From an uncultured candidate division Zixibacteria bacterium (GTDB lineage: Bacteria > Zixibacteria > MSB-5A5 > UBA10806 > 4484-95), in the NCBI GenBank assembly GCA_963668625.2, contig CAXXKA010000008.1, forward strand, positions 224,001 to 288,000: a DNA stretch of 64,000 nucleotides. Reading direction: 5' to 3'. The first letter of the stretch is position 1. Each line of letters starts with the position of its first letter. The position numbers were made by a program, and so were the translations under genes. The notes beneath the pieces were generated by a model. That model saw only the letters and a program-made list of their open reading frames with translations. It did no database searches and was not told the DNA's origin. This document shows positions 1-64,000 of the stretch, one piece after another.

Positions 1-2253
1 GGTATCATTGAATATTCTATCCTCTCCACACGGGCAGCTATCAATTAAATAGCCAGCAAATGAATTAAACCGCGGATCAGTATCGCAATAATCAATTGTC
101 ACCTGCATTGTTTGTGAAGTTGTAAATTTAATCCAAGATTCGGCGAAACCAATTGCAGAACAATCGTTCGTTGATCCGAGATTATTTCCTGTTATCGTAA
201 CTGGATTTTCAGAAACGAGAGTACCGGCATCAGTAGCGTTTTCACAATCATCATTTGCCGGTGGTGGCGGGCAGGTGACTCCTGTAATATTCAGTACGTA
301 ATCACCATTAAGGCTGCTGTTATTGAAAATCGGATAGTAGTAAGTTCCCACCGGTAATCCTAACCAGGTCAATTTCGTATTATCATCAGGGCAGCTCTCA
401 CTGGAATTATTGTCTATAGATTCATCACACGGGCATGATTGATACAAAGCCAAGTTCACATCGTAGTATTCAGCAGGTGGTGTAGTACCGCAGTAATCGA
501 TAGTGACATCCATGCGCTCATTGAGCGAGAATTTGACCCAAACCTCCGGATCATAATGATTATAGCAATCCTGAGTAGCGTTTTCATTATTGCCTGTAAG
601 CTGCACACTAACGCCGCTCTGTAAAGTCCCGGCATCCGTGGCATCTTCGCAATTATCATTTTCAAGTGGTGGCGGCGCTTCGCCTATAGTTAGCAAACCA
701 TCTCCGGCAACGCCGTTTCTCCCGCCAACTTCAATTAGGTATTGATTTCCTAGCTCAACAGAAAAATCAATCCTTGAATCTGAGGTACAACCTAACTCGG
801 CAGGCAAAGGTGAGCATGATGCGCCATCATACACAGCCATTTGATCTCTATACTCAGCGTCAATTGATAGCCTGGCATTCCCCGTGAAAGTAGCCGTATA
901 AACATACCATACATTTGGCGAACTCATACAATAGCCTTCACCATCAAATGTAGCCCCGCGAGTTGTGTATTCAAGTTCGTCAACCTCGCCAACGGCTAAG
1001 GCGTTTACACACTCATCATTTGCCGGCGGAGGTGGACATTCCTGGCCGGTTATACGAATAGTGTATTCCTCACTGTAAAGGGCATTGGTAAGAACCGGAT
1101 AATAATACGTTCCTGCAACAAGGCTTTCCCAGGTGTAGGACGGATTATAATTGCCGCAATCGCTTCGCTGATTGACATAGTATTGGTTATCGCAGGGACA
1201 TGAACCATATATGAACTCGGAAACGTTAGAATTGACATTTTCCGGATCAGCGCAGAAATCAATAGTAACGTCCATACATTCGGCTATCGTAAACTTAACC
1301 CAGACCTCGGGATCATAATGATTATAACAATCCTGAGTAGCACTTGTTACGGAACCGGTTATCAGGACAGTAGAATCTGCCAGAAGTGTTCCGGCATCAG
1401 TGGCATTCGCGCAATCATCATTGGGCGCGGGCGGCGGAGCTTCACCTATTGTCAGGAAGCCATCACCAACAGAGCTATATTGTCCACCGACTTCTATCAG
1501 GTACTGCTGTCCCATAATAACATCAAACTCAAACTGAGATTGAGATGTACAGCATAGCTGAGTGGGTAAGGGAGAGCAGGCATAACCATCATAAACCGCG
1601 AACTTTTTTTGATAGCCGGCTTCGATGCTTAACCTGGCTCTACCTGAGAAAGTAGGAGTATAAATATACCAGATATTCGGCGAACTTATACAACTACTTT
1701 CGCCATCGAATGACGCACCACGCGTGGTAAAAGCTAATTCGGATATCTCTCCAATAGCGCCGGCATTGGCACAATCATCATTAAACGGCGGTGGCGGACA
1801 ATCTTCACCGGTTATATTGACTATATAATTCTCGCCCATCATCCCCATTGCATCGATATAGTAATAGTAAGTACCTGCGGCAAGATTGTACCAGGTATAA
1901 ATCGGATTGTAATTATTACATTGATCCATAGCGATTGTCTGATGTTCTCCAAGGCAGGGACAATCATCATATACGATATTCGATGACATCATTATGTTAT
2001 CAGGGCTATCGCAGAAATCAATGGTAACATCCATGCAATCAGCAATCGTGAATTTAACCCAGACCTCATTTGTCATACACTCTGGAGTTGCATCAACAAC
2101 AGATCCTGACAATTGCTCGGTAACACCTGAAGTTAACGTACCGGCGTCTGTTGCATTGACACAATCATCATTTACAGGCGGATCAGCGAACGTCGCAACT
2201 GCAAAAACGGAGCATATTGCTGCTGTTAATATTAAGAGTAATTGTCTTTTCAT
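1..2253 (-). CDS. Secreted Cys-rich repeat protein ('NDDC.NA' domains), 5' part only; paralog of 23076..25895; runs off the left edge
   Basis: Not in the ORF track because it has no stop in the window. Manual translation from ATG 2253 (RBS GGGAGAGAGG): MKRQLLLILTAAICSVFAVATFA-DPPVNDDCVNATDAGTLTSG...EVWVKFTIADCMDVTIDFCD, collinear with the 939-aa protein. Confidence 0.88.
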   Translation of the reverse strand, partial: MKRQLLLILTAAICSVFAVATFADPPVNDDCVNATDAGTLTSGVTEQLSGSVVDATPECMTNEVWVKFTIADCMDVTIDFCDSPDNIMMSSNIVYDDCPCLGEHQTIAMDQCNNYNPIYTWYNLAAGTYYYYIDAMGMMGENYIVNITGEDCPPPPFNDDCANAGAIGEISELAFTTRGASFDGESSCISSPNIWYIYTPTFSGRARLSIEAGYQKKFAVYDGYACSPLPTQLCCTSQSQFEFDVIMGQQYLIEVGGQYSSVGDGFLTIGEAPPPAPNDDCANATDAGTLLADSTVLITGSVTSATQDCYNHYDPEVWVKFTIAECMDVTIDFCADPENVNSNVSEFIYGSCPCDNQYYVNQRSDCGNYNPSYTWESLVAGTYYYPVLTNALYSEEYTIRITGQECPPPPANDECVNALAVGEVDELEYTTRGATFDGEGYCMSSPNVWYVYTATFTGNARLSIDAEYRDQMAVYDGASCSPLPAELGCTSDSRIDFSVELGNQYLIEVGGRNGVAGDGLLTIGEAPPPLENDNCEDATDAGTLQSGVSVQLTGNNENATQDCYNHYDPEVWVKFSLNERMDVTIDYCGTTPPAEYYDVNLALYQSCPCDESIDNNSSESCPDDNTKLTWLGLPVGTYYYPIFNNSSLNGDYVLNITGVTCPPPPANDDCENATDAGTLVSENPVTITGNNLGSTNDCSAIGFAESWIKFTTSQTMQVTIDYCDTDPRFNSFAGYLIDSCPCGEDRIFNDT

Positions 2254-2353
2254 AGCCTCTCTCCCTATCCGTATTGCCAGGATCCCGCAATTCTATTTCT
2301 GGCACTACAAGGAAATTGTTTTTTCTGCATTAATTCGTTAAGCTTGCTTAGTA

Positions 2354-2428
2354 CCGGGAATACATTCCCGATAGTTCGTTCCTTTGCCGTCAGATAGTTT
2401 TAATCTGACGGCTTTTCATTACCTGACT
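2354..2428. promoter_or_regulatory. Conserved two-hairpin intergenic element (copy A)
   Basis: CGGGAAT/ATTCCCG stem, then GCCGTCAGAT/ATCTGACGGC stem, TTTT, then ACCTGACTT. Homologous to 13035-13120 and 25963-26043. Confidence 0.6.
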
Positions 2429-2485
2429 TACCTGTTGTTAAAATTTGCTGTTAAAACTAAAATTATCAGTTTCCTTGAAAACTTA

Positions 2486-4165
2486 CTATTTCAAAAGAAG
2501 CATTTGGTTGCTTATGGTAATGTCCGAGGTTTCGATACGATAGAAATACATACCCGAACTAACGACCTCACCGGAATTATCCGTGCCGTTCCAGGTCAAA
2601 TGATGAGTTCCAGCAGATAACGTACCGTTATAAAGCGTATTCACCCTGCGGCCCATGATATCGTAAATCGAAAGTACAATATCATCTTTTTGTTTTAGAG
2701 AGAACTGTATCGTGGTAGTAGCGTTGAATGGATTGGGATAGTTCTGCGCTAACGATACCATCACCGGTAATTTCTCCGTATCATCATCTACCGAAACAGT
2801 AGCGGCTTCCAGTTTGGCAATGAACACCTTACTGCGATCGTCCTCGTTCCAATATCCGCTACTATTATCCCACATTTGCGAGGAGACAAAGCCGGAGATC
2901 AGATAATTGCCATCATCAGCGAACTGCAAATCCCAAATTTCAATTGCCAGACTTCCCCATGAACTGTTAAGTTCCGGGAAATCATCTACATAAACCCGGG
3001 TGTAGGAACTGCCATCGTTGTTAACCTTCATAAGTATGGGCTCATAATGACGAGCGCCAACCATTGGATTCTCGGGAACAGGTTCATGAGCATATTGCTT
3101 GTTTCCGACTGAGATATATCCACTACCATCGGGGATTTCGCGCGCCGCGAAACAATAGGCAGCGGTATCCGGTACTCGGCCACCGCCGAGATAATCGGTA
3201 TAGTTAAATATTACCTCATTAAACTCGGAATCATATTTCATAACCGTATGGCAGGAGGAACGATCATATTCCCTGCCAAAATAGCGGCCGCCGATAAGAT
3301 ACTCACCATCGGATGTGATATGTATATCGTTAAACTCAGTCTCTTGCCTGCCGCAGACATTCGTCCAAACCGTATCACCATTGGCATCCAGTTTCATTAT
3401 GACTCCCCAGTCAGAGATATCATGTTCATCAGGATCAACATACTTGGTTTCTGCTCCGAGAATGAAACCGCCATCATCGGTGTTATCTGCGGCAAGGATA
3501 ATGAAATACTCATGATCCGGCAACGGTGAACAGTAATCTCTACACCAGACTTCGTCACCATCGGCATCGGCTTTTATGACAAATCCGGCTTCAGTATCGT
3601 TGTGCCCGTTGTAGCCAAATATAGCGTATCCGTCATCACCCGTATTAAGCAATTCATGTACGCGATAGACAGTGCTTTCTCCATAATAATTCGTCCAAAC
3701 GGTATCACCATAGGTATCTACTTTGTAAAGAAAAGCACCTTTGGAAAGTAATTGTCCATATTGATTTGTATAAAAGGCGAAACCAGCCAATACATAACCG
3801 CCATCTGAGGTTAAAACAACATCCCGGCCATAATATTCAAATGGAAGTTCCCAGCCGTACTGGCGCACCCACATCGTATCGAGGTTCTCATCAACTTTGA
3901 TAAGCATCGCTTTTGGAGGTTCACCGTCATTATCATAACAAACATTACCGGCAAAAATATAACCACCATCGGGAGTTTGTTTCATCGAGTAGCATTCGTA
4001 TTGGTCGATATCATCACCCTGGGAAAAATTATAAGTGTTGTACCAGATCACATCACCGAATTCGGCTTTGGCCGCTCCCGGTATCATCAACAACATCAGC
4101 AAAAATAATGATACTAAACCGATGCTTTTAATTGCCGTACCTGATTTTTTCTTTTGGTTTATCAT
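2486..4165 (-). CDS. Secreted beta-propeller-like repeat protein with T9SS-type-A/FlgD-like CTD
   Basis: Signal peptide, repeats of 'TxDGGY..AG...D..GDTxW', C-terminal LAQNYPNPFNATT...SGMYFYR. Start moved from 4198 to ATG 4165 (RBS AAAGGAG). Confidence 0.88.
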   Translation of the reverse strand: MINQKKKSGTAIKSIGLVSLFLLMLLMIPGAAKAEFGDVIWYNTYNFSQGDDIDQYECYSMKQTPDGGYIFAGNVCYDNDGEPPKAMLIKVDENLDTMWVRQYGWELPFEYYGRDVVLTSDGGYVLAGFAFYTNQYGQLLSKGAFLYKVDTYGDTVWTNYYGESTVYRVHELLNTGDDGYAIFGYNGHNDTEAGFVIKADADGDEVWCRDYCSPLPDHEYFIILAADNTDDGGFILGAETKYVDPDEHDISDWGVIMKLDANGDTVWTNVCGRQETEFNDIHITSDGEYLIGGRYFGREYDRSSCHTVMKYDSEFNEVIFNYTDYLGGGRVPDTAAYCFAAREIPDGSGYISVGNKQYAHEPVPENPMVGARHYEPILMKVNNDGSSYTRVYVDDFPELNSSWGSLAIEIWDLQFADDGNYLISGFVSSQMWDNSSGYWNEDDRSKVFIAKLEAATVSVDDDTEKLPVMVSLAQNYPNPFNATTTIQFSLKQKDDIVLSIYDIMGRRVNTLYNGTLSAGTHHLTWNGTDNSGEVVSSGMYFYRIETSDITISNQMLLLK

Positions 4166-4262
4166 TACGATTACTCCTTTGATTATTGTTACTTGCATTG
4201 AATTATTATTTTTACCATAATCGCTGATAAATTACTCCTTATCAACTAGCAATTTACCTCCC

Positions 4263-5201
4263 CTACTTCTTCAATCCTAATCTCATTATATACTCATCAT
4301 AATCTTCAGCTTGATTCCACAACGTCTCGAACAGAATTTTAAGAGATTTTGCCATCACCGGGTGACGAACGATTTGCGAGGTCGATTGAGGATTTCTCGG
4401 GACAGGATCGGATAATGAAAATATCGCGGCTTTTTCATCGAATATCGCCATTTTCATCGGCAACTCTTTCATGATCTTAATCCTCTCGCCGGACACGGCA
4501 TATTTATCTATGATATTTTCGAATAAAAACTTGTTTTCCGCTTCATCGGGTGATGGTTCATATATACATCTTACGACAAGACCCTTTTTAATAGCATTGG
4601 TACCGAATTTTACCTGTTGGTTTATTAAATTCTTACGTTTGAAATAAGTACCGGCCCTGTGCTTGACTAAAGATAATATCTCGGTCTCACTCTCATTTAC
4701 GAGCTGTTTGAATTTTCTTTCAACTTGAGTCGTATTTTTTAAAACTTCTATATAGTCAAGAACAAAATCCTTATCTTTATTTTCTTCATAGATTGGAGAA
4801 AGATTTTCAATTAACTTATCAACGTTCTTGATTTTTAATGTTAGGTTTTCTTTCTCCCGTTTTATGGTTAATTCGAGTTTATCTTTTTCTTTTTCAATCT
4901 CCTGCTCTAATTTTTCTCTTTTCAGCTTTATCTTTTCCTCCCCAATTCTCAGGAGAACGTCTTTAAGCTGCAAGGGGTCAACCGCAGAAAATAGTTTCTT
5001 TTTGCCTTTCACCACCTGGCATAATCCCTTATCCTCAAGTGATTTCAAATCATCATAAACACGCGTGCGAGGGATGTTGGCCAAACGGGCAATCTCAGTT
5101 GCCGATAGTTGCTTTTTTTGAAGAAGTGAGGTATATATCCCGACTTCGTAATTAGTGAGTCCTAATCCAACCAGACTACCAATTTCGAACTCATTAGCCA
5201 T
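4263..5201 (-). CDS. TrmB-family transcriptional regulator (copy 1)
   Basis: LGLTNYE...EIARLANIPRTRVYDDLKSLEDKGL wHTH, a coiled coil, and a C-terminal effector/PLD-like domain (LPMKMAIFD...FETLWNQA). Confidence 0.9.
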   Translation of the reverse strand: MANEFEIGSLVGLGLTNYEVGIYTSLLQKKQLSATEIARLANIPRTRVYDDLKSLEDKGLCQVVKGKKKLFSAVDPLQLKDVLLRIGEEKIKLKREKLEQEIEKEKDKLELTIKREKENLTLKIKNVDKLIENLSPIYEENKDKDFVLDYIEVLKNTTQVERKFKQLVNESETEILSLVKHRAGTYFKRKNLINQQVKFGTNAIKKGLVVRCIYEPSPDEAENKFLFENIIDKYAVSGERIKIMKELPMKMAIFDEKAAIFSLSDPVPRNPQSTSQIVRHPVMAKSLKILFETLWNQAEDYDEYIMRLGLKK

Positions 5202-5246
5202 TTCTTTTCTCTTTTCGCTTTAGTTAATCCGATGTCAGCATTTTTG

Positions 5247-5309
5247 TCGTACCCTTAATATTTTTATTCAGGTACGAATATAATATAGACAGAAATACTA
5301 TTGTGTCAA
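5247..5309 (-). promoter_or_regulatory. sigma70-type promoter and operator-like inverted repeat of TrmB copy 1
   Basis: TTGACA (5309-5304)-N16-TATATT (5287-5282); TCGTACC-N17-GGTACGA at 5247-5277. Confidence 0.7.
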
Positions 5310-5405
5310 GTAAAAACTATAACACGTTAATATACAATTAGTTCGGCGGCAGCCACAATCAAGACATGCTTAGGTCATACATATTTTAACCTATTTAAAT
5401 ATCAT

Positions 5406-5434
5406 AAAATAGGCGGCCCTTTTCAGAGCCGCCT
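5406..5434 (-). terminator. Intrinsic terminator closing a three-gene unit
   Basis: AGGCGGC...GCCGCCT stem followed by ATTTT on the minus strand. The same stem occurs at 10751, 16665 and 22981. Confidence 0.7.
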
Positions 5435-5810
5435 TTCGTAGATCAAGGTCAAAGTGTTAGAGCACTTTCAAGAAGTAGTAGCTGAGTTTAATTACTCGAA
5501 TCAGGAGTTCATTCACAATTAGGCCAACCATCGGGAGCCTCGGCCGGTAAATCGCCGCTGCTTTGCCAGGTTGGCTCATAATCCGGGCAGAAATGTAATT
5601 CGTTCGCGCCCCGGAAATATTGCACCAGGTAAGTGACATCAGCGCCGATTACCGAACAATCACCGTTAGCATCAGCCGAATTATAGAAACCACCGACCAG
5701 ACACGGTGCGGCGATAGCCCGGAAATAGTTCACCAGGTAGGTGACATCCGCGCCGATTACATTCGGCGGCCACGAGCCGGCAGCCATGTTGGCATCACCG
5801 GGGAGGTAGT
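5411..5810 (-). repeat. Near-identical dockerin-like cassette plus 3' UTR (copy 1)
   Basis: DNA nearly identical to 10751-11148 and 16665-17063. The coding core also matches about 23172-23375. Confidence 0.9.
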
Positions 5811-7071
5811 CGTAGGTAGTAGTGATGTTACAGCCAGACCAACCGGTCTCTTCAACATAGTCGCCGCAAGTTGATCTAGGTCCCATCCAAGTACCCTGCA
5901 TCATTACTATACAGTCAAACTCCCATACATCATTATAACAGGTCATGCCGTTATCAAGGCAGCAAGCTCCGGTAGACGGTCCAGAGTTACATCCGGAATA
6001 GCCGTTCTCGAAATCGAATTCGCCGCATTCAGAATCCGCGTTCATCCAGGTGCCGTCGAGGATTACACAACTATCTTCTTCAATTTCGAAACAGGTCATG
6101 CCTTCATTAAGACAGCAAGCACCCGTAGGCGGTGTTACGGTACATCCGGAATAGCCGGTCTCCTCATCATATTCACCGCATTCGGAATCAGCGCCCATCC
6201 AGGTACCACGCAACATTACCAAACACTCGTTTTCTTCCACATCATTATAGCAGGTCATGCCGTTATCAAGGCAGCAAGCGCCCGTAGGTGGCGTTGAGTT
6301 ACATCCGGGATAACCGTTCTCAGGATCATATTCACCGCATTCGGAATCAGCGCCCATCCAGGTGCCACGCATTATCCCTATACACTCGTTTTCTTCCATA
6401 TCATTATAGCAGGTCATGCCGTTATCAAGGCAGCAAGCGCCGGTAGGTGGTGTTGAGTTACATCCGGGATAACCGTTCTCAGGATCATATTCACCGCATT
6501 CGGAATCAGCGCCCATCCAGGTGCCACGCATTATCCCTATACACTCGTTTTCTTCCATATCATTGTAACAGGTCATGCCATCATCTAGGCAGCAAGCGCC
6601 CGTAGGCGGTGTTATTGTACATCCGGAATAGCCGTTCTCCTCATCATATTCACCGCACTCGGAATCAGCGCCCATCCAGGCGCCGTTAAGGATTACACAA
6701 CTATCTCTTTCAACTTCGTAACAGGTCATGCCTTCTTCAAGGCAGCAAGCGCCGGTAGGTGGTGTTGAGTTACATCCGGGATAACCATTCTCAGGATCAT
6801 ATTCACCGCATTCGGAATCAGCGCCCATCCAGGTGCCCCTTAGAATATTTATGCAGTAATCTTCGGTGACAGCATTAGAACAATCCCAACCATCATCCAT
6901 ACAACAGGCACCAGTTGATTTTTGCCCGAATTGAATGGTTATATCCGATTCGAGGATTCCCCCGGCGTTTGCCTTGATAATACCTTCATTTGGCGTCATA
7001 TCAGCAATTACCACGGCAATACCGAAAAACCACAAGACACACACCAATAACAATAGTATTTTATTGCACAT
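5509..7071 (-). CDS. Secreted acidic Cys-rich protein: 7 GACC repeats (about 53 aa) plus C-terminal dockerin-like domain
   Basis: Signal peptide, seven GACC...TWM(G/N)...CG...GC units, tail YLPGDAN...ADVTYLVNYF...ADANGDCSVIGADVTYLVQYF. Confidence 0.88.
   Translation of the reverse strand: MCNKILLLLVCVLWFFGIAVVIADMTPNEGIIKANAGGILESDITIQFGQKSTGACCMDDGWDCSNAVTEDYCINILRGTWMGADSECGEYDPENGYPGCNSTPPTGACCLEEGMTCYEVERDSCVILNGAWMGADSECGEYDEENGYSGCTITPPTGACCLDDGMTCYNDMEENECIGIMRGTWMGADSECGEYDPENGYPGCNSTPPTGACCLDNGMTCYNDMEENECIGIMRGTWMGADSECGEYDPENGYPGCNSTPPTGACCLDNGMTCYNDVEENECLVMLRGTWMGADSECGEYDEETGYSGCTVTPPTGACCLNEGMTCFEIEEDSCVILDGTWMNADSECGEFDFENGYSGCNSGPSTGACCLDNGMTCYNDVWEFDCIVMMQGTWMGPRSTCGDYVEETGWSGCNITTTYDYLPGDANMAAGSWPPNVIGADVTYLVNYFRAIAAPCLVGGFYNSADANGDCSVIGADVTYLVQYFRGANELHFCPDYEPTWQSSGDLPAEAPDGWPNCE
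5830..6913 (-). repeat. Intragenic tandem repeat, about 156-159 bp unit, 7 copies
   Basis: Recurrent 'ttcaccgcattcggaatcagcgcccatccagg' and 'gcagcaagcgcc' blocks. Confidence 0.9.
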
Positions 7072-7380
7072 ACTATCCTCCTTAAATTAATAAGTCTGGT
7101 TAATCGTTCTGTTTTTAATAGTTTCCTGATCAAGGCCGGCTAACTTTAACCTGATTTCCGCAGCATGCCTTGATGAGATTAAAAATTGACTTTTCTTAGA
7201 CCTGATCGCCTCTTTTTGGGTTTTTAAGTTTTAGTTTGCTTATTGGTTCTCAATATATGTTTCTTGCCATTTTTTATTCTGCCCTTTTTCAAGCGGCAGC
7301 TTGGAATAAGTGCGCCGCCAACCTGCCGCCTTTACACTTTATCTTTAAGATAAAACCTTAAATATTTTTGTGTTGGATCG

Positions 7381-9576
7381 TTACTTCAATAATATCATCT
7401 TCCTTGTTTCCGAGATTTGAGGAGTAGTGATTTTATACAAGTATACACCTGATGATATATTGTTACCGTTGTTATTGCGGCCATTCCATATTAAGGAATG
7501 CTGACCAACCGGCATTGCTTCGATTGTTTTTGAATACACAAGCTGCCCCATAATGTTGTAGACATCAAAATCAACATCACATTGCCGGGGCAGGTCAAAC
7601 GATATCCGGGTAGTGGCATTAAACGGATTAGGATAATTCTGGGATAATGCAATACGGGACGGAACGGGTGAAGGTTCCGATGGTATATCGTTAACGCTCT
7701 CACCATAAACGGATATGCCTCCTTGCCAATGTCCCATATATTTTAAACTGTTGGTAGGATCTATCGTAAGGCATGTAATGTTTTCATCGCTTAAACCGGA
7801 GTTATTCATATGATAGGTATACCAGTTATTATCACTAAAACTCGCTAATCCTTTGAGTGTACCTACCCACATTGTGTCATTATAAAATTCTATTGCTTTA
7901 ATACGAGGATCCGGAATATCTGAGTTACCCGGGTGGTAAACAATTAAACTATCCCCATTAAAACAACCCAATCCACCAGACGACGCTCCTATCCAGAGAT
8001 CACCATCCGGCGCAAAAGCCAGACATTCGATGGATATTTCATGAACAATATCAGAATACTCCTGCCAATTAGTGCCGTCAAAAGAAGCTAATCCCATATA
8101 AGTTCCAAACCAGACCGTTCCATGAGCATCTATCGCAGTTGTATACACTTCATTACTGGGTAAAGCGGAATTTTCAGTATTGTAAATAGTCCAGTTCGTG
8201 TCATCAAAGTAGGCTACTCCGTTGTTTGTGGTTATCCATTTCGAACCATCTGTATCGACTATAATACAGAAAACATTTTCAGAAGGCAGCGGCGAGTTCG
8301 AAGATGTAAAATGAGTAATATTTAAACCCTCCATTTTTGTTAAACCGCCTGAGCCGTCCCACGAACTGGTTGAGCCAATCCAGGTAATATTGTCATCTTC
8401 AAAGGCAATCGTTTTTACAGAGTTAGCGCCATTAGCCAAAATTGAATCAGGGAAAATTACCCATTCGTCATTATTATTGAATTTAGCAAGGCCATCAGCA
8501 GTACCCGCCCAGATCCATCCATTATGATATTCAATCGCGTTCATCCCATTGGAAGGTAAGGAAGGACAGATACTGGTATTGTAAGATTCCCATTCCGTAT
8601 CGCCGTCAAAACTAACAACACCGCAACTTTTCGTGCCGATTAATATTTTACCATTAGCGGAACAGGTAATAGAGAAAATCTGGTTATCAGTTAATCCTGA
8701 ATTAGATGTGTTATACACTTCGTAATTCTCGCCATCAAAGCTGCCTATACCATTATGCATCATACCCATCCACTTTACATTATCATCATCAACATCCAGG
8801 CAATAAATCGTTCTAGGTATTCCGTAGCCATCGGCGTACGATGTAAAGGAGGATCCATCGAAAGAATACAAAATTGAATTTCCCCCACGACCACCGATTA
8901 ACCATAATAATGATTCACTATCTAGGGCAATTGAACTAAATCCGCCGAATTGGCTGAAGTTTGTCCAGTTGGTTCCATCGTAACGTGTTAATCCTTGATC
9001 CGATGCAACCCAGACAACATTTCCCGGTTGTGTTCTAATAGAATTTATTACACCGTTCAGTATTACAGAGTATGAAGAATCAAATACTTCCCAATCGGTA
9101 CCATCGTAAGTAAAAACGCTTTTACGTTCGGTTCCGATCCAGAGATTTCCGTTTTCGTCAACATCAAGGCAAGTTATTCTATCACCATAAGTAATTGGCG
9201 AATTCTCCGGGGTAAACACGGTCCAATCAGAATCATCATAGCGAATTAAGGCAGTCACTAATGAATCTCCTCCAGAAGCTACCCGGTAACTCGAGGCAAA
9301 CCACTTTACCCCGGAATCATCAACTGCAATATCAATGACCCTGTTATATTTAACCGGCGAGTTAGCTGCATTATAAAATTCCGTTTCGTGGGTGATACTG
9401 TTAATCTTAACCAGGCCTACTGATGTGCCGGCCCAGATAATATCGCCATCAACCGCCTGGCAATCTATATAGTCCCCATTCGTGTATTGCCGCCAATCGG
9501 GATATTGACCCATAACAGTATTTGGGCTAAGACTAAAAACGATGATAAGCGATAATAAACTCCAAAACACCTTCAT
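7381..9576 (-). CDS. Secreted beta-propeller protein (two-component-regulator-propeller/PorZ-like repeats) with T9SS-type-A/FlgD-like CTD
   Basis: Repeats of 'W..YNTxNSxLxxNxI..I..D..G..WxGT..GL..FDG'; C-terminal LSQNYPNPFNATT. Confidence 0.88.
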   Translation of the reverse strand: MKVFWSLLSLIIVFSLSPNTVMGQYPDWRQYTNGDYIDCQAVDGDIIWAGTSVGLVKINSITHETEFYNAANSPVKYNRVIDIAVDDSGVKWFASSYRVASGGDSLVTALIRYDDSDWTVFTPENSPITYGDRITCLDVDENGNLWIGTERKSVFTYDGTDWEVFDSSYSVILNGVINSIRTQPGNVVWVASDQGLTRYDGTNWTNFSQFGGFSSIALDSESLLWLIGGRGGNSILYSFDGSSFTSYADGYGIPRTIYCLDVDDDNVKWMGMMHNGIGSFDGENYEVYNTSNSGLTDNQIFSITCSANGKILIGTKSCGVVSFDGDTEWESYNTSICPSLPSNGMNAIEYHNGWIWAGTADGLAKFNNNDEWVIFPDSILANGANSVKTIAFEDDNITWIGSTSSWDGSGGLTKMEGLNITHFTSSNSPLPSENVFCIIVDTDGSKWITTNNGVAYFDDTNWTIYNTENSALPSNEVYTTAIDAHGTVWFGTYMGLASFDGTNWQEYSDIVHEISIECLAFAPDGDLWIGASSGGLGCFNGDSLIVYHPGNSDIPDPRIKAIEFYNDTMWVGTLKGLASFSDNNWYTYHMNNSGLSDENITCLTIDPTNSLKYMGHWQGGISVYGESVNDIPSEPSPVPSRIALSQNYPNPFNATTRISFDLPRQCDVDFDVYNIMGQLVYSKTIEAMPVGQHSLIWNGRNNNGNNISSGVYLYKITTPQISETRKMILLK

Positions 9577-9616
9577 GATTCCTCCTGCCGTTTGTTGCAG
9601 TGCGCCTAAGTTATTT

Positions 9617-10570
9617 TTAATCTACATATTTATTATTTTTTTTGTCTTGCATGTCTTTTAATGCCTTATCTTTATCGAGGTAGTATTTGCGACCATCGAG
9701 CATGTAATAATCAATACCTTTTTTCCAATAAGCCTCGAACATTTCTTTTTGCGATTCAGCCATGGCTTGATGTTTTATCACGAGGCTGGTTAATGCAAGC
9801 TCTCCTAAAATCGGGTATTCAAGCGTAATTAAAACAGTCTTATCATCGAAAATACCAATTTTCATTGGGAGATTTTTGCTTAATCTAACTTCTTCATATT
9901 CGGGTTCATATTGCTTATTAATAAATCTCAACAAATCGTCCAGTTCAGATTTTTTAGTAGGCAATTGATGAATGCTTTTCAGTTTTACACCTCGTTGCAA
10001 GGCCTCCGTAAAAGCATTGTCTAATTCTTTTATTAATTTCTTGCCAACGGTAGCAAACGGAGGCTTGGAAAATCCCAAGATTTCTGATTTAGCCTCATTG
10101 CAAAGCTGGATTTTTCTGCGATGGATTTGATCTTTACTTTTAAGGATTTCGACATAATCAAGGGGATTATCATTGCCTCGACTATTTTTATAGAGAGTCC
10201 CCAGTTCCTTGATTACCACAGCTATATCTTCACCAAGATGAAATTCTCTTTTAGATATTTCCTTCTTTTTTTCCTCCAGTTCTTGAAGATCGTTTTCGAC
10301 AGAATTTTTAAATTCTATCAATGCCCGATCTTTTAAGAAACGCGGATCTGAGGCTGAATAAAGTTTTATATTGCCCGGAATCGAAACGACCAGTCCTTTG
10401 ATCAACAGTTTATCCAATGCCTTATAGGTGTTTTGCCGCGGAACCCCACTTATTTTTGAAGTCTCGCTAGCTGTTAATGAATCCTTCTTAAATAGTGCGA
10501 TATAACATTTGGCTTCATTTTCAGTAAGGTTTAACTTTTCTATTGTTTTTAAAATTTCTCTTTCATTCAT
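9617..10570 (-). CDS. TrmB-family transcriptional regulator (copy 2)
   Basis: LNLTENEAKCYIAL...SGVPRQNTYKALDKL wHTH; LPMKIGIFD...FEAYWKKG. Confidence 0.9.
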   Translation of the reverse strand: MNEREILKTIEKLNLTENEAKCYIALFKKDSLTASETSKISGVPRQNTYKALDKLLIKGLVVSIPGNIKLYSASDPRFLKDRALIEFKNSVENDLQELEEKKKEISKREFHLGEDIAVVIKELGTLYKNSRGNDNPLDYVEILKSKDQIHRRKIQLCNEAKSEILGFSKPPFATVGKKLIKELDNAFTEALQRGVKLKSIHQLPTKKSELDDLLRFINKQYEPEYEEVRLSKNLPMKIGIFDDKTVLITLEYPILGELALTSLVIKHQAMAESQKEMFEAYWKKGIDYYMLDGRKYYLDKDKALKDMQDKKNNKYVD

Positions 10571-10579
10571 TTTGAATTC

Positions 10580-10648
10580 CTGTCGTCATGTTTTACGGCT
10601 TGCTTTGTGATGACAGTTAAAATATAGAGTTTTTACAATAAAAGTCAA
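10580..10648 (-). promoter_or_regulatory. sigma70-type promoter and imperfect inverted repeat of TrmB copy 2
   Basis: TTGACT-N16-TATATT (10648-10621); CTGTCGTCA-N19-TGATGACAG at 10580-10616. Confidence 0.65.
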
Positions 10649-10746
10649 GGAAATACTTATTAATTATTATAACATAATAAGTTACAGCATAATATTCAAA
10701 TAGGATTAACCAGATTTGACATATTTTCAGCAGATTATTTTAAGCT

Positions 10747-10772
10747 AAAAAGGCGGCCCGTTAAGGCCGCCT
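10747..10772 (-). terminator. Intrinsic terminator
   Basis: AGGCGGCC-loop-GGCCGCCT followed by a T run on the minus strand. Confidence 0.75.
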
Positions 10773-10847
10773 ATCGTAGATCAAGGTCAAAGTGTTAGAG
10801 CACTTTCAAGAAGTAGTAGCTGAGTTTAATTACTCGAATCAAGGAGT

Positions 10848-12932
10848 TCATTCACAATTTGGCCAGCCATCGGGAGCCTCGGCCGGTAAATCGCCGCTGC
10901 TTTGCCAGGATGGCTCATAATCCGGGCAGAAATGTAATTCGTTCGCGCCTCGGAAATATTGTACCAGGTAAGTGACATCAGCGCCGATTACCGAACAATC
11001 ACCGTTAGCATCAGCCGAGTTATAGAAACCACCGACCAGACATGGCGCGGCGATAGCCCGGAAATAGTTCACCAGGTAGGTGACATCAGCGCCGATTACA
11101 TTCGGCGGCCACGAGCCGGCAGCCATGTTGGCATCACCGGGGAGGTAGTCATAAATACTCGGTTCTTCGCAGATATCAGCTATCTCATTGCCATCATCAT
11201 CATAGCAGGTCTCGCCCGGGTAGAAAGTAGAGGATGAGTATTGGCTGCATTCTTCTTCATCCTGAGTTTCTACGCACATATTAGTTGAGCCCGCCCAATA
11301 GCAGCAAGCTCCACTTTGCGAACCGCCTTCGCAGATATCAGCTATCTCGTTACCGTCATCATCATAGCAGGTCTCGCCCGGGTAGAAAGTTGAGGATGAG
11401 TATTGACTGCATTCTTCTTCATCCTGAGTTTCTACGCACATATTAGTTGAGCCCGCCCAATAGCAGCAAGCTCCACTTTGCGAACCGCCTTCGCAGATAT
11501 CAGCTATCTCGTTACCGTCATCATCATAGCAGGTCTCGCCCGGGTAGAAAGTAGAGGATGAGTATTGGCTGCATTCTTCCTCATCCTGAGTTTCTACGCA
11601 CATATTAGTTGAGCCCGCCCAATAGCAGCAAGCTCCACTTTGCGAACCGCCTTCGCAGATATCAGCTATTTCATTGCCATCATCATCATAGCAGGTCTCG
11701 CCCGGGTAGAAAGTAGAGGATGAGTATTGGCTGCATTCTTCCTCATCCTGAGTTTCTACGCACATATTAGTTGAGCCCGCCCAATAGCAGCAAGCTCCAC
11801 TTTGCGAACCGCCTTCGCAGATATCAGCTATCTCATTGCCATCATCATCATAGCAAGTTTCATTCGGGTAGAATGTTGAGGATGAGTATTGACTGCATTC
11901 TTCTTCATCCTCGGTTTCGGTGCACATCATATATGGTCCGGACATATAGCAGCAAGCTCCACCTACCGGCGGCGGCTCGCAGATATCGGCTGTCTCGTTG
12001 CCGTTATTATCGGCGCATGTCTCACCGTAATAGAAATCGCCTAAATATATTTCCTCGCATTGTTCCATATCTATAACGAGGCATTTAGTCTCATAACCAT
12101 CCAGGTAGCAACAGGCGCCTTCCTCTTGCATTTGTTCGCAAATATCGGCTATATCATTACTGTCGTCATCATCGCAGGTAGCTCCGGGATGAAATGTGCC
12201 TCCCGGATACTGGTCGCATTCGGACTGATCTGCGGCAGACGTACAATTGGTGGTGATACCGGATACATAGCAGCACGCGCCCGGTTGATCGGTAACGCTT
12301 TCCAAACAAAAAGCATGATCGTAAGGCGTCTGATTCCAATATCCGCCGTCTGTCTCAAAAACAACGGAGTTACCTTCGCCGGCATCCTGCCACATAAACC
12401 AACATTCTTCCTCGATTTCGGCGTTACCGACTATCGATATCCAGCCATCGCTTAAATTCAAAGGTGGATTTATTGTTGCTTTATATTTCCGCTGATAATA
12501 ATCTGAGTAGATCTGACCGGTTTCTTCAACGGATGCGGTTACCTTATAAACCGCCTCGATAGCCCCGGGGAAGTCCGGCCAGCCTGGATCATAACTGCGA
12601 AATACGATCCAGAAAGTGGAAGGCAGACAATTACTTGGTAACATACCCTCAAGGCTGTTATAGCCAGTCGTGCCCCACCAGGAAACTTGCTGTATCGTTC
12701 CGGTAACTCCCGTAAAGTTATCGAATATAAGAAATCCAGCATTAATATTCGATGACAGAAACTCCACCGAGGCCGAATCAACTGACGGATCCTGACCAAA
12801 TATTGCAAATTCGCTGCAGGTTTGATCCTGGATATCATAAAAGGCAGCTCCCGGATCGGCAAAAGCAGCACCCACTAAAACACAGTATATAGCCACAACC
12901 AGCGGCATTAACGAGCGTTTCTTCATGTTCAT
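10848..12932 (-). CDS. Secreted protein: N-terminal 'GQDP...SWWG' domain, 7 GACC repeats with DDDGNEIADICE Ca-binding-like motifs, dockerin-like tail
   Basis: Signal peptide MNMKKRSLMPLV...AFA. Start moved from 13013 to about 12932 (GGAG at 12942-12939). Four identical 54-aa repeats. Same tail as 5509. Confidence 0.87.
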   Translation of the reverse strand: MNMKKRSLMPLVVAIYCVLVGAAFADPGAAFYDIQDQTCSEFAIFGQDPSVDSASVEFLSSNINAGFLIFDNFTGVTGTIQQVSWWGTTGYNSLEGMLPSNCLPSTFWIVFRSYDPGWPDFPGAIEAVYKVTASVEETGQIYSDYYQRKYKATINPPLNLSDGWISIVGNAEIEEECWFMWQDAGEGNSVVFETDGGYWNQTPYDHAFCLESVTDQPGACCYVSGITTNCTSAADQSECDQYPGGTFHPGATCDDDDSNDIADICEQMQEEGACCYLDGYETKCLVIDMEQCEEIYLGDFYYGETCADNNGNETADICEPPPVGGACCYMSGPYMMCTETEDEEECSQYSSSTFYPNETCYDDDGNEIADICEGGSQSGACCYWAGSTNMCVETQDEEECSQYSSSTFYPGETCYDDDGNEIADICEGGSQSGACCYWAGSTNMCVETQDEEECSQYSSSTFYPGETCYDDDGNEIADICEGGSQSGACCYWAGSTNMCVETQDEEECSQYSSSTFYPGETCYDDDGNEIADICEGGSQSGACCYWAGSTNMCVETQDEEECSQYSSSTFYPGETCYDDDGNEIADICEEPSIYDYLPGDANMAAGSWPPNVIGADVTYLVNYFRAIAAPCLVGGFYNSADANGDCSVIGADVTYLVQYFRGANELHFCPDYEPSWQSSGDLPAEAPDGWPNCE
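11166..11962 (-). repeat. Intragenic tandem repeat, 162-bp unit (4 near-identical copies plus 1 diverged)
   Basis: 'gcagcaagctccactttgcgaacc' at 11301, 11463, 11625 and 11787. Confidence 0.93.
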
Positions 12933-13034
12933 GTTCATCTCCAAACCTGTAAATACTACTAATCTTTTCATGATTCTCATATTACAGGGCAGTTTTCTTG
13001 ATTCTTTTTCCAAATCTTTTATATTGCTTTACTT

Positions 13035-13120
13035 CGGGAACATCCTCCCGATTTTTCCAAGAGAGCCGTCAGGTGAGTAATCATCTAACGGCTTTTTACT
13101 TTACCTGATTTTCCCAGTTA
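13035..13120. promoter_or_regulatory. Conserved two-hairpin intergenic element (copy C)
   Basis: CGGGA/TCCCG stem; GCCGTCAGGTGA-gtaa-TCATCTAACGGC; TTTTT; ACCTGATTTTCCCAGTTA. Confidence 0.6.
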
Positions 13121-13165
13121 TCAAATGAACGGTTAAACGAATACTAATTATTAAGTTTTCTAATA

Positions 13166-15511
13166 CTATTTTAAAAGCACCATGCTCTTGCTGGATATAC
13201 CATCAGCGCTTTTAAGACGATAAAAATAAATACCTGATGAGACAACATCTCCAGACTTACCTGTTCCATCCCAGATTACGCTGTACGTACCGGCAGCGAG
13301 GTTGCCATCGTAAACCGTTTTAACTAATCGCCCGCTGATATCGTAAATCTCAAGGGTAATATCGCCGGTGTTTCTTAAAACAAAATTTATCGAGGTGGTA
13401 GCATTGAATGGATTAGGATAGTTTTGTAAAAGCGAGGTTCGTTCGGGAATAAGATTCTCATGAGGATTATCGATACCTACCATCGTGGAATCGAAATATA
13501 AGCAAAAAGACAGGTCATACGGGATAGATTGCCATACCCCGACACTATCATCATATGTAGCTCCTGAACCGTCATGAGCATCCTGCCAGAAGAAATAACA
13601 ACCATCATTATCATTACCGCGGATTATCATCCAGCCGCTGCTCATCGGGATCGGTGGAATCAGGCCTGCCTCAAATTTATACTCGTCTATACCATCAAAC
13701 GAAACGGCCGTTGCTACGGGAGTTGTCGTAACATCATAGATGGACACCGTATCGCCCGGTATTGTCGGGTGACTGAGATTGTTTCTGCATAAAATTATTT
13801 GGAAATCATGCGATTGAGCGCCGCAGTTGGATAAATCTTCATCCAGAAGGCCGCCCCACCATGATATCTTATTGAACTCCTCACTTAAGCCGGTGAACCT
13901 GTCGGAGGAAGCGGCTCCGCTACCAGCCTCAGAACCATAAAAATGGGCAAACTCACCGTTTTCTGATGGATTTTGTCCGAAAAGAGCATCGCTTTTGCAC
14001 GCCTGTATTGTTGTACCGCTAATAGTCAAAACGTAACCGATTGGATTACCGGTGTATGATGCGATCGGATAATAATAAGTGCCCGGATCGAGATCATACC
14101 ATTCGGCGTAATATTCAAAATATTCATTGCCGCCCGCATCGCACTCATCAAAATCCTGGCTCGATGGTCCTACGATATCGAAATCACATGGACATGACTT
14201 ATTCAAATAGCTGTACCACATGCAGAATACGCTATCGGGGTAAGAACCGGAACCACAGAAATCGATTTTAATATCCATTGTTTCTTCAGTAGTGAATTTG
14301 ACCCAGATTTCAGGCAACCAATCACTGTTTATCCCGCAGTCAATTGTGGCTCCGCTATTGGTTGGCCCGCTTAAGACCACTTCTGAACCTGATTCAATAA
14401 CTCCGGCGTCAAAGGCATTTTCGCAATCATCATTCTCCGGCGCCTCGGGAGTCTCCCAGACACTTAAAAATCCGGTACCCGTGGGTCTATTTGACTCACC
14501 TGCAATTTCAATCAAGTACTGTTGGCCTTCAACCACATCAAAAGTTACCTGCGGGAAGATGGCATTGTAATCCAAGCAGTGGTCGATGAGAAAATAGTCC
14601 GGGGAACTGATAGTCAACAGGTATTCGCCTTCATTTGTATAATATGGAAAATAATTATTACCTCCAGAAACTATGACATAATAGGTCTCCGCGCTGACAA
14701 CGGGAAAATTATAGATACTTGAGTGATTATATTCGGCGCAATCACGGTTATCACTGCAAGCGAGCTGAAATCCCTCATCATCCATAATCGCCAGTGCGGT
14801 ATTGAAATCCACATCCGAACCGCAAAGCGAGAAGGTCACGTAGCCGTCAAAGGTGGCGGTATAGGAATACACGGCATCGGGGGCTTCTTCGTTAGGATAA
14901 ACACAATCTAAGAAATAGTCGTGCTGGAATCCAACAGTCGAGCCGCTATAAGCAAGAGGCAGCATACCCGTAATAGGCACAGCGGTTTCGATCGTTTCGC
15001 CGCCGGCAATTTCCTGTATGGTAGGTTCCACTCCGGGAACGGGGCATACCGAGCCATCGTAAACGGCCATCATGGGGTTTACCGGATTTTCCCATTCAGG
15101 ATCGAATAGATTGGCCTGTACTGATCCGGTTATCGTAGCGGTATAAAGGAACCATATATTCGGCGAGTTTATAAACGTGCCGGGGCCATCGAAAGTAGAC
15201 TCTCTATTATCCCACGGTTCGTTGTAAAAAAAACCGCTCACCTCAGTGGCATTCATGCAATCATCATTAGGTGGTACATCCAACGCCATTCCGGGATCAG
15301 CTTCGGCCCATTCCGTTTTTTTCATCTCCCTGTAGACAACCCTCCCATCAACGCTTCTAATTAGCCGATAAGTATCGGTTTCGCTAATAACTACACCGTA
15401 TTCGCCAATAATCGAGGCTTTGTCCAAAGGCGTCAGCCCGTTTACGCCTGATTCGGCATATAGCGGACATGACGCGGCTAAGATCATCAATAATAGCAAT
15501 GCTCTTTTCAT
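13166..15511 (-). CDS. Secreted multidomain protein ('NDDC.NA' domains plus 'GQNP...SWWG' domain) with T9SS-type-A/FlgD-like CTD
   Basis: Signal peptide from ATG 15511 (RBS GGAGGA); LLQNYPNPFNATT; collinear paralog of 19433..21772. Confidence 0.88.
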   Translation of the reverse strand: MKRALLLLMILAASCPLYAESGVNGLTPLDKASIIGEYGVVISETDTYRLIRSVDGRVVYREMKKTEWAEADPGMALDVPPNDDCMNATEVSGFFYNEPWDNRESTFDGPGTFINSPNIWFLYTATITGSVQANLFDPEWENPVNPMMAVYDGSVCPVPGVEPTIQEIAGGETIETAVPITGMLPLAYSGSTVGFQHDYFLDCVYPNEEAPDAVYSYTATFDGYVTFSLCGSDVDFNTALAIMDDEGFQLACSDNRDCAEYNHSSIYNFPVVSAETYYVIVSGGNNYFPYYTNEGEYLLTISSPDYFLIDHCLDYNAIFPQVTFDVVEGQQYLIEIAGESNRPTGTGFLSVWETPEAPENDDCENAFDAGVIESGSEVVLSGPTNSGATIDCGINSDWLPEIWVKFTTEETMDIKIDFCGSGSYPDSVFCMWYSYLNKSCPCDFDIVGPSSQDFDECDAGGNEYFEYYAEWYDLDPGTYYYPIASYTGNPIGYVLTISGTTIQACKSDALFGQNPSENGEFAHFYGSEAGSGAASSDRFTGLSEEFNKISWWGGLLDEDLSNCGAQSHDFQIILCRNNLSHPTIPGDTVSIYDVTTTPVATAVSFDGIDEYKFEAGLIPPIPMSSGWMIIRGNDNDGCYFFWQDAHDGSGATYDDSVGVWQSIPYDLSFCLYFDSTMVGIDNPHENLIPERTSLLQNYPNPFNATTSINFVLRNTGDITLEIYDISGRLVKTVYDGNLAAGTYSVIWDGTGKSGDVVSSGIYFYRLKSADGISSKSMVLLK

Positions 15512-15591
15512 AACTTCCTCCAGTTGCACGTTTTACACTTATAATTTATTGATATTGATTTTCCTGATTCACTTTTTAATGGTTGCATTTA

Positions 15592-16467
15592 TTACTCTTT
15601 TTTAGAAAGATAATATTTGCGTCCGTCAAGAATGTAATGGTCGATTGCGTCGTTCCAATAAGCCTCAAACATTCTCTTGAATCCCCGACTATAAATAGGA
15701 TGATCAATAACTAATCCGGTCAGTATAAACTCACCTAATACTTGATGTTCGAGAACAAAGAGCGTAGTTGAGCCATCAAAAATACCCCCTTTCACAGGCA
15801 AATTTTCGATTAGCCTCAATTCTTCATAATCCGGCTCGAAAGCCCTGTTAATATCTTTATACATTTGAATCCTGCTGGCCTCATCGGGCGGCAATTCATG
15901 TATAATTCTTAATTTCACATTACGTAGATGAGCAGCTTCGTTTAATACTTTATATTGCTCTTTCTTCAAGTTTGGTGAATCGTAAACAAGAGGGGTTCTG
16001 GCAAATCCAAGTATTTCCGATTTGGCGTTTACGCATAACTGAATATACCGGCGATAAATTTGGTCAGGATTTCTGAGTATTTCTATATTGTCGACAGAAT
16101 TTCCATCGTAGGCCTCATTGTCACGCTTGGAATCGAATTCTCTTTTTAAAATTAAAACCGCTTTGCTGATTTCTTTTTTTTGCTCTTTATATTCCGTGTC
16201 TATTCTGTTTTCCAATTTATCCTGAAGGACTATGGGGCTGGCTGCACTATATCTTTTTACTTTGCCGGGTTTCAAGACAGCTAATCCTTCAACCATCAAC
16301 GACTCAAGGACATCATAAATACGTGTCCTCGGTACGCGTGAGATTCTAGCAATTTCGCTTACAGTCAGGGATTCCCTTTCTAAGAGTGCCAAATAAGTTC
16401 TGGCTTCATAGCTGCTAAGGCCTAACGTCTTTGTTCCCTCAAGTATCTGGACTATATTGTTCTTCAT
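15592..16467 (-). CDS. TrmB-family transcriptional regulator (copy 3)
   Basis: LGLSSYEARTYLALL...VPRTRIYDVLESL. Start moved to ATG 16467 because the ORF extension overlaps the promoter. Confidence 0.9.
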   Translation of the reverse strand: MKNNIVQILEGTKTLGLSSYEARTYLALLERESLTVSEIARISRVPRTRIYDVLESLMVEGLAVLKPGKVKRYSAASPIVLQDKLENRIDTEYKEQKKEISKAVLILKREFDSKRDNEAYDGNSVDNIEILRNPDQIYRRYIQLCVNAKSEILGFARTPLVYDSPNLKKEQYKVLNEAAHLRNVKLRIIHELPPDEASRIQMYKDINRAFEPDYEELRLIENLPVKGGIFDGSTTLFVLEHQVLGEFILTGLVIDHPIYSRGFKRMFEAYWNDAIDHYILDGRKYYLSKKE

Positions 16468-16516
16468 TAAAACTCTTCTTTTATTTAAGATTACATTTAT
16501 TTTTCTTATTACTGTA

Positions 16517-16564
16517 ACCTCTATAGAGGTAGTGACAATATACAGAACATTTTTCACTTGTCAA
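16517..16564 (-). promoter_or_regulatory. sigma70-type promoter and palindrome of TrmB copy 3
   Basis: TTGACA-N16-TATATT (16564-16537); perfect palindrome ACCTCTATAGAGGT at 16517-16530. Confidence 0.72.
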
Positions 16565-16659
16565 GAAAAATGCTATAATTAGTTATAATACTGTTAGTTA
16601 CGCCGGCTAAGGAAATATTGAATTTAGGTCTTATTTGTCATTCGGAATATAATTGGAGT

Positions 16660-16688
16660 AAAAAAGGCGGCCCTATGCAGAGCCGCCT
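16660..16688 (-). terminator. Intrinsic terminator
   Basis: AGGCGGC...GCCGCCT stem plus T run on the minus strand. Confidence 0.75.
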
Positions 16689-16764
16689 GCGGTAGATCAA
16701 GGTCAAAGTGTTAGAGCACTTTTCAAGAAGTAGTAGCTGAGTTTAATTACTCGAATCAAGGAGT

Positions 16765-18969
16765 TCATTCACAATTCGGCCAGCCATCGGGAGCCTCGGG
16801 CGGTAAATCACCGCTGCTTTGCCAGGTTGGCTCATAGTCCGGGCAGAAATGTAATTCGTTCGCGCCTCGGAAATATTGCACCAGGTAGGTAACGTCAGCG
16901 CCGATTACCGAACAATCTCCGTTAGCATCAGCCGAGTTATAGAAACCACCGACCAGACATGGCGCGGCGATAGCCCGGAAATAGTTCACCAGGTAGGTGA
17001 CATCCGCGCCGATTACATTCGGCGGCCACGAGCCGGCAGCCATGTTGGCGTCACCGGGGAGGTATTGGAAGCCCTGTTGCGGTTCGCAGACATCGGAAAT
17101 ACTGTTGCCGTTGTTATCACTGCAATCAGCTCCTGCGCCTTTCCAATCACCATTATATTCGGTTTGACATTCGCCTTCGGTCATAATCCAACAGCTATAG
17201 CCATCGTTCCAGCAACAGGCACCTAACGGATCCCCGTCACAACCGGACCAGCCGAATTCCTCATCGAATTCGCCGCAATCCGTATAGTCACCCATGTAAT
17301 TACCATAGCACTCAGCTTCGGTCGTTACGCTACAATAGTAGCCATTATTGTAACAACAGGCACCGGTCGGGATCTCTTCGCAGGCCTCGGGAATATCGTC
17401 TTCATCTTCCGGATCTTCGTAGCAATCGGTGCCCGCGCCTTTGTACTCACCACCAGCCAACTGACAATCAAGTGCGTTAAGCAGATCACATGAATCATCA
17501 CCATAGCAACAAGCGCCAGGGACATCCTCACAGAGATCATTGATATTGTTATTGTTGTTGTCAATATGAATACAGTAAGTACCATCACCCAGATAAGTAC
17601 CTTCCCAGGAATTACAATATTCTACGGTTCCATCGAAACAGACAATGTCCTCTGATTCCGGGTCTACAAGACAGCAGGCGCCGTAAACCGGTTCTTCACA
17701 GATCTCGGCGATTTCGTCTTCGTCCTCAGGGTCATCATAACAATCAGTGCCAATACCTCTGAACTCTCCGTTATACTCTTCACCTTCACACTCCCATTCG
17801 GGAACGTAAGCGCACTCGTTTTCTCCATAACAGCAAGCGCCGGGCAGATCATCACAAATACCTTCGTAACACTGGGTTCCATCGCCCAAGTATATTCCTT
17901 CCCAGCTGATGCAGTCATCTTCAGTCACTTCATCCTGGCATTCCCCCCATGACATACAACAGGCGCCGGCCGGGATTACTTCGCAAACCTCAGCGATATC
18001 GTCTTCATCCTCCGGGTCATCATAACAATCAGTGCCCGCGCCTTTAAATTCGCCACCGGCCAACTGACAATCAAGTGCGTTAAGCAGGCCACATGAATCA
18101 TCACCATAGCAACAAGCGCCAGGGACATCCTCACAGAGATCATTGATATTGTTATTGTTGTTGTCAATATGAATGCAGTAAGTACCATCACCCAGATAAG
18201 TACCTTCCCAGATATTGCAATCTTCTACGGTTCCATCTAAACAGACAATGTCCTCTGATTCCGGGTCTACAAGACAGCAGGCGCCGTAAACCGGTTCTTC
18301 ACAGATCTCGGCGATTTCGTCTTCGTCCTCAGGATCATCATAACAATCAGTGCCAATACCTCTGAACTCTCCGTTATACTCTTCACCTTCACACTCCCAT
18401 TCGGGAACGTAAGCGCACTCGTTTTCTCCATAACAGCAAGCGCCGGGCAGATCATCACAAATACCCTCGTAACACTGGGTTCCATCGCCCAAGTATATTC
18501 CTTCCCAGCTGATGCAGTCATCTTCAGTCACTTCATCCTGGCATTCCCCCCATGACATACAACAGGCGCCGGCCGGGATTACTTCGCAAACCTCAGCGAT
18601 ATCGTCTTCATCCTCCGGGTCATCATAACAATCAGTGCCCGCGCCTTTGTACTCACCACCAGCCAACTGACAATCAAGTGCGTTAAGCAGATCACATGAA
18701 TCATCACCATAGCAACAAGCGCCAGGGACATCCTCACAGAGATCATTGATATTGTTATTGTTGTTGTCAATATGAATACAGTAAGTACCATCACCCAGAT
18801 AAGTACCTTCCCAGGAATTACAATCTTCTACGGTTCCATCTAAACAGACAATGTCCTCTGATTCCGGGTCTACAAGACAGCAGGCGCCGTAAGTCTGTGC
18901 TAATCCCGGGACAGCCATCAGACAAACATATAAAGCTGCTGATATTAACATCACTATTTTTTTAAACAT
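16765..18969 (-). CDS. Secreted highly acidic Cys-rich protein: 12 GACC repeats plus dockerin-like tail
   Basis: Signal peptide; GACC units in the order A-B-C-D-A-B-C-D-A-B-E-F; acidic motifs DPEDEDDIAEVCE and DNNNNNINDLCE; same tail. Confidence 0.88.
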   Translation of the reverse strand: MFKKIVMLISAALYVCLMAVPGLAQTYGACCLVDPESEDIVCLDGTVEDCNSWEGTYLGDGTYCIHIDNNNNNINDLCEDVPGACCYGDDSCDLLNALDCQLAGGEYKGAGTDCYDDPEDEDDIAEVCEVIPAGACCMSWGECQDEVTEDDCISWEGIYLGDGTQCYEGICDDLPGACCYGENECAYVPEWECEGEEYNGEFRGIGTDCYDDPEDEDEIAEICEEPVYGACCLVDPESEDIVCLDGTVEDCNIWEGTYLGDGTYCIHIDNNNNNINDLCEDVPGACCYGDDSCGLLNALDCQLAGGEFKGAGTDCYDDPEDEDDIAEVCEVIPAGACCMSWGECQDEVTEDDCISWEGIYLGDGTQCYEGICDDLPGACCYGENECAYVPEWECEGEEYNGEFRGIGTDCYDDPEDEDEIAEICEEPVYGACCLVDPESEDIVCFDGTVEYCNSWEGTYLGDGTYCIHIDNNNNNINDLCEDVPGACCYGDDSCDLLNALDCQLAGGEYKGAGTDCYEDPEDEDDIPEACEEIPTGACCYNNGYYCSVTTEAECYGNYMGDYTDCGEFDEEFGWSGCDGDPLGACCWNDGYSCWIMTEGECQTEYNGDWKGAGADCSDNNGNSISDVCEPQQGFQYLPGDANMAAGSWPPNVIGADVTYLVNYFRAIAAPCLVGGFYNSADANGDCSVIGADVTYLVQYFRGANELHFCPDYEPTWQSSGDLPPEAPDGWPNCE
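17390..18892 (-). repeat. Higher-order intragenic repeat, 603-bp unit, about 2.5 copies
   Basis: Near-identical blocks offset by 603 nt (for example the shadow ORFs at 17664/18267 and 17976/18579). Confidence 0.92.
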
Positions 18970-19244
18970 CTTTTCTCAGTCTCCATTTTTTGTGAAAATA
19001 CGATTACAATAAAATGAAACTAATTTGTTTTCGCTTACATTGTATATGTAACAATGGTCCTGCGTTTTGTTTTTCCTGACTTCCAATTTTAATTTTTCAA
19101 ATAACATCACTAGTGTCCGGTGTTTTTCGTTAAATTTTAAATTTCTCCTTGGAATTGTTAATGAAAAATATTTTCCGATATAATTATTTTATTCAGCGTA
19201 TCATTCATCCTGACATATCCTGCCGATGTTAGGCTTGGTTTTCT

Positions 19245-19337
19245 GGTTTCCAAGCGCTGCTTGGAAACCTTCTTGAATCATGTAGAATGCGCATTCTGCC
19301 GGCAAACAAGCCACGTTGCGAAGCAGCGCTTCGCAAC
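19245..19337. repeat. Pair of REP-like palindromes
   Basis: GGTTTCCAAGC-gct-GCTTGGAAACC and GTTGCGAAGC-agc-GCTTCGCAAC, with loops in opposite orientation. Confidence 0.55.
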
Positions 19338-19432
19338 GAGATGAAAAGACCGGACAGTAGTGAAATAACATCTTAAATGAATTTAGTTTTTATTTTTATT
19401 TACACTATCTTAAACCGACTTCCTCGTTTACT

Positions 19433-21772
19433 CTATTTCAAAAACAACATTTTTTTAGTTTCCGTAAATTCGCTCGTTTGTATCTTGTAAAAATAAATTC
19501 CCGATGATACATTACCGGCATTCCAGATAACTTCGTGATAACCCGCTGCCTGTTTTTCATTGACTAACGTTTCAATCTTACGACCCAAGAGATTGTAAAC
19601 CTCGATAGTCACATCAGATGTCTGCGCCAGATTATATTTTATAGCCGTTCTAGCATTGAACGGATTTGGATAGTTTTGAGACAACTCGAATGTTGCGGGT
19701 AAACCAGACGGATCATCATCAATTGCAACAAGTGAGTCATTAAACTCGAGGCAGAAAGCAAGCTCCTCATCTAACCGAGTCCATCGCTGCTCGACTAAAT
19801 CATACTGTATACCATTCCCTGAAAAGCCGGAATTTTGCCACTGGAAGTGACAGTCGTGTGTTCCATAATCCTCTATGATAATCCAGCCTCTTTCTAAATA
19901 AAAATTCCGATCCAATGGCGCCGTGAATTTATAATGAGGTAATCGCCATTCGTAGTATTCATGGCCGGTTCTCTCAGCCGAAGCAGTAACATCAAAAATC
20001 TCCACAGTATCTCCGGGCAAAAATGGGTTGTTGGGGTTATATTCACAGAAAATTATTTTAAACGGATAAGAATACGAATCAAACTCACAGGGAGAATCGG
20101 CGGTATCAGCATCTATATACATTCCCCACCAGGAAACTTGATTTATAGAATCGGATAAACCCTCAAAATCATCTGCACCTAAAAAACCGGCTTGAATATC
20201 AGATAAACAAAATTCCCAATGACCATACATCGTCGTAGGGTCTTGTCCCAGTATAGTGGATTCGCTGCAAGACTGCGGCAGAAGGCCGGTCACATTAATA
20301 ACATAAGTTCCCTCGAACCTGTAATCTACCGTCATAGGATACAGATAAGTACCTGGTGGAAGTGCCGGCCAATCAAAAAGTAAAGTCATATTAGGACAAT
20401 CGTCCGACATTGCATTTGGATCCAGTTGGCCTACTATCCACGGTGAATCAGAGCATGGGCAATCCTCGGTAAAACCATCCGTCATCCTAAGATAGTGAAC
20501 AATATTGGTATTACCGCAGTAATCAAGCTGAACATCCATAGTATCTTCAAGTGTAAACTTGATCCAAACATGCCGTCTCGGCAGATCACGGTGTAAGGAC
20601 GGACAATCAGTGAGAGCACCCGTATTATCGCCCATGAATTGTACGGTTTCATTCGGCCTTAGTATCCCGCCATCAATTGCATTTTCGCAGTTTTCGTTTG
20701 CCGGAGTCGGAACGGGCACGATAGTTAGTTTACCTTCAGTTTGAGTTCCTTCATGTCCAATTTCGATCAAGTATTGTTGTCCCGCGATCGCGTCAAAAAT
20801 AAGTCCCGGGCTCTCTGAGTATTCACTACTTATATTTATAGGATTATAGTCGGGAGTGAAGACCTTCAAAGTATAATCGCCATGATCTATTGGATAATTT
20901 GCGCCTGAAACAATTATGTAATAAGTTTCATCCGCAAAAACAGGAATATTATAAGCCGCTACTCCGCGCACGCCAACCTCTGAATCGTAGTAATTGGCAT
21001 AATTTTGACAGGCTAATTCTTCACCATCGGGACCCAGGATTTGCACGGCCGTAAAATATTGATTTTCAAAATCATTTAAAACCGAGGGGCAAAGGATAAT
21101 GGCGAGTAAATCATCGGCGGTAGCAGTATATGAATAGACGACGTCGGGAGCAGATGACCACGGAGAACAGGATGAAGTATAGTCGCCAACATATCCATCG
21201 GTTGTGCCGGTGTGAACTACCGGTAGAGGATCGGAAATCGGCGAAGCCGTTTCTATCGTTTCGCCGCCCTGATACTCTACAGGGGCTGGAAAGGTTTCAA
21301 ACACGGGGCAATCGGAACCGTCATATATCGCAAATGAATTTCGGCTTTGCCTTCCATATATAAGGCTATCGGTTATAACCTGAACCCGGCTGGTAGTTGA
21401 GGCAGTATACAGATACCAAATATCAGGTAGGGTTATGAAATCGCTGCCGCCGAGCGTGGCTTCTCCAAAACTGATTGGTAGATCCTGCACATCGCCAATC
21501 TCAATAGCGTTAATACAATCATCATTAACGGGAACATCCAAAATAGTACCGCTTTTAACAGGTGGAGGCGGCAGGGAATTACCTGAACGCAATATATATC
21601 CATCTGGTTCTCTCTCTATAATTACTGGTTGATCCGAATAACCGTCGGATATATATATCAGGGTATCTTTTTGAACTACATCCGACTCGGAAATTCCGAG
21701 TTTATCAGATGCTCCGGCAATTAAAACCAAAGTAATTGCCAGGGTTAGTGACATCAGTAAAATCTTTTTCAT
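19433..21772 (-). CDS. Secreted multidomain protein with T9SS-type-A-like CTD; paralog of 13166..15511
   Basis: Signal peptide; NDDCINA, GGETIETA, APDVVYSYTA, GQDP...SWWG; LSQNYPNPFNART. Confidence 0.88.
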   Translation of the reverse strand: MKKILLMSLTLAITLVLIAGASDKLGISESDVVQKDTLIYISDGYSDQPVIIEREPDGYILRSGNSLPPPPVKSGTILDVPVNDDCINAIEIGDVQDLPISFGEATLGGSDFITLPDIWYLYTASTTSRVQVITDSLIYGRQSRNSFAIYDGSDCPVFETFPAPVEYQGGETIETASPISDPLPVVHTGTTDGYVGDYTSSCSPWSSAPDVVYSYTATADDLLAIILCPSVLNDFENQYFTAVQILGPDGEELACQNYANYYDSEVGVRGVAAYNIPVFADETYYIIVSGANYPIDHGDYTLKVFTPDYNPINISSEYSESPGLIFDAIAGQQYLIEIGHEGTQTEGKLTIVPVPTPANENCENAIDGGILRPNETVQFMGDNTGALTDCPSLHRDLPRRHVWIKFTLEDTMDVQLDYCGNTNIVHYLRMTDGFTEDCPCSDSPWIVGQLDPNAMSDDCPNMTLLFDWPALPPGTYLYPMTVDYRFEGTYVINVTGLLPQSCSESTILGQDPTTMYGHWEFCLSDIQAGFLGADDFEGLSDSINQVSWWGMYIDADTADSPCEFDSYSYPFKIIFCEYNPNNPFLPGDTVEIFDVTASAERTGHEYYEWRLPHYKFTAPLDRNFYLERGWIIIEDYGTHDCHFQWQNSGFSGNGIQYDLVEQRWTRLDEELAFCLEFNDSLVAIDDDPSGLPATFELSQNYPNPFNARTAIKYNLAQTSDVTIEVYNLLGRKIETLVNEKQAAGYHEVIWNAGNVSSGIYFYKIQTSEFTETKKMLFLK

Positions 21773-21854
21773 ATTTTCCTCCTGCTGAAAAGTTTACAAA
21801 TTTACTGGAATTATCTAAATCATCTAAAATGCTGCTATTTGATCCTGATAGTAT

Positions 21855-22775
21855 CTACGTCTTATCATCTTGTTTAACTTTAATATCCTCCGACTCGTAT
21901 AAATAATATTTTTTGTTATCGACGACGTAATAATCCCTGGCTTTCTCCCAGACCGATTCAAACAACAACTTAAAACTTTTAGCCATTGCTTCATGTTTAG
22001 TAACAAGCATCGTTAATGATGTTTTCGTTTTAATGGGATCCTCAAGAGCGAAGAAACAAACCTCTTGATCAAACACAAATAATTTAACGGGAAGTTCATC
22101 GACGAATCTAGTGTCGAGATCCCTTGTGCGCCCTTCAATGAATTCTTCAGTAGAACTCAGCTCATCATTAAAATAGCTCATTATTAATTCTTCAGTTGGC
22201 ATTTGAACAACAGCCCGGGGGATAACGTTTCTATTAAAGGCAGCAATCTGAGTCTTCCTTTGCTCAACTATTTGTTCACTTGTAGCATAAGTAAACGGCG
22301 GTTTAGTGAATCCTAAGACCTCAGTTTGGGCTTTGGAAAATAATTCGATGAATTTGCGGTGAATTTGGTTTGGGTTTTTAATAATTTCTATGTAATCAAG
22401 CGGGCCGGTAACCTTGTTTTCCTCAGGATAAATATCCACCAGCTTTTTTTTCAAAGTCAGAGTGATTTTCTGAATATTCTCTTCTTTGTTATCCCACTCT
22501 CTTCTCCCGCTGGCAATTAAATTTTCTCTGAGTGAATCAATATTGATTGCGCTGTATTTCTTCAATTTGCCGGGCTTATAACTTGCTATTCCTTTTTTGA
22601 CCAGAGTATCGAGGACATCGTAGATTCTACCTCTCGGCACCCCTGATATCTTACTCACATCGGCCGTGTTCAGTGAGCTTCTCTCTAACAGAGCAAGATA
22701 CGCCTTGGCCTCGTAAACACTCAATCCAAGCTCATTTAGATATTTAATCAATGAATCTTGCGCTTTCATAAGCAT
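21855..22775 (-). CDS. TrmB-family transcriptional regulator (copy 4)
   Basis: LGLSVYEAKAYLALL...VPRGRIYDVLDTL; LPVKLFVFD...FESVWEKA. Confidence 0.9.
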   Translation of the reverse strand: MLMKAQDSLIKYLNELGLSVYEAKAYLALLERSSLNTADVSKISGVPRGRIYDVLDTLVKKGIASYKPGKLKKYSAINIDSLRENLIASGRREWDNKEENIQKITLTLKKKLVDIYPEENKVTGPLDYIEIIKNPNQIHRKFIELFSKAQTEVLGFTKPPFTYATSEQIVEQRKTQIAAFNRNVIPRAVVQMPTEELIMSYFNDELSSTEEFIEGRTRDLDTRFVDELPVKLFVFDQEVCFFALEDPIKTKTSLTMLVTKHEAMAKSFKLLFESVWEKARDYYVVDNKKYYLYESEDIKVKQDDKT

Positions 22776-22836
22776 CTTTCACTTAGGTTTTCATTCGCTT
22801 TATTCATACTTTTATTGAAGGTCTCAACTTTTATTA

Positions 22837-22881
22837 ACCACTATATAGTGGTGAATATATAAAATGACGGAATAATGTCAA
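22837..22881 (-). promoter_or_regulatory. sigma70-type promoter and palindrome of TrmB copy 4
   Basis: TTGACA-N16-TATATT (22881-22854); perfect 16-bp palindrome ACCACTATATAGTGGT at 22837-22852. Confidence 0.75.
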
Positions 22882-22976
22882 GTAATAATTCATAACTGTA
22901 TGTACTACTATGTATTACGGGACACTGCTACATGAAGGGAAACTGAATATAATGTATATTAGAGCATCATCAACAC

Positions 22977-23002
22977 AAAAAAGGCGGCCTTTCGACCGCC
23001 TT
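22977..23002 (-). terminator. Intrinsic terminator
   Basis: AAGGCGG-tcgaaagg-CCGCCTT followed by TTTT on the minus strand. Confidence 0.75.
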
Positions 23003-23075
23003 ATCGTTACCCGTAAAGTAGAGCAATTAGTATTATGCTGAATCGGAATTGATATCCCGTTCAGAGCAAGATGGG

Positions 23076-25895
23076 CTATTCACAGTTTGGCCAACCGGAG
23101 GGAGCATCAATTGGTAAATCCTCAGGTGTCGGCCAGGCAGTTTCGTAATCCGGGCAATATTGAAGATCACCAGCGCCTCGGAAATATTGCACCAGATAGG
23201 TAACATCAGCACCGATTACTGAACAGTCTCCGTTAGCATCAGCCGAATTATAGAAACCACCGACCAGACATGGCGCGGCGATAGCCCGGAAATAGTTCAC
23301 CAGGTAGGTGACATCCGCGCCGATTACATTCGGCGGCCACGAGCCGGCAGCCATGTTGGCATCACCGGGGAGGTATTCGTAAGTGTTGCCGTTAGTTGTA
23401 CCAAACAGGCAGAAAGCGAGATCGCCATAGACTTCGGATATTGTCCAGGCGCCATCGTCAATTTTATAGTAAGCGGTGGAACCGGTTTGAGAATCCGTGG
23501 TCAGCCAGTATGTCGGGGATGACTCTGTTCTGCAGGCCAGGGAATAGGTGCCCGCCGGCAATTCGATATCGAGATTATCTAATTGATAGGCATAGACAAT
23601 GAAACCCTCACCGTACTCATACCCGGTTGATACTCTAGTACAGGCCGCGCCGGTACTTTCATAAAGCACCTCACCCGGTACACCACCGTCATTAGCAATG
23701 ATTTGATAATCGGCGGCATCATTGAAATACGGTTCATTATAATTACTGGCTGCGCAGATAAATTTTACACTTTGCAGCGTGATATCCTCCGTGATAGTGA
23801 AATCATCGCAGGCATAGTATTCACCCCCATATTCAGTATCACGAAAAGATTCAACAGCACCTTCATAGTTAGGACCGCCATTTGTGTAGTAGGAGTCTTC
23901 GCAAGGATCAGGAATCCTGTCGATATCAAGAGTATAGCTCCCGCATTCAAAACCAGAGTAACTATCAATGGTTAGATAGTATATACCTGCCTCAAGTCCC
24001 GATACGAAAAGTTTATGATGCCCATTACCGCAATCAGCATCAATATAATTGATATCGTTTTCGCAGATTGAGGCGCCGAGATACACAGCGGACATCCACT
24101 GAGAAGCGCTATTGCAGAGAGAAAAATACCAATTGCCGGTAGTAGGGATAGTTACCTCATAAATCTGGTCTTCACCTTCATACTGAAGATAACAATCGTT
24201 GCCGGCACCGCATGTTGTACTCATTCCGGAGTAAGGCGCTGTAATAACAAAGTCCGGGTCCGGTGGTTCGGGGCAATCCACACCCGTAACATTTACTGTG
24301 TATGGTCCGCCTATACCGTTTGTTGCCCAAACTGGATAGTAGTAAGTTCCCGGTTGAATATCGTACCAGACGAAAACGGGATTATTGTTTTCGCAACTGG
24401 ATGATTGTGATGGAAACAAATAATTATAACAATCGCAGTCGGTGTGCAAATTTTGAGAAGCTTGCCAAATACTACTATTATCATCACAGTAATCTATAGT
24501 AACGTTCATACAGGATTCAACCGTGAATTGTATCCAAACCTCTGAAAACATATTAACATCACAATCCAGCGTCGCGCCGGTGCTGTTACCTGTATACTGA
24601 ACCGGAACACCTGATTGAAGCGTACCACCATCATCGGCATCCGTACAGTCATCATTAGAAGGGGTATCAGGCGCTTCATTTATTGTTAGTCTACCATTGC
24701 CTGATGAACCATCCTGGCTACCGATCTCTATCAGGTATTGCTGACCTGTCACAACATCAATATCGAATCGTGTTTCACTGGTACAGCCAAGTTCTGTTGG
24801 TAATGGTGAGCAGCTATAGCCATCATAAACCGCCATTTGGATATTGAACATAGTTTCGCTGAGCTCTATAAGAGCGGTACCGGTAAATGATGGTGTGTAA
24901 ACGAACCAGATATTCGGCCCCTCGCTAATGCAGTTGCCGCTGCCATCGTATACCGCGCCGCGAGTGGAAAAATCTAATTCCGAGACCTCGCCTATAGCAG
25001 CAGCGTCACCGCAATCATCGTTATCGGGAAGTAAGGGGCAGTCTGTACCGGTAACATTTACAGTATAATCCCCCTCGGAAATTATAGGATAGTAATACGT
25101 ACCGGCTTCCAAGTTATACCAGGTCAATGAGGGATTTCCCATCATGCCACAGTAAGTTAAATTATTATTTTCAAGTGCGCCACCGCAGGGGCATTCGCTA
25201 TACAACTGATTGATGTAACTATAAACCATATTCATATCATCACAGTAGTCAATCGTAACATCCATACAGGAGGTGATCGTAAATTTAATCCAGACCTCAG
25301 GATTCCAGAGTTCCCCACAGTCTTGCGTCGCACTAATTGCACTACCACTGAGTTGTTCACTCTGATCGGCGACAAGGGTACCGGCATCCGTAGCGTCTTC
25401 GCAATCATCATTTTCCGGAGGCGGCGGGCAGTCAACGCCGGTAATGTTGACTACGTAGGAACCGGCTTTCCCGTCATTGTCTTCTATGGAATAATAGTAT
25501 GTGCCTGCTTGCAAACCATTCCAGGTTAGCGATGGGCTATCATTTGAAGAGCAGATACCCCATTCGCTGGCATATGATGCGTTGTTACAGGGACATCCAC
25601 CATATACTATCGATGATGAACTAGTTGGATTGCTAGGATCATCGCAGAAATCGATAGTAACATCCATGCAGGATTCGATAGTGAATTTAACCCAGACCTC
25701 AGGCACAGAATCCTCTCCACAATCATCTGTGGCATCTATTGTAGTTCCACTAAGTTGTTCAGTTTCACCAGCCACAAGAGTTCCGGCGTCGGTCGCGTAG
25801 GCGCAGTCATCATTGGGTGGCGGATCCGCTAATACACCAACAGGCAATAAACAACACAAGGTTAAAATCAACGTTAGAATTAAAGCTTTTTTCAT
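23076..25895 (-). CDS. Secreted Cys-rich multidomain protein ('NDDC.DA' domains) with dockerin-like tail
   Basis: Signal peptide; repeated PPxNDDC..A.DAGTL...EVWxKFT..CMDVTIDxCD...GTYYY domains; YLPGDANMAAGSWPP tail. Confidence 0.88.
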   Translation of the reverse strand: MKKALILTLILTLCCLLPVGVLADPPPNDDCAYATDAGTLVAGETEQLSGTTIDATDDCGEDSVPEVWVKFTIESCMDVTIDFCDDPSNPTSSSSIVYGGCPCNNASYASEWGICSSNDSPSLTWNGLQAGTYYYSIEDNDGKAGSYVVNITGVDCPPPPENDDCEDATDAGTLVADQSEQLSGSAISATQDCGELWNPEVWIKFTITSCMDVTIDYCDDMNMVYSYINQLYSECPCGGALENNNLTYCGMMGNPSLTWYNLEAGTYYYPIISEGDYTVNVTGTDCPLLPDNDDCGDAAAIGEVSELDFSTRGAVYDGSGNCISEGPNIWFVYTPSFTGTALIELSETMFNIQMAVYDGYSCSPLPTELGCTSETRFDIDVVTGQQYLIEIGSQDGSSGNGRLTINEAPDTPSNDDCTDADDGGTLQSGVPVQYTGNSTGATLDCDVNMFSEVWIQFTVESCMNVTIDYCDDNSSIWQASQNLHTDCDCYNYLFPSQSSSCENNNPVFVWYDIQPGTYYYPVWATNGIGGPYTVNVTGVDCPEPPDPDFVITAPYSGMSTTCGAGNDCYLQYEGEDQIYEVTIPTTGNWYFSLCNSASQWMSAVYLGASICENDINYIDADCGNGHHKLFVSGLEAGIYYLTIDSYSGFECGSYTLDIDRIPDPCEDSYYTNGGPNYEGAVESFRDTEYGGEYYACDDFTITEDITLQSVKFICAASNYNEPYFNDAADYQIIANDGGVPGEVLYESTGAACTRVSTGYEYGEGFIVYAYQLDNLDIELPAGTYSLACRTESSPTYWLTTDSQTGSTAYYKIDDGAWTISEVYGDLAFCLFGTTNGNTYEYLPGDANMAAGSWPPNVIGADVTYLVNYFRAIAAPCLVGGFYNSADANGDCSVIGADVTYLVQYFRGAGDLQYCPDYETAWPTPEDLPIDAPSGWPNCE

Positions 25896-25962
25896 GTTTG
25901 ATCTCCTTAAGAAATTAAGGACTTGATTACTTCCAATTTAGTTGTTAGTTTTAATGAAGCGT

Positions 25963-26043
25963 CGGAATTAAAATCCCGCCGCGATTCTTTTGGGCTGTCA
26001 GGTGAACTCACCTGACAGTTTTTTTGCCTGATTTTCCTGGTTA
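25963..26043. promoter_or_regulatory. Conserved two-hairpin intergenic element (copy E)
   Basis: CGGAATT/AATCCCG imperfect stem; CTGTCAGGTGA-ac-TCACCTGACAG; T7 run; GCCTGATTTTCCTGGTTA. Confidence 0.6.
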
Positions 26044-26240
26044 ATTTGTTTTCATCTTATAAATTAAATTACTTTAAAATTGATTCAGTACCGAACATCC
26101 CGGGTTTGTAGGTTAAGGGACTAACGCTATATTTAGTAGCGATAGTCCCGTTTTTTAGTTATTCGAAATACTTGTTTGTTTCCTTTTTTACTTCACTTAA
26201 ACGTTTCTTTAAAAACCTGATGATTTAAAATTATATCCCA

Positions 26241-29200
26241 CTATTTTATCAGCAGCATTTTTTGGGTCTCAGTAAATTCGCCGGCTTGTATCTTATAGAA
26301 ATAGATACCGGATGAAACATCCGAGGCATCCCAAATTGCGGAATGGCGACCGGCACCCAGTCGTCCCGATACTAAATTGTCAACCTCCTGCCCTAGCATA
26401 TTGTAAATGACTAACTCGACATCGCTATCATGAGGTAAAGCGAACTCGATTAATGTCTGGGCGTTGAACGGATTGGGATAGTTATGAGCCAGGTTGTAGC
26501 TTGTCGGCAATTCATTACCGTGATCATCGAATATACCGGTCTGAAGGTCGAGGGTAACCGGCACGCTGATCGGATCGAGAGCTATGTTCACATCATTGGA
26601 GGCGATATAAAGGTTACCCTGGTAAATCCTCGGATCAAGACTGGTAGCATCCAGGTTGATATCGACTGTAATCTGGCTTCCGGCCGGAACGGTTCCACTT
26701 GCAGGCTCGGCATAAAGCCATGGCATCTGAATCAGTGTGGCCAGGCCGCTATATGCATAGTTATCACAGTATGCTACCTGCGAGGCGATTTCTCCGGTTC
26801 CATTTTGTATACCTGTGATCATTGAGGCCACCGGACCTTGCATGTCTTCATACTGGAAAAGTATCCGGCCGTCAGAGTATAGAATTACTTGGAATGTGTA
26901 GTATGGGCCGAAATTAATCAAATCCATGTAATTAAGGTCACTCCAGGTAATCACGGCCATATCGTCGTCAGCATACCAGGTGATCTTGGATGATTCGTTA
27001 ACATTTAAGTTGAAATCTGACCAGAAAGGGGCTACTACATTTTTAGGCAAATCTTCGTTAGGGATCCCCGGAAGCAGCCCACCTGAGCCGCGAGGGTATA
27101 GCTCGCTGTCGGTAAAAGAGATATAACCTGTTGAGGAGACATATAAAGAATTGAACATTTGACCATAGAAAGGAAATTCAAACTCCAGTTGAAGCGGCCC
27201 TGTTATTTCGAGAGTATTTAAATTTAACTCCTGATGTAAGGCAGGGCTTACCCAGCTGTACTCAGGACCATGAATTTCATCCGAATCGATCCAGACATAA
27301 CCGAATTCATCAGGACCGTTGTAACCCATTACCCTCGGGAGATCGTCTGCGTTATAAGACAGGGATGTTTGACCTGCGCTCAGGTTCGGCCGTTCAAGAT
27401 AATCAACATCGGCAGCTCTTCTTTCAAGGTTGATATTATTTATAGTAGTCGGCATTATGGTAAAGTCGACATCGAGATCACCGTCATTGGTCAGGGTAAG
27501 CTGGGTCGTATATATATCACCCGAGGTAGTATCCATCTGAATAGATTCTCTGTCGACAACCAATTGCCCGCCGGAGGCCGGAGTAGCTGAAACCTCAATG
27601 GCGGGTTCTGATTCAACAATCTCATCGCCGGTGTCATAAGCAGCAGTTACAGCATAGTAGTAAGTTGTGCCGTTACTAACATCTTCATCGTTATATGAAG
27701 TCTCGGTCGTTTGTTCAACAATCCGGTTGCTTTCAGTAATGTCTACATTTGGTTGGGTATCACGGTAGATATTGTAGCCTAAGAAGTCAGCCTCCAGGGT
27801 TGAGGCAATAAGCGGATTTTCAGGATCAGGATCATTGATAGTCAGAACAGTATTAATGGTGTGGGTTCTGATACTGGCACGGATCATCATATCTCCCTGG
27901 TCCGCGTACGCACCTGGTTCATGGTGCCAGATGTCCGCTTCATCGCGCCACCACATCTTTGCGATATGATTTGCCCTTCTATCCTGGCCGAGGAAATCAT
28001 AATTGAATTGGCTATCACTGATGTTATTAAACGAAACCCAAAACTTTTCAGTCTCAATTATAATGGGCGGATCGAAAACATGAAAAATCCATTCACCGTA
28101 ATTAGCGATATCGGTAATATCGGCAAGCATGTTACCGGGAGAACCATCACCGGCATCATCGAAAACTTTAATCTGTACCGAATCGTGAACAGGGTAAACC
28201 ATTTCTCCCCAGCCGGCATCGCCTGCAGTGGGAACATGAACGAAAACCGTACAAACCTGAATAGGAGGCAAGGCTTCGAATTCCATAGCATGCAAATTAT
28301 CCGAATCATAAAATCCCGCTCCACAGTTACCATCATCATAGGCCAGCAATGTACATGGAGGGGTTCCCGGTTCATACCAGTGCAAGGGTACAACATTATT
28401 CTGGTCGTTTGCCGTACTCAATTCGATTGGCGGCAGGAATTCAGCCCATACCTCAAAATCAACTGTCAGCGTGTCGTTGAAATTGTTTTCATCCGTAACG
28501 AGAGAACTTACAGCCGTTAAGATATATGTGCCTTGAGTAATGGGGGCGTATTCGGGAAATGTAATATCAGTTATGGCGTTAGACTCCAGATCGTTGATGA
28601 TTTGGGTTTCAGCATACACAATGGCATCGTTAAACGATATTGTTAAACTCACATCGAAAGAAGCCGACTGGGCGCCCATGTTGTCAAATGTAACTACCGG
28701 CGCAAACGGTTCGGATACCTGCAACACGCCGATCGGCGCCGTAAATGCCCTCGGCATCACATCATAATCTAAAAGAGGTTCAGGGTAAATAAGGATGGCC
28801 ATATTGTCATGAATGTATTCTTCCCAATATGCTATTTCCAGGCCATCAGTACCATCGATATTTTCAATGCCAATAGTTGATTGCTCGAGATGTCCGAATT
28901 CACCGGGATCCATAGAACCGTATTGGAGAAGGATTTTACCATCAGGATAGAGTATAGCCTGAAAATTAAGCGCGCCGTTGTGCCAAAATAGAGGCACGCC
29001 TTCATATGACACTATAAAACGATTGCCGGGCTCATCATAGTAATAGTAGATATGCCCATAACCTTCCATATCGTAAGGAGATATCCCCAGGTTATTCCAT
29101 AAAATAGCAATAAAATTATTAGGAGATCTATTGTACGGAATCATCATATTAACCGGGGAAAATATATCAGTATCAAAAACCAGACATCCATCCTCGACAA

Positions 29201-29510
29201 TGCCAACAGTTTCATAAGTATTGTTATAGAAAGGAAAACTAAAACCGATATAATACGGTCCATTGTATTCATCCACCTGGGTTATAATTTCTGTTCCTAT
29301 TTCAGAAATATCAACCCATTCATATTCCGGTCCCCACGATTCGTCGGAATCAATCCAGCGATAGCCGAATAAATCTGGGCCGTTAAAATCATTAACTACC
29401 GGTAAATCTGTCGATTCTTGAACGACAACGTTCTCACCAGCCAAAGCGCCTGATATTGCCAGTACAACAATAATTAAGGCGGTTACCAAAAGCTTTCCTG
29501 ATTTACTCAT
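26241..29510 (-). CDS. Large secreted protein: two 'GPDxFGYxWIDSD' domains, Ig/FN3-like domains, T9SS-type-A-like CTD
   Basis: Signal peptide; duplicated GPD(L/E)FGYxWIDSDE...FQxILYxDGxILxQY domain; FN3-like GYNIYRD...YYYAVTA; LAHNYPNPFNAQT. Confidence 0.88.
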   Translation of the reverse strand: MSKSGKLLVTALIIVVLAISGALAGENVVVQESTDLPVVNDFNGPDLFGYRWIDSDESWGPEYEWVDISEIGTEIITQVDEYNGPYYIGFSFPFYNNTYETVGIVEDGCLVFDTDIFSPVNMMIPYNRSPNNFIAILWNNLGISPYDMEGYGHIYYYYDEPGNRFIVSYEGVPLFWHNGALNFQAILYPDGKILLQYGSMDPGEFGHLEQSTIGIENIDGTDGLEIAYWEEYIHDNMAILIYPEPLLDYDVMPRAFTAPIGVLQVSEPFAPVVTFDNMGAQSASFDVSLTISFNDAIVYAETQIINDLESNAITDITFPEYAPITQGTYILTAVSSLVTDENNFNDTLTVDFEVWAEFLPPIELSTANDQNNVVPLHWYEPGTPPCTLLAYDDGNCGAGFYDSDNLHAMEFEALPPIQVCTVFVHVPTAGDAGWGEMVYPVHDSVQIKVFDDAGDGSPGNMLADITDIANYGEWIFHVFDPPIIIETEKFWVSFNNISDSQFNYDFLGQDRRANHIAKMWWRDEADIWHHEPGAYADQGDMMIRASIRTHTINTVLTINDPDPENPLIASTLEADFLGYNIYRDTQPNVDITESNRIVEQTTETSYNDEDVSNGTTYYYAVTAAYDTGDEIVESEPAIEVSATPASGGQLVVDRESIQMDTTSGDIYTTQLTLTNDGDLDVDFTIMPTTINNINLERRAADVDYLERPNLSAGQTSLSYNADDLPRVMGYNGPDEFGYVWIDSDEIHGPEYSWVSPALHQELNLNTLEITGPLQLEFEFPFYGQMFNSLYVSSTGYISFTDSELYPRGSGGLLPGIPNEDLPKNVVAPFWSDFNLNVNESSKITWYADDDMAVITWSDLNYMDLINFGPYYTFQVILYSDGRILFQYEDMQGPVASMITGIQNGTGEIASQVAYCDNYAYSGLATLIQMPWLYAEPASGTVPAGSQITVDINLDATSLDPRIYQGNLYIASNDVNIALDPISVPVTLDLQTGIFDDHGNELPTSYNLAHNYPNPFNAQTLIEFALPHDSDVELVIYNMLGQEVDNLVSGRLGAGRHSAIWDASDVSSGIYFYKIQAGEFTETQKMLLIK

Positions 29511-29678
29511 AATTCCTTCACTTTACATTTTGTTGGTTATTCCTATTTTCCTCCGTTTTGTCAACTTTCTCCATTTTCCTCCATGTAGCTGTATCAGTAT
29601 TTGTATTTATTTAGTCACAGTTATTATCGATTATTTTATCCTAAACTCCTTTTCTCTTTGACTCCTTAATGCCTCCTT

Positions 29679-30557
29679 TTAAGCATGGAAAACATCCATC
29701 GGGGTGGCCTTTTCCCAAAAGGATTCAAACAGATTAACAAAGGTGTTTGCTAAATCAGGATGCTCGGTTATTAGACAGGTTACCGATGATTTCCCCGCAA
29801 CGGGATCGACAAGCTTATAAAGTACTTTTTTCCGGTCAAAAACCTGCATTCCGATGGGCAAATTATCGATTTCTCGATCTTTAATATTGCCATAGGAATA
29901 ATCGAGCTTTTTCGCGAGGGGAAGATACTCGTTCTTGGCAGTTGAATCCCAGATATTGCGTGAAATAACACCTCTTTGAGTTGCTTCATCGTTTACTTTT
30001 TTTAATTCCTCCACTATCGCTTTAGGTGCTTTTTTAAAAATAAATGGAGGTTTTGTAAACTCTAAAACTTCCTTTTGAGCCTCATTGCTCAGCTCAATGA
30101 ATTTGCGAAGAATTTGAAGTGGGTCCTTAAGAACTATCATGTATTCAAGAGGACTGCTGTTAGCGCGGTTCGTTTTATAAAGTGATTTGAGATCGCTAAT
30201 CATGTTATCCCGCTCTCCCTGGATCGATTTTTTATTTTTCATAATTAGCTTTCTCTTATTATCCAGTTCCTTCAGCTCGGTTTCCAGAGGATCATCAATA
30301 ACCTCAATTGACTTCTCCCAGAGCAGATTGGGATCTGCGACCGTGTACCTTTTTATTTCTCCGGGGATCAACACACTCAATCCCTTGGCCATAAGCTTGG
30401 CAACAGCCTCATAAGCGCTAGGCCTCGGTATTCCGGCCAGTTTCGATATCTCGCTGACAGTCAGCGATTCCCTTTCAAACAGTCCCAGATAACATTTGGC
30501 TTCGTATTCGGTAAACCCCATTTTCTTTATCATTTCTATGTACGATGAGCGGTTCAT
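29679..30557 (-). CDS. TrmB-family transcriptional regulator (copy 5, first gene of the array)
   Basis: MGFTEYEAKCYLGL...GIPRPSAYEAVAKL; LPIGMQVFD...FESFWEKA. Confidence 0.9.
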   Translation of the reverse strand: MNRSSYIEMIKKMGFTEYEAKCYLGLFERESLTVSEISKLAGIPRPSAYEAVAKLMAKGLSVLIPGEIKRYTVADPNLLWEKSIEVIDDPLETELKELDNKRKLIMKNKKSIQGERDNMISDLKSLYKTNRANSSPLEYMIVLKDPLQILRKFIELSNEAQKEVLEFTKPPFIFKKAPKAIVEELKKVNDEATQRGVISRNIWDSTAKNEYLPLAKKLDYSYGNIKDREIDNLPIGMQVFDRKKVLYKLVDPVAGKSSVTCLITEHPDLANTFVNLFESFWEKATPMDVFHA

Positions 30558-30583
30558 TAATATTTCTCCTATCTTATTGTAGG

Positions 30584-30637
30584 TGTAGCTCTATTAAGCC
30601 TACAGCTACAGTATATTAAAATATTTCAATTTGTCAA
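30584..30637 (-). promoter_or_regulatory. sigma70-type promoter and inverted repeat of TrmB copy 5
   Basis: TTGACA-N16-TATACT (30637-30610); TGTAGCT-N13-AGCTACA at 30584-30610. Confidence 0.68.
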
Positions 30638-30964
30638 GAAAAAGTTAATACTTGTTTGTAGTTAGCATTATTTAACTAAAGTCTTAATTGACTTGCCATT
30701 ATGAAAAATAGACAGAGGTTTTCGGCGAAATAAAGCTAATTTATTGCAGCAAATGGAGTTTCTTTGGAGTAGCGTAATCCCGCATAATAGACCTCATAAT
30801 TTATATATCATAATGTATAACCCTCTCGGCTTTTAAGCTTTCCGGCATGGATGGGGGTGCTTGTTGTTGAGTTTAAGCCGCTTGAGATTGGAAATCCATT
30901 CGTGGTAGCCCTCGTTTTGTTCGGTCAATTCTTCAATGAGCTTACCCGCTATAATTAGATGTCA

Positions 30965-31441
30965 GAGGACCGGCATTCATAAAGTTAATATTTGCCACAG
31001 ACCGAGGTTGCTCTCCGATAACGGTCAGTGCTATCTCTCCGGGCAGCTCAAGGATTATCTCGACGGCCACCACATGGAGTATACCCGAGGCGCTCCTTAT
31101 CATCCCCAGACACAGGGCAAGATCGAGCGGTACCATCGCACCATGAAGAACCTGATCAAGCTTCAGCATTATTACCTGCCGGGCGAGTTGGAACATGAGA
31201 TCGAGCGGTTCGTGGAGTACTACAACAACCAGCGATACCATGAATCACTGGATAATTTAACACCTGCCGATGTTTACTATGGTAGGGATTTAGATATATT
31301 AAGTAAGCGAGATGAGATAAAAAAGAGGACGTTAAGTCTTAGAAAACAACAAAATATGCGAAAGCGGGTTTTAGCTTGATATTATCAAAACTGTCTCTTA
31401 GATTTTGCCTAAATCTGTCAAAAAGTTTCTGAAGACGTACA
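30965..31441 (+). mobile_element. Truncated IS (IS481/IS3-like rve integrase core): 3' part of the transposase and right end
   Basis: LLSDNGQCY...PYHPQTQGKIERYHRTMK...YYNNQRYHESLDNLTPADVYYGR, stop at 31379. The N-terminus and first catalytic Asp are missing. The element ends ...GAAGACGTACA at 31441. Confidence 0.85.
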
Positions 31442-31603
31442 CCAATCTCTATCACCGGTAATTTTCGTTCCAATCGCAACATCAATCCCTCTGCACCAAT
31501 ACGGACCATCAAGGCTTTGCCATCGGCTATTCTCAGACTGTGCATATGCAGCCATAGAAATAAATGCAATAAATAATATAACCGTTACAATTCTTTTCGG
31601 CAT
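31442..31603 (-). pseudogene. N-terminal fragment of a secreted protein, cut by the IS end
   Basis: RBS AGGAG, signal peptide MPKRIVTVILFIAFISMAAYA-QSENSRWQSLDGP. The frame runs into the IS terminus exactly at 31441. Confidence 0.7.
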
Positions 31604-31637
31604 TCTCTCACTCCTTGAATATAATTACTGATAGTTG

Positions 31638-33110
31638 TTATTTAACAAATATGAGTTTACTCTTAATAAAGCCGTCACCTGTTTTTGCCTTTAAAATATA
31701 CATCCCCGATGTGATTTTTTCACCATATTCATTATTTCCATCCCAGGTTATGCTTCCCCCATTATAGTTCTCCGAAATAAATGTTTTAACCAGACGACCT
31801 GTTATGTCGTATATTTCTATTTCACCTCCCTCTATGTTTTGATATTTAATCACCGTCGTTGAATTGAACGGATTGGGATATGAATATAATGTTTCTAATT
31901 TTAAAGGTACGCGTACGTCAGAATCAATACTAACATCCCCATCACTTCTTGTAAAATATATACCATTATAAATGTCATTGTCCGGATCCCATCTGTGATC
32001 AGCCCAAATAACATAAGAAACCCCGTTCATGTAAGCTACCTTCGGCTCAAAGATTTCATTAGAATAATTATTTAGCCGGATTTCATCTGACCAGGATTCG
32101 CCGTTATCTACACTGTGTAAAAAACCAACATCTTTTATTATTAATGAGCCATAGCGCCTGACAACATTTATCGTATCAAAATACCAAAATACATCATTGT
32201 CACTGGATGCATCATCATAAGTTAGTTCCTGTTCATCGTTCCAGCTTTCGCCATAATCATTACTTGTTCTAATGGAAATATCCCCGTAAAATATATCCGA
32301 TGAATACTTATAATCAACCCAGCAAACAGCGATATCACCCCGTTCATTGATTGTAAGGCTGGGCCAACGAGAAAATTCATCATCCAATGCACTTAAAGCG
32401 ATATTACTGCTCCAGGTAAAACCATTATCGATGCTTCTCGTATAATACACTTCTTCGCTAATCTGTTCAATCAACCTGCCGTACCAAACAAAATGAATAG
32501 TATTGCCATATGCCTGCATTGCAGCACTACTTATTCCTGTAACTATATCGGTAAACATAATTTCAGGTTCCGACCAATTACTTAAAGACCAATCGCTCTT
32601 AATAATATAACAGGATATTTGATTATCTATTTCGCCAAAAAAGATTATATTTATTAATGAATCGTTTGCCGACACGGCTACCTTTGAAAAATTTCGCCAG
32701 TTAGGAAATAAAGCATATGACGGCTCCGACCAGGATGTTCCCCTATCGTAAGAAACGGAATAGCCAATATTGGCATAATAATATCCAGTGTTGAAAAGGT
32801 TCCTCCAAAAAGCGATAAGTAATGAATCGTTTGCGATTATTTGTGGGCTTGTAGTCCCATTTGTAACAGCGGTATCCGAGATTATCTGCGAAGCCGTCCA
32901 ATAATCGCCTTTCTCGGTACCTCTTATATAGCGAATTTTATCGCCATCGGTTATATCACTGTAGATGACGTGAAGAGTGTCGTTTACTATAATAAGTTGA
33001 GTGTCATAACTGCTTGCCGACTCCGATATTCGAACTTCAGGAAGCCATTCAGCATAGCTAATAGAATAGAATATTAAAGCAATTTGAATTACAAATTTAA
33101 TCCTTTTCAA
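31638..33110 (-). CDS. Secreted BNR/Asp-box (sialidase-like) propeller protein with FlgD/T9SS-like CTD
   Basis: SYDRGTSW, SIDNGFTW, SNDYGESW and SVDNGESW Asp-boxes; YSYPNPFNSTT; TTG start with RBS AGGAG. Confidence 0.85.
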   Translation of the reverse strand: MKRIKFVIQIALIFYSISYAEWLPEVRISESASSYDTQLIIVNDTLHVIYSDITDGDKIRYIRGTEKGDYWTASQIISDTAVTNGTTSPQIIANDSLLIAFWRNLFNTGYYYANIGYSVSYDRGTSWSEPSYALFPNWRNFSKVAVSANDSLINIIFFGEIDNQISCYIIKSDWSLSNWSEPEIMFTDIVTGISSAAMQAYGNTIHFVWYGRLIEQISEEVYYTRSIDNGFTWSSNIALSALDDEFSRWPSLTINERGDIAVCWVDYKYSSDIFYGDISIRTSNDYGESWNDEQELTYDDASSDNDVFWYFDTINVVRRYGSLIIKDVGFLHSVDNGESWSDEIRLNNYSNEIFEPKVAYMNGVSYVIWADHRWDPDNDIYNGIYFTRSDGDVSIDSDVRVPLKLETLYSYPNPFNSTTVIKYQNIEGGEIEIYDITGRLVKTFISENYNGGSITWDGNNEYGEKITSGMYILKAKTGDGFIKSKLIFVK

Positions 33111-33695
33111 ATATCACTTCTCCTGCTTGATATACCAAAAGCACAATAAATATAATACCAGGTCTAGAAAACACAAGTTATAATAATATTAGAATAATAA
33201 GCAAAGTAACCTTTCAGAACTACCGCTCTAAAAGGCATCTAAGTTAACAGAGCACGGATCCACGTCAACAATACGATAACAACAGCACTTGTTTTGTAGC
33301 GTTTTCGAGTACTTAAATGAGAATTTCATGTTTGGTATTTCTAAGCTAAGATTTATTATGACTATTTGTGATTAATTAGTGGCATATTATTGACATATTT
33401 TAAATTTTATAGACTTAACTTGGCGTATAACTTGTTGATATCCAACAAGAAACAGAGGTGGTCGCAGATCTGGCTATAGGCTTGATAAGCGGGGGCTATT
33501 GATGAAATTGCTAATTTTAGAAGCTAAGTCTTAACTATTAGCGTTATTGGTTTTACGAGTCAATCCCAAAGTTAGTTGAAATTTGATTTATTTGATATCA
33601 GCTCACTTTTCTGCTCAGGCAGCTATTATCTCCTTTCTGCCGGTTATAGGAATTATCACCTGTAATGCTGCCCGTAAAGTCTTCAGTTTTAGTGA

Positions 33696-33835
33696 TGGCG
33701 TAAAATCAACGCCCCGGAAATGGTAAAAGATGTGATTGCTGGAGTTAAATTTGAAAATGGAATTAGAATCAAATCAAAAAACAAAGAAAGGCCGCTGCTT
33801 GATAAATAAATTTACACAACTATTAACAATGACTC
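33696..33835 (+). mobile_element. IS256-family remnant (transposase C-terminus and right terminal repeat)
   Basis: Translates WRKINAPEMVKDVIAGVKFENG, which resembles IS256 transposase C-termini, followed by TTTACACAACTATTAACAATGACTC, which resembles IS256-type ends. Recognised from memory, not searched. Confidence 0.6.
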
Positions 33836-33947
33836 GCTAATAGCCGTTTAGAGTCTTCATATATTACCTGGCACTACTATATTACGACACTAATGAACTG
33901 CCTTCAAATGAATTTCAAATATATGAGAAATCGCTGAAAACTTATGA

Positions 33948-34055
33948 TTATTTATCCTTCTTTTCTTCCTTTAATTTTCGTTTTTCCTTGGGAGTGTGTT
34001 TGGGTTTTTTCTTTTGCTCTTTATTTCCTTTATCTCTTTTCCCTTTTTCTGCCAT
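33948..34055 (-). CDS. Small Lys-rich protein, 35 aa (MAEKGKRDKGNKEQKKKPKHTPKEKRKLKEEKKDK)
   Basis: Strong RBS AAGGAGAGG upstream of ATG 34055, open to TAA at 33948. Below the ORF-track length cutoff. Confidence 0.7.
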   Translation of the reverse strand: MAEKGKRDKGNKEQKKKPKHTPKEKRKLKEEKKDK

Positions 34056-34749
34056 TTTATCCTCTCCTTGCTTGCGACTTACTCGTACTATTCAAGCTAT
34101 CCTCGACACTTAAAAAGCTGACGCTACGCGGATAACATAAATTTGCCATATTACCATTGTACATTTTGAAGCAATAAATGACAAGTTGAATTTGTATATA
34201 TTGACACTGATACACGGTGTTTTACGGTGAATCGTATAATTTCGCCGGGAATCGTTGACTAAAATTATTTTACGATATGATCATTTGGCAAGCGTGTCAG
34301 ATGTCGTTTCGCTTTAATCCAGACACATCCCGGTGATGTCAGGTGTAACTATATTAATGTAGCTAATCCCAGCCCGGTAGCTGAGGATGGAAAATACGAC
34401 ACCCTGAGGCGCACCTAAACCATAGACCTGACACTAGTAATATAATGAAAGTAATTATCGTCGCTACCCCCCCGCTAACCGCTGCAAACAGCTACAAATA
34501 GATTCATGAATAAAAAAATCAGTCTATTGGGGAACCAAATAAAACTCAGAAAGGTTATGAGACAAGAATTGACAGATAAGTTGATAATACAACCGGAAAT
34601 TATCCGAAAATAAAAGAGAAAATGAACACCGAACCTAAACCCAGTCAATTTATTATTACTTGCATAATTTTCTATTATAAGATATAAGTAAACCATAATT
34701 GACAGGTGATTCCGGTTCGGTAAAATATTTAAAACTTATTAAGCAAGAA

Positions 34750-35610
34750 ATGAACGCTTTAATTTTAAATCTGGTACAGCTTACCAAGCCCTCGATAATG
34801 CTTCTGATTTTAGCAGCAGGTATTACCTCATTATTTATTGAGGGCAATATGATATCAGATCCAGCGAAAGTGGCCGTTTTTCTGCTTGCCTTGTTTTTAA
34901 CCGGGGGCAGCGCTAACGCCCTGAATCAGTATTTCGAGAGGGATATTGATGCCAAGATGGTGCGAACCTCCGGACGCAGGCCGTTGCCGCTCAAAAAGTT
35001 ATCTAATATGCAAGCCCTGGTTTTCTCGGTCTCGATCGGTGTGCTTGGGGTCTTGATGCTCGGCTTTGCTTTCAACTGGCTGACCGCGTTCCTGTCGGTT
35101 TCGACCATATTATTTTATGGCCTGTTTTACACCTTGTGGTTAAAGCCCAGTACCAGCATGAATATCGTTATTGGCGGTATTGCCGGCGCGATGGCCCCCG
35201 TGGGAGCCTGGACCGCGGCAACCGGTAAGATGGCATTAATGCCGTGGCTGTTATTCCTTATCATATTTTTCTGGACACCGCCACACTTCTGGTCGCTGGC
35301 GCTGTGTTTCAAGGATGATTACCGTAAAGCGAAGCTGCCGATGCTGCCTGTCGTAAGAGGCGATGATTCGACGCTCACACAGATATACTATTATACTTTA
35401 GCCCTGGTAGCAATTAGCCTGACACCTCTATTCGTTGATTTTGGCTGGTTGTATTTCGTTTCGGCCTCGGCGTTGGGAGTGGTTTTTATAAGGAAAGCAT
35501 ATCTTGCCAGGAAGACGAAAAGCAAAGACCTTGCCTGGGGTTTGTTCAGGTATTCGATCATATACTTGTTCTCATTGTTCATAGTGCTGATAATTGAAAC
35601 TTTTGTTTAA
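34750..35610 (+). CDS. ctaB: Protoheme IX farnesyltransferase (heme O synthase)
   Basis: LTKP, NQYFERDIDAKMVRTSGRRPLP, YTLWLKP, FFWTPPHFWSLA, DDYRKAKLPMLP. Confidence 0.96.
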   Translation: MNALILNLVQLTKPSIMLLILAAGITSLFIEGNMISDPAKVAVFLLALFLTGGSANALNQYFERDIDAKMVRTSGRRPLPLKKLSNMQALVFSVSIGVLGVLMLGFAFNWLTAFLSVSTILFYGLFYTLWLKPSTSMNIVIGGIAGAMAPVGAWTAATGKMALMPWLLFLIIFFWTPPHFWSLALCFKDDYRKAKLPMLPVVRGDDSTLTQIYYYTLALVAISLTPLFVDFGWLYFVSASALGVVFIRKAYLARKTKSKDLAWGLFRYSIIYLFSLFIVLIIETFV

Positions 35611-35634
35611 GAATTATGCAAAAGGGGAATCCGA

Positions 35635-36282
35635 TTGGCTCAGTTATTTCCTAAATGGACGAATAAAATTCCGACTTATGTGGCCGTTGGCTCTGTTTCA
35701 GTGACCGTTTTCGTAATCGCTTTCATATGGTACTATTTTTCGCCCTGGTACACGGATGTCGGCTATCAACCGAAACAACCTGTCCCTTTCAGCCATAAAC
35801 TTCATGCTGATGATTTAGGTCTGGATTGCCGGTACTGTCACAATTTCGTGGAGGTTTCCGCGCACGCCAATGTGCCGCCGACCCAGACATGCATGAATTG
35901 CCATAAGCTGATACTACCCGAAAGCGAGAAATTACTGCCGATACGGGAAAGCTGGAGCAAGAAAATTCCGATGGAGTGGATTCGTATACATAAAGTGCCA
36001 GACTACGCTTATTTCAATCATAGCGCGCATTTGAATGCCGGGATTGGCTGTGCGAGCTGCCATGGCAATATCGCCCGGATGGAGGTGGTTACGCAACAGA
36101 AACCACTTTCGATGGGCTGGTGTCTGGATTGCCATCGCGACCCGAGAATGCACATCCGGCCCCGATCGGAGCTGACTAATATGCAGTGGCTGCCGCCGGA
36201 GAATCAGCTCGAATTCGCCGAAAAGCAGATGAAAGAAAAAAATATCAATCCCACGATACAATGTTCAGGATGTCATCGATGA
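35635..36282 (+). CDS. actA: Alternative complex III pentaheme cytochrome c subunit
   Basis: One TM helix, GYQPKQPVPFSH, five CxxCH motifs (CRYCH, CMNCH, CASCH, CLDCH, CSGCH). Confidence 0.95.
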   Translation: MAQLFPKWTNKIPTYVAVGSVSVTVFVIAFIWYYFSPWYTDVGYQPKQPVPFSHKLHADDLGLDCRYCHNFVEVSAHANVPPTQTCMNCHKLILPESEKLLPIRESWSKKIPMEWIRIHKVPDYAYFNHSAHLNAGIGCASCHGNIARMEVVTQQKPLSMGWCLDCHRDPRMHIRPRSELTNMQWLPPENQLEFAEKQMKEKNINPTIQCSGCHR

Positions 36283-39254
36283 GTAAAGATAATAATAATA
36301 CGGGGAGAAAATACTGGCTAAGCCTGGAGCAGTTCAAGGATTCGCGCGAATATCGTAAAACGCTCTTGAAACGCTACCACGAAAATAACGAGGAAATGCC
36401 CAGCCAGATGAGCCGCCGCAATTTCTTGACCTTAATGGGCGCCTCTATGGCAATGGCCTCGTTGGCGGGATGCCGCCGGCCGGTCGAGAAGATAATACCA
36501 TACGTGGTGCAGCCCGAGGAGGTTGTTCCGGGTGTGCCGACATATTACGCCACCTCGATGCCTTTCGGCAATTCGGCGTTCGGGCTTATCGTGGAAACGC
36601 ACGAGGGCAGGCCCACCAAAATCGAGGGTAACCCCGATCACGACTCTACGATGGGAACCTCAAACTCACTGATACAGGCTTCGATACTCGGTTTATACGA
36701 TCCGGACCGCGCGAAAATTGTCAGGCACGATCAAACCGATGATAATTACGATAATTTCGTTACATTCTGGCGAGGTCAAATAGATAAATACAAATCGAAT
36801 AAAGGTAAGGGGTTGGCTTTTCTTTCCGAGCAATTCAGCTCGCCCACCCTGTCTTATCATAAAAAGGAAATTAAAAAAGCTTATCCGGATGCCAGGTGGG
36901 TATCTTGGGAACCCGTTAGTGATGAGAATATTTTCAGGGCGATAGAAAATTTAACCGGCAAGCAACTCAGGCCCGATTTCAAAACCGGTTCCGCGGATGT
37001 CATCCTGTCGCTCGATTCCGATTTTCTGCACTCCGAGAGCGAAAATATAAAGGCAGCGCGAGGCTTTGCCGATGGCCGTCGCATGAAAAGCGGTAAAGAT
37101 AAAATGAACCGCCTTTATGTAGTAGAGAACGCATTTTCGATAACCGGCGGCATGGCCGACCATCGCCTGAGAAAAAGAAGCGGCGAGATCGGCGAGTTCA
37201 CGCTGGCCCTGGCCGAGCAACTCAAACGACAGGGACTCGGCCTCCCCGATCTGCCTGAAAATAATAATCCCGATAAGGATGATAAATGGCTCGAGGCCCT
37301 GGCTAAAGATTTGATTTCCGCTAAAGGTAAAAGCCTGGTGGTTGCGGGTAGACGTCAACCGGTATGGGTGCACGAACTCGTGTTCGTGATAAACGAAGCT
37401 CTGGGGAATTTCGGAAGAACTATCGTTTTCCATAAAATAGATGATTCGGTTTTATCAAGCACGAACGACATGCGCGAACTCGCCAGGGCCATGCATGACG
37501 GCAAAGTCGGTACGCTGGTTATACTGGGTGGTAATCCGGTTTATGATGCCCCGGTTGATATAGAGTTCGAGAAGGCGCTCGGTAGGGTCGAGAACACGGT
37601 TCATTTCAGTGGCTATCTCGATGAGACCTCCAGACTGGTTGGCTGGCATATCCCTAAAGCGCATTATCTCGAAAGCTGGGGGGATGTTCGCTCGGATGAC
37701 GGTACTACCGGCGTAATTCAGCCGATGATCGAACCGTTGTTCGGTGGTAAGGCCGATGCCGAGTTTTACGCTTTGCTCTCCACCGGTCGCGATAAGCGCG
37801 GTTACGAAATAGTGCGCGAAACCTGGAAGAAAATGCTGTCAGGCGGCGATTTCGAGAAGAAGTGGCGACGGATTCTTCACGATGGCTTGCATAAAAATTC
37901 GACCTCGCCTGAGGTAAATGCTAAAATCAATAAAAATAGAATAAGAAAAGATACTTATAATGCTGAAAGTAAACCTGCCTCAATCGATAATCTCGAGGTG
38001 AATTTCTATCCCTCGCAGGTTTATGACGGCAGATTCGCCAATAACGGTTGGCTTCAGGAACTGCCCGATCCCGTGAGCAAAATATCCTGGGATAACGCGG
38101 CCCTGATAAATCCCAGGACTGCGAAAGAACTGGGGCTTTCCAACGCCGACATGATAGATCTCGAATTCGACGGCCGGAAATTAAACCTGCCGATCTGGAT
38201 CGTGCCCGGGCAGGCGAATTACACGGTTGGTTTGTATATGGGGTATGGCCGTGAGCGGGCGGGCAATGTCGGTAATAAGGTAGGATTCGATACGTATAGG
38301 ATTCGAACCTCCGGCTCGGATTATTTCGGTTCGGGCGCGAAAGCTATCGGCACCGGCGTGAAATACAAGATAGCCAATACGCAGGATCATAACAGCATGG
38401 AGGGACGCCCACTCATCCGCGAGGCGACGCTCGAGGAATATCGTGTTAATCCCGAGTTCGCCGAGGAGATGGTCGAGCATCCCCCGTTGAAATCGATCTA
38501 TGCCGACCACGACTACAGCAAAGGATATCAATGGGGTATGGTGATCGATTTGAATACCTGTATCGGCTGTAACGCTTGCACTATCGCCTGCCAGAGCGAG
38601 AACAATATCCCGATCGTTGGCAAAGAGCAAGTTGCTAACGGCCGCGAGATGCATTGGATTCGTAACGACAGATATTACTCGGGTGATGTCGACGAGCCGG
38701 AGATGGTCCACATGCCGGTTGCCTGTCAGCATTGCGAGAACGCTCCTTGCGAATCGGTTTGCCCGGTAGCGGCAACGTCTCACGATAAAGAGGGGCTTAA
38801 CGTGATGACCTACAACCGATGCATAGGAACTCGCTACTGTTCCAATAACTGCCCGTACAAAGTCAGGCGATTCAATTTCTTCAATTACACGAAAGATAAA
38901 AACGAAGTAGAGAAGATGAGCCAGAACCCGGATGTCACGGTCAGGTCGCGCGGTGTGATGGAGAAATGCACGTTCTGTATACAGCGAATAAATCGCGCCA
39001 AACAGAAAGCTAAAACCGAGGGCCGTCAGGTGGCTGATAACGAATTCCAGACAGCCTGTCAGCAGGCCTGCCCGACCCAGGCTATACAATTCGGGAATAT
39101 CAACAATCCCGAAAGCGAAGTATCGAAACAGAAACGTATCGACCGCAATTACGAACTCCTGGGCGAGTTGAACGTTCGTCCGCGTAATTCGTATCTGGCG
39201 AAAATCAGGAACCCGAATCCGGAATTGATAGATTATAAGACGATGGAAAGTTAA
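36279..39254 (+). CDS. actB: Alternative complex III subunit B (Tat-exported molybdopterin-oxidoreductase-like plus Fe-S domain)
   Basis: YWLSLEQ, SRRNFL Tat motif with LAGC, EGRPTKIEGNPDH, CIGCNACTIAC, CQHCENAPCESVCP, CIGTRYCSNNCP, EKCTFC. ATG 36279 overlaps the actA stop. Confidence 0.96.
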   Translation: MSKDNNNTGRKYWLSLEQFKDSREYRKTLLKRYHENNEEMPSQMSRRNFLTLMGASMAMASLAGCRRPVEKIIPYVVQPEEVVPGVPTYYATSMPFGNSAFGLIVETHEGRPTKIEGNPDHDSTMGTSNSLIQASILGLYDPDRAKIVRHDQTDDNYDNFVTFWRGQIDKYKSNKGKGLAFLSEQFSSPTLSYHKKEIKKAYPDARWVSWEPVSDENIFRAIENLTGKQLRPDFKTGSADVILSLDSDFLHSESENIKAARGFADGRRMKSGKDKMNRLYVVENAFSITGGMADHRLRKRSGEIGEFTLALAEQLKRQGLGLPDLPENNNPDKDDKWLEALAKDLISAKGKSLVVAGRRQPVWVHELVFVINEALGNFGRTIVFHKIDDSVLSSTNDMRELARAMHDGKVGTLVILGGNPVYDAPVDIEFEKALGRVENTVHFSGYLDETSRLVGWHIPKAHYLESWGDVRSDDGTTGVIQPMIEPLFGGKADAEFYALLSTGRDKRGYEIVRETWKKMLSGGDFEKKWRRILHDGLHKNSTSPEVNAKINKNRIRKDTYNAESKPASIDNLEVNFYPSQVYDGRFANNGWLQELPDPVSKISWDNAALINPRTAKELGLSNADMIDLEFDGRKLNLPIWIVPGQANYTVGLYMGYGRERAGNVGNKVGFDTYRIRTSGSDYFGSGAKAIGTGVKYKIANTQDHNSMEGRPLIREATLEEYRVNPEFAEEMVEHPPLKSIYADHDYSKGYQWGMVIDLNTCIGCNACTIACQSENNIPIVGKEQVANGREMHWIRNDRYYSGDVDEPEMVHMPVACQHCENAPCESVCPVAATSHDKEGLNVMTYNRCIGTRYCSNNCPYKVRRFNFFNYTKDKNEVEKMSQNPDVTVRSRGVMEKCTFCIQRINRAKQKAKTEGRQVADNEFQTACQQACPTQAIQFGNINNPESEVSKQKRIDRNYELLGELNVRPRNSYLAKIRNPNPELIDYKTMES

Positions 39255-39401
39255 TGATGGAATTGCTGATAAGAATGTTTGCATATATCGCCGGAAATCC
39301 TTTCCCGGCAAAATACCGTTTGATAAAAGTGGCAGGTAAAGATTCCTACCACCTCAGGCATTTTTTCAACGATTCCGATAAAATTTCACGATCGAGATAA
39401 C

Positions 39402-40793
39402 ATGAGCAGCCAATCTCAAAACATAGAAACAGCCGAGTCCCTGGACCCGCCGCTTCTTGGCGGCAAGCAAACATTCGCCGGCATTACCGATAAAATCAGC
39501 GGCATTACCGAACGTAAAACGCCGCCGGTGTGGTACCTGGCATTCGGCGCGGCTTTCTCGCTTCTGCTGGTACTGTTCGGCTCTATCGGCTACCTGGTAT
39601 GGGAGGGAGTCGGTATCTGGGGGTTGAACAATCCCGTAGGCTGGGGCTGGGCGATTATCAATTTCGTCTGGTGGGTCGGTATCGGCCACGCCGGTACGTT
39701 GATCTCGGCGGTACTGTTTCTTCTGAGACAGCGCTGGCGTACCTCGATAAACCGTTTTGCCGAGGCGATGACGTTATTCGCGGTCTCCTGCGCTTTGATT
39801 TTTCCGGCAATTCATGTCGGCAGGATCTGGATCGTATATTATATGTTCCCCCTGCCCAACCAGATGGGTATGTGGCCGAATTTCCGTTCGCCCCTTCTCT
39901 GGGACGTTTTCGCGGTAAGTACCTATTTCGCGGCCTCGCTATTGTTCTGGTTTACGGGCTTGATTCCCGACCTGGCGACAATGCGCGACCGGGCCGTATC
40001 CAAAACGAAAAAGATCATCCTGGGCATACTCGCTCTGGGCTGGCGCGGCGGCAACAGACAATGGCGGCACTACGAACTGGCTTATTTGATATTGGCCGGT
40101 ATCTCCACGCCGCTGGTGCTATCGGTTCATAGCGTGGTCAGTACCGACTTTGCCATAAGCATACTGCCGGGCTGGCACACTACGATATTCCCGCCCTATT
40201 TCGTGGCCGGTGCGATATTCTCCGGTTTCGCGATGGTAGTCACGCTTTCGATTATCGCCCGTAAGATTTATAAATTGGATGATATCATCACGGTAAGCCA
40301 TCTGGAGAAAATGAACAAGATCATGCTGGCAACCGGTATGATGGTTGGTTACGCTTACAGCATGGAATTTTTCATCGCCTGGTACAGCGGTAATATTTAC
40401 GAGCAATTCGCGTTTATCAACAGGGCGTTCGGAAATTACGCCTGGGCGTACTGGATCATGATATCGTGCAACGTACTGGTGCCGCAAATATTTTGGATAA
40501 AGAAATGGCGCAGGAGTATTAAGGTAATGTTTATCGCCAGCATACTGATAAATATCGGCATGTGGTTCGAGCGCTTCGTGATCGTGGTAACCTCCCTGTC
40601 GCGCGATTTTTTACCGGCCAACTGGGACTATTACAAACCGACTATATGGGATATCAGCACCTTCATCGGTTCGTTCGGATTGTTTTTCACGCTGTTCTTA
40701 CTGTTTATCAGGTTCCTGCCTATGGTTTCGATGTCGGAGATTAAAAGCGTATTGCCGGAAGCCGATCCTCATCACGCCGGAGGAGGTCATTAA
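39402..40793 (+). CDS. actC: Alternative complex III subunit C (NrfD family quinol-binding membrane protein)
   Basis: [61 protein letters not shown]. Confidence 0.96.
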
Positions 40794-41341
40794 TGCCTGA
40801 TGTCACTAATTCCAAAACACTGGGCATGCTCGGTCAATTCGATGGTACCGCTGAATTGATGAGGGCCGCGAAGAAGTTTCACGAGGCCGGTTATAAAAAG
40901 TACGACTGCCATTCACCGTTTCCGATTCACGGCATGGATCAGGCGATGGGTTTGAAACGTTCCCCGTTAGGCTGGATAGTCGGATTGGCGGCAATTATCG
41001 GCACTACTGGAGCGCTGGCGTTGCAGTGGTGGACCAGTACGATCGATTACCCGCTGGTTATTTCGGGCAAGCCGTTTTTCAGCTACCAGGCGTACACGCC
41101 GATTACTTTCGCGCTGGGCGTGCTGCTCTCGGCGGTCGCGGCGTTGGTAGGCATGCTGGCCTTGAACGGTCTGCCGAGGTTCAATCATCCCGTATTCAAC
41201 TCCGATCGGTTCGCCGAGGCCACCGACGACGGTTTCTTCATTACGGTGGAATCGGGTGATCCGTTATTCGATGCGAACGATACCAGATCGTTTTTCGAAT
41301 CACTGGGTGGAAAGAATATCGAAATTCTCGAGGAGCAATGA
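40793..41341 (+). CDS. actD: Alternative complex III subunit D (DUF3341)
   Basis: SPFPIHGMDQAMG, DYPLVISGKP, two TM helices, position in the act cluster. Confidence 0.94.
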   Translation: MPDVTNSKTLGMLGQFDGTAELMRAAKKFHEAGYKKYDCHSPFPIHGMDQAMGLKRSPLGWIVGLAAIIGTTGALALQWWTSTIDYPLVISGKPFFSYQAYTPITFALGVLLSAVAALVGMLALNGLPRFNHPVFNSDRFAEATDDGFFITVESGDPLFDANDTRSFFESLGGKNIEILEEQ

Positions 41342-41970
41342 GAACAATTAAAGATCATAAACGATTGAAGCGAGCGTCCGTAATATTTCTCGTACTCACG
41401 CTAGCTATAGTGGCGGGCTGTACGAGGGAACAACCCTCGGATAAACCGCCGATACATCTGAACCCCAACATGGACAGCCAGCCGAAATACAAAGCTCAAT
41501 CGGAAAGCGAATTTTTCGAGGATCGCGCTACCATGCGCACCCCCGTTGCCGGAACGGTTGCCCGGGATGACCTTCGCGAAGATGACAGGTACTACAAAGG
41601 TAAGAATCCCGATGGCTCTTTCGTGAGTAAAGCGCCGGTTACCGTAAACAGCCAGCTACTCGACAGAGGCCGGGAGCGTTTCGATATTTATTGCTCACCG
41701 TGTCACAGCCGTGTCGGGGATGGCCGAGGTATCATGGTCGATCGCGGGTACGTACCGCCGCCGACTTTCCATTCCGAGAGAATCAGGGAGATGCCTGCCG
41801 GCGAGATATTCGGGGTAATCACCAACGGTATTCGCAATATGCCGAGCTACCGTCACCAGATACCCCCCGATGACCGTTGGGCGATTATCGCTTATTTGAG
41901 AGCCTTACAGAGAAGCCGTAACGCGACCATGGATGATATTCCTATCGAATTGAGGGAGACCGTAAAATAA
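41338..41970 (+). CDS. actE: Alternative complex III monoheme cytochrome c lipoprotein
   Basis: Lipobox VAGC, NMDSQPKYKAQ, CSPCH, MPSY, DRWAIIAY. Confidence 0.94.
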   Translation: MRTIKDHKRLKRASVIFLVLTLAIVAGCTREQPSDKPPIHLNPNMDSQPKYKAQSESEFFEDRATMRTPVAGTVARDDLREDDRYYKGKNPDGSFVSKAPVTVNSQLLDRGRERFDIYCSPCHSRVGDGRGIMVDRGYVPPPTFHSERIREMPAGEIFGVITNGIRNMPSYRHQIPPDDRWAIIAYLRALQRSRNATMDDIPIELRETVK

Positions 41971-41971
41971 C

Positions 41972-43162
41972 GTGGCTATTAAACTTAATAACGAAACATA
42001 TAAGCTGACCGAAGGCGGTAATCTCGGCAAGATATCGCTGACAATCGGCATAGTCGGGCTGGCGCTTAGTTTGCTGGGTTACTTCATGGATTCCAAGCAG
42101 TTTTTCCATTCCTACTTGACCGCTTTCATGTTCTGGACTTCAATCGGTCTGGGCGGGCTGTTTTTCGTGATGATTCATCACTTGACCTCGGCTACCTGGA
42201 GTATCGTACTGAGACGGCTTTTCGAAAATATCATGTGCGCCCTACCGGTCATGGCAGTACTTGCTCTTCCCATAATAGCGGGGATCGGCGACCTGTATCA
42301 CTGGAGCCATCACGATGCCGTCGCCTCCGATCATTTATTGCAAGACAAGGCTCCTTACCTGAATACTACTTTCTTTATTATAAGGATGGTTGGTTATTTC
42401 TTAATCTGGTTCGTGCTCGCGCGACTATTATATAAAACATCCCTGGAACAAGATACGGGAAGCAACAAGGCTCATATCGCTAAGATGAGAAAGATCAGCG
42501 CGCCGGGCATTATCCTGTTTGCCTTTACCCTGACATTCGCCTCGTTCGATTGGCTCATGTCATTGGATGCTCATTGGTATTCGACGATATTCGGCGCTTA
42601 CGTGTTCGCCGGCGGCGTTGTTTCCATGTTCAGTTTCACCGTTCTTTTCGTGATGTATTTCAAGCGCAATGGTATACTGGGCAAAGAGGTGACAGTCGAG
42701 CATTATCATGATCTGGGAAAATTGATATTCACTTTCGTAGTGTTCTGGGGATACATGGCGTTCTCGCAATATTTCCTGATCTGGTACGGTAATATCCCCG
42801 AGGAGACTGTCTGGTTTTTACATCGCTGGCAAGGCTCTTGGAAGATATTCACCCTGCTGATAGTATTCGGGCATTTCGGTGTGCCGTTTTTCGGGCTGTT
42901 CCCGCAGGACGCCAAGAAAAACAAAATCGTGCTTACTACCATGGCGTTGTGGGTGCTGCTGATGCACTGGGTGGATTTGTACTGGCTGGTCATGCCATCA
43001 CTATATCACGAGGGAGCGCATCTCTCCTGGATGGATTTAACGACGATGCTTGGCGTTGGGGGTGTGTATGTCTGGGTATTCTGGCGCAAAGTAATTTCGC
43101 AACCGCTTCTGCCGGTTAACGATCCGAGGCTGCGAAATTCCATGAATTTCGTTAATCACTGA
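41972..43162 (+). CDS. actF: Alternative complex III subunit F
   Basis: Polytopic membrane protein; DWLMSLDAHWYSTIFG, HDLGK, FSQYFLIWYGNIPEE. Confidence 0.94.
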   Translation: MAIKLNNETYKLTEGGNLGKISLTIGIVGLALSLLGYFMDSKQFFHSYLTAFMFWTSIGLGGLFFVMIHHLTSATWSIVLRRLFENIMCALPVMAVLALPIIAGIGDLYHWSHHDAVASDHLLQDKAPYLNTTFFIIRMVGYFLIWFVLARLLYKTSLEQDTGSNKAHIAKMRKISAPGIILFAFTLTFASFDWLMSLDAHWYSTIFGAYVFAGGVVSMFSFTVLFVMYFKRNGILGKEVTVEHYHDLGKLIFTFVVFWGYMAFSQYFLIWYGNIPEETVWFLHRWQGSWKIFTLLIVFGHFGVPFFGLFPQDAKKNKIVLTTMALWVLLMHWVDLYWLVMPSLYHEGAHLSWMDLTTMLGVGGVYVWVFWRKVISQPLLPVNDPRLRNSMNFVNH

Positions 43163-43525
43163 TTGGATGAGACTGATATGACCGATAAAATAGAATCGAA
43201 TGAAAACCACGATAGCCGGGCCGGTTACGAGAAGCGGGATATCAACGCCGTTAAAGTGCTGATACTGGGCGCTATCGGCGCGGTCGTGATTATTATACTA
43301 TTGGTGATAATGTATCAATACTTCGCCTCATCATCTCGCAAGATGGTCGAGGATGTGGTATTGAAACCTCAATCGGTGGCAATCCGCGAACTTCGCGCCC
43401 GAGAGACCGAGGAGCTAAACAGCTACAAACTTCTGGATGCCGAAAAGGGAATTTACAGAATCCCCATTGACAGGGCTATGCAGCTTATCGCCGATGAGGC
43501 GTACCAGGAGAGAAAGAGTAACTAA
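43163..43525 (+). CDS. actG: Alternative complex III subunit G-like single-TM protein
   Basis: GYEKRDIN, one TM helix, LNSYKLLD..KGIYRIPIDRAM; follows actF. An alternative start lies at ATG 43178. Confidence 0.8.
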   Translation: MDETDMTDKIESNENHDSRAGYEKRDINAVKVLILGAIGAVVIIILLVIMYQYFASSSRKMVEDVVLKPQSVAIRELRARETEELNSYKLLDAEKGIYRIPIDRAMQLIADEAYQERKSN

Positions 43526-43548
43526 ACGGGGGGATAATCAGTATCGTC

Positions 43549-44400
43549 ATGAAAAATACAATGAATAATCAGATCAATATAATAGCCATCACATTGGCGT
43601 TACTCACGCTATTGGGCGCCTCCGAATTATCCGCTCAGACGGTCAAGGAGGACCCGGAAGAGCTTCGCGATATCGATGTCAAGGAGCATCTGAATGAATT
43701 TATTCCCCTGGACTTGCAGTTTACCGATGACAGGGGCGAGCAAATCGAGCTGAGTAAATATTTCGGCAACGATAAGCCGGTGATATTGATCCTCGGCTAT
43801 TATTCCTGCCCGATGCTGTGTAACCTGATAATGAACGGTGTCAGCGAGGCCATGAAAGAGTTGGCCTGGCAACCCGGTAAAGAGTTTCAGATTGTCAGTG
43901 TCACGATCGACCCGACGGAAACCCCGGTATTGGCTGCGGCCAAGAAAGCTAATTATATAAAAGAAATCGGTAAGCCGGGAATCGAAAACGGCTGGGATTT
44001 CCTGACCGGCCCGGAGGCAAACTCGCGGACGTTGGCGGATGCCGTCGGATTCGAATATTATTATGATGAGAAACAGGAGATGTACGCGCACCCGGCCGTA
44101 CTCGTAATACTGACGCCGGAGGGCAAGATATCTCGTTACCTGTATGGCATAGAATATCCCGAACGTGATTTACGTTTCGCGTTGTTGGAAGCCTCCGAGG
44201 GTAAAGTCGGTAACACGTTGGATAAGATCGTGCTGTATTGTTATCACTACGATCCCGACGCCGGAAGTTATGTGGTGTTCGCCGGTAATGTCATGCGCCT
44301 GGGCGGATTTATCACATTGATACTTTTCGGGGTATTTTTGATGGGGCTGTGGCTGAAAGAACGTCGCAAGAAAGGCGCGACCTCGGTAGCAGCGTCATGA
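43549..44400 (+). CDS. SCO1/SenC family protein (ACIII-associated)
   Basis: YYSCPMLC (CxxxC), YAHPA, C-terminal TM helix. Confidence 0.92.
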   Translation: MKNTMNNQINIIAITLALLTLLGASELSAQTVKEDPEELRDIDVKEHLNEFIPLDLQFTDDRGEQIELSKYFGNDKPVILILGYYSCPMLCNLIMNGVSEAMKELAWQPGKEFQIVSVTIDPTETPVLAAAKKANYIKEIGKPGIENGWDFLTGPEANSRTLADAVGFEYYYDEKQEMYAHPAVLVILTPEGKISRYLYGIEYPERDLRFALLEASEGKVGNTLDKIVLYCYHYDPDAGSYVVFAGNVMRLGGFITLILFGVFLMGLWLKERRKKGATSVAAS

Positions 44401-44521
44401 TCATGTTATTAATACTAAAGCGAAGATAATTAGTGAGGTGATGGGAAGCCTTTCCCGCCACCGTATCTAATTTGTAGAGATTGATTCAATGTAAAACGAT
44501 CGAAAACGAATGTAAGTGAGA

Positions 44522-45469
44522 ATGGATACTACCGGAACATTATTCATGCCTCCGGGCGGCTCTACTATAGCCGGCGAGGTTGACGCGTTATTCTATTTCA
44601 TGGTTTACGCCTCGATAGCGTTATTCGCGATCGTGGTGTTCGGTATGATATTTTTCAGCCTGAGATACCGCCATAAAAGCCAGGAACAGGATTCTACCAC
44701 ACCGGGGATAACGCATAACACCAAACTGGAATTACTCTGGTCCGTCATACCGACCATAATGGTTATCATCGTGTTCTTCTGGGGGTTCAATGTCTACCTG
44801 AAAATGAACGTAGTCCCTAAAGATGCTATAGAGATAAAAGTAACGGGTCAGAAATGGTTCTGGACATTCGATTATCCCGAGGGTATCAACATGGTTAACG
44901 AGCTTGTGGTACCGGTGGGCAAACCGATTAAGCTGCTCATGTCCTCCAGGGATGTTATACATAGTTTTTTCGTACCTGATTTCAGAATCAAGATGGACGT
45001 GTTACCCAATCGCTATACTATCACCTGGTTCGAGGCCACCGGAATCGGCGAGCATAACCTGTTCTGCGCGGAATTCTGCGGCGACAGCCATTCGGATATG
45101 ATAGGCAAGGTCAAGGTGGTCTCCGAGCGAGAATACGATGCCTGGCTTGAAACCGGCGCCGGTGGCGGCGAGGATATGCCCGCCGATAAGCTCGGAGAGA
45201 AACTCTTTCGAACGAGAGCGTGTTATACCTGTCATAGCGTCGAGGGTAAGGCCGCGGTCGGGCCTCACCTGAATGGTGTGTTCGGTAAATCGGTGCGATT
45301 GAAAGACGGCAAAACCGTAACCGTGGATGAGAACTACATTCGCGAATCGGTGCTCGAGCCGCAGGCATCCATCGTGGATGGTTTCCAGCCGGTGATGCCG
45401 ACATACCAGGGTATCTTGAATGACCGTCAAATCGATGCCTTGATTGCATACATAAAATCTTTAAAGTAG
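44522..45469 (+). CDS. coxB: Cytochrome c oxidase subunit II with fused cytochrome c (caa3 type)
   Basis: DVIHSF, CuA motif CAEFCGDSHSDM, C-terminal CYTCH and MP. Confidence 0.96.
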   Translation: MDTTGTLFMPPGGSTIAGEVDALFYFMVYASIALFAIVVFGMIFFSLRYRHKSQEQDSTTPGITHNTKLELLWSVIPTIMVIIVFFWGFNVYLKMNVVPKDAIEIKVTGQKWFWTFDYPEGINMVNELVVPVGKPIKLLMSSRDVIHSFFVPDFRIKMDVLPNRYTITWFEATGIGEHNLFCAEFCGDSHSDMIGKVKVVSEREYDAWLETGAGGGEDMPADKLGEKLFRTRACYTCHSVEGKAAVGPHLNGVFGKSVRLKDGKTVTVDENYIRESVLEPQASIVDGFQPVMPTYQGILNDRQIDALIAYIKSLK

Positions 45470-45483
45470 GTTGGTGATCAAAA

Positions 45484-47097
45484 ATGAATACCATCCCGGA
45501 AACGAATTATTTAAACGCCGATAAAGGTATCAGGTCGTGGATATTTTCCCTCGATCACAAACGTATCGGGGTATTGTACCTGTTCAGTATCATGGCGGCG
45601 TTCTTTATCGGTGGTATGTTCGCCCTGATGATCAGGCTGGAGCTACTAGGCCCCGGCAAGGATTTCATCGAGGCTAAAACATACAACCAGGTATTCACTC
45701 TTCACGGGGCAGTGATGATATTCCTGTTTATCATCCCCTCGATTCCCGCGGCGCTGGGTAATTTCCTTTTGCCGCAGATGATCGGTGCCAAAGATGTGGC
45801 GTTTCCTAAACTAAACCTGGCCAGTTGGTGGATATACATTTTCGGATCGGTGTTCGCGGTTTACTCGATCGCTTCGGGCTCCGTCGATACCGGTTGGACA
45901 TTTTACACGCCGTACAGTACGGAAACAACGAGCTCGGTGGTCTCGATGACGCTGGGGGTGTTTATCCTCGGTTTCTCCTCGATATTTACCGGGCTGAATT
46001 TCATAGTCACGATTCATAAGATGAGAACGCCGGGACAGACCTGGTTTCAGCTCCCGTTATTCGTGTGGGGCCTGTATGCCACCGCTATCATTCAGGTGCT
46101 GGCAACGCCGGTTCTGGGTATCACGCTGCTGCTTCTTATACTCGAACGAGTCGTAGGAATCGGCATATTCGATCCGGCCATGGGTGGCGATCCGGTGCTG
46201 TATCAGCATTTCTTCTGGTTCTATTCCCATCCGGCGGTGTATATAATGATACTTCCGGGCATGGGTATTATCAGCGAATTGATTTCGACTTTTTCAAAAA
46301 AGAAAATATTCGGCTATAAGGCAATTGCCTATTCCAGCCTGGCCATCGCATTCATAAGTTTCCTGGTCTGGGGGCATCACATGTTCGTCAGCGGTCAATC
46401 GCAACTGGCGGCGATGATATTCTCGTTCCTGACATTCCTCGTCGGCATACCCTCGGGTATAAAGGTGTTCAACTGGCTGGCAACTCTTTATAAAGGCCAT
46501 ATCACTTTTGAAACCCCGATGCTGTACGCCCTGTCGTTTTTATTCCTGTTTACCATCGGCGGGCTTACCGGCATATTCCTGGGCGCGCTGGCCACGGATG
46601 TTCATCTACACGACACTTATTTCGTAGTGGCTCATTTTCATTACGTGATGGTAGGCGGTACGGTGATGGCTTTCCTGGGCGGAATACATTACTGGTGGCC
46701 GAAAATCTGGGGCCGGATGTATAACGAGACATTGGCGAAAATCGCAGCGGCCTTCGTATTCGTAGGTTTTAACATGACATTTTTTACGCAATTTATTCTA
46801 GGCTCTAAAGGCATGCCGCGTCGCTATTACAACTACCTGGATCAATTCCAGCCGTTGCATGGTTTCAGCTCAATTGGCTCGATGGTAATGGCCGTTGGTT
46901 TCTTCCTTATGGCTTTCTATTTGATTCACGCTATTTTCAAAGGCAAGGTCGCGGGAAACAATCCCTGGGGAGCGTTAACCATGGAGTGGGAAACCACCTC
47001 ACCTCCGCCGAAAGAGAATTTCTTGCAAACCCCGACTTTCAAACACGGGCCATACGATTACGATAAGATAGTACCCGAAAGGACATTCAAACGGTGA
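45484..47097 (+). CDS. coxA: Cytochrome c oxidase subunit I (type A2)
   Basis: [29 protein letters not shown] (YS motif), [25 protein letters not shown]. Confidence 0.97.
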
Positions 47098-47747
47098 CAG
47101 ACGATCACGCCGTAAATCATCCCAGGAATCTGGCTCATCACTTTAGCGAGCCCCAGCAGCAGCGCGAATCCGCCAAGCTGGGAATGTGGATATTCCTGCT
47201 TACGGAGATTCTTCTGTTCGGCGGCCTGTTCGTGGCTTATTCGATTTATCGTGTCTGGCAGCCGGATATGTTCGTGAACGCGCATAAGTTTCTTAATGTG
47301 TACATGGGTACGCTGAACACAATAGTACTTATTTCAAGCTCGGTAACCATGGCCCTGGCTATCAGGTATATCCAGCTTGATGATCGTAAAAAAGCGATAA
47401 TGTTTCTCGTTAGTACGCTGGTACTGGCGGGCGTGTTTTTAGTAGTGAAATATTTCGAATACAGTCACAAGTTTCATCTCGGACAGCTTCCCGGTAAATA
47501 TTACACTTTCTCGGGTGTCAAAGGCGACAACCCGCACATATTTTTCAGCATTTATTTCATGATGACCGGGCTTCACGGTATACACGTACTGGCGGGTATG
47601 GGGACGATCATCTGGATTTTAAAAAGGACGATACGCGGTGATTTCTCCCCGGAATATTTTACGCCAATGGAGTTGACCGGGTTGTACTGGCATTTAGTGG
47701 ATTTGATCTGGATATACCTGTTTCCGTTACTTTACCTGATAGGTTGA
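47094..47747 (+). CDS. coxC: Cytochrome c oxidase subunit III
   Basis: [44 protein letters not shown]. Confidence 0.96.
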
Positions 47748-47748
47748 T

Positions 47749-48168
47749 ATGACGGCGAATCATGTATCTAAAATAGAAGCTCACGTAATACCGCTTAAGA
47801 CTTACCTGACGGTGGGTTTTGCGCTGATAGTGTTGACCGCTATCACGGTGGGAGTATCGTTTATCGACCTGGGCGGTTGGAATGCTATCGTAGCGGTTGT
47901 TATCGCCTCGGTCAAGGCGACGCTGGTGGCGTTCATATTCATGCATCTCTGGTATGATAAGAAAATATTCCTGATAATATTCTTAGTAGCTATGACATTT
48001 TTAACTATCTTCATCGGCTTAACGATGTTCGATACGGTCGATCGCGGCCGTATACATTTCGAATCGGAGAGGCCGATCGAGCATAATGCGAAAATGTATA
48101 ACGACATGTCACCCGATTCTAGCATCGAAAGCCCCGACTCGTTGACGCATGAGTCGGAACATCATTAG
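47749..48168 (+). CDS. coxD: Cytochrome c oxidase subunit IV
   Basis: Three TM helices, IASVKATLVAFIFMHL. Confidence 0.9.
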   Translation: MTANHVSKIEAHVIPLKTYLTVGFALIVLTAITVGVSFIDLGGWNAIVAVVIASVKATLVAFIFMHLWYDKKIFLIIFLVAMTFLTIFIGLTMFDTVDRGRIHFESERPIEHNAKMYNDMSPDSSIESPDSLTHESEHH

Positions 48169-48246
48169 AACAACTAATAGCGTTGAAAATTGAATAGATC
48201 TGTAGTAAATACGAGTAGCACGGTTTAACAAGGGATGGTGTAGGAT

Positions 48247-49176
48247 ATGAAACCGTTTAGATTATTCGCTATTTTCGCTACGCTGGCGACATACTTCCTG
48301 ATATTCGTCGGCGGACTGGTTCGGGTTTCCGGGGCCGGTTTGGGATGCCCCGACTGGCCGAGGTGTTTCGGTAGGTGGATACCGCCTTTAAGCGTAAGTC
48401 AACTGCCGGCCGATATCGATCCTAACCTGTTTAATTTCACTTTAGCCTGGATAGAATATATAAACCGGCTCATTGGAGTTGCTGTCGGTATCCTGATCGC
48501 CATAGTCGCGATCTGGGCGCTAATCAAATTTTTCAGGATGCCGAAAATCGTCATTCCCTCGGTAGTCGCCGGCTTGCTGGTTGCTTTCCAGGGATGGCAC
48601 GGCAGCCGCGTTATCGCCACCGAACTCGAGCCGCTCGTCGTATCCGTGCATATGGTTATCGCGCTGGTGATCGTCAGCTTAATGATTTACGTATCGCAGC
48701 AGGTTTACTATCTGGAACGAACCGATTCCGAGAAGCAATCGAAATATCCGGCACGAATGAAAACGTGGATGGGTATACTATGGGTGCTGGCAATAATTCA
48801 GGTGATAATGGGCACGCAATTCAGGGAGGCATTAGAGATATTGACCGAGCGGTTCCCGCTGCTGTCGGGATCCTCATTGTTGGCGCAGGCCGGCGCGATC
48901 AAACTCCTTCACCCTGTAGTCGGGATCGTGTTTGCCGTTCTTACTTTGTACGTAGCTTATTCGATATTGAATAGAAGCGTGAAACCCTCCTCGTTGAACT
49001 GGCAAAGCGCCTGGACTATGTCGGGGCTGGTGATAATTCAGCTCGTTCTGGGGGGAGTCATGCTGTCTCTGGGAGTCTCTCCGGTTTTTCAGGTGATCCA
49101 TTTATGGGTAGCCGGCCTGACCGTGGGAATTATCCTGATATCATTCACGGCTCTGGGCAGAAATCAGGAGGCTTGA
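48247..49176 (+). CDS. ctaA: Heme A synthase (COX15/CtaA family)
   Basis: GGLVRVSGAGLGCPDWPRCFG, WIEYINRL, conserved His residues (SVHM, LLHP, VIHL). Confidence 0.92.
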   Translation: MKPFRLFAIFATLATYFLIFVGGLVRVSGAGLGCPDWPRCFGRWIPPLSVSQLPADIDPNLFNFTLAWIEYINRLIGVAVGILIAIVAIWALIKFFRMPKIVIPSVVAGLLVAFQGWHGSRVIATELEPLVVSVHMVIALVIVSLMIYVSQQVYYLERTDSEKQSKYPARMKTWMGILWVLAIIQVIMGTQFREALEILTERFPLLSGSSLLAQAGAIKLLHPVVGIVFAVLTLYVAYSILNRSVKPSSLNWQSAWTMSGLVIIQLVLGGVMLSLGVSPVFQVIHLWVAGLTVGIILISFTALGRNQEA

Positions 49177-49785
49177 ATGGAAGCCGAAAAATCATATCCC
49201 AAAATGCTTATCTGGGCTGTTGCCGCTATGCTATTGCTGGGGTTGACAGCTACCCTGGTTGTCAACGCCGCCAACCGGGCGCGCTCGAGGATACCCGTCT
49301 GGGGTGAGCTATCGGAGTTCGAGTTTATCGATGCTTATACCGGTAAGCCCTGGGGATTACAACAGATGCAGGGTAAGCTTAGCGTGGTCGATTTCATTTT
49401 CACCAACTGCGAAAGTGTTTGCCCGGTGATGGCTATCAATATGACCGACCTGTACGATCTGTACGCGCATTCCGATAAAGTGCAGTTCGTCTCGATCTCC
49501 GTCGACCCGGTGCGTGATTCATTGGCGGTCTTAAGGAATTACGCCGATGGCTTAGGGGTCAATGATGGTCGCTGGATATTCTTGAACGCCCCGTTAGAGC
49601 AGGTAACCGAGCTATGCGAAAAACAGTTCATGCTGCCTGCCGAATCGCTGCCCATGGGTCATACCACCAAGTTCATACTGGTAGATCAATTCGGTCGCAT
49701 ACGAAGCTACCATGAGGGTATAAACAGCGAAAGTATGACCGGACTGAAAAATAATATCAGGCAATTGGCGGGAGAATTGGAATGA
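49177..49785 (+). CDS. SCO family copper chaperone
   Basis: DFIFTNCESVCP, SISVDPVRD, GHTTKFILVD. Confidence 0.92.
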   Translation: MEAEKSYPKMLIWAVAAMLLLGLTATLVVNAANRARSRIPVWGELSEFEFIDAYTGKPWGLQQMQGKLSVVDFIFTNCESVCPVMAINMTDLYDLYAHSDKVQFVSISVDPVRDSLAVLRNYADGLGVNDGRWIFLNAPLEQVTELCEKQFMLPAESLPMGHTTKFILVDQFGRIRSYHEGINSESMTGLKNNIRQLAGELE

Positions 49786-50195
49786 ACATAAGCGATCTGC
49801 CGACACTGAACGCCATACTCAATTTCATAAGCGCGGTACTGCTTGGTATCGGTTACACGTTTATCAAAAGGAACGATCCTGTCAGGCATAAGAAAATTAT
49901 GATATCGGCCCTGGTCTCATCCGCGTTATTTTTGATATCATACCTGATTTACCATCGGGCGGTGGGTTCGGTGCCGTATCCCTATCATGACTGGACGCGG
50001 CCCGTGTATTTTATCATACTGATTCCGCATGTAATTTTAGCCGGTTTGATGGTACCTTTTATACTTGCCGCAGTCTGGTTCGCCTTTAAACAGCGATTCA
50101 ATAAGCATATAAAGCTGGTCAAATGGGTGTGGCCGGTGTGGATGTTCGTTTCGGTGAGCGGCATCGTTATCTATCTAATGTTGTATCTTTTATAG
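49782..50195 (+). CDS. DUF420 family membrane protein (CtaM-like oxidase assembly factor)
   Basis: LPTLNAILN, HKKIM, FLISYLIYH, ILIPHVILA, WMFVSVSGIVIY. Confidence 0.9.
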   Translation: MNISDLPTLNAILNFISAVLLGIGYTFIKRNDPVRHKKIMISALVSSALFLISYLIYHRAVGSVPYPYHDWTRPVYFIILIPHVILAGLMVPFILAAVWFAFKQRFNKHIKLVKWVWPVWMFVSVSGIVIYLMLYLL

Positions 50196-50364
50196 ATTTA
50201 GCATAAGCTGTAAGACTTTTTATTTTTCGCTTTGAAATCGCGTTATAATAATTATGCAATTAGTACTTGATAAGTGTTCATTTAGTTGTATTTTAAATCA
50301 GAGACAAACTTCCTCGATTATCGTGAAAAGATTTGAAATGTTTTAAAATTCAAGGGATAGTAAG

Positions 50365-52491
50365 ATGGCTTTTATCAGGCATTCATTTTTTACGTTATTG
50401 ATAATATTGCTGACCATTAATCAGTCGTTAGCCGAAACTCCCGAGGAAGCTTTCGTTTTCGTATCGCCCCTGCCTGGTTCAGATTTACATCTCAGGGAAA
50501 CTACTCTAATTTTCAGGACCGGCCTATATTTTACCAGCGACGATTATTCTCATCTGGAGGAGGTTTCAATAGTTGGAGATTATTATGGTGATTATGATTT
50601 TAATGTTATCCCTTCAGATGACGATTTCACCGTAATTCTCGATCCGGTCAGGATTTTCCGTCTCAGCGAAACCATAACGGTTACATTCGACAGCGTGCGT
50701 GTTGGGACCATGATCGTTGATGGCTCATATAGTTTTACTATTTCCTCGGATTATGCGCGCGAGGTTAGCGAGGGTATGAAATTGCTTCTGAAAGACGAAG
50801 TTTATGGCGAGCAGAAATCGAACCATGATATCCCATTAGAATCAGATCTGATATTGGACAGGGATAGTTCGTTGCCTTCCGATTTACCATTGATGGCCTT
50901 GTTAGAAAATGACAATCCCGATTCCGGCTACGTGTTTTTAGCCAATCAAGGGAGAGATATCATAACGCCATACTTATTAATATTGGACAACGATGCTAAC
51001 CCGGTTTTCTATAAAAAGCTTTCTACCTATGCCTGGGATTTCAAGAAACAATCCAATGGGTTATTAACCTACATTCTGGATGCTACCCCGTATTTCTATA
51101 TCATGGATTCGACTTATTCTATCATAGATTCGGTTCGGGCGATGAACGGCTATTTTACCGATGAGCATGATTTTCAGATTTTGGATAGCGGACATTACCT
51201 CATCGCGGCATACGATATACAGAGAGTCGAGGATCCGGGTAGCCCTACTGCGATTGAGGTTGAAATCGCCGGTTACGTGATTCAGGAATTGGACAGCAAT
51301 AAAAACGTTGTATTTCAATGGCGAAGCTGGGACTATCTCGATATGGGGCACTCGAGTTTAACCACCGATGATAGTCGATATAACGATCCGGTGCATGGTA
51401 ATACGCTCGAGCTTGATAGCGACGGTAATCTTCTTACCTGTTTCCGTAACATGGAGCAGTTCGCGAAAATCGATATGGTAACCGGGGAATTCATTTGGAG
51501 ATTAGGCGGCGGTAACAGTGATTTCGAGGTAATCGGCTATCCGCAGGGCTGGTCACGCCCTCATGATATCAGGCGATTGGACAACGGACATATTACCATT
51601 TACGATAACGCCCGCCTGCAACCGTCCCAATACAGTAACTCAGGTCCTGTCGAATTCGAGTTGGATACGCTGGCAATGACCTGTACGGCCACCTGGGCTT
51701 ATAAAAAATCTGAGCGTGTATACGGCCCGTTTATGGGTAACACGCAGCGTCTCCCCAACGGTAACACGATGATAGGCTGGGGAGGGCGAGCTCGATTGAC
51801 GGCCACCGAGTGTCGCGTTGACAGCAGTGTCGCCTGGGAATTGACTTTCTCTTTATGGGATGACCATCGCGTTTTCTCGTACAGGTCATTCCGATTTCCC
51901 TGGCATGGAATTGCCGCCAGGCCGGAATTGACAGCCGAAGTAACCGACAGCTCCGTTCATCTGATATTCTATAAATTCGGCGATACGAATGTTGCTTACT
52001 ATAAAATTTATCTCGACTACCAACAAGGGCCGACGGTATTTTACGATTCATGCTTTGCCAATTTCACAGATATCACCAGGATTCCCGGAGGAAAAGCATA
52101 CATAAGAGTGACTGCTGTTGATAACTCAGGAATCGAGAGTGATTACTCCAATGAGGAATCAGTGCTGGTGGATTTCGTCAATACATATTTGCCCGGTGAT
52201 GTCAATATGCACGCTGGACTCTGGCCGCCATCAGTAAATGGTAGTGATGTCACATACCTGGTAAACTATTTCCGTGGCTTGCCATTATCAGTACCATGCC
52301 TTTACGGGGATTTCTTTTGCTCGGCTGACGCCAACGGCGACTGCGAGGTTATCGGTGCTGATGTCACCTATATGGTTAACTATTTCCTGGGACGCAACGC
52401 TTTGAGATTTTGCCCTGATTACCCGCCGGTATGGGAAACGCAGGATGAGGTACCGGCACAGGAGTATATTGGCTGGCCGCCCTGCGAATAA
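50365..52491 (+). CDS. Secreted arylsulfotransferase (ASST)-like protein with Ig/FN3 domains and dockerin-like tail
   Basis: DEHDFQ, PVHGN, WRLGG, PHDIRRL, GNTQRLPNGNTMIGWG, SYRSFRFPW; tail YLPGDVNMHAGLWPP...ADANGDCEVIGADVTY. Confidence 0.87.
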   Translation: MAFIRHSFFTLLIILLTINQSLAETPEEAFVFVSPLPGSDLHLRETTLIFRTGLYFTSDDYSHLEEVSIVGDYYGDYDFNVIPSDDDFTVILDPVRIFRLSETITVTFDSVRVGTMIVDGSYSFTISSDYAREVSEGMKLLLKDEVYGEQKSNHDIPLESDLILDRDSSLPSDLPLMALLENDNPDSGYVFLANQGRDIITPYLLILDNDANPVFYKKLSTYAWDFKKQSNGLLTYILDATPYFYIMDSTYSIIDSVRAMNGYFTDEHDFQILDSGHYLIAAYDIQRVEDPGSPTAIEVEIAGYVIQELDSNKNVVFQWRSWDYLDMGHSSLTTDDSRYNDPVHGNTLELDSDGNLLTCFRNMEQFAKIDMVTGEFIWRLGGGNSDFEVIGYPQGWSRPHDIRRLDNGHITIYDNARLQPSQYSNSGPVEFELDTLAMTCTATWAYKKSERVYGPFMGNTQRLPNGNTMIGWGGRARLTATECRVDSSVAWELTFSLWDDHRVFSYRSFRFPWHGIAARPELTAEVTDSSVHLIFYKFGDTNVAYYKIYLDYQQGPTVFYDSCFANFTDITRIPGGKAYIRVTAVDNSGIESDYSNEESVLVDFVNTYLPGDVNMHAGLWPPSVNGSDVTYLVNYFRGLPLSVPCLYGDFFCSADANGDCEVIGADVTYMVNYFLGRNALRFCPDYPPVWETQDEVPAQEYIGWPPCE

Positions 52492-52536
52492 TGAGATTCC
52501 ATTTTCAATTTCGAGAATAGTATATTATATTCAAAC

Positions 52537-53001
52537 ATGTCATCGATTTTAGCAACACTGTGCTACCTTCGTAAAGGTAGGCAAACCCTGATGCTTCACC
52601 GGGTGAAAAAAGAGAACGATATGCACGAGGGCAAATACAACGGCCTGGGCGGCAAGTTCGAACCCGGCGAATCGCCCGAGCAATGCGCTATACGCGAGGT
52701 GGAGGAGGAATCGGGTCTGACCATGATCGAGCCGGTCATGCGTGGTTTTATCACGTTCCCCAATTTCGATGGTACCAACGACTGGTACGTGTTCATATTC
52801 ACCGCAGATAAATCCGAGGGCGAGATGATAGTCTCCAACGAGGGCAACCTGGAGTGGATAGACAACGATAAACTTCTGGATTTGAACCTCTGGGACGGTG
52901 ATAAAATCTTTCTCAAGTGGCTTGGTGATGATAAATATTTCTCGGCCAAATTCATTTACGATAACGGCGAGTTGATAAGCCATTCGGTGGAGTTTTATTA
53001 A
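52537..53001 (+). CDS. NUDIX hydrolase, 8-oxo-dGTP diphosphatase (MutX/MTH1-like)
   Basis: ATLCYL, GKYNGLGGKFEPGESPEQCAIREVEEESGL Nudix box, LWDGD. Confidence 0.9.
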   Translation: MSSILATLCYLRKGRQTLMLHRVKKENDMHEGKYNGLGGKFEPGESPEQCAIREVEEESGLTMIEPVMRGFITFPNFDGTNDWYVFIFTADKSEGEMIVSNEGNLEWIDNDKLLDLNLWDGDKIFLKWLGDDKYFSAKFIYDNGELISHSVEFY

Positions 53002-53146
53002 GAGGATGTTGTTAGTAAAGTAGGTCAAGCCAACCTGGGGCTTGCCTGCCTATCTGTGGACTAACCAGCCTCCGATGTTGATAATACATTGTGACCTGCA
53101 GGCGTCCCTGCCTGCCGCTATATAAAACATCACAGGAGAAACATCG
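53000..53146 (+). repeat. Degenerate copy of the CTD-end plus intergenic repeat
   Basis: AAGAGGATGTTGTTAGTAAAGTAGGTCAAGCC...GGCTTG matches 56391-56437 and 57735-57781. Confidence 0.75.
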
Positions 53147-54367
53147 ATGAAAATAAAAATACTGATCATTCTTCTGATGATATTATTGCCAACAGCCCTC
53201 CCCGCTCAAACATACGGCTGGATGGATTTGAGTGATAATCTGCCCGATCATTCCGGATCACCAGGAATTAACAGTGTGTTTTTTGTAGGTGAAAAGGGCT
53301 GGTTAACGACATGCACTGCAACAGTTATATTTTATACCGATAATGCCGGGCAATCGTTCGAGATACAAGAAATGCCGACAAGCATAAATGAAGTTTATAT
53401 GTTGGATGAAAACCGTGGATTTGCCGCCGGGAGCAGTGGCGCTGTTTTCTATACCGAGAACTCCGGGGCTAATTGGAATCTAATAAGTTTATCTTTCCCG
53501 TCTAATGTGAGGGGTATAGATTTCCCCCCGGGCTCCGAGGTCGGATTTATTTGCGGCGATAACGGCTGGGTGGCTAAAGTATGTGCCGATAGTGTATACG
53601 AGCTTGCAGATCTCGCCGTGGCCGGAATGACCGCGATTTCCTGCCCCGAATCGATAAACCAGGCCTGGGTATGTGGCGGTTCGATAATCCGTCACTATTT
53701 AAACGGTGAATGGCTGGCCGATCAAAGCGCGACGCTGGGATACTGGGCAACCTTACACATGTACGATAATTCTTTCGGCTGGGCCGGGGGTGATGGCGGA
53801 ATGATAATACATACCGAGAATGGGTATAATTGGGTACGGCAAGATAATCCGGATACTTTAGAATCTGTTGTATCCAACATTTTTAGCCTCGACTCATTAC
53901 AGGCGTACGCGGTCAGTCATATAGTTCTTCACACCACGGATGGCGGAGTCACCTGGGTGGAGGAAGCGCAAAACATAGATTACCATCATTTTCTAATTGA
54001 CGTATTCGCGGTTGATGAGCATAATGTTTACGTAGTTGGGCAGGAGAACACATTCATGAAATATGGTGAACTGACGGGCATAGAGGAAACCACACCACTG
54101 CCATCAGGGATAAGCCTTCACCAGAACTACCCCAATCCGTTCAATGCTAAAACATCCATAAGATTCGACCTGGATATACAGTCTCAGGTAACACTCGATA
54201 TATACAACGTACTGGGCGAGAGAGTATCCACACTTGCTGATGGTATCTACCCGGCCGGCAATCACACAATCTCGTTTGATGCCTCCCCCTATGCCAGCGG
54301 CGTATATTTCTACAAGCTCGATACGGGGGGGTACATCGAGACTAAGACGATGCTGTTTATAAAATAA
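53147..54367 (+). CDS. Secreted YCF48/BNR-like propeller protein with T9SS-type-A-like CTD
   Basis: QTYGWMDLSD, YTDNAGQSF, HTTDGGVTW, LHQNYPNPFNAKT. Confidence 0.88.
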   Translation: MKIKILIILLMILLPTALPAQTYGWMDLSDNLPDHSGSPGINSVFFVGEKGWLTTCTATVIFYTDNAGQSFEIQEMPTSINEVYMLDENRGFAAGSSGAVFYTENSGANWNLISLSFPSNVRGIDFPPGSEVGFICGDNGWVAKVCADSVYELADLAVAGMTAISCPESINQAWVCGGSIIRHYLNGEWLADQSATLGYWATLHMYDNSFGWAGGDGGMIIHTENGYNWVRQDNPDTLESVVSNIFSLDSLQAYAVSHIVLHTTDGGVTWVEEAQNIDYHHFLIDVFAVDEHNVYVVGQENTFMKYGELTGIEETTPLPSGISLHQNYPNPFNAKTSIRFDLDIQSQVTLDIYNVLGERVSTLADGIYPAGNHTISFDASPYASGVYFYKLDTGGYIETKTMLFIK

Positions 54368-54392
54368 ATTTGTCCCTACATTGAAAACCAAC

Positions 54393-54593
54393 TGTCATTC
54401 CCGAGAAATCCCCGTAAGGGGTGCCTACGGCATAGGAATCTCCCGGCATGGGCAGACAGGTTACCAGATTCCTGTTTTCGCGCGAATGATATTTTGTCTT
54501 TTGATTTAGGGGTGAAGTTCACTTTAACCTGATGTCAACCGGATGTTAAATTCAATCATTCTGGCAAATTCAGGGTACAGCGAGCTCCACCCA
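54393..54593. repeat. Composite palindromic intergenic repeat (TGTCATTCCC...GAATGA plus inverted REP-like pair), homologous to 59110-59310
   Basis: Shared blocks aactgtcattccc, tcccggcat, gttttc.cg.gaatga, taggggYRaagtt.acttta.cctga, cagggta.agcgag.tc.accc. Confidence 0.7.
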
Positions 54594-54740
54594 ATTATAA
54601 GCGATCACTCATTTCATAGAACTGATAAATAAACTCTTTAAACAGCCATAAACCGTAACTTATACTTGTCAAAATCAGTATTTTTATTATCTTATTTAAA
54701 ACTATTAGATATTAATAATCTAAAAGGAAGGGGTAATTAT

Positions 54741-56414
54741 ATGAAACTCAGAATGATCTTAATAATAGCATTAATGATTCAATCGACAATATCATCGCGC
54801 GCCCAGACACCGTTCGAGGAGATACCCGACTGGCTGTCGGTGGAGGACTACGCCTATGGAACCGGCTGCGAGTTCGGCGATCTTGACGGGGACGGCTATC
54901 TCGACCTGATCGTCTCCAATGGCAATGATATGCTTATGGCGCCCAATTTCGTATATATCAACTTCGATGGCGTGATTAATAACGAGGTCACGTTCATGTC
55001 CTGGGATTCGCTGTATTCGGGGCATTGCGAATTCGGCGATATCAACAATGACGGTTACCCCGAGATTATGGTGGCCAACTATATCTCACCTGACTGGCGT
55101 CCCGGCTCGGTACAGATATATCCTAACGATGGCGGTATTCCCGAGGGCCTGCCCAGTTGGATGCCGGATGATTCGATTTACACCTTCCGCTCATCTTTTG
55201 GCGATCCCGACGGCGATGGCGATCTCGACCTGGCAGTGGCAACCGGCGAGGCCTATCATCACGAGTACCGTCAGAATATGATATTTTTCAACCATGATGG
55301 CGTACTCGAAGCTACTCCCGGCTGGATATCAGAGGATTACGATTGCGCCTATGATGTGCAATTCGTGGATATCGACGGTGACGCCGATCAGGATCTGGCT
55401 ATACTTACCTCCGGTGGGCCCGTGAAAATCTATTATAACGAGCAGGGCACGATTCAAACGCTGCCCGGCTGGGTCTCTGAGGATGACGACAACGGCAACT
55501 CATTCGATTTCGCCGACTTGAACGGTGATGGTTTTCTCGATATGGGCGTAGCCAACAACACCCAGCTTGACGGCTCGGGATATTTCAATATTTACTACTC
55601 GATAAGCGGCGGCCTGCCCACCTCCCCCGACTGGCAGTCCTCCACCACCGGTTATGGCTCCGAGGCGGTGTTCTGCGATATCGATGGTGACGGCGACCAG
55701 GATTTCATTACCGGTAGATGGTTCGAGCTTATCTATATCTATCTCAACAACGATGGCGTGTTCAACACCGAGCCCGACTGGCAATGCGACAGCGACTACG
55801 AACTTGTGGTAGAAAATATAGCCTTCGCCGATATCGACTACGCTGAGGAGGATCTGACTATCGAGACATTCTTAAGCTACGGCGTGCGCAAACTGTTTTA
55901 CTTAAGCGATAGATACATTCAGAATATCGAATTTATCCGTGTGGATGGCGAGATACTGCCAATATCCGAGTACTGCTATAACATTCAGGACTGCTGGATA
56001 TCGCTTAAGGATACGCCTGTCACCTCGGCAACTGTTTACTACCGCACCTCCGAGACCAAGGACATGGCGGTATCAAACTGGGATGGCTCTACTTACATAT
56101 TCTACAATACGGGGCAAACGGGTATATATAATGGTTTCGTGCAAACCCCAAAAGCGGTAAGCCTTCACCAGGCATACCCCAACCCGTTTAACGCTAGAAC
56201 CAGCATCTCGTTTTCTCTGGAATATCCAGGGCAGGTTAGTTTGAGCATATATGATTTAAACGGAAGATTCGTTAATATGCTGACTGATACGTATTACCCG
56301 GCAGGCAACCACAGCTTAACCTGGGATGCCTCCCCCTACGCCAGCGGTATATATTTCTATAAACTCGATACAGGAGATTACACCGAGACTAAGAAGATGT
56401 TGTTGATAAAGTAG
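54741..56414 (+). CDS. Secreted FG-GAP/VCBS repeat protein with T9SS-type-A-like CTD
   Basis: GDLDGDGYLDL, GDINNDGYPEI, DPDGDGDLDL, DIDGDADQDL, DLNGDGFLDM; LHQAYPNPFNART. Start moved to ATG 54741. Confidence 0.9.
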   Translation: MKLRMILIIALMIQSTISSRAQTPFEEIPDWLSVEDYAYGTGCEFGDLDGDGYLDLIVSNGNDMLMAPNFVYINFDGVINNEVTFMSWDSLYSGHCEFGDINNDGYPEIMVANYISPDWRPGSVQIYPNDGGIPEGLPSWMPDDSIYTFRSSFGDPDGDGDLDLAVATGEAYHHEYRQNMIFFNHDGVLEATPGWISEDYDCAYDVQFVDIDGDADQDLAILTSGGPVKIYYNEQGTIQTLPGWVSEDDDNGNSFDFADLNGDGFLDMGVANNTQLDGSGYFNIYYSISGGLPTSPDWQSSTTGYGSEAVFCDIDGDGDQDFITGRWFELIYIYLNNDGVFNTEPDWQCDSDYELVVENIAFADIDYAEEDLTIETFLSYGVRKLFYLSDRYIQNIEFIRVDGEILPISEYCYNIQDCWISLKDTPVTSATVYYRTSETKDMAVSNWDGSTYIFYNTGQTGIYNGFVQTPKAVSLHQAYPNPFNARTSISFSLEYPGQVSLSIYDLNGRFVNMLTDTYYPAGNHSLTWDASPYASGIYFYKLDTGDYTETKKMLLIK

Positions 56415-56522
56415 GTCAAGCCTACTTGGGGCTTGACTAACCCGCGCTGATATTGAAAATAGCGTTGTGGCTGGCAGACGTCTCCGTCTGCCGCATAGAA
56501 ATAACATCGCAGGAGAACACCG
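56325..56522 (+). repeat. Conserved CTD 3' end plus intergenic repeat with GTAG-type REP-like hairpin
   Basis: gatgcctccccctacgccagcgg...aagaagatgttg.tgataaaGTAG-GTCAAGCC-tacttgg-GGCTTGAC, near-identical to 57670-57867. Confidence 0.85.
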
Positions 56523-57758
56523 ATGAAAACAAAAACGCTAATTACCCTACTGATACTATCACTACCCATAACCCTCCTCGCCCAAACCTACGGCTGGATG
56601 AATTTGAGCGACAGGATTAACTCCGAGATAGGAGTTGCCCTGCTCGAGGATGTTCAATTCATCGGGCAGGAGGGATGGATCGCCTCATGGAATTACTCCG
56701 GAGGCGCGGGCGAGATATTCCACACAACCGATGGCGGCCGCACGTTCGAGATACAGACTACGATGTGCGCGACGCGGACTATTTGGATGTTAAGCAATAC
56801 AGTTGGATATTGCGCCGGAGTATCGGGAATAGTGCTAAAAACCATCGATGGCGGAGATACCTGGAATTACCATGGAACAACCGGCGCTAATAGTATCATG
56901 GATATATGCTTTCCACCAGGCAGCGATACCGGCTTTTATTGCGGCACTAACGGGGCAAACGGAAGAATTACCGAGGATGGAGTCATAATCGATACAGTAT
57001 ATACCCCGTATGATCTGGAATCATTATCATTCGCTTTCCCTGATGAGGGTTATTGCTGCGGAGAATGGGGCATTTATCACTATCTTGACGGCGCCTGGTG
57101 CAGGGATCAGTATTATAGGCATGAGTATCATATGGGTATTCATTTTCAAGAGGGAACTACGTTGGGTTGGATTGCCTGTGATGATGGTAATATCGATCAT
57201 ACGACAGATGGCTATGATTGGTACATGCAACCTTCACCAGATTCCAACGATATATCGCTTATAAGTGTATGCTTTATTGATACGAGTCAGGGATGGACAG
57301 CGGGCTGGGGTGGTTTAATTTTGCATACTACCAATGGTGGCCAGGACTGGGAGCGAGTGGCGGATGGCTTAACCGATAACTCTTTTACGACCATATTCGC
57401 GGTAAGCAGCACGGAGGTTTACGCGGTAGGCGTGAATGGTACATTCCTCAAGTACGGAGATATGACAGGTATTGATGATAACAAACAGTTGCCCGCACGT
57501 GTAAGCCTTCACCAGAACTACCCCAACCCGTTCAACGTTTCAACCTCTATACGATTTGAATTGAATAGACAGTCGCAAATAACGCTCGATATTTATAATG
57601 TGCTTGGCAGTAAGATAACTACGATCACCAATGGCATCTACCCGGCTGGCAATCACGCTGTCTCGTTTGATGCCTCCCCCTACGCCAGCGGCATATATTT
57701 CTATAAGCTCGATACAGGAGATTACACAGAGACTAAGAAGATGTTGCTGATAAAGTAG
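56523..57758 (+). CDS. Secreted YCF48/BNR-like propeller protein with CTD
   Basis: QTYGWMNLSD, HTTDGGRTF, KTIDGGDTW, HTTNGGQDW, LHQNYPNPFN. Confidence 0.88.
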   Translation: MKTKTLITLLILSLPITLLAQTYGWMNLSDRINSEIGVALLEDVQFIGQEGWIASWNYSGGAGEIFHTTDGGRTFEIQTTMCATRTIWMLSNTVGYCAGVSGIVLKTIDGGDTWNYHGTTGANSIMDICFPPGSDTGFYCGTNGANGRITEDGVIIDTVYTPYDLESLSFAFPDEGYCCGEWGIYHYLDGAWCRDQYYRHEYHMGIHFQEGTTLGWIACDDGNIDHTTDGYDWYMQPSPDSNDISLISVCFIDTSQGWTAGWGGLILHTTNGGQDWERVADGLTDNSFTTIFAVSSTEVYAVGVNGTFLKYGDMTGIDDNKQLPARVSLHQNYPNPFNVSTSIRFELNRQSQITLDIYNVLGSKITTITNGIYPAGNHAVSFDASPYASGIYFYKLDTGDYTETKKMLLIK

Positions 57759-57867
57759 GTCAAGCCTACTTGGGGCTTGACTAACCCGCGCCTGATATTG
57801 AAAATAACATCGTGGCTGGAAGACGTCCTTGTCTGCTGCAGTAAATGACATCTCAGGAGAAAAACGG

Positions 57868-59103
57868 ATGAAAAAACAGATACTACTTATCATGCTGATC
57901 CTTTCGCTCCCCATGAACCTCCTCGCTCAAACCTGTGGCTGGATGGATTTGAGCGATAATATACCCTCTGTGAATGAAATCGCGCCTTTGTTAGATGTTG
58001 ATGTTATTGGTGATGAGGTATGGATTACAAGTAGTGGTGAAAACAGGATTTATTATAGTGATGGCGGCGGCTCAACCGAGTTCTCCTACATTGAAACCCC
58101 CTTCGAGCCATACTCGATCTATATGTTGACGCCGTTAGTCGGATACTGCGGCAGCGACGGGGCGGTTTATCGCACCAATGATGGTTGGCAAACATGGGGA
58201 CTACTTTTCCCATTGGCGGGATCATGGGTTACCTGTATTGATTTTCCATCCAATAGTGAACCCGGTTTTTTGAGCACTCTTGGTGGAAATACATATTTAG
58301 TAGATTCCACCGGTTTAACGGAAGTACCTATCGATGTGAGCGTGTCATTGTATAGTATATGTTTTCCTGAGTCATCCGATTTAGGCTGGGTTTGCGGCGA
58401 GGATATCTTATTCCAATTCATAGATAGCGTATGGATTGGAAGGGGAACGCCATTATGGGGCGTTAGCGGAGTTTGTTTTATAGATAATCTTAATGGTTGG
58501 GTCGTGGGGTATGATCTTCAAGGTAACGGGCAAATAGCGCATACATCAAATGGATTGAATTTTACTCTGCAAACCGATCCTAATCCCGAATTGGCGTGCC
58601 TTACAGATGTTGCTTTCTGTGATGATGGTTTGAACGGCTGGGCAATCGGTAATCGAGGTAAAATTCTTCACACGACAAACGGCGGTGAGACCTGGGTGCA
58701 GGAGGCTGAAGATATTAGCGAGAGGCTATTGAATGATATAGTAGCAGTTGATGAGCACACCGCATACATTGCCGGGGGGTATAACACATTCCTGAAATAC
58801 GGCGAGCTTACCAGTGTTGATTATAAGCAACCGTTGCCCTCGCGGGTAAGCCTTCACCAGAACTACCCCAACCCGTTCAACGCTACAACATCCATACGAT
58901 TTGAATTACCAGAGCAAATGGATGTCACATTACTGATATATAACCTGCTCGGGGTAAAGGTCGCAACACTCGCGAACGATAGTTACCCAGCCGGTGGCCA
59001 TATCATCAATTGGGATGCCTCCCCATACGCCAGCGGCATATATTTCTATAAACTCGATACAGGAGATTACACCGAGACTAAGAAGATGTTACTGATTAAA
59101 TAA
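57868..59103 (+). CDS. Secreted YCF48/BNR-like propeller protein with CTD
   Basis: Start ATG 57868 (RBS AGGAG); QTCGWMDLSD, RTNDGWQTW, HTTNGGETW, LHQNYPNPFN. Confidence 0.88.
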   Translation: MKKQILLIMLILSLPMNLLAQTCGWMDLSDNIPSVNEIAPLLDVDVIGDEVWITSSGENRIYYSDGGGSTEFSYIETPFEPYSIYMLTPLVGYCGSDGAVYRTNDGWQTWGLLFPLAGSWVTCIDFPSNSEPGFLSTLGGNTYLVDSTGLTEVPIDVSVSLYSICFPESSDLGWVCGEDILFQFIDSVWIGRGTPLWGVSGVCFIDNLNGWVVGYDLQGNGQIAHTSNGLNFTLQTDPNPELACLTDVAFCDDGLNGWAIGNRGKILHTTNGGETWVQEAEDISERLLNDIVAVDEHTAYIAGGYNTFLKYGELTSVDYKQPLPSRVSLHQNYPNPFNATTSIRFELPEQMDVTLLIYNLLGVKVATLANDSYPAGGHIINWDASPYASGIYFYKLDTGDYTETKKMLLIK

Positions 59104-59109
59104 AAAAAC

Positions 59110-59310
59110 TGTCATTCCCACAAAAGTGGGAAACTCCCGGCATTAGCAAACTGACAAACAGACCCCCGTTTTCACGGGAATGACATTCTTACTGCTTGTA
59201 GGGGCAAAGTTAACTTTACCCTGATAAGATCGGCCACACTGCTTGAAATATGCATAACATCAATTACAAGCATTCTGCCAAACCCAGGGTAGAGCGAGTT
59301 CTACCCCTAC
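59110..59310. repeat. Composite palindromic repeat: TGTCATTCCC...GGGAATGACA plus REPIN-like inverted GTAG pair
   Basis: 10-bp terminal inverted repeat at 59110-59185; GTAGGGGCAAAGTTAACTTTACCCTG at 59198 and its inverse CAGGGTAGAGCGAGTTCTACCCTAC ending at 59310. Confidence 0.72.
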
Positions 59311-59361
59311 AACGCCGTGATTGACAGAGTCCCATGCTTTCAATCCCAATGAATATTATAG

Positions 59362-59389
59362 TTGACAAACAGTCGCCGCACACTATATT
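59362..59389 (+). promoter_or_regulatory. sigma70-type promoter
   Basis: TTGACA-N16-TATATT about 70 nt upstream of ATG 59457. Confidence 0.7.
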
Positions 59390-59456
59390 TACATTATTGG
59401 GAGAGTTTCTAATTTCAATACAATTTATCATTTAACTCTATAAAGCGAGGTGCGTA

Positions 59457-60854
59457 ATGAAAACTAACGTGTCAATAATGATTGTGGCGCTTCTATGTTT
59501 CATGCTTGTCTTTAACGAATCAACCTCTGCCAGCACCATTAACATCCCAGCTGATTACCCGCATATACAGGATGGAATCGACGCCGCCAATGATGGTGAT
59601 ACTATTCTGGTAAATCCCGGCATTTACCTGGAAAATATCAATATCATGAAAGACCATATCGTGCTGGGCTCATTGTTTATTGTTACCGGTGATGAGTCCT
59701 ATATTGATGAAACGATCATCGATGGTGATTCGCTGGGGACTGTTATAAGAATGGGGGCCTACTTGAATGGAGCCGATGATGTTGTGATTGCTGGATTTAC
59801 GATTAAAAATGGCAATGGCGGCGGAATAAAATGTATCGGATCGTGTGAGATATCGAATAATATAATTCGCAATAACAGATCCCGTAAGGCGGGCGGGATT
59901 TATATCTATGGTAATGGCCTGATCATAAATAACCTGATCACTAAAAATCATGCCGGGGATGTCGGAGGTGGTATCGTATCGTATGGCGGTTCAAGTATCA
60001 TCAGAAACAACATTATCTCCCGCAATATCTCCGACCATACTACCGGCGGCGTACATATCGAGGATTCATATTATGTAACAGTCGAGAGCAATATAATTAT
60101 CGGAAATACCTCCGGAGGTAATGGAGGTGGCTTGATATTCTACACTGATAATACTCATTGCATCGTCAACAACAACCTGATCGCGAAAAATAGCTCGTCG
60201 GAAAATGCAGCCATGTCGTTTGCTTATGGAGATTACTATATGGCCAATAATACGATTGCCGATAACAGTGGTTCCGAATGCGGAATGCGCATTTGTGGCT
60301 TTGGTACCACAGTCGAAATGGTCAATAATATTCTCTGGAATAACGGCGGTACTGAAGTTTATGCCGGTGATGGTACACAGACACTTTTCTCGTACTGCGA
60401 TATTAGAGGAGGGTATTATGGCGAAGAGAATATCAATCTTAATCCGATGTTTTGTGATGTCGAAAATAACGATTACAACTTGATGGAGGAATCGCCGTGT
60501 ATCGGTACCGGCTATGAGGAGTCCAACATGGGAGCCTGCCCGGTTGGCTGCGAAAATATGGATATAGCAGATGACCCGGAGGGATTACCCACAGTCAGTA
60601 GCCTTCACCAGAACTACCCCAACCCATTCAACGCCACCACAAAAATAGAATTCAGCTTAGATCAAAGTCTGTACGTAAATCTCGAAATTTACAATATCCT
60701 GGGCGAGAGGATAAGCACGCCGGTAAATAATTACTTGGAAAAAGGTAACCATAGTATTATATTATTGTCAACAAACTTACCCACCGGGGTGTATTTCTAC
60801 AAGTTAAGAGCGGGAGAGTATAGTCAAACGAGGCGTATGTTATTACTGAAATAA
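59457..60854 (+). CDS. Secreted right-handed parallel beta-helix protein with CTD
   Basis: INIPADYPHIQDGIDAANDGDTILVNPGIYLENI, GGGI...I.NN.I..N repeats, LMEESPCIGTG, LHQNYPNPFN. Confidence 0.9.
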   Translation: MKTNVSIMIVALLCFMLVFNESTSASTINIPADYPHIQDGIDAANDGDTILVNPGIYLENINIMKDHIVLGSLFIVTGDESYIDETIIDGDSLGTVIRMGAYLNGADDVVIAGFTIKNGNGGGIKCIGSCEISNNIIRNNRSRKAGGIYIYGNGLIINNLITKNHAGDVGGGIVSYGGSSIIRNNIISRNISDHTTGGVHIEDSYYVTVESNIIIGNTSGGNGGGLIFYTDNTHCIVNNNLIAKNSSSENAAMSFAYGDYYMANNTIADNSGSECGMRICGFGTTVEMVNNILWNNGGTEVYAGDGTQTLFSYCDIRGGYYGEENINLNPMFCDVENNDYNLMEESPCIGTGYEESNMGACPVGCENMDIADDPEGLPTVSSLHQNYPNPFNATTKIEFSLDQSLYVNLEIYNILGERISTPVNNYLEKGNHSIILLSTNLPTGVYFYKLRAGEYSQTRRMLLLK

Positions 60855-60901
60855 TAGCGCGTATAACCGGGCTGTAAACAGCCGATTCGAAGGAGCGCTG
60901 T

Positions 60902-62380
60902 ATGAGGACGTTAAAATATCTCCTGGCTCTTACAATGATTTTCATACTATCTCAACCTCTATTCGCTCAAATGGCCGACACTGTCTGGACTAAACGATTC
61001 GGCGGCAACAGGTGGGATGAGGGCTCCTCCGTCCGCAGGCTTGATGACGGCGGATATATCATAACCGGCTACTCGGCCTCTTTCGGTGATGCTCTCGGTG
61101 ATTTCTACGTGGTTCGCACCGACTACCACGGCAATACAATTTGGGAAAACACCTATGGCGGCAATGATTGGGACTGGGCCTACTGCCTGGCTACCGCGCC
61201 CGCGGGAGGTTTCGTTACAGTAGGTTATTCGCAGTCTTTTGGCGAGGGAATCGGCACAATATATTTTATCAAAATTAACGGCGGCGGCCAGATCGAATGG
61301 ACGAAAACTTACGGCAGCCAGTTTAACGATGACGCCCGATGCGTACAACGAACCAAGCAACACGGTATCGGTAACGGTTACATTATCTGCGGCTGGACTC
61401 ATCACCCGGAATATATGCGCGATGTTTACCTGATACGAACCGACTACGACGGCGACACACTCTGGACGAAACGTTACGGCGAGGACAATGACGAGTTAGG
61501 TTACTGGGTATCGCAGACACCCGATTACGGCTATGTCGTTACGGGAGCTGTAAGGTATAACGATAATCTCTGCACCGATATGTACCTTCTGAAAACCGAC
61601 CCTTATGGTAATACGCTCTGGTCGCGAAATTACGGCGGAGAGAATTACGAATGCGCATACCAGGTGATTCAGGACTACCATAGCGGCGGCTACGTATTGA
61701 TAGGTGAATCCAAATCATTCGGCACTGGTGACTATGATATATATATGGTAAAAACGGATGCCGAGGGTGATACGGTCTGGACCAGAACATACGGCGGCCC
61801 CGGTGATGAGCACGGCTATAAAGTTTTATACGAACCGGATGGCTATGTCATCGTGGGATCAACTGAATCTTACGGCGCCGGTGATTTCGATATCTGGTTG
61901 ATAAAAACCGATGTTGATGGTAACGCTATCGGTGCACGAACATACGGCGGCCGCGGGTTCGATTATGGTTTCTCGGTTATCAAAACTGATAATAACGAAT
62001 ACCTGATAACAGGAACCACCGGATCATTCAGCAGTAACGGCACTTTTGATGCCTACCTGCTCAAAGTCCACCCCGACTTCACGGTAGGTATCGATGATGA
62101 TAATATGACCATTCCGGATGATATCGGCTTATCGCAAAACTATCCCAATCCGTTCAACGCTAAAACATCCATAAGATTTGAATTAACTAAACAGTCGCAA
62201 ATAACGCTTGATATATACGACGTTCTTGGAAATAAAATAACTACGTTAGCTAATGACATCTACCCGGCGGGCAATCATAATATCTCGTTTGATGCCTTCC
62301 GCTACGCCAGCGGTATATATTTCTATAAACTCGATACGGGAGACTACACCGAGACCAAGAAGATGTTGCTGATAAAATAA
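60902..62380 (+). CDS. Secreted beta-propeller repeat protein with CTD (same repeat type as 2486..4165)
   Basis: Repeats of 'D.YL.KTD..GDT.WTRTYGG...D.G..V..T.DGGY'; LSQNYPNPFNAKT. Confidence 0.88.
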   Translation: MRTLKYLLALTMIFILSQPLFAQMADTVWTKRFGGNRWDEGSSVRRLDDGGYIITGYSASFGDALGDFYVVRTDYHGNTIWENTYGGNDWDWAYCLATAPAGGFVTVGYSQSFGEGIGTIYFIKINGGGQIEWTKTYGSQFNDDARCVQRTKQHGIGNGYIICGWTHHPEYMRDVYLIRTDYDGDTLWTKRYGEDNDELGYWVSQTPDYGYVVTGAVRYNDNLCTDMYLLKTDPYGNTLWSRNYGGENYECAYQVIQDYHSGGYVLIGESKSFGTGDYDIYMVKTDAEGDTVWTRTYGGPGDEHGYKVLYEPDGYVIVGSTESYGAGDFDIWLIKTDVDGNAIGARTYGGRGFDYGFSVIKTDNNEYLITGTTGSFSSNGTFDAYLLKVHPDFTVGIDDDNMTIPDDIGLSQNYPNPFNAKTSIRFELTKQSQITLDIYDVLGNKITTLANDIYPAGNHNISFDAFRYASGIYFYKLDTGDYTETKKMLLIK

Positions 62381-62496
62381 CGGCGGATATCCCTGTCTAC
62401 CGCATAGGACAATATCGAAAAAAAACCCTATGGAATAATCCAAACAATTCATTGTATATATCATGCTGAAACTAAACGTAACGGAGGTGTAAATAC

Positions 62497-62991
62497 ATGA
62501 GAATAATCATTATTTCATTCTTACTGCTATCACTGATGATCGGAGGATGCCAAACCGTGGATAAACAAATTGATATCGCGGCTGAAAAAGCCATCATAGA
62601 AAAAGTAATTAAAAACAATATCGCCTGGGCTGTTACTAAAGACACTACCCTGCTATACAGCACGGTTGCCCAGGATGAGGACCTGTTTTATTTCAGCCCA
62701 TCGGATAACGGCACTATATCCGGGTTTGAGGCTTTTAAACAGCTTACCGAGGGCTTTTTCATGCATCCTGATTTCAAGGGTGTAGATTCCAACACTCGCG
62801 AGATGGTCATCCATATTTCGCAATCAGGGGATGCCGCCTGGTGGCATTGCCGTCTGGATGATTTTAACGAGTGGAAAGGTCAACCGGCAAACTGGGAGGA
62901 TTATCGCTGGTCGGGCGTACTGGAAAAACGCGAAGGCAAGTGGGTGATAGTCCAGATGCATTTCTCCAGGGCAACCGACAAAGCCGAGTAG
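62497..62991 (+). CDS. NTF2/SnoaL-like lipoprotein
   Basis: Lipobox-like IGGC; C-terminal RWSGVLEKREGKWVIVQMHFS. Confidence 0.82.
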   Translation: MRIIIISFLLLSLMIGGCQTVDKQIDIAAEKAIIEKVIKNNIAWAVTKDTTLLYSTVAQDEDLFYFSPSDNGTISGFEAFKQLTEGFFMHPDFKGVDSNTREMVIHISQSGDAAWWHCRLDDFNEWKGQPANWEDYRWSGVLEKREGKWVIVQMHFSRATDKAE

Positions 62992-63356
62992 AAATATCAA
63001 GATCATGTGGCCGGTAAACGGGGAGAGGCTATCCCATAATCAGGCAGATCACCTTATTGCCTGCTCCTCCCAAAGACAACCATAATAAGATGTTGAGCCA
63101 TTAACAAGTAAGCGGTTTATTGTTTTCAGCTAAACCGAATCATTTATATACGAGACGCTTTGGGGGCTGATCTCGCTAATCCGTTGCATTCCTTAAATCT
63201 AATTTAATAAGGGCACGCAGAGACGTGCGTTGCCCACATCAACGGAATTTGAGGTGAGGACGTATCGAAATACGCTTCCGGCGGGCAACTTATCTATTTT
63301 GTAGATAACTCTGCAACAGTAAAAAACGTCATTCCAGTTACTCTTATTCGGGCATA

Positions 63357-63384
63357 TTGACAAATATTATTTATGATTTATATT
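63357..63384 (+). promoter_or_regulatory. sigma70-type promoter
   Basis: TTGACA-N16-TATATT about 70 nt upstream of ATG 63452. Confidence 0.68.
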
Positions 63385-63451
63385 ATCATTGAGAGAACAA
63401 ACCGCCGGGAATGTTATCATTTTAAAACTTAAACGTTAGATGAGGTGTTGT

Positions 63452-64000
63452 ATGAGTTGTAAATCTATAGGAAAATTAGCGATCTTTTTTGTTCTAGCCG
63501 TTTTCTCGGCAGCCCTGGCCGATATCAATTGGACAGAACATGTCATCGATGATGACTTTGAGGATGCCTGGGGCGTTTACATATGCGATTTCGATAATGA
63601 CGGCGATATGGATATCATCGGTTGCTCAAAAGAGGATGGCATAGCCGGTTACGAAAACGATGGCATGCAGAATTTCGAAAAAGTCGTACAGGATAATACT
63701 ATCGGCAGCATTAACGCCATTGAGGCCGTCGATTTCGATGGCGACGGCTTACTCGATATCCTGGCCGCCGGCGAAGGGCACAGTAATGATGGTATCGTTG
63801 CCTGGTACCACAACAATGACTCATTGAGTTTCACTCGTTATGATATAACTACCGACCTGGAGTATTGCCAGCACGCCGAGGCAAAAGATATCGACAGCGA
63901 CGGTGATATCGATATCCTGGCATGCGGTAGCTGGAGTTACGAGATAGTCTGGTTCGAAAACGACGGCGAACAGGTTTTCACCCGTCACAGCATTATTGAT
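63452..64000 (+). CDS. Secreted FG-GAP/VCBS repeat protein, 5' part (runs off the right edge)
   Basis: RBS GAGGTG; MSCKSIGKLAIFFVLAVFSAALA-DINWTEHVID...DFDNDGDMDI, DFDGDGLLDI, DIDSDGDIDI. Confidence 0.87.
   Translation, partial: MSCKSIGKLAIFFVLAVFSAALADINWTEHVIDDDFEDAWGVYICDFDNDGDMDIIGCSKEDGIAGYENDGMQNFEKVVQDNTIGSINAIEAVDFDGDGLLDILAAGEGHSNDGIVAWYHNNDSLSFTRYDITTDLEYCQHAEAKDIDSDGDIDILACGSWSYEIVWFENDGEQVFTRHSIID

What the first reader, a model, noticed from the sequence alone, without database searches (positions are those of the whole stretch)
1..30640. Five-fold tandem array of a fixed three-gene module: TrmB regulator, CTD-tagged secreted protein, Cys-rich dockerin-tagged protein
Seen: reading the minus strand from 30557, the order TrmB, QNYPNPFN-CTD protein, Cys-rich protein repeats five times without exception (29679/26241/23076; 21855/19433/16765; 15592/13166/10848; 9617/7381/5509; 4263/2486/<1). 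Each unit opens with a promoter. The four complete units end in a dockerin-like tail and an AGGCGG terminator; the fifth tail lies outside the window. The roles of the slots are conserved but their contents are not: slot 2 holds four different architectures and slot 3 holds GACC-repeat or NDDC-domain proteins. Established: TrmB proteins are mostly known as archaeal ligand-responsive regulators, dockerins bind cohesins, and type A CTDs direct T9SS export in Bacteroidota. Inference: a bank of separately switchable extracellular protein pairs (surface coat, adhesin or scaffold cargo), each with its own sensor. I know of no described system with this layout.
Basis: partly seen in the sequence, partly recalled or inferred. 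Interest (0 to 1): 0.92.

Follow-up and report, generated by a model that had tools for sequence, protein, structure and literature searches.

The report
Self-regulated surface-protein cassette bank
An uncultured Zixibacteria-like bacterium carries many copies of a gene cassette in which a self-repressing regulator, each copy with its own DNA binding site, sits in front of exported surface proteins that end in a near-identical docking tail; it looks like an undescribed way to control and reshuffle a cell's surface coat.

Summary
Observation confirmed: exactly five units (TrmB, T9SS-tagged protein, Cys-rich dockerin-tailed protein); the fifth ends at -449, then transposases. The genome has 16 such TrmBs, and 13 sit in this cassette (1-3 CTD genes; one reordered). 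The order recurs in 6 of 15 relatives examined. The TrmBs are TrmBL2-type (winged helix plus PLD-like fold, no sugar-binding subdomain), so 'own sensor' is unproven. Their promoters carry unit-specific palindromes whose class follows the recognition helix (22 of 22 classifiable sites; kin not independent). DNA-binding and C-terminal halves have been swapped between paralogs. Units are old (TrmB 35% identical), but the ~400-bp tail plus terminator is homogenised (93%), and a tail-only relic exists, pointing to recombination at the tail. A GGAAATCAGG-type box precedes 12 of 13 tail genes. SprA, PorU, PorV and cohesin-CTD proteins are present. The same TrmB subfamily precedes S8 proteases in Chloroflexota and Actinomycetota. 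Best reading: autoregulated surface-display cassettes, untested, with no RNA data. The scan earlier noted TrmB-protease units and dockerin-tail conversion on other DNA, not this cassette.

The parts
30578..30637 (-). Unit 1 sigma-70 promoter with palindromic operator over -10/+1
29679..30557 (-). TrmB1, TrmBL2-type regulator (recognition helix RPSAY)
26241..29510 (-). Slot 2 of unit 1: 1089 aa, signal peptide, NIDO-like and Fn3/Ig-like regions (below cut-off), T9SS type A tail
25942..26040 (-). Leader box (AAATCAGG at 26027-26034) followed by two covarying hairpins
23076..25895 (-). Slot 3 of unit 1: 939 aa, four NDxC beta-sandwich repeats (one hits PF23759 above cut-off), dockerin tail
22981..23002 (-). 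Unit 1 intrinsic terminator
22832..22881 (-). Unit 2 promoter and operator (CACCAC..GTGGT class)
21855..22775 (-). TrmB2 (RGRIY); full-length match to TrmBL2
19433..21772 (-). Slot 2 of unit 2: 779 aa, NDxC-type cargo with T9SS tail; same family as slot 2 of unit 3 and of three other units
19075..19082 (-). Leader box of unit 2 (a ~256-bp MITE-like element lies just upstream, 19108-19363)
16765..18969 (-). Slot 3 of unit 2: 734 aa, 12 GxCC modules, dockerin tail
16661..17064 (-). Homogenised ~400-bp repeat: dockerin tail, 3' UTR, terminator (copies at 5407-5808, 10747-11147, partial 23078-23393, and beyond the window's left end)
15592..16564 (-). Unit 3 promoter (16537-16564) and TrmB3 (RTRIY; probable start 16467); N-half groups with other paralogs than its C-half
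13166..15529 (-). Slot 2 of unit 3: NDxC-type cargo with T9SS tail
13019..13117 (-). Leader box (13104-13111) and hairpins of unit 3
10848..13013 (-). Slot 3 of unit 3: unnamed N-domain, 7 GxCC modules (162-bp tandem repeats), dockerin tail
9617..10650 (-). Unit 4 promoter, operator (10580-10616) and TrmB4 (RQNTY; 9617-10570)
7381..9576 (-). Slot 2 of unit 4: 731 aa Reg_prop beta-propeller (PorZ-like, below the PorZ cut-off) with T9SS tail
7150..7157 (-). Leader box of unit 4
5509..7071 (-). Slot 3 of unit 4: 520 aa, 7 GxCC modules, dockerin tail (AF2 model dockerin-like)
4263..5310 (-). Unit 5 promoter, operator (5247-5277) and TrmB5 (RTRVY; 4263-5201)
2486..4198 (-). Slot 2 of unit 5: SBBP-like propeller (below cut-off) with T9SS tail; same family as the three CTD genes of the unit at C10:413378
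2337..2435 (-). Leader box (2422-2429) and hairpins of unit 5
1..2253 (-). Slot 3 of unit 5: 900 aa in all (continues to -449), five NDxC repeats, dockerin tail and terminator outside the window

Best explanation
Each unit is one operon. (1, inferred) A strong sigma-70 promoter drives TrmB, CTD gene(s) and dockerin gene through to the shared terminator. (2, inferred from sequence covariation) The TrmB binds a palindrome over its own -10/+1 region and represses its own unit; different recognition helices read different operators, so units are largely controlled separately. (3, inferred, weakest step) The catalytically degenerate PLD-like C-domain binds a small signal that relieves repression; the ligand is unknown and not a TrmB-type sugar. 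(4, by family knowledge) Slot-2 proteins go out through the T9SS; slot-3 proteins are acidic Cys-rich repeat proteins with no catalytic domain found, which plug by the dockerin into cohesins carried on T9SS-tagged scaffold proteins, giving an adjustable surface coat or adhesin set. (5, inferred) The leader box and hairpins before slot 3 set its amount at the RNA level. (6, shown as sequence pattern) The bank is old, and recurrent recombination or conversion at the shared tail keeps one docking specificity and adds, stacks and deletes units; recombination inside trmB reassorts operator specificity against the C-domain.
For: Adjacency 15 of 16 versus 198 of 3143. 12 of 16 genome-wide CTD-to-dockerin gene pairs lie in TrmB units. 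Palindrome score at least 8 in 12 of 16 TrmB promoter sites versus 13% of 253 other AT-rich promoter-like sites, p 2e-7. For 7 of 12 units the palindrome occurs only at its own promoter. Helix position 3 R/K goes with inward operators (10 of 10) and N/S/C with outward ones (12 of 12) among 22 classifiable of 36. A similar ACCAC..GTGGT site lies within 80 nt upstream of 41 of 69 TrmB homologs from mainly Chloroflexota and Actinomycetota loci, nearly all RQRIY/RQRVY, versus 17 of 3364 control windows. N- and C-domain trees conflict with strong support. Tails 97% aa and 93% nt identical with 0.18 four-fold-site difference, versus 35% aa and 0.70 for TrmBs. Window TrmBs fall in several clades. Tail-only relic before the C10 array. 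Dockerin fold. SprA, PorU, PorV and cohesin over cut-off; cohesin-CTD proteins. Leader box before 12 of 13 unit tail genes, 9 of 51 other dockerin genes, 6 of 140 CTD genes, 56 of 1489 others; 7 of 14 hairpin pairs show two-sided changes in 9 leaders.
Against: No expression, binding or ligand data. TrmBL2, the closest solved relative, is described as a largely non-specific chromatin protein without the sugar-binding domain. 14 of 36 promoters could not be classed by my simple rule, kin are not independent, and 5 of 12 palindromes have short arms with other genomic matches. Two units share RGRIY, so cross-talk is possible. The window's own tail has no Pfam dockerin hit, and the best Foldseek E-value is only 0.017. 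Slot-3 proteins lack a T9SS tail, so how they cross the outer membrane is unexplained; they could stay periplasmic. A distance test for recombination inside the tails was not significant (p 0.42). Near-identical tails also occur among dockerin genes outside units (up to 100% aa). The leader box has no fixed second element, and its role is open.
Confidence: 0.6

Rival explanations
1. Ligand-independent dose limiters: each TrmB represses its own costly secretion operon by negative feedback (the C-domain only oligomerises, as in TrmBL2), so all units are on at a capped level and the bank is a constitutive mixed coat.
For: Full-length match to TrmBL2, with no sugar-binding subdomain; very strong promoters in front of large secreted cargo; the same subfamily precedes S8 proteases in at least 20 of 71 loci not titled Zixibacteria or 'uncultured bacterium'.
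Against: C-domains are diverse (median 32% identity) yet keep invariant residues, and they are swapped independently of the DNA-binding half. Separate operators for 13 units are easier to explain if the inputs differ.
Confidence: 0.22
2. An active cassette-shuffling system: units excise and integrate by crossover at the shared tail, so a population varies in its surface cassettes, and the TrmB keeps each mobile unit self-contained.
For: Sharp-edged ~400-bp homogenised repeat at the same end of 13 divergent units; two head-to-tail arrays of unrelated units; tail relic before the C10 array; the same slot-2 family paired with different slot-3 types; transposase remnants flank the window array and an integrase-like fragment precedes one unit.
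Against: No dedicated recombinase or att-like site is common to the units. Ordinary gene conversion explains the homogeneity, and it also affects dockerin genes outside units. No joint that skips a unit appeared in the contigs laid, but that stretch held only one tail.
Confidence: 0.12
3. Near-neutral birth and death of a hitch-hiking regulator-plus-secreted-gene block; most units are redundant or decaying.
For: One frameshifted CTD gene, a relic tail, and broken TrmB or cargo genes in relatives; G000 has far more copies than relatives.
Against: Saturated four-fold sites with intact frames in 12 of 13 units, matched operator-helix pairs and covarying leader hairpins imply long-term selection.
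Confidence: 0.06

Closest known systems
TrmBL2 of Thermococcales (PDB 5BPD, 5BOX, 5BPI, 5BQT)
   Same: Same architecture over the full length: winged helix, long helix, PLD-like domain (phmmer E 6e-16, Foldseek E 5e-19); no sugar-binding subdomain.
   Different: TrmBL2 is described as an abundant, largely non-specific chromatin protein (passages of PMC4158304 and PMC4877046). Here 16 bacterial paralogs each have a local palindrome and lead a secretion operon; scores are far below the NF041141 cut-off (40-65 versus 530 bits).
Cellulosome-like complex proposed for Ca. Stygibacter, Cloacimonadota (PMC8542988, passages read)
   Same: Signal-peptide proteins with C-terminal dockerins and a cohesin scaffold with a C-terminal attachment domain, in a non-clostridial bacterium.
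   Different: There the cargo are enzymes, and the main text has no occurrence of TrmB. Here the cassette cargo show no catalytic domain and are organised in self-regulated units.
Polysaccharide utilisation loci of Bacteroidota (regulator plus SusC/SusD), and the sigma-I/RsgI bank of cellulolytic clostridia (both recalled, not from a call)
   Same: Works like them: many paralogous regulators, each tied to a set of exported proteins; conserved slots with variable contents.
   Different: No transporter, membrane sensor or sigma factor; a cytoplasmic one-component repressor in the same operon; the shared part is a docking tail kept uniform by recombination.
Selective RNA processing and stabilisation in the cip-cel operon (PMC4423207, abstract and outline seen)
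   Same: Intergenic stem-loops in an operon encoding dockerin proteins, suggesting control of stoichiometry.
   Different: Here a conserved 8-10 nt box lies 5' of two hairpins that precede the last gene; processing is untested, and no Rfam family matches.

Membership tests
TrmB family | N-terminal TrmB winged-helix domain (PF01978) | tested here: met
   66-73 bits versus cut-off 25.6 for 5 of 5
Sugar-sensing TrmB/TrmBL1 | C-terminal sugar-binding subdomain, ~340 aa protein, PF11495 over cut-off | tested here: not met
   Proteins are ~290-320 aa; PF11495 below cut-off on 2 of 5 and absent on 3; TrmB/TrmBL1 equivalogs match only the N-terminus
TrmBL2 (equivalog NF041141) | Score over the curated cut-off | tested here: not met
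   40-65 bits versus 530, although the fold matches
TrmBL2 (equivalog NF041141) | Abundant, non-specific chromatin binding | not testable with these tools
   Operator-helix covariation argues for specific binding
Active phospholipase D/Nuc enzymes | HxK(x4)D catalytic motif (motif recalled) | tested here: not met
   The equivalent strand reads P-x-K-x4-D, with invariant Pro at the His position (alignment A1); fold match to Nuc 1BYR E 2e-7
T9SS type A cargo (slot 2) | Signal peptide and TIGR04183 tail | tested here: met
   5 of 5 over cut-off; hydrophobic N-termini
T9SS type A cargo (slot 2) | Machinery in the genome | tested here: met
   SprA, PorU and PorV over cut-off; PorK/L/M/N not searched
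Dockerin (slot-3 tail) | Duplicated loop-helix repeat and dockerin fold | tested here: met
   AF2 pLDDT 94; the top 20 Foldseek rows shown are dockerin-containing entries, best E 0.017; profile E 5e-4 to a PDB dockerin
Dockerin (slot-3 tail) | PF00404 sequence match | tested here: inconclusive
   12 of 22 aligned tails hit at E up to 1 (best 4.6e-6), but not the window's own tail
Dockerin (slot-3 tail) | Calcium-dependent binding to a cognate cohesin | not testable with these tools
   Cohesin genes are present; binding needs an assay
Cellulosome | Dockerin-borne glycoside hydrolases on a multi-cohesin scaffoldin | tested here: not met
   No catalytic family on the 10 window cargo proteins or 21 domain pieces scanned
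Integron or shufflon cassette arrays | Dedicated recombinase and short att/sfx sites; promoterless cassettes | tested here: not met
   Units carry their own promoters; no shared recombinase or site in the flanks of 13 cluster ends compared

The most novel reading that the evidence does not exclude
A recombination-fed, combinatorial surface-display system: self-contained cassettes move, stack and drop out by crossover at a uniform dockerin tail, while a family of PLD-fold one-component sensors reassorts operator specificity and ligand input by domain swapping, and dockerin cargo without a T9SS tail leaves the cell bound to cohesin-CTD carriers. This would be a new class of sensor domain, a natural set of orthogonal repressors, and a hitch-hiking route through the T9SS.
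Probability: 0.2. Interest if true: 0.9.

Novelty: new variant of a known kind. Interest (0 to 1): 0.7.

Why it matters
It gives a readable regulatory logic for cohesin-dockerin display outside clostridia, in a phylum known only from genomes. It assigns a job (local autorepressor of secretion operons) to a bacterial TrmBL2-like subfamily found in several phyla, with predicted operators that can be tested in E. coli. It offers 16 natural repressor-operator pairs with a simple helix code. It poses two directly testable questions: what the degenerate PLD-like domain binds, and how dockerin proteins without a T9SS tail cross the outer membrane.

Tried and rejected
Complex prediction of the tail with one cohesin (the 279-aa cohesin-CTD protein, one of at least eight cohesin-like domains) gave no answer: score 0.05, mark 0.32; no evidence either way. 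Sequencing runs: no RNA holder listed. Contigs of three runs from one sample broke only inside the shared tail (23248-23360), where summed depth rose about tenfold; unit 1 up to the tail, and the stretch from the tail's 3' part through unit 2 slot 2, were each covered by one contig in X1; the link across the tail rests on the assembly; depth differences between units and the uncovered part in X3 are not interpreted. Rfam: nothing meaningful in 1-35000. Distance-dependent recombination test on 30 informative tail sites: not significant. Leader box as a two-part alternative-sigma promoter: no second conserved element at fixed spacing; CsrA, one NusG and one RNase E/G are present, so CsrA binding or processing stay open, and a NusG-paralog mechanism has no candidate with this query. 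Atlas search of the slot-2 C-proximal domain gave only scores up to 0.85. Recent tandem duplication of one unit: rejected. Sugar-sensing TrmB: rejected on architecture. One search opened an unrelated paper, which was not used; one search timed out. Paper searches with no hit: Zixibacteria+dockerin (20), TrmBL2+phospholipase D+bacteria (24), TrmB with secreted protease terms (62), Zixibacteria+type IX secretion (65), dockerin+gene conversion+concerted evolution (105). Searches gave listings, none with a title or abstract start describing this layout. The library lacks most subscription papers, and no supplements were read.
Full report
OBSERVATION. The 15 ORFs are present as described. TrmB (PF01978) and the T9SS type A tail (TIGR04183) pass their cut-offs on 5 of 5 genes each. 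The slot-3 proteins have no Pfam hit as whole proteins, are acidic and Cys-rich, and share a ~100-aa tail. The window is G000:C8:224001-288000. The fifth unit ends at -449 and is followed by transposase-like ORFs; a repeated transposase-like fragment lies upstream of unit 1. The array has exactly five units.

A GENOME-WIDE BANK. Profiles built from the window genes found 16 TrmB, 218-222 CTD and 71 dockerin-tail ORFs. Thirteen TrmBs sit in a cassette with the near-identical tail: five here, three in tandem at C10:413378-436210, and five single units. Nine have one intact CTD gene, one has a frameshifted one, one has two, one has three, and one has the order C-C-T-D. The other three TrmBs also precede CTD or dockerin genes. 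The next co-oriented gene is CTD or dockerin for 15 of 16 TrmBs versus 198 of 3143 other genes, and 12 of the 16 CTD-to-dockerin neighbours in the genome are in these units.

RELATIVES. The best titled loci are labelled Zixiibacteriota, so the phylum is inferred. The TrmB was found in 19 of 285 genomes of the phylum, 14 of 23 relatives in the two closest families (at most 8 candidates were scored per genome, so copy numbers are lower bounds). Of 15 relatives whose loci I read, six show T-C(n)-D (L003, L011, L015, L019, L024, L027; the tail gene in L011 is split), and L019 has two units in tandem. The others show T-D, T-C or T before proteins with an IPTL-CTERM tail (TIGR04174 on both L006 proteins). 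Outside this group, the subfamily occurs in Chloroflexota and Actinomycetota. Of the 71 loci not titled Zixibacteria or 'uncultured bacterium', I submitted the 33 co-oriented downstream ORFs that looked plausible; 20 are S8 peptidases. The subfamily therefore appears to lead secretion operons generally.

THE REGULATOR. TrmB2 matches TrmBL2 over residues 6-280, and its model matches TrmBL2 and then PLD/Nuc folds. Passages of PMC4158304 and PMC4877046 state that TrmBL2 lacks the sugar-binding domain and behaves as a chromatin protein. The position of the PLD catalytic His holds an invariant Pro, while Lys and Asp are kept (motif recalled), so the domain is probably not an enzyme. Fifteen of 16 TrmB genes have a TTGACA/TATATT-type promoter. 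The region just downstream of -10 is more palindromic than at 253 other promoter-like sites (p 2e-7), and the palindromes differ per unit. Seven of 12 occur only at their own promoter, and five with short arms are inconclusive. Operator class follows position 3 of the RxxxY helix: 10 R/K with inward ACYAC..GTRGT sites, 12 N/S/C with outward GTnGT..ACnAC sites, no exception, 14 unclassed; related proteins share labels, so the p-value overstates. In mainly Chloroflexota and Actinomycetota loci, whose helices are nearly all RQRIY/RQRVY, an ACCAC..GTGGT site lies inside the promoter in 41 of 69 loci versus 17 of 3364 control windows, resembling the site of the window's RGRIY protein. Trees of the N- and C-halves conflict: TrmB3 groups with two C10 paralogs by its N-half (96-98) and with TrmB4 by its C-half (99); TrmB5 changes partners likewise (98, 99); a G006 protein is 79% identical to one paralog in the N-half and 86% to a G012 protein in the C-half. 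AU tests reject each tree on the other half, but such tests reject easily on short alignments, so I rely on the named conflicts; one row (L027) has a frameshifted C-half.

THE CARGO. All intact cargo have hydrophobic N-termini and no internal membrane segment. NDxC repeats resemble the galactose-binding-like PF23759 and PPC domains; GxCC modules have no family. No catalytic domain was found in the window cargo. The tail folds with pLDDT 94, and its structural neighbours are dockerins; the profile hits PDB dockerins at E 5e-4, but PF00404 misses the window's own tail. SprA, PorU, PorV and cohesin domains pass their cut-offs, and several cohesins lie on CTD proteins. This resembles the complex proposed for Ca. 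Stygibacter (PMC8542988, passages). How tail proteins without a CTD reach the surface is unexplained.

OPERON SIGNALS. No sigma-70-like promoter was found in the 13 spacers before the tail gene, and a terminator-like hairpin in only one. An RARTCAGG box precedes 12 of 13 unit tail genes, 9 of 51 other dockerin genes, 6 of 140 CTD genes, 0 of 15 TrmB and 56 of 1489 other genes with enough spacer. It recurs before tail genes of relatives. In 9 leaders chosen for having clear hairpins, two hairpins follow, with two-sided changes in 7 of 14 pairs. In two cases the box lies downstream of a sigma-70-like promoter, which favours an RNA-level role such as processing and stabilisation (compare PMC4423207, abstract only). 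This is inference.

EVOLUTION. Among 13 units, TrmBs are 35% identical (four-fold sites 0.70 different), CTDs 47% (12 compared), first NDxC domains 51% (7 compared), but tails 97% aa and 93% nt (0.18). The repeat starts sharply at the dockerin and runs through the 3' UTR to the terminator. G006 has its own homogenised version (88% aa, 5 tails). The window TrmBs are not one clade, and one slot-2 family pairs with different slot-3 types. A relic made of one GxCC end, a tail with its two internal repeats collapsed into one, and the terminator sits before the C10 array. Public contigs show about tenfold depth only in the shared tail, so the repeat is real; they do not span it. Against a special mechanism: the distance test was not significant, and some dockerin genes outside units also have near-identical tails.

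VERDICT. Real, non-random and larger than reported. Most likely a bank of autorepressed surface-display operons with largely separate operators (0.6); a ligand-free dose limiter (0.22) and active cassette shuffling (0.12) remain open. All parts belong to known families; the combination was not found in ten searches of the held library. Earlier scan notes on a cohesin cluster, a GACC protein, TrmB-protease units and a converted dockerin tail agree, but are not independent support. New variant of a known kind; interest 0.7.

Noticed in passing
window 19108-19363: MITE-like element with CACTAGTGTCCGG-type inverted ends and apparent target duplications; 82 hits of at least 230 nt in the genome.
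   Followed up: partly
window 30950-33110: A lone BNR-repeat CTD gene (31638-33110), then a short signal-peptide ORF that appears cut off by a transposase-like fragment, upstream of unit 1.
   Followed up: partly
window 34699-49800: Heme o synthase followed by genes resembling alternative complex III subunits (molybdopterin/Fe-S fusion, NrfD-like); the remaining ORFs were not scanned.
   Followed up: no
window 50365-52491: A 708-aa dockerin-tail gene outside any TrmB unit, with a more divergent tail.
   Followed up: no
G000:C10:412500-412900 (L143 14000-14400): Pseudogene relic of a slot-3 gene: tail with collapsed internal repeats plus terminator, directly before a TrmB promoter.
   Followed up: yes
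G000:C4:50372, C4:99734, C10:269756, C8:324650: A second group of dockerin genes with mutually similar tails and the same leader box, but no TrmB.
   Followed up: partly
L006, L012, L013, L016: Proteins downstream of TrmB end in an IPTL-CTERM-like tail in these relatives (GxCC/NDxC cargo in L012), suggesting exchange of sorting tails.
   Followed up: partly
L037-L108 (Chloroflexota, Actinomycetota): RQRIY-type TrmB with an ACCAC..GTGGT operator inside the promoter spacer, often before a secreted S8 peptidase.
   Followed up: partly
G000:C10:398689-398854 and 406102-406267: A 166-bp direct repeat (73% identical) flanks one single unit.
   Followed up: no
L139 5357-8083: Beta-helix protein with two cohesin-like domains, an internal dockerin-like segment of another type and a T9SS tail.
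   Followed up: no
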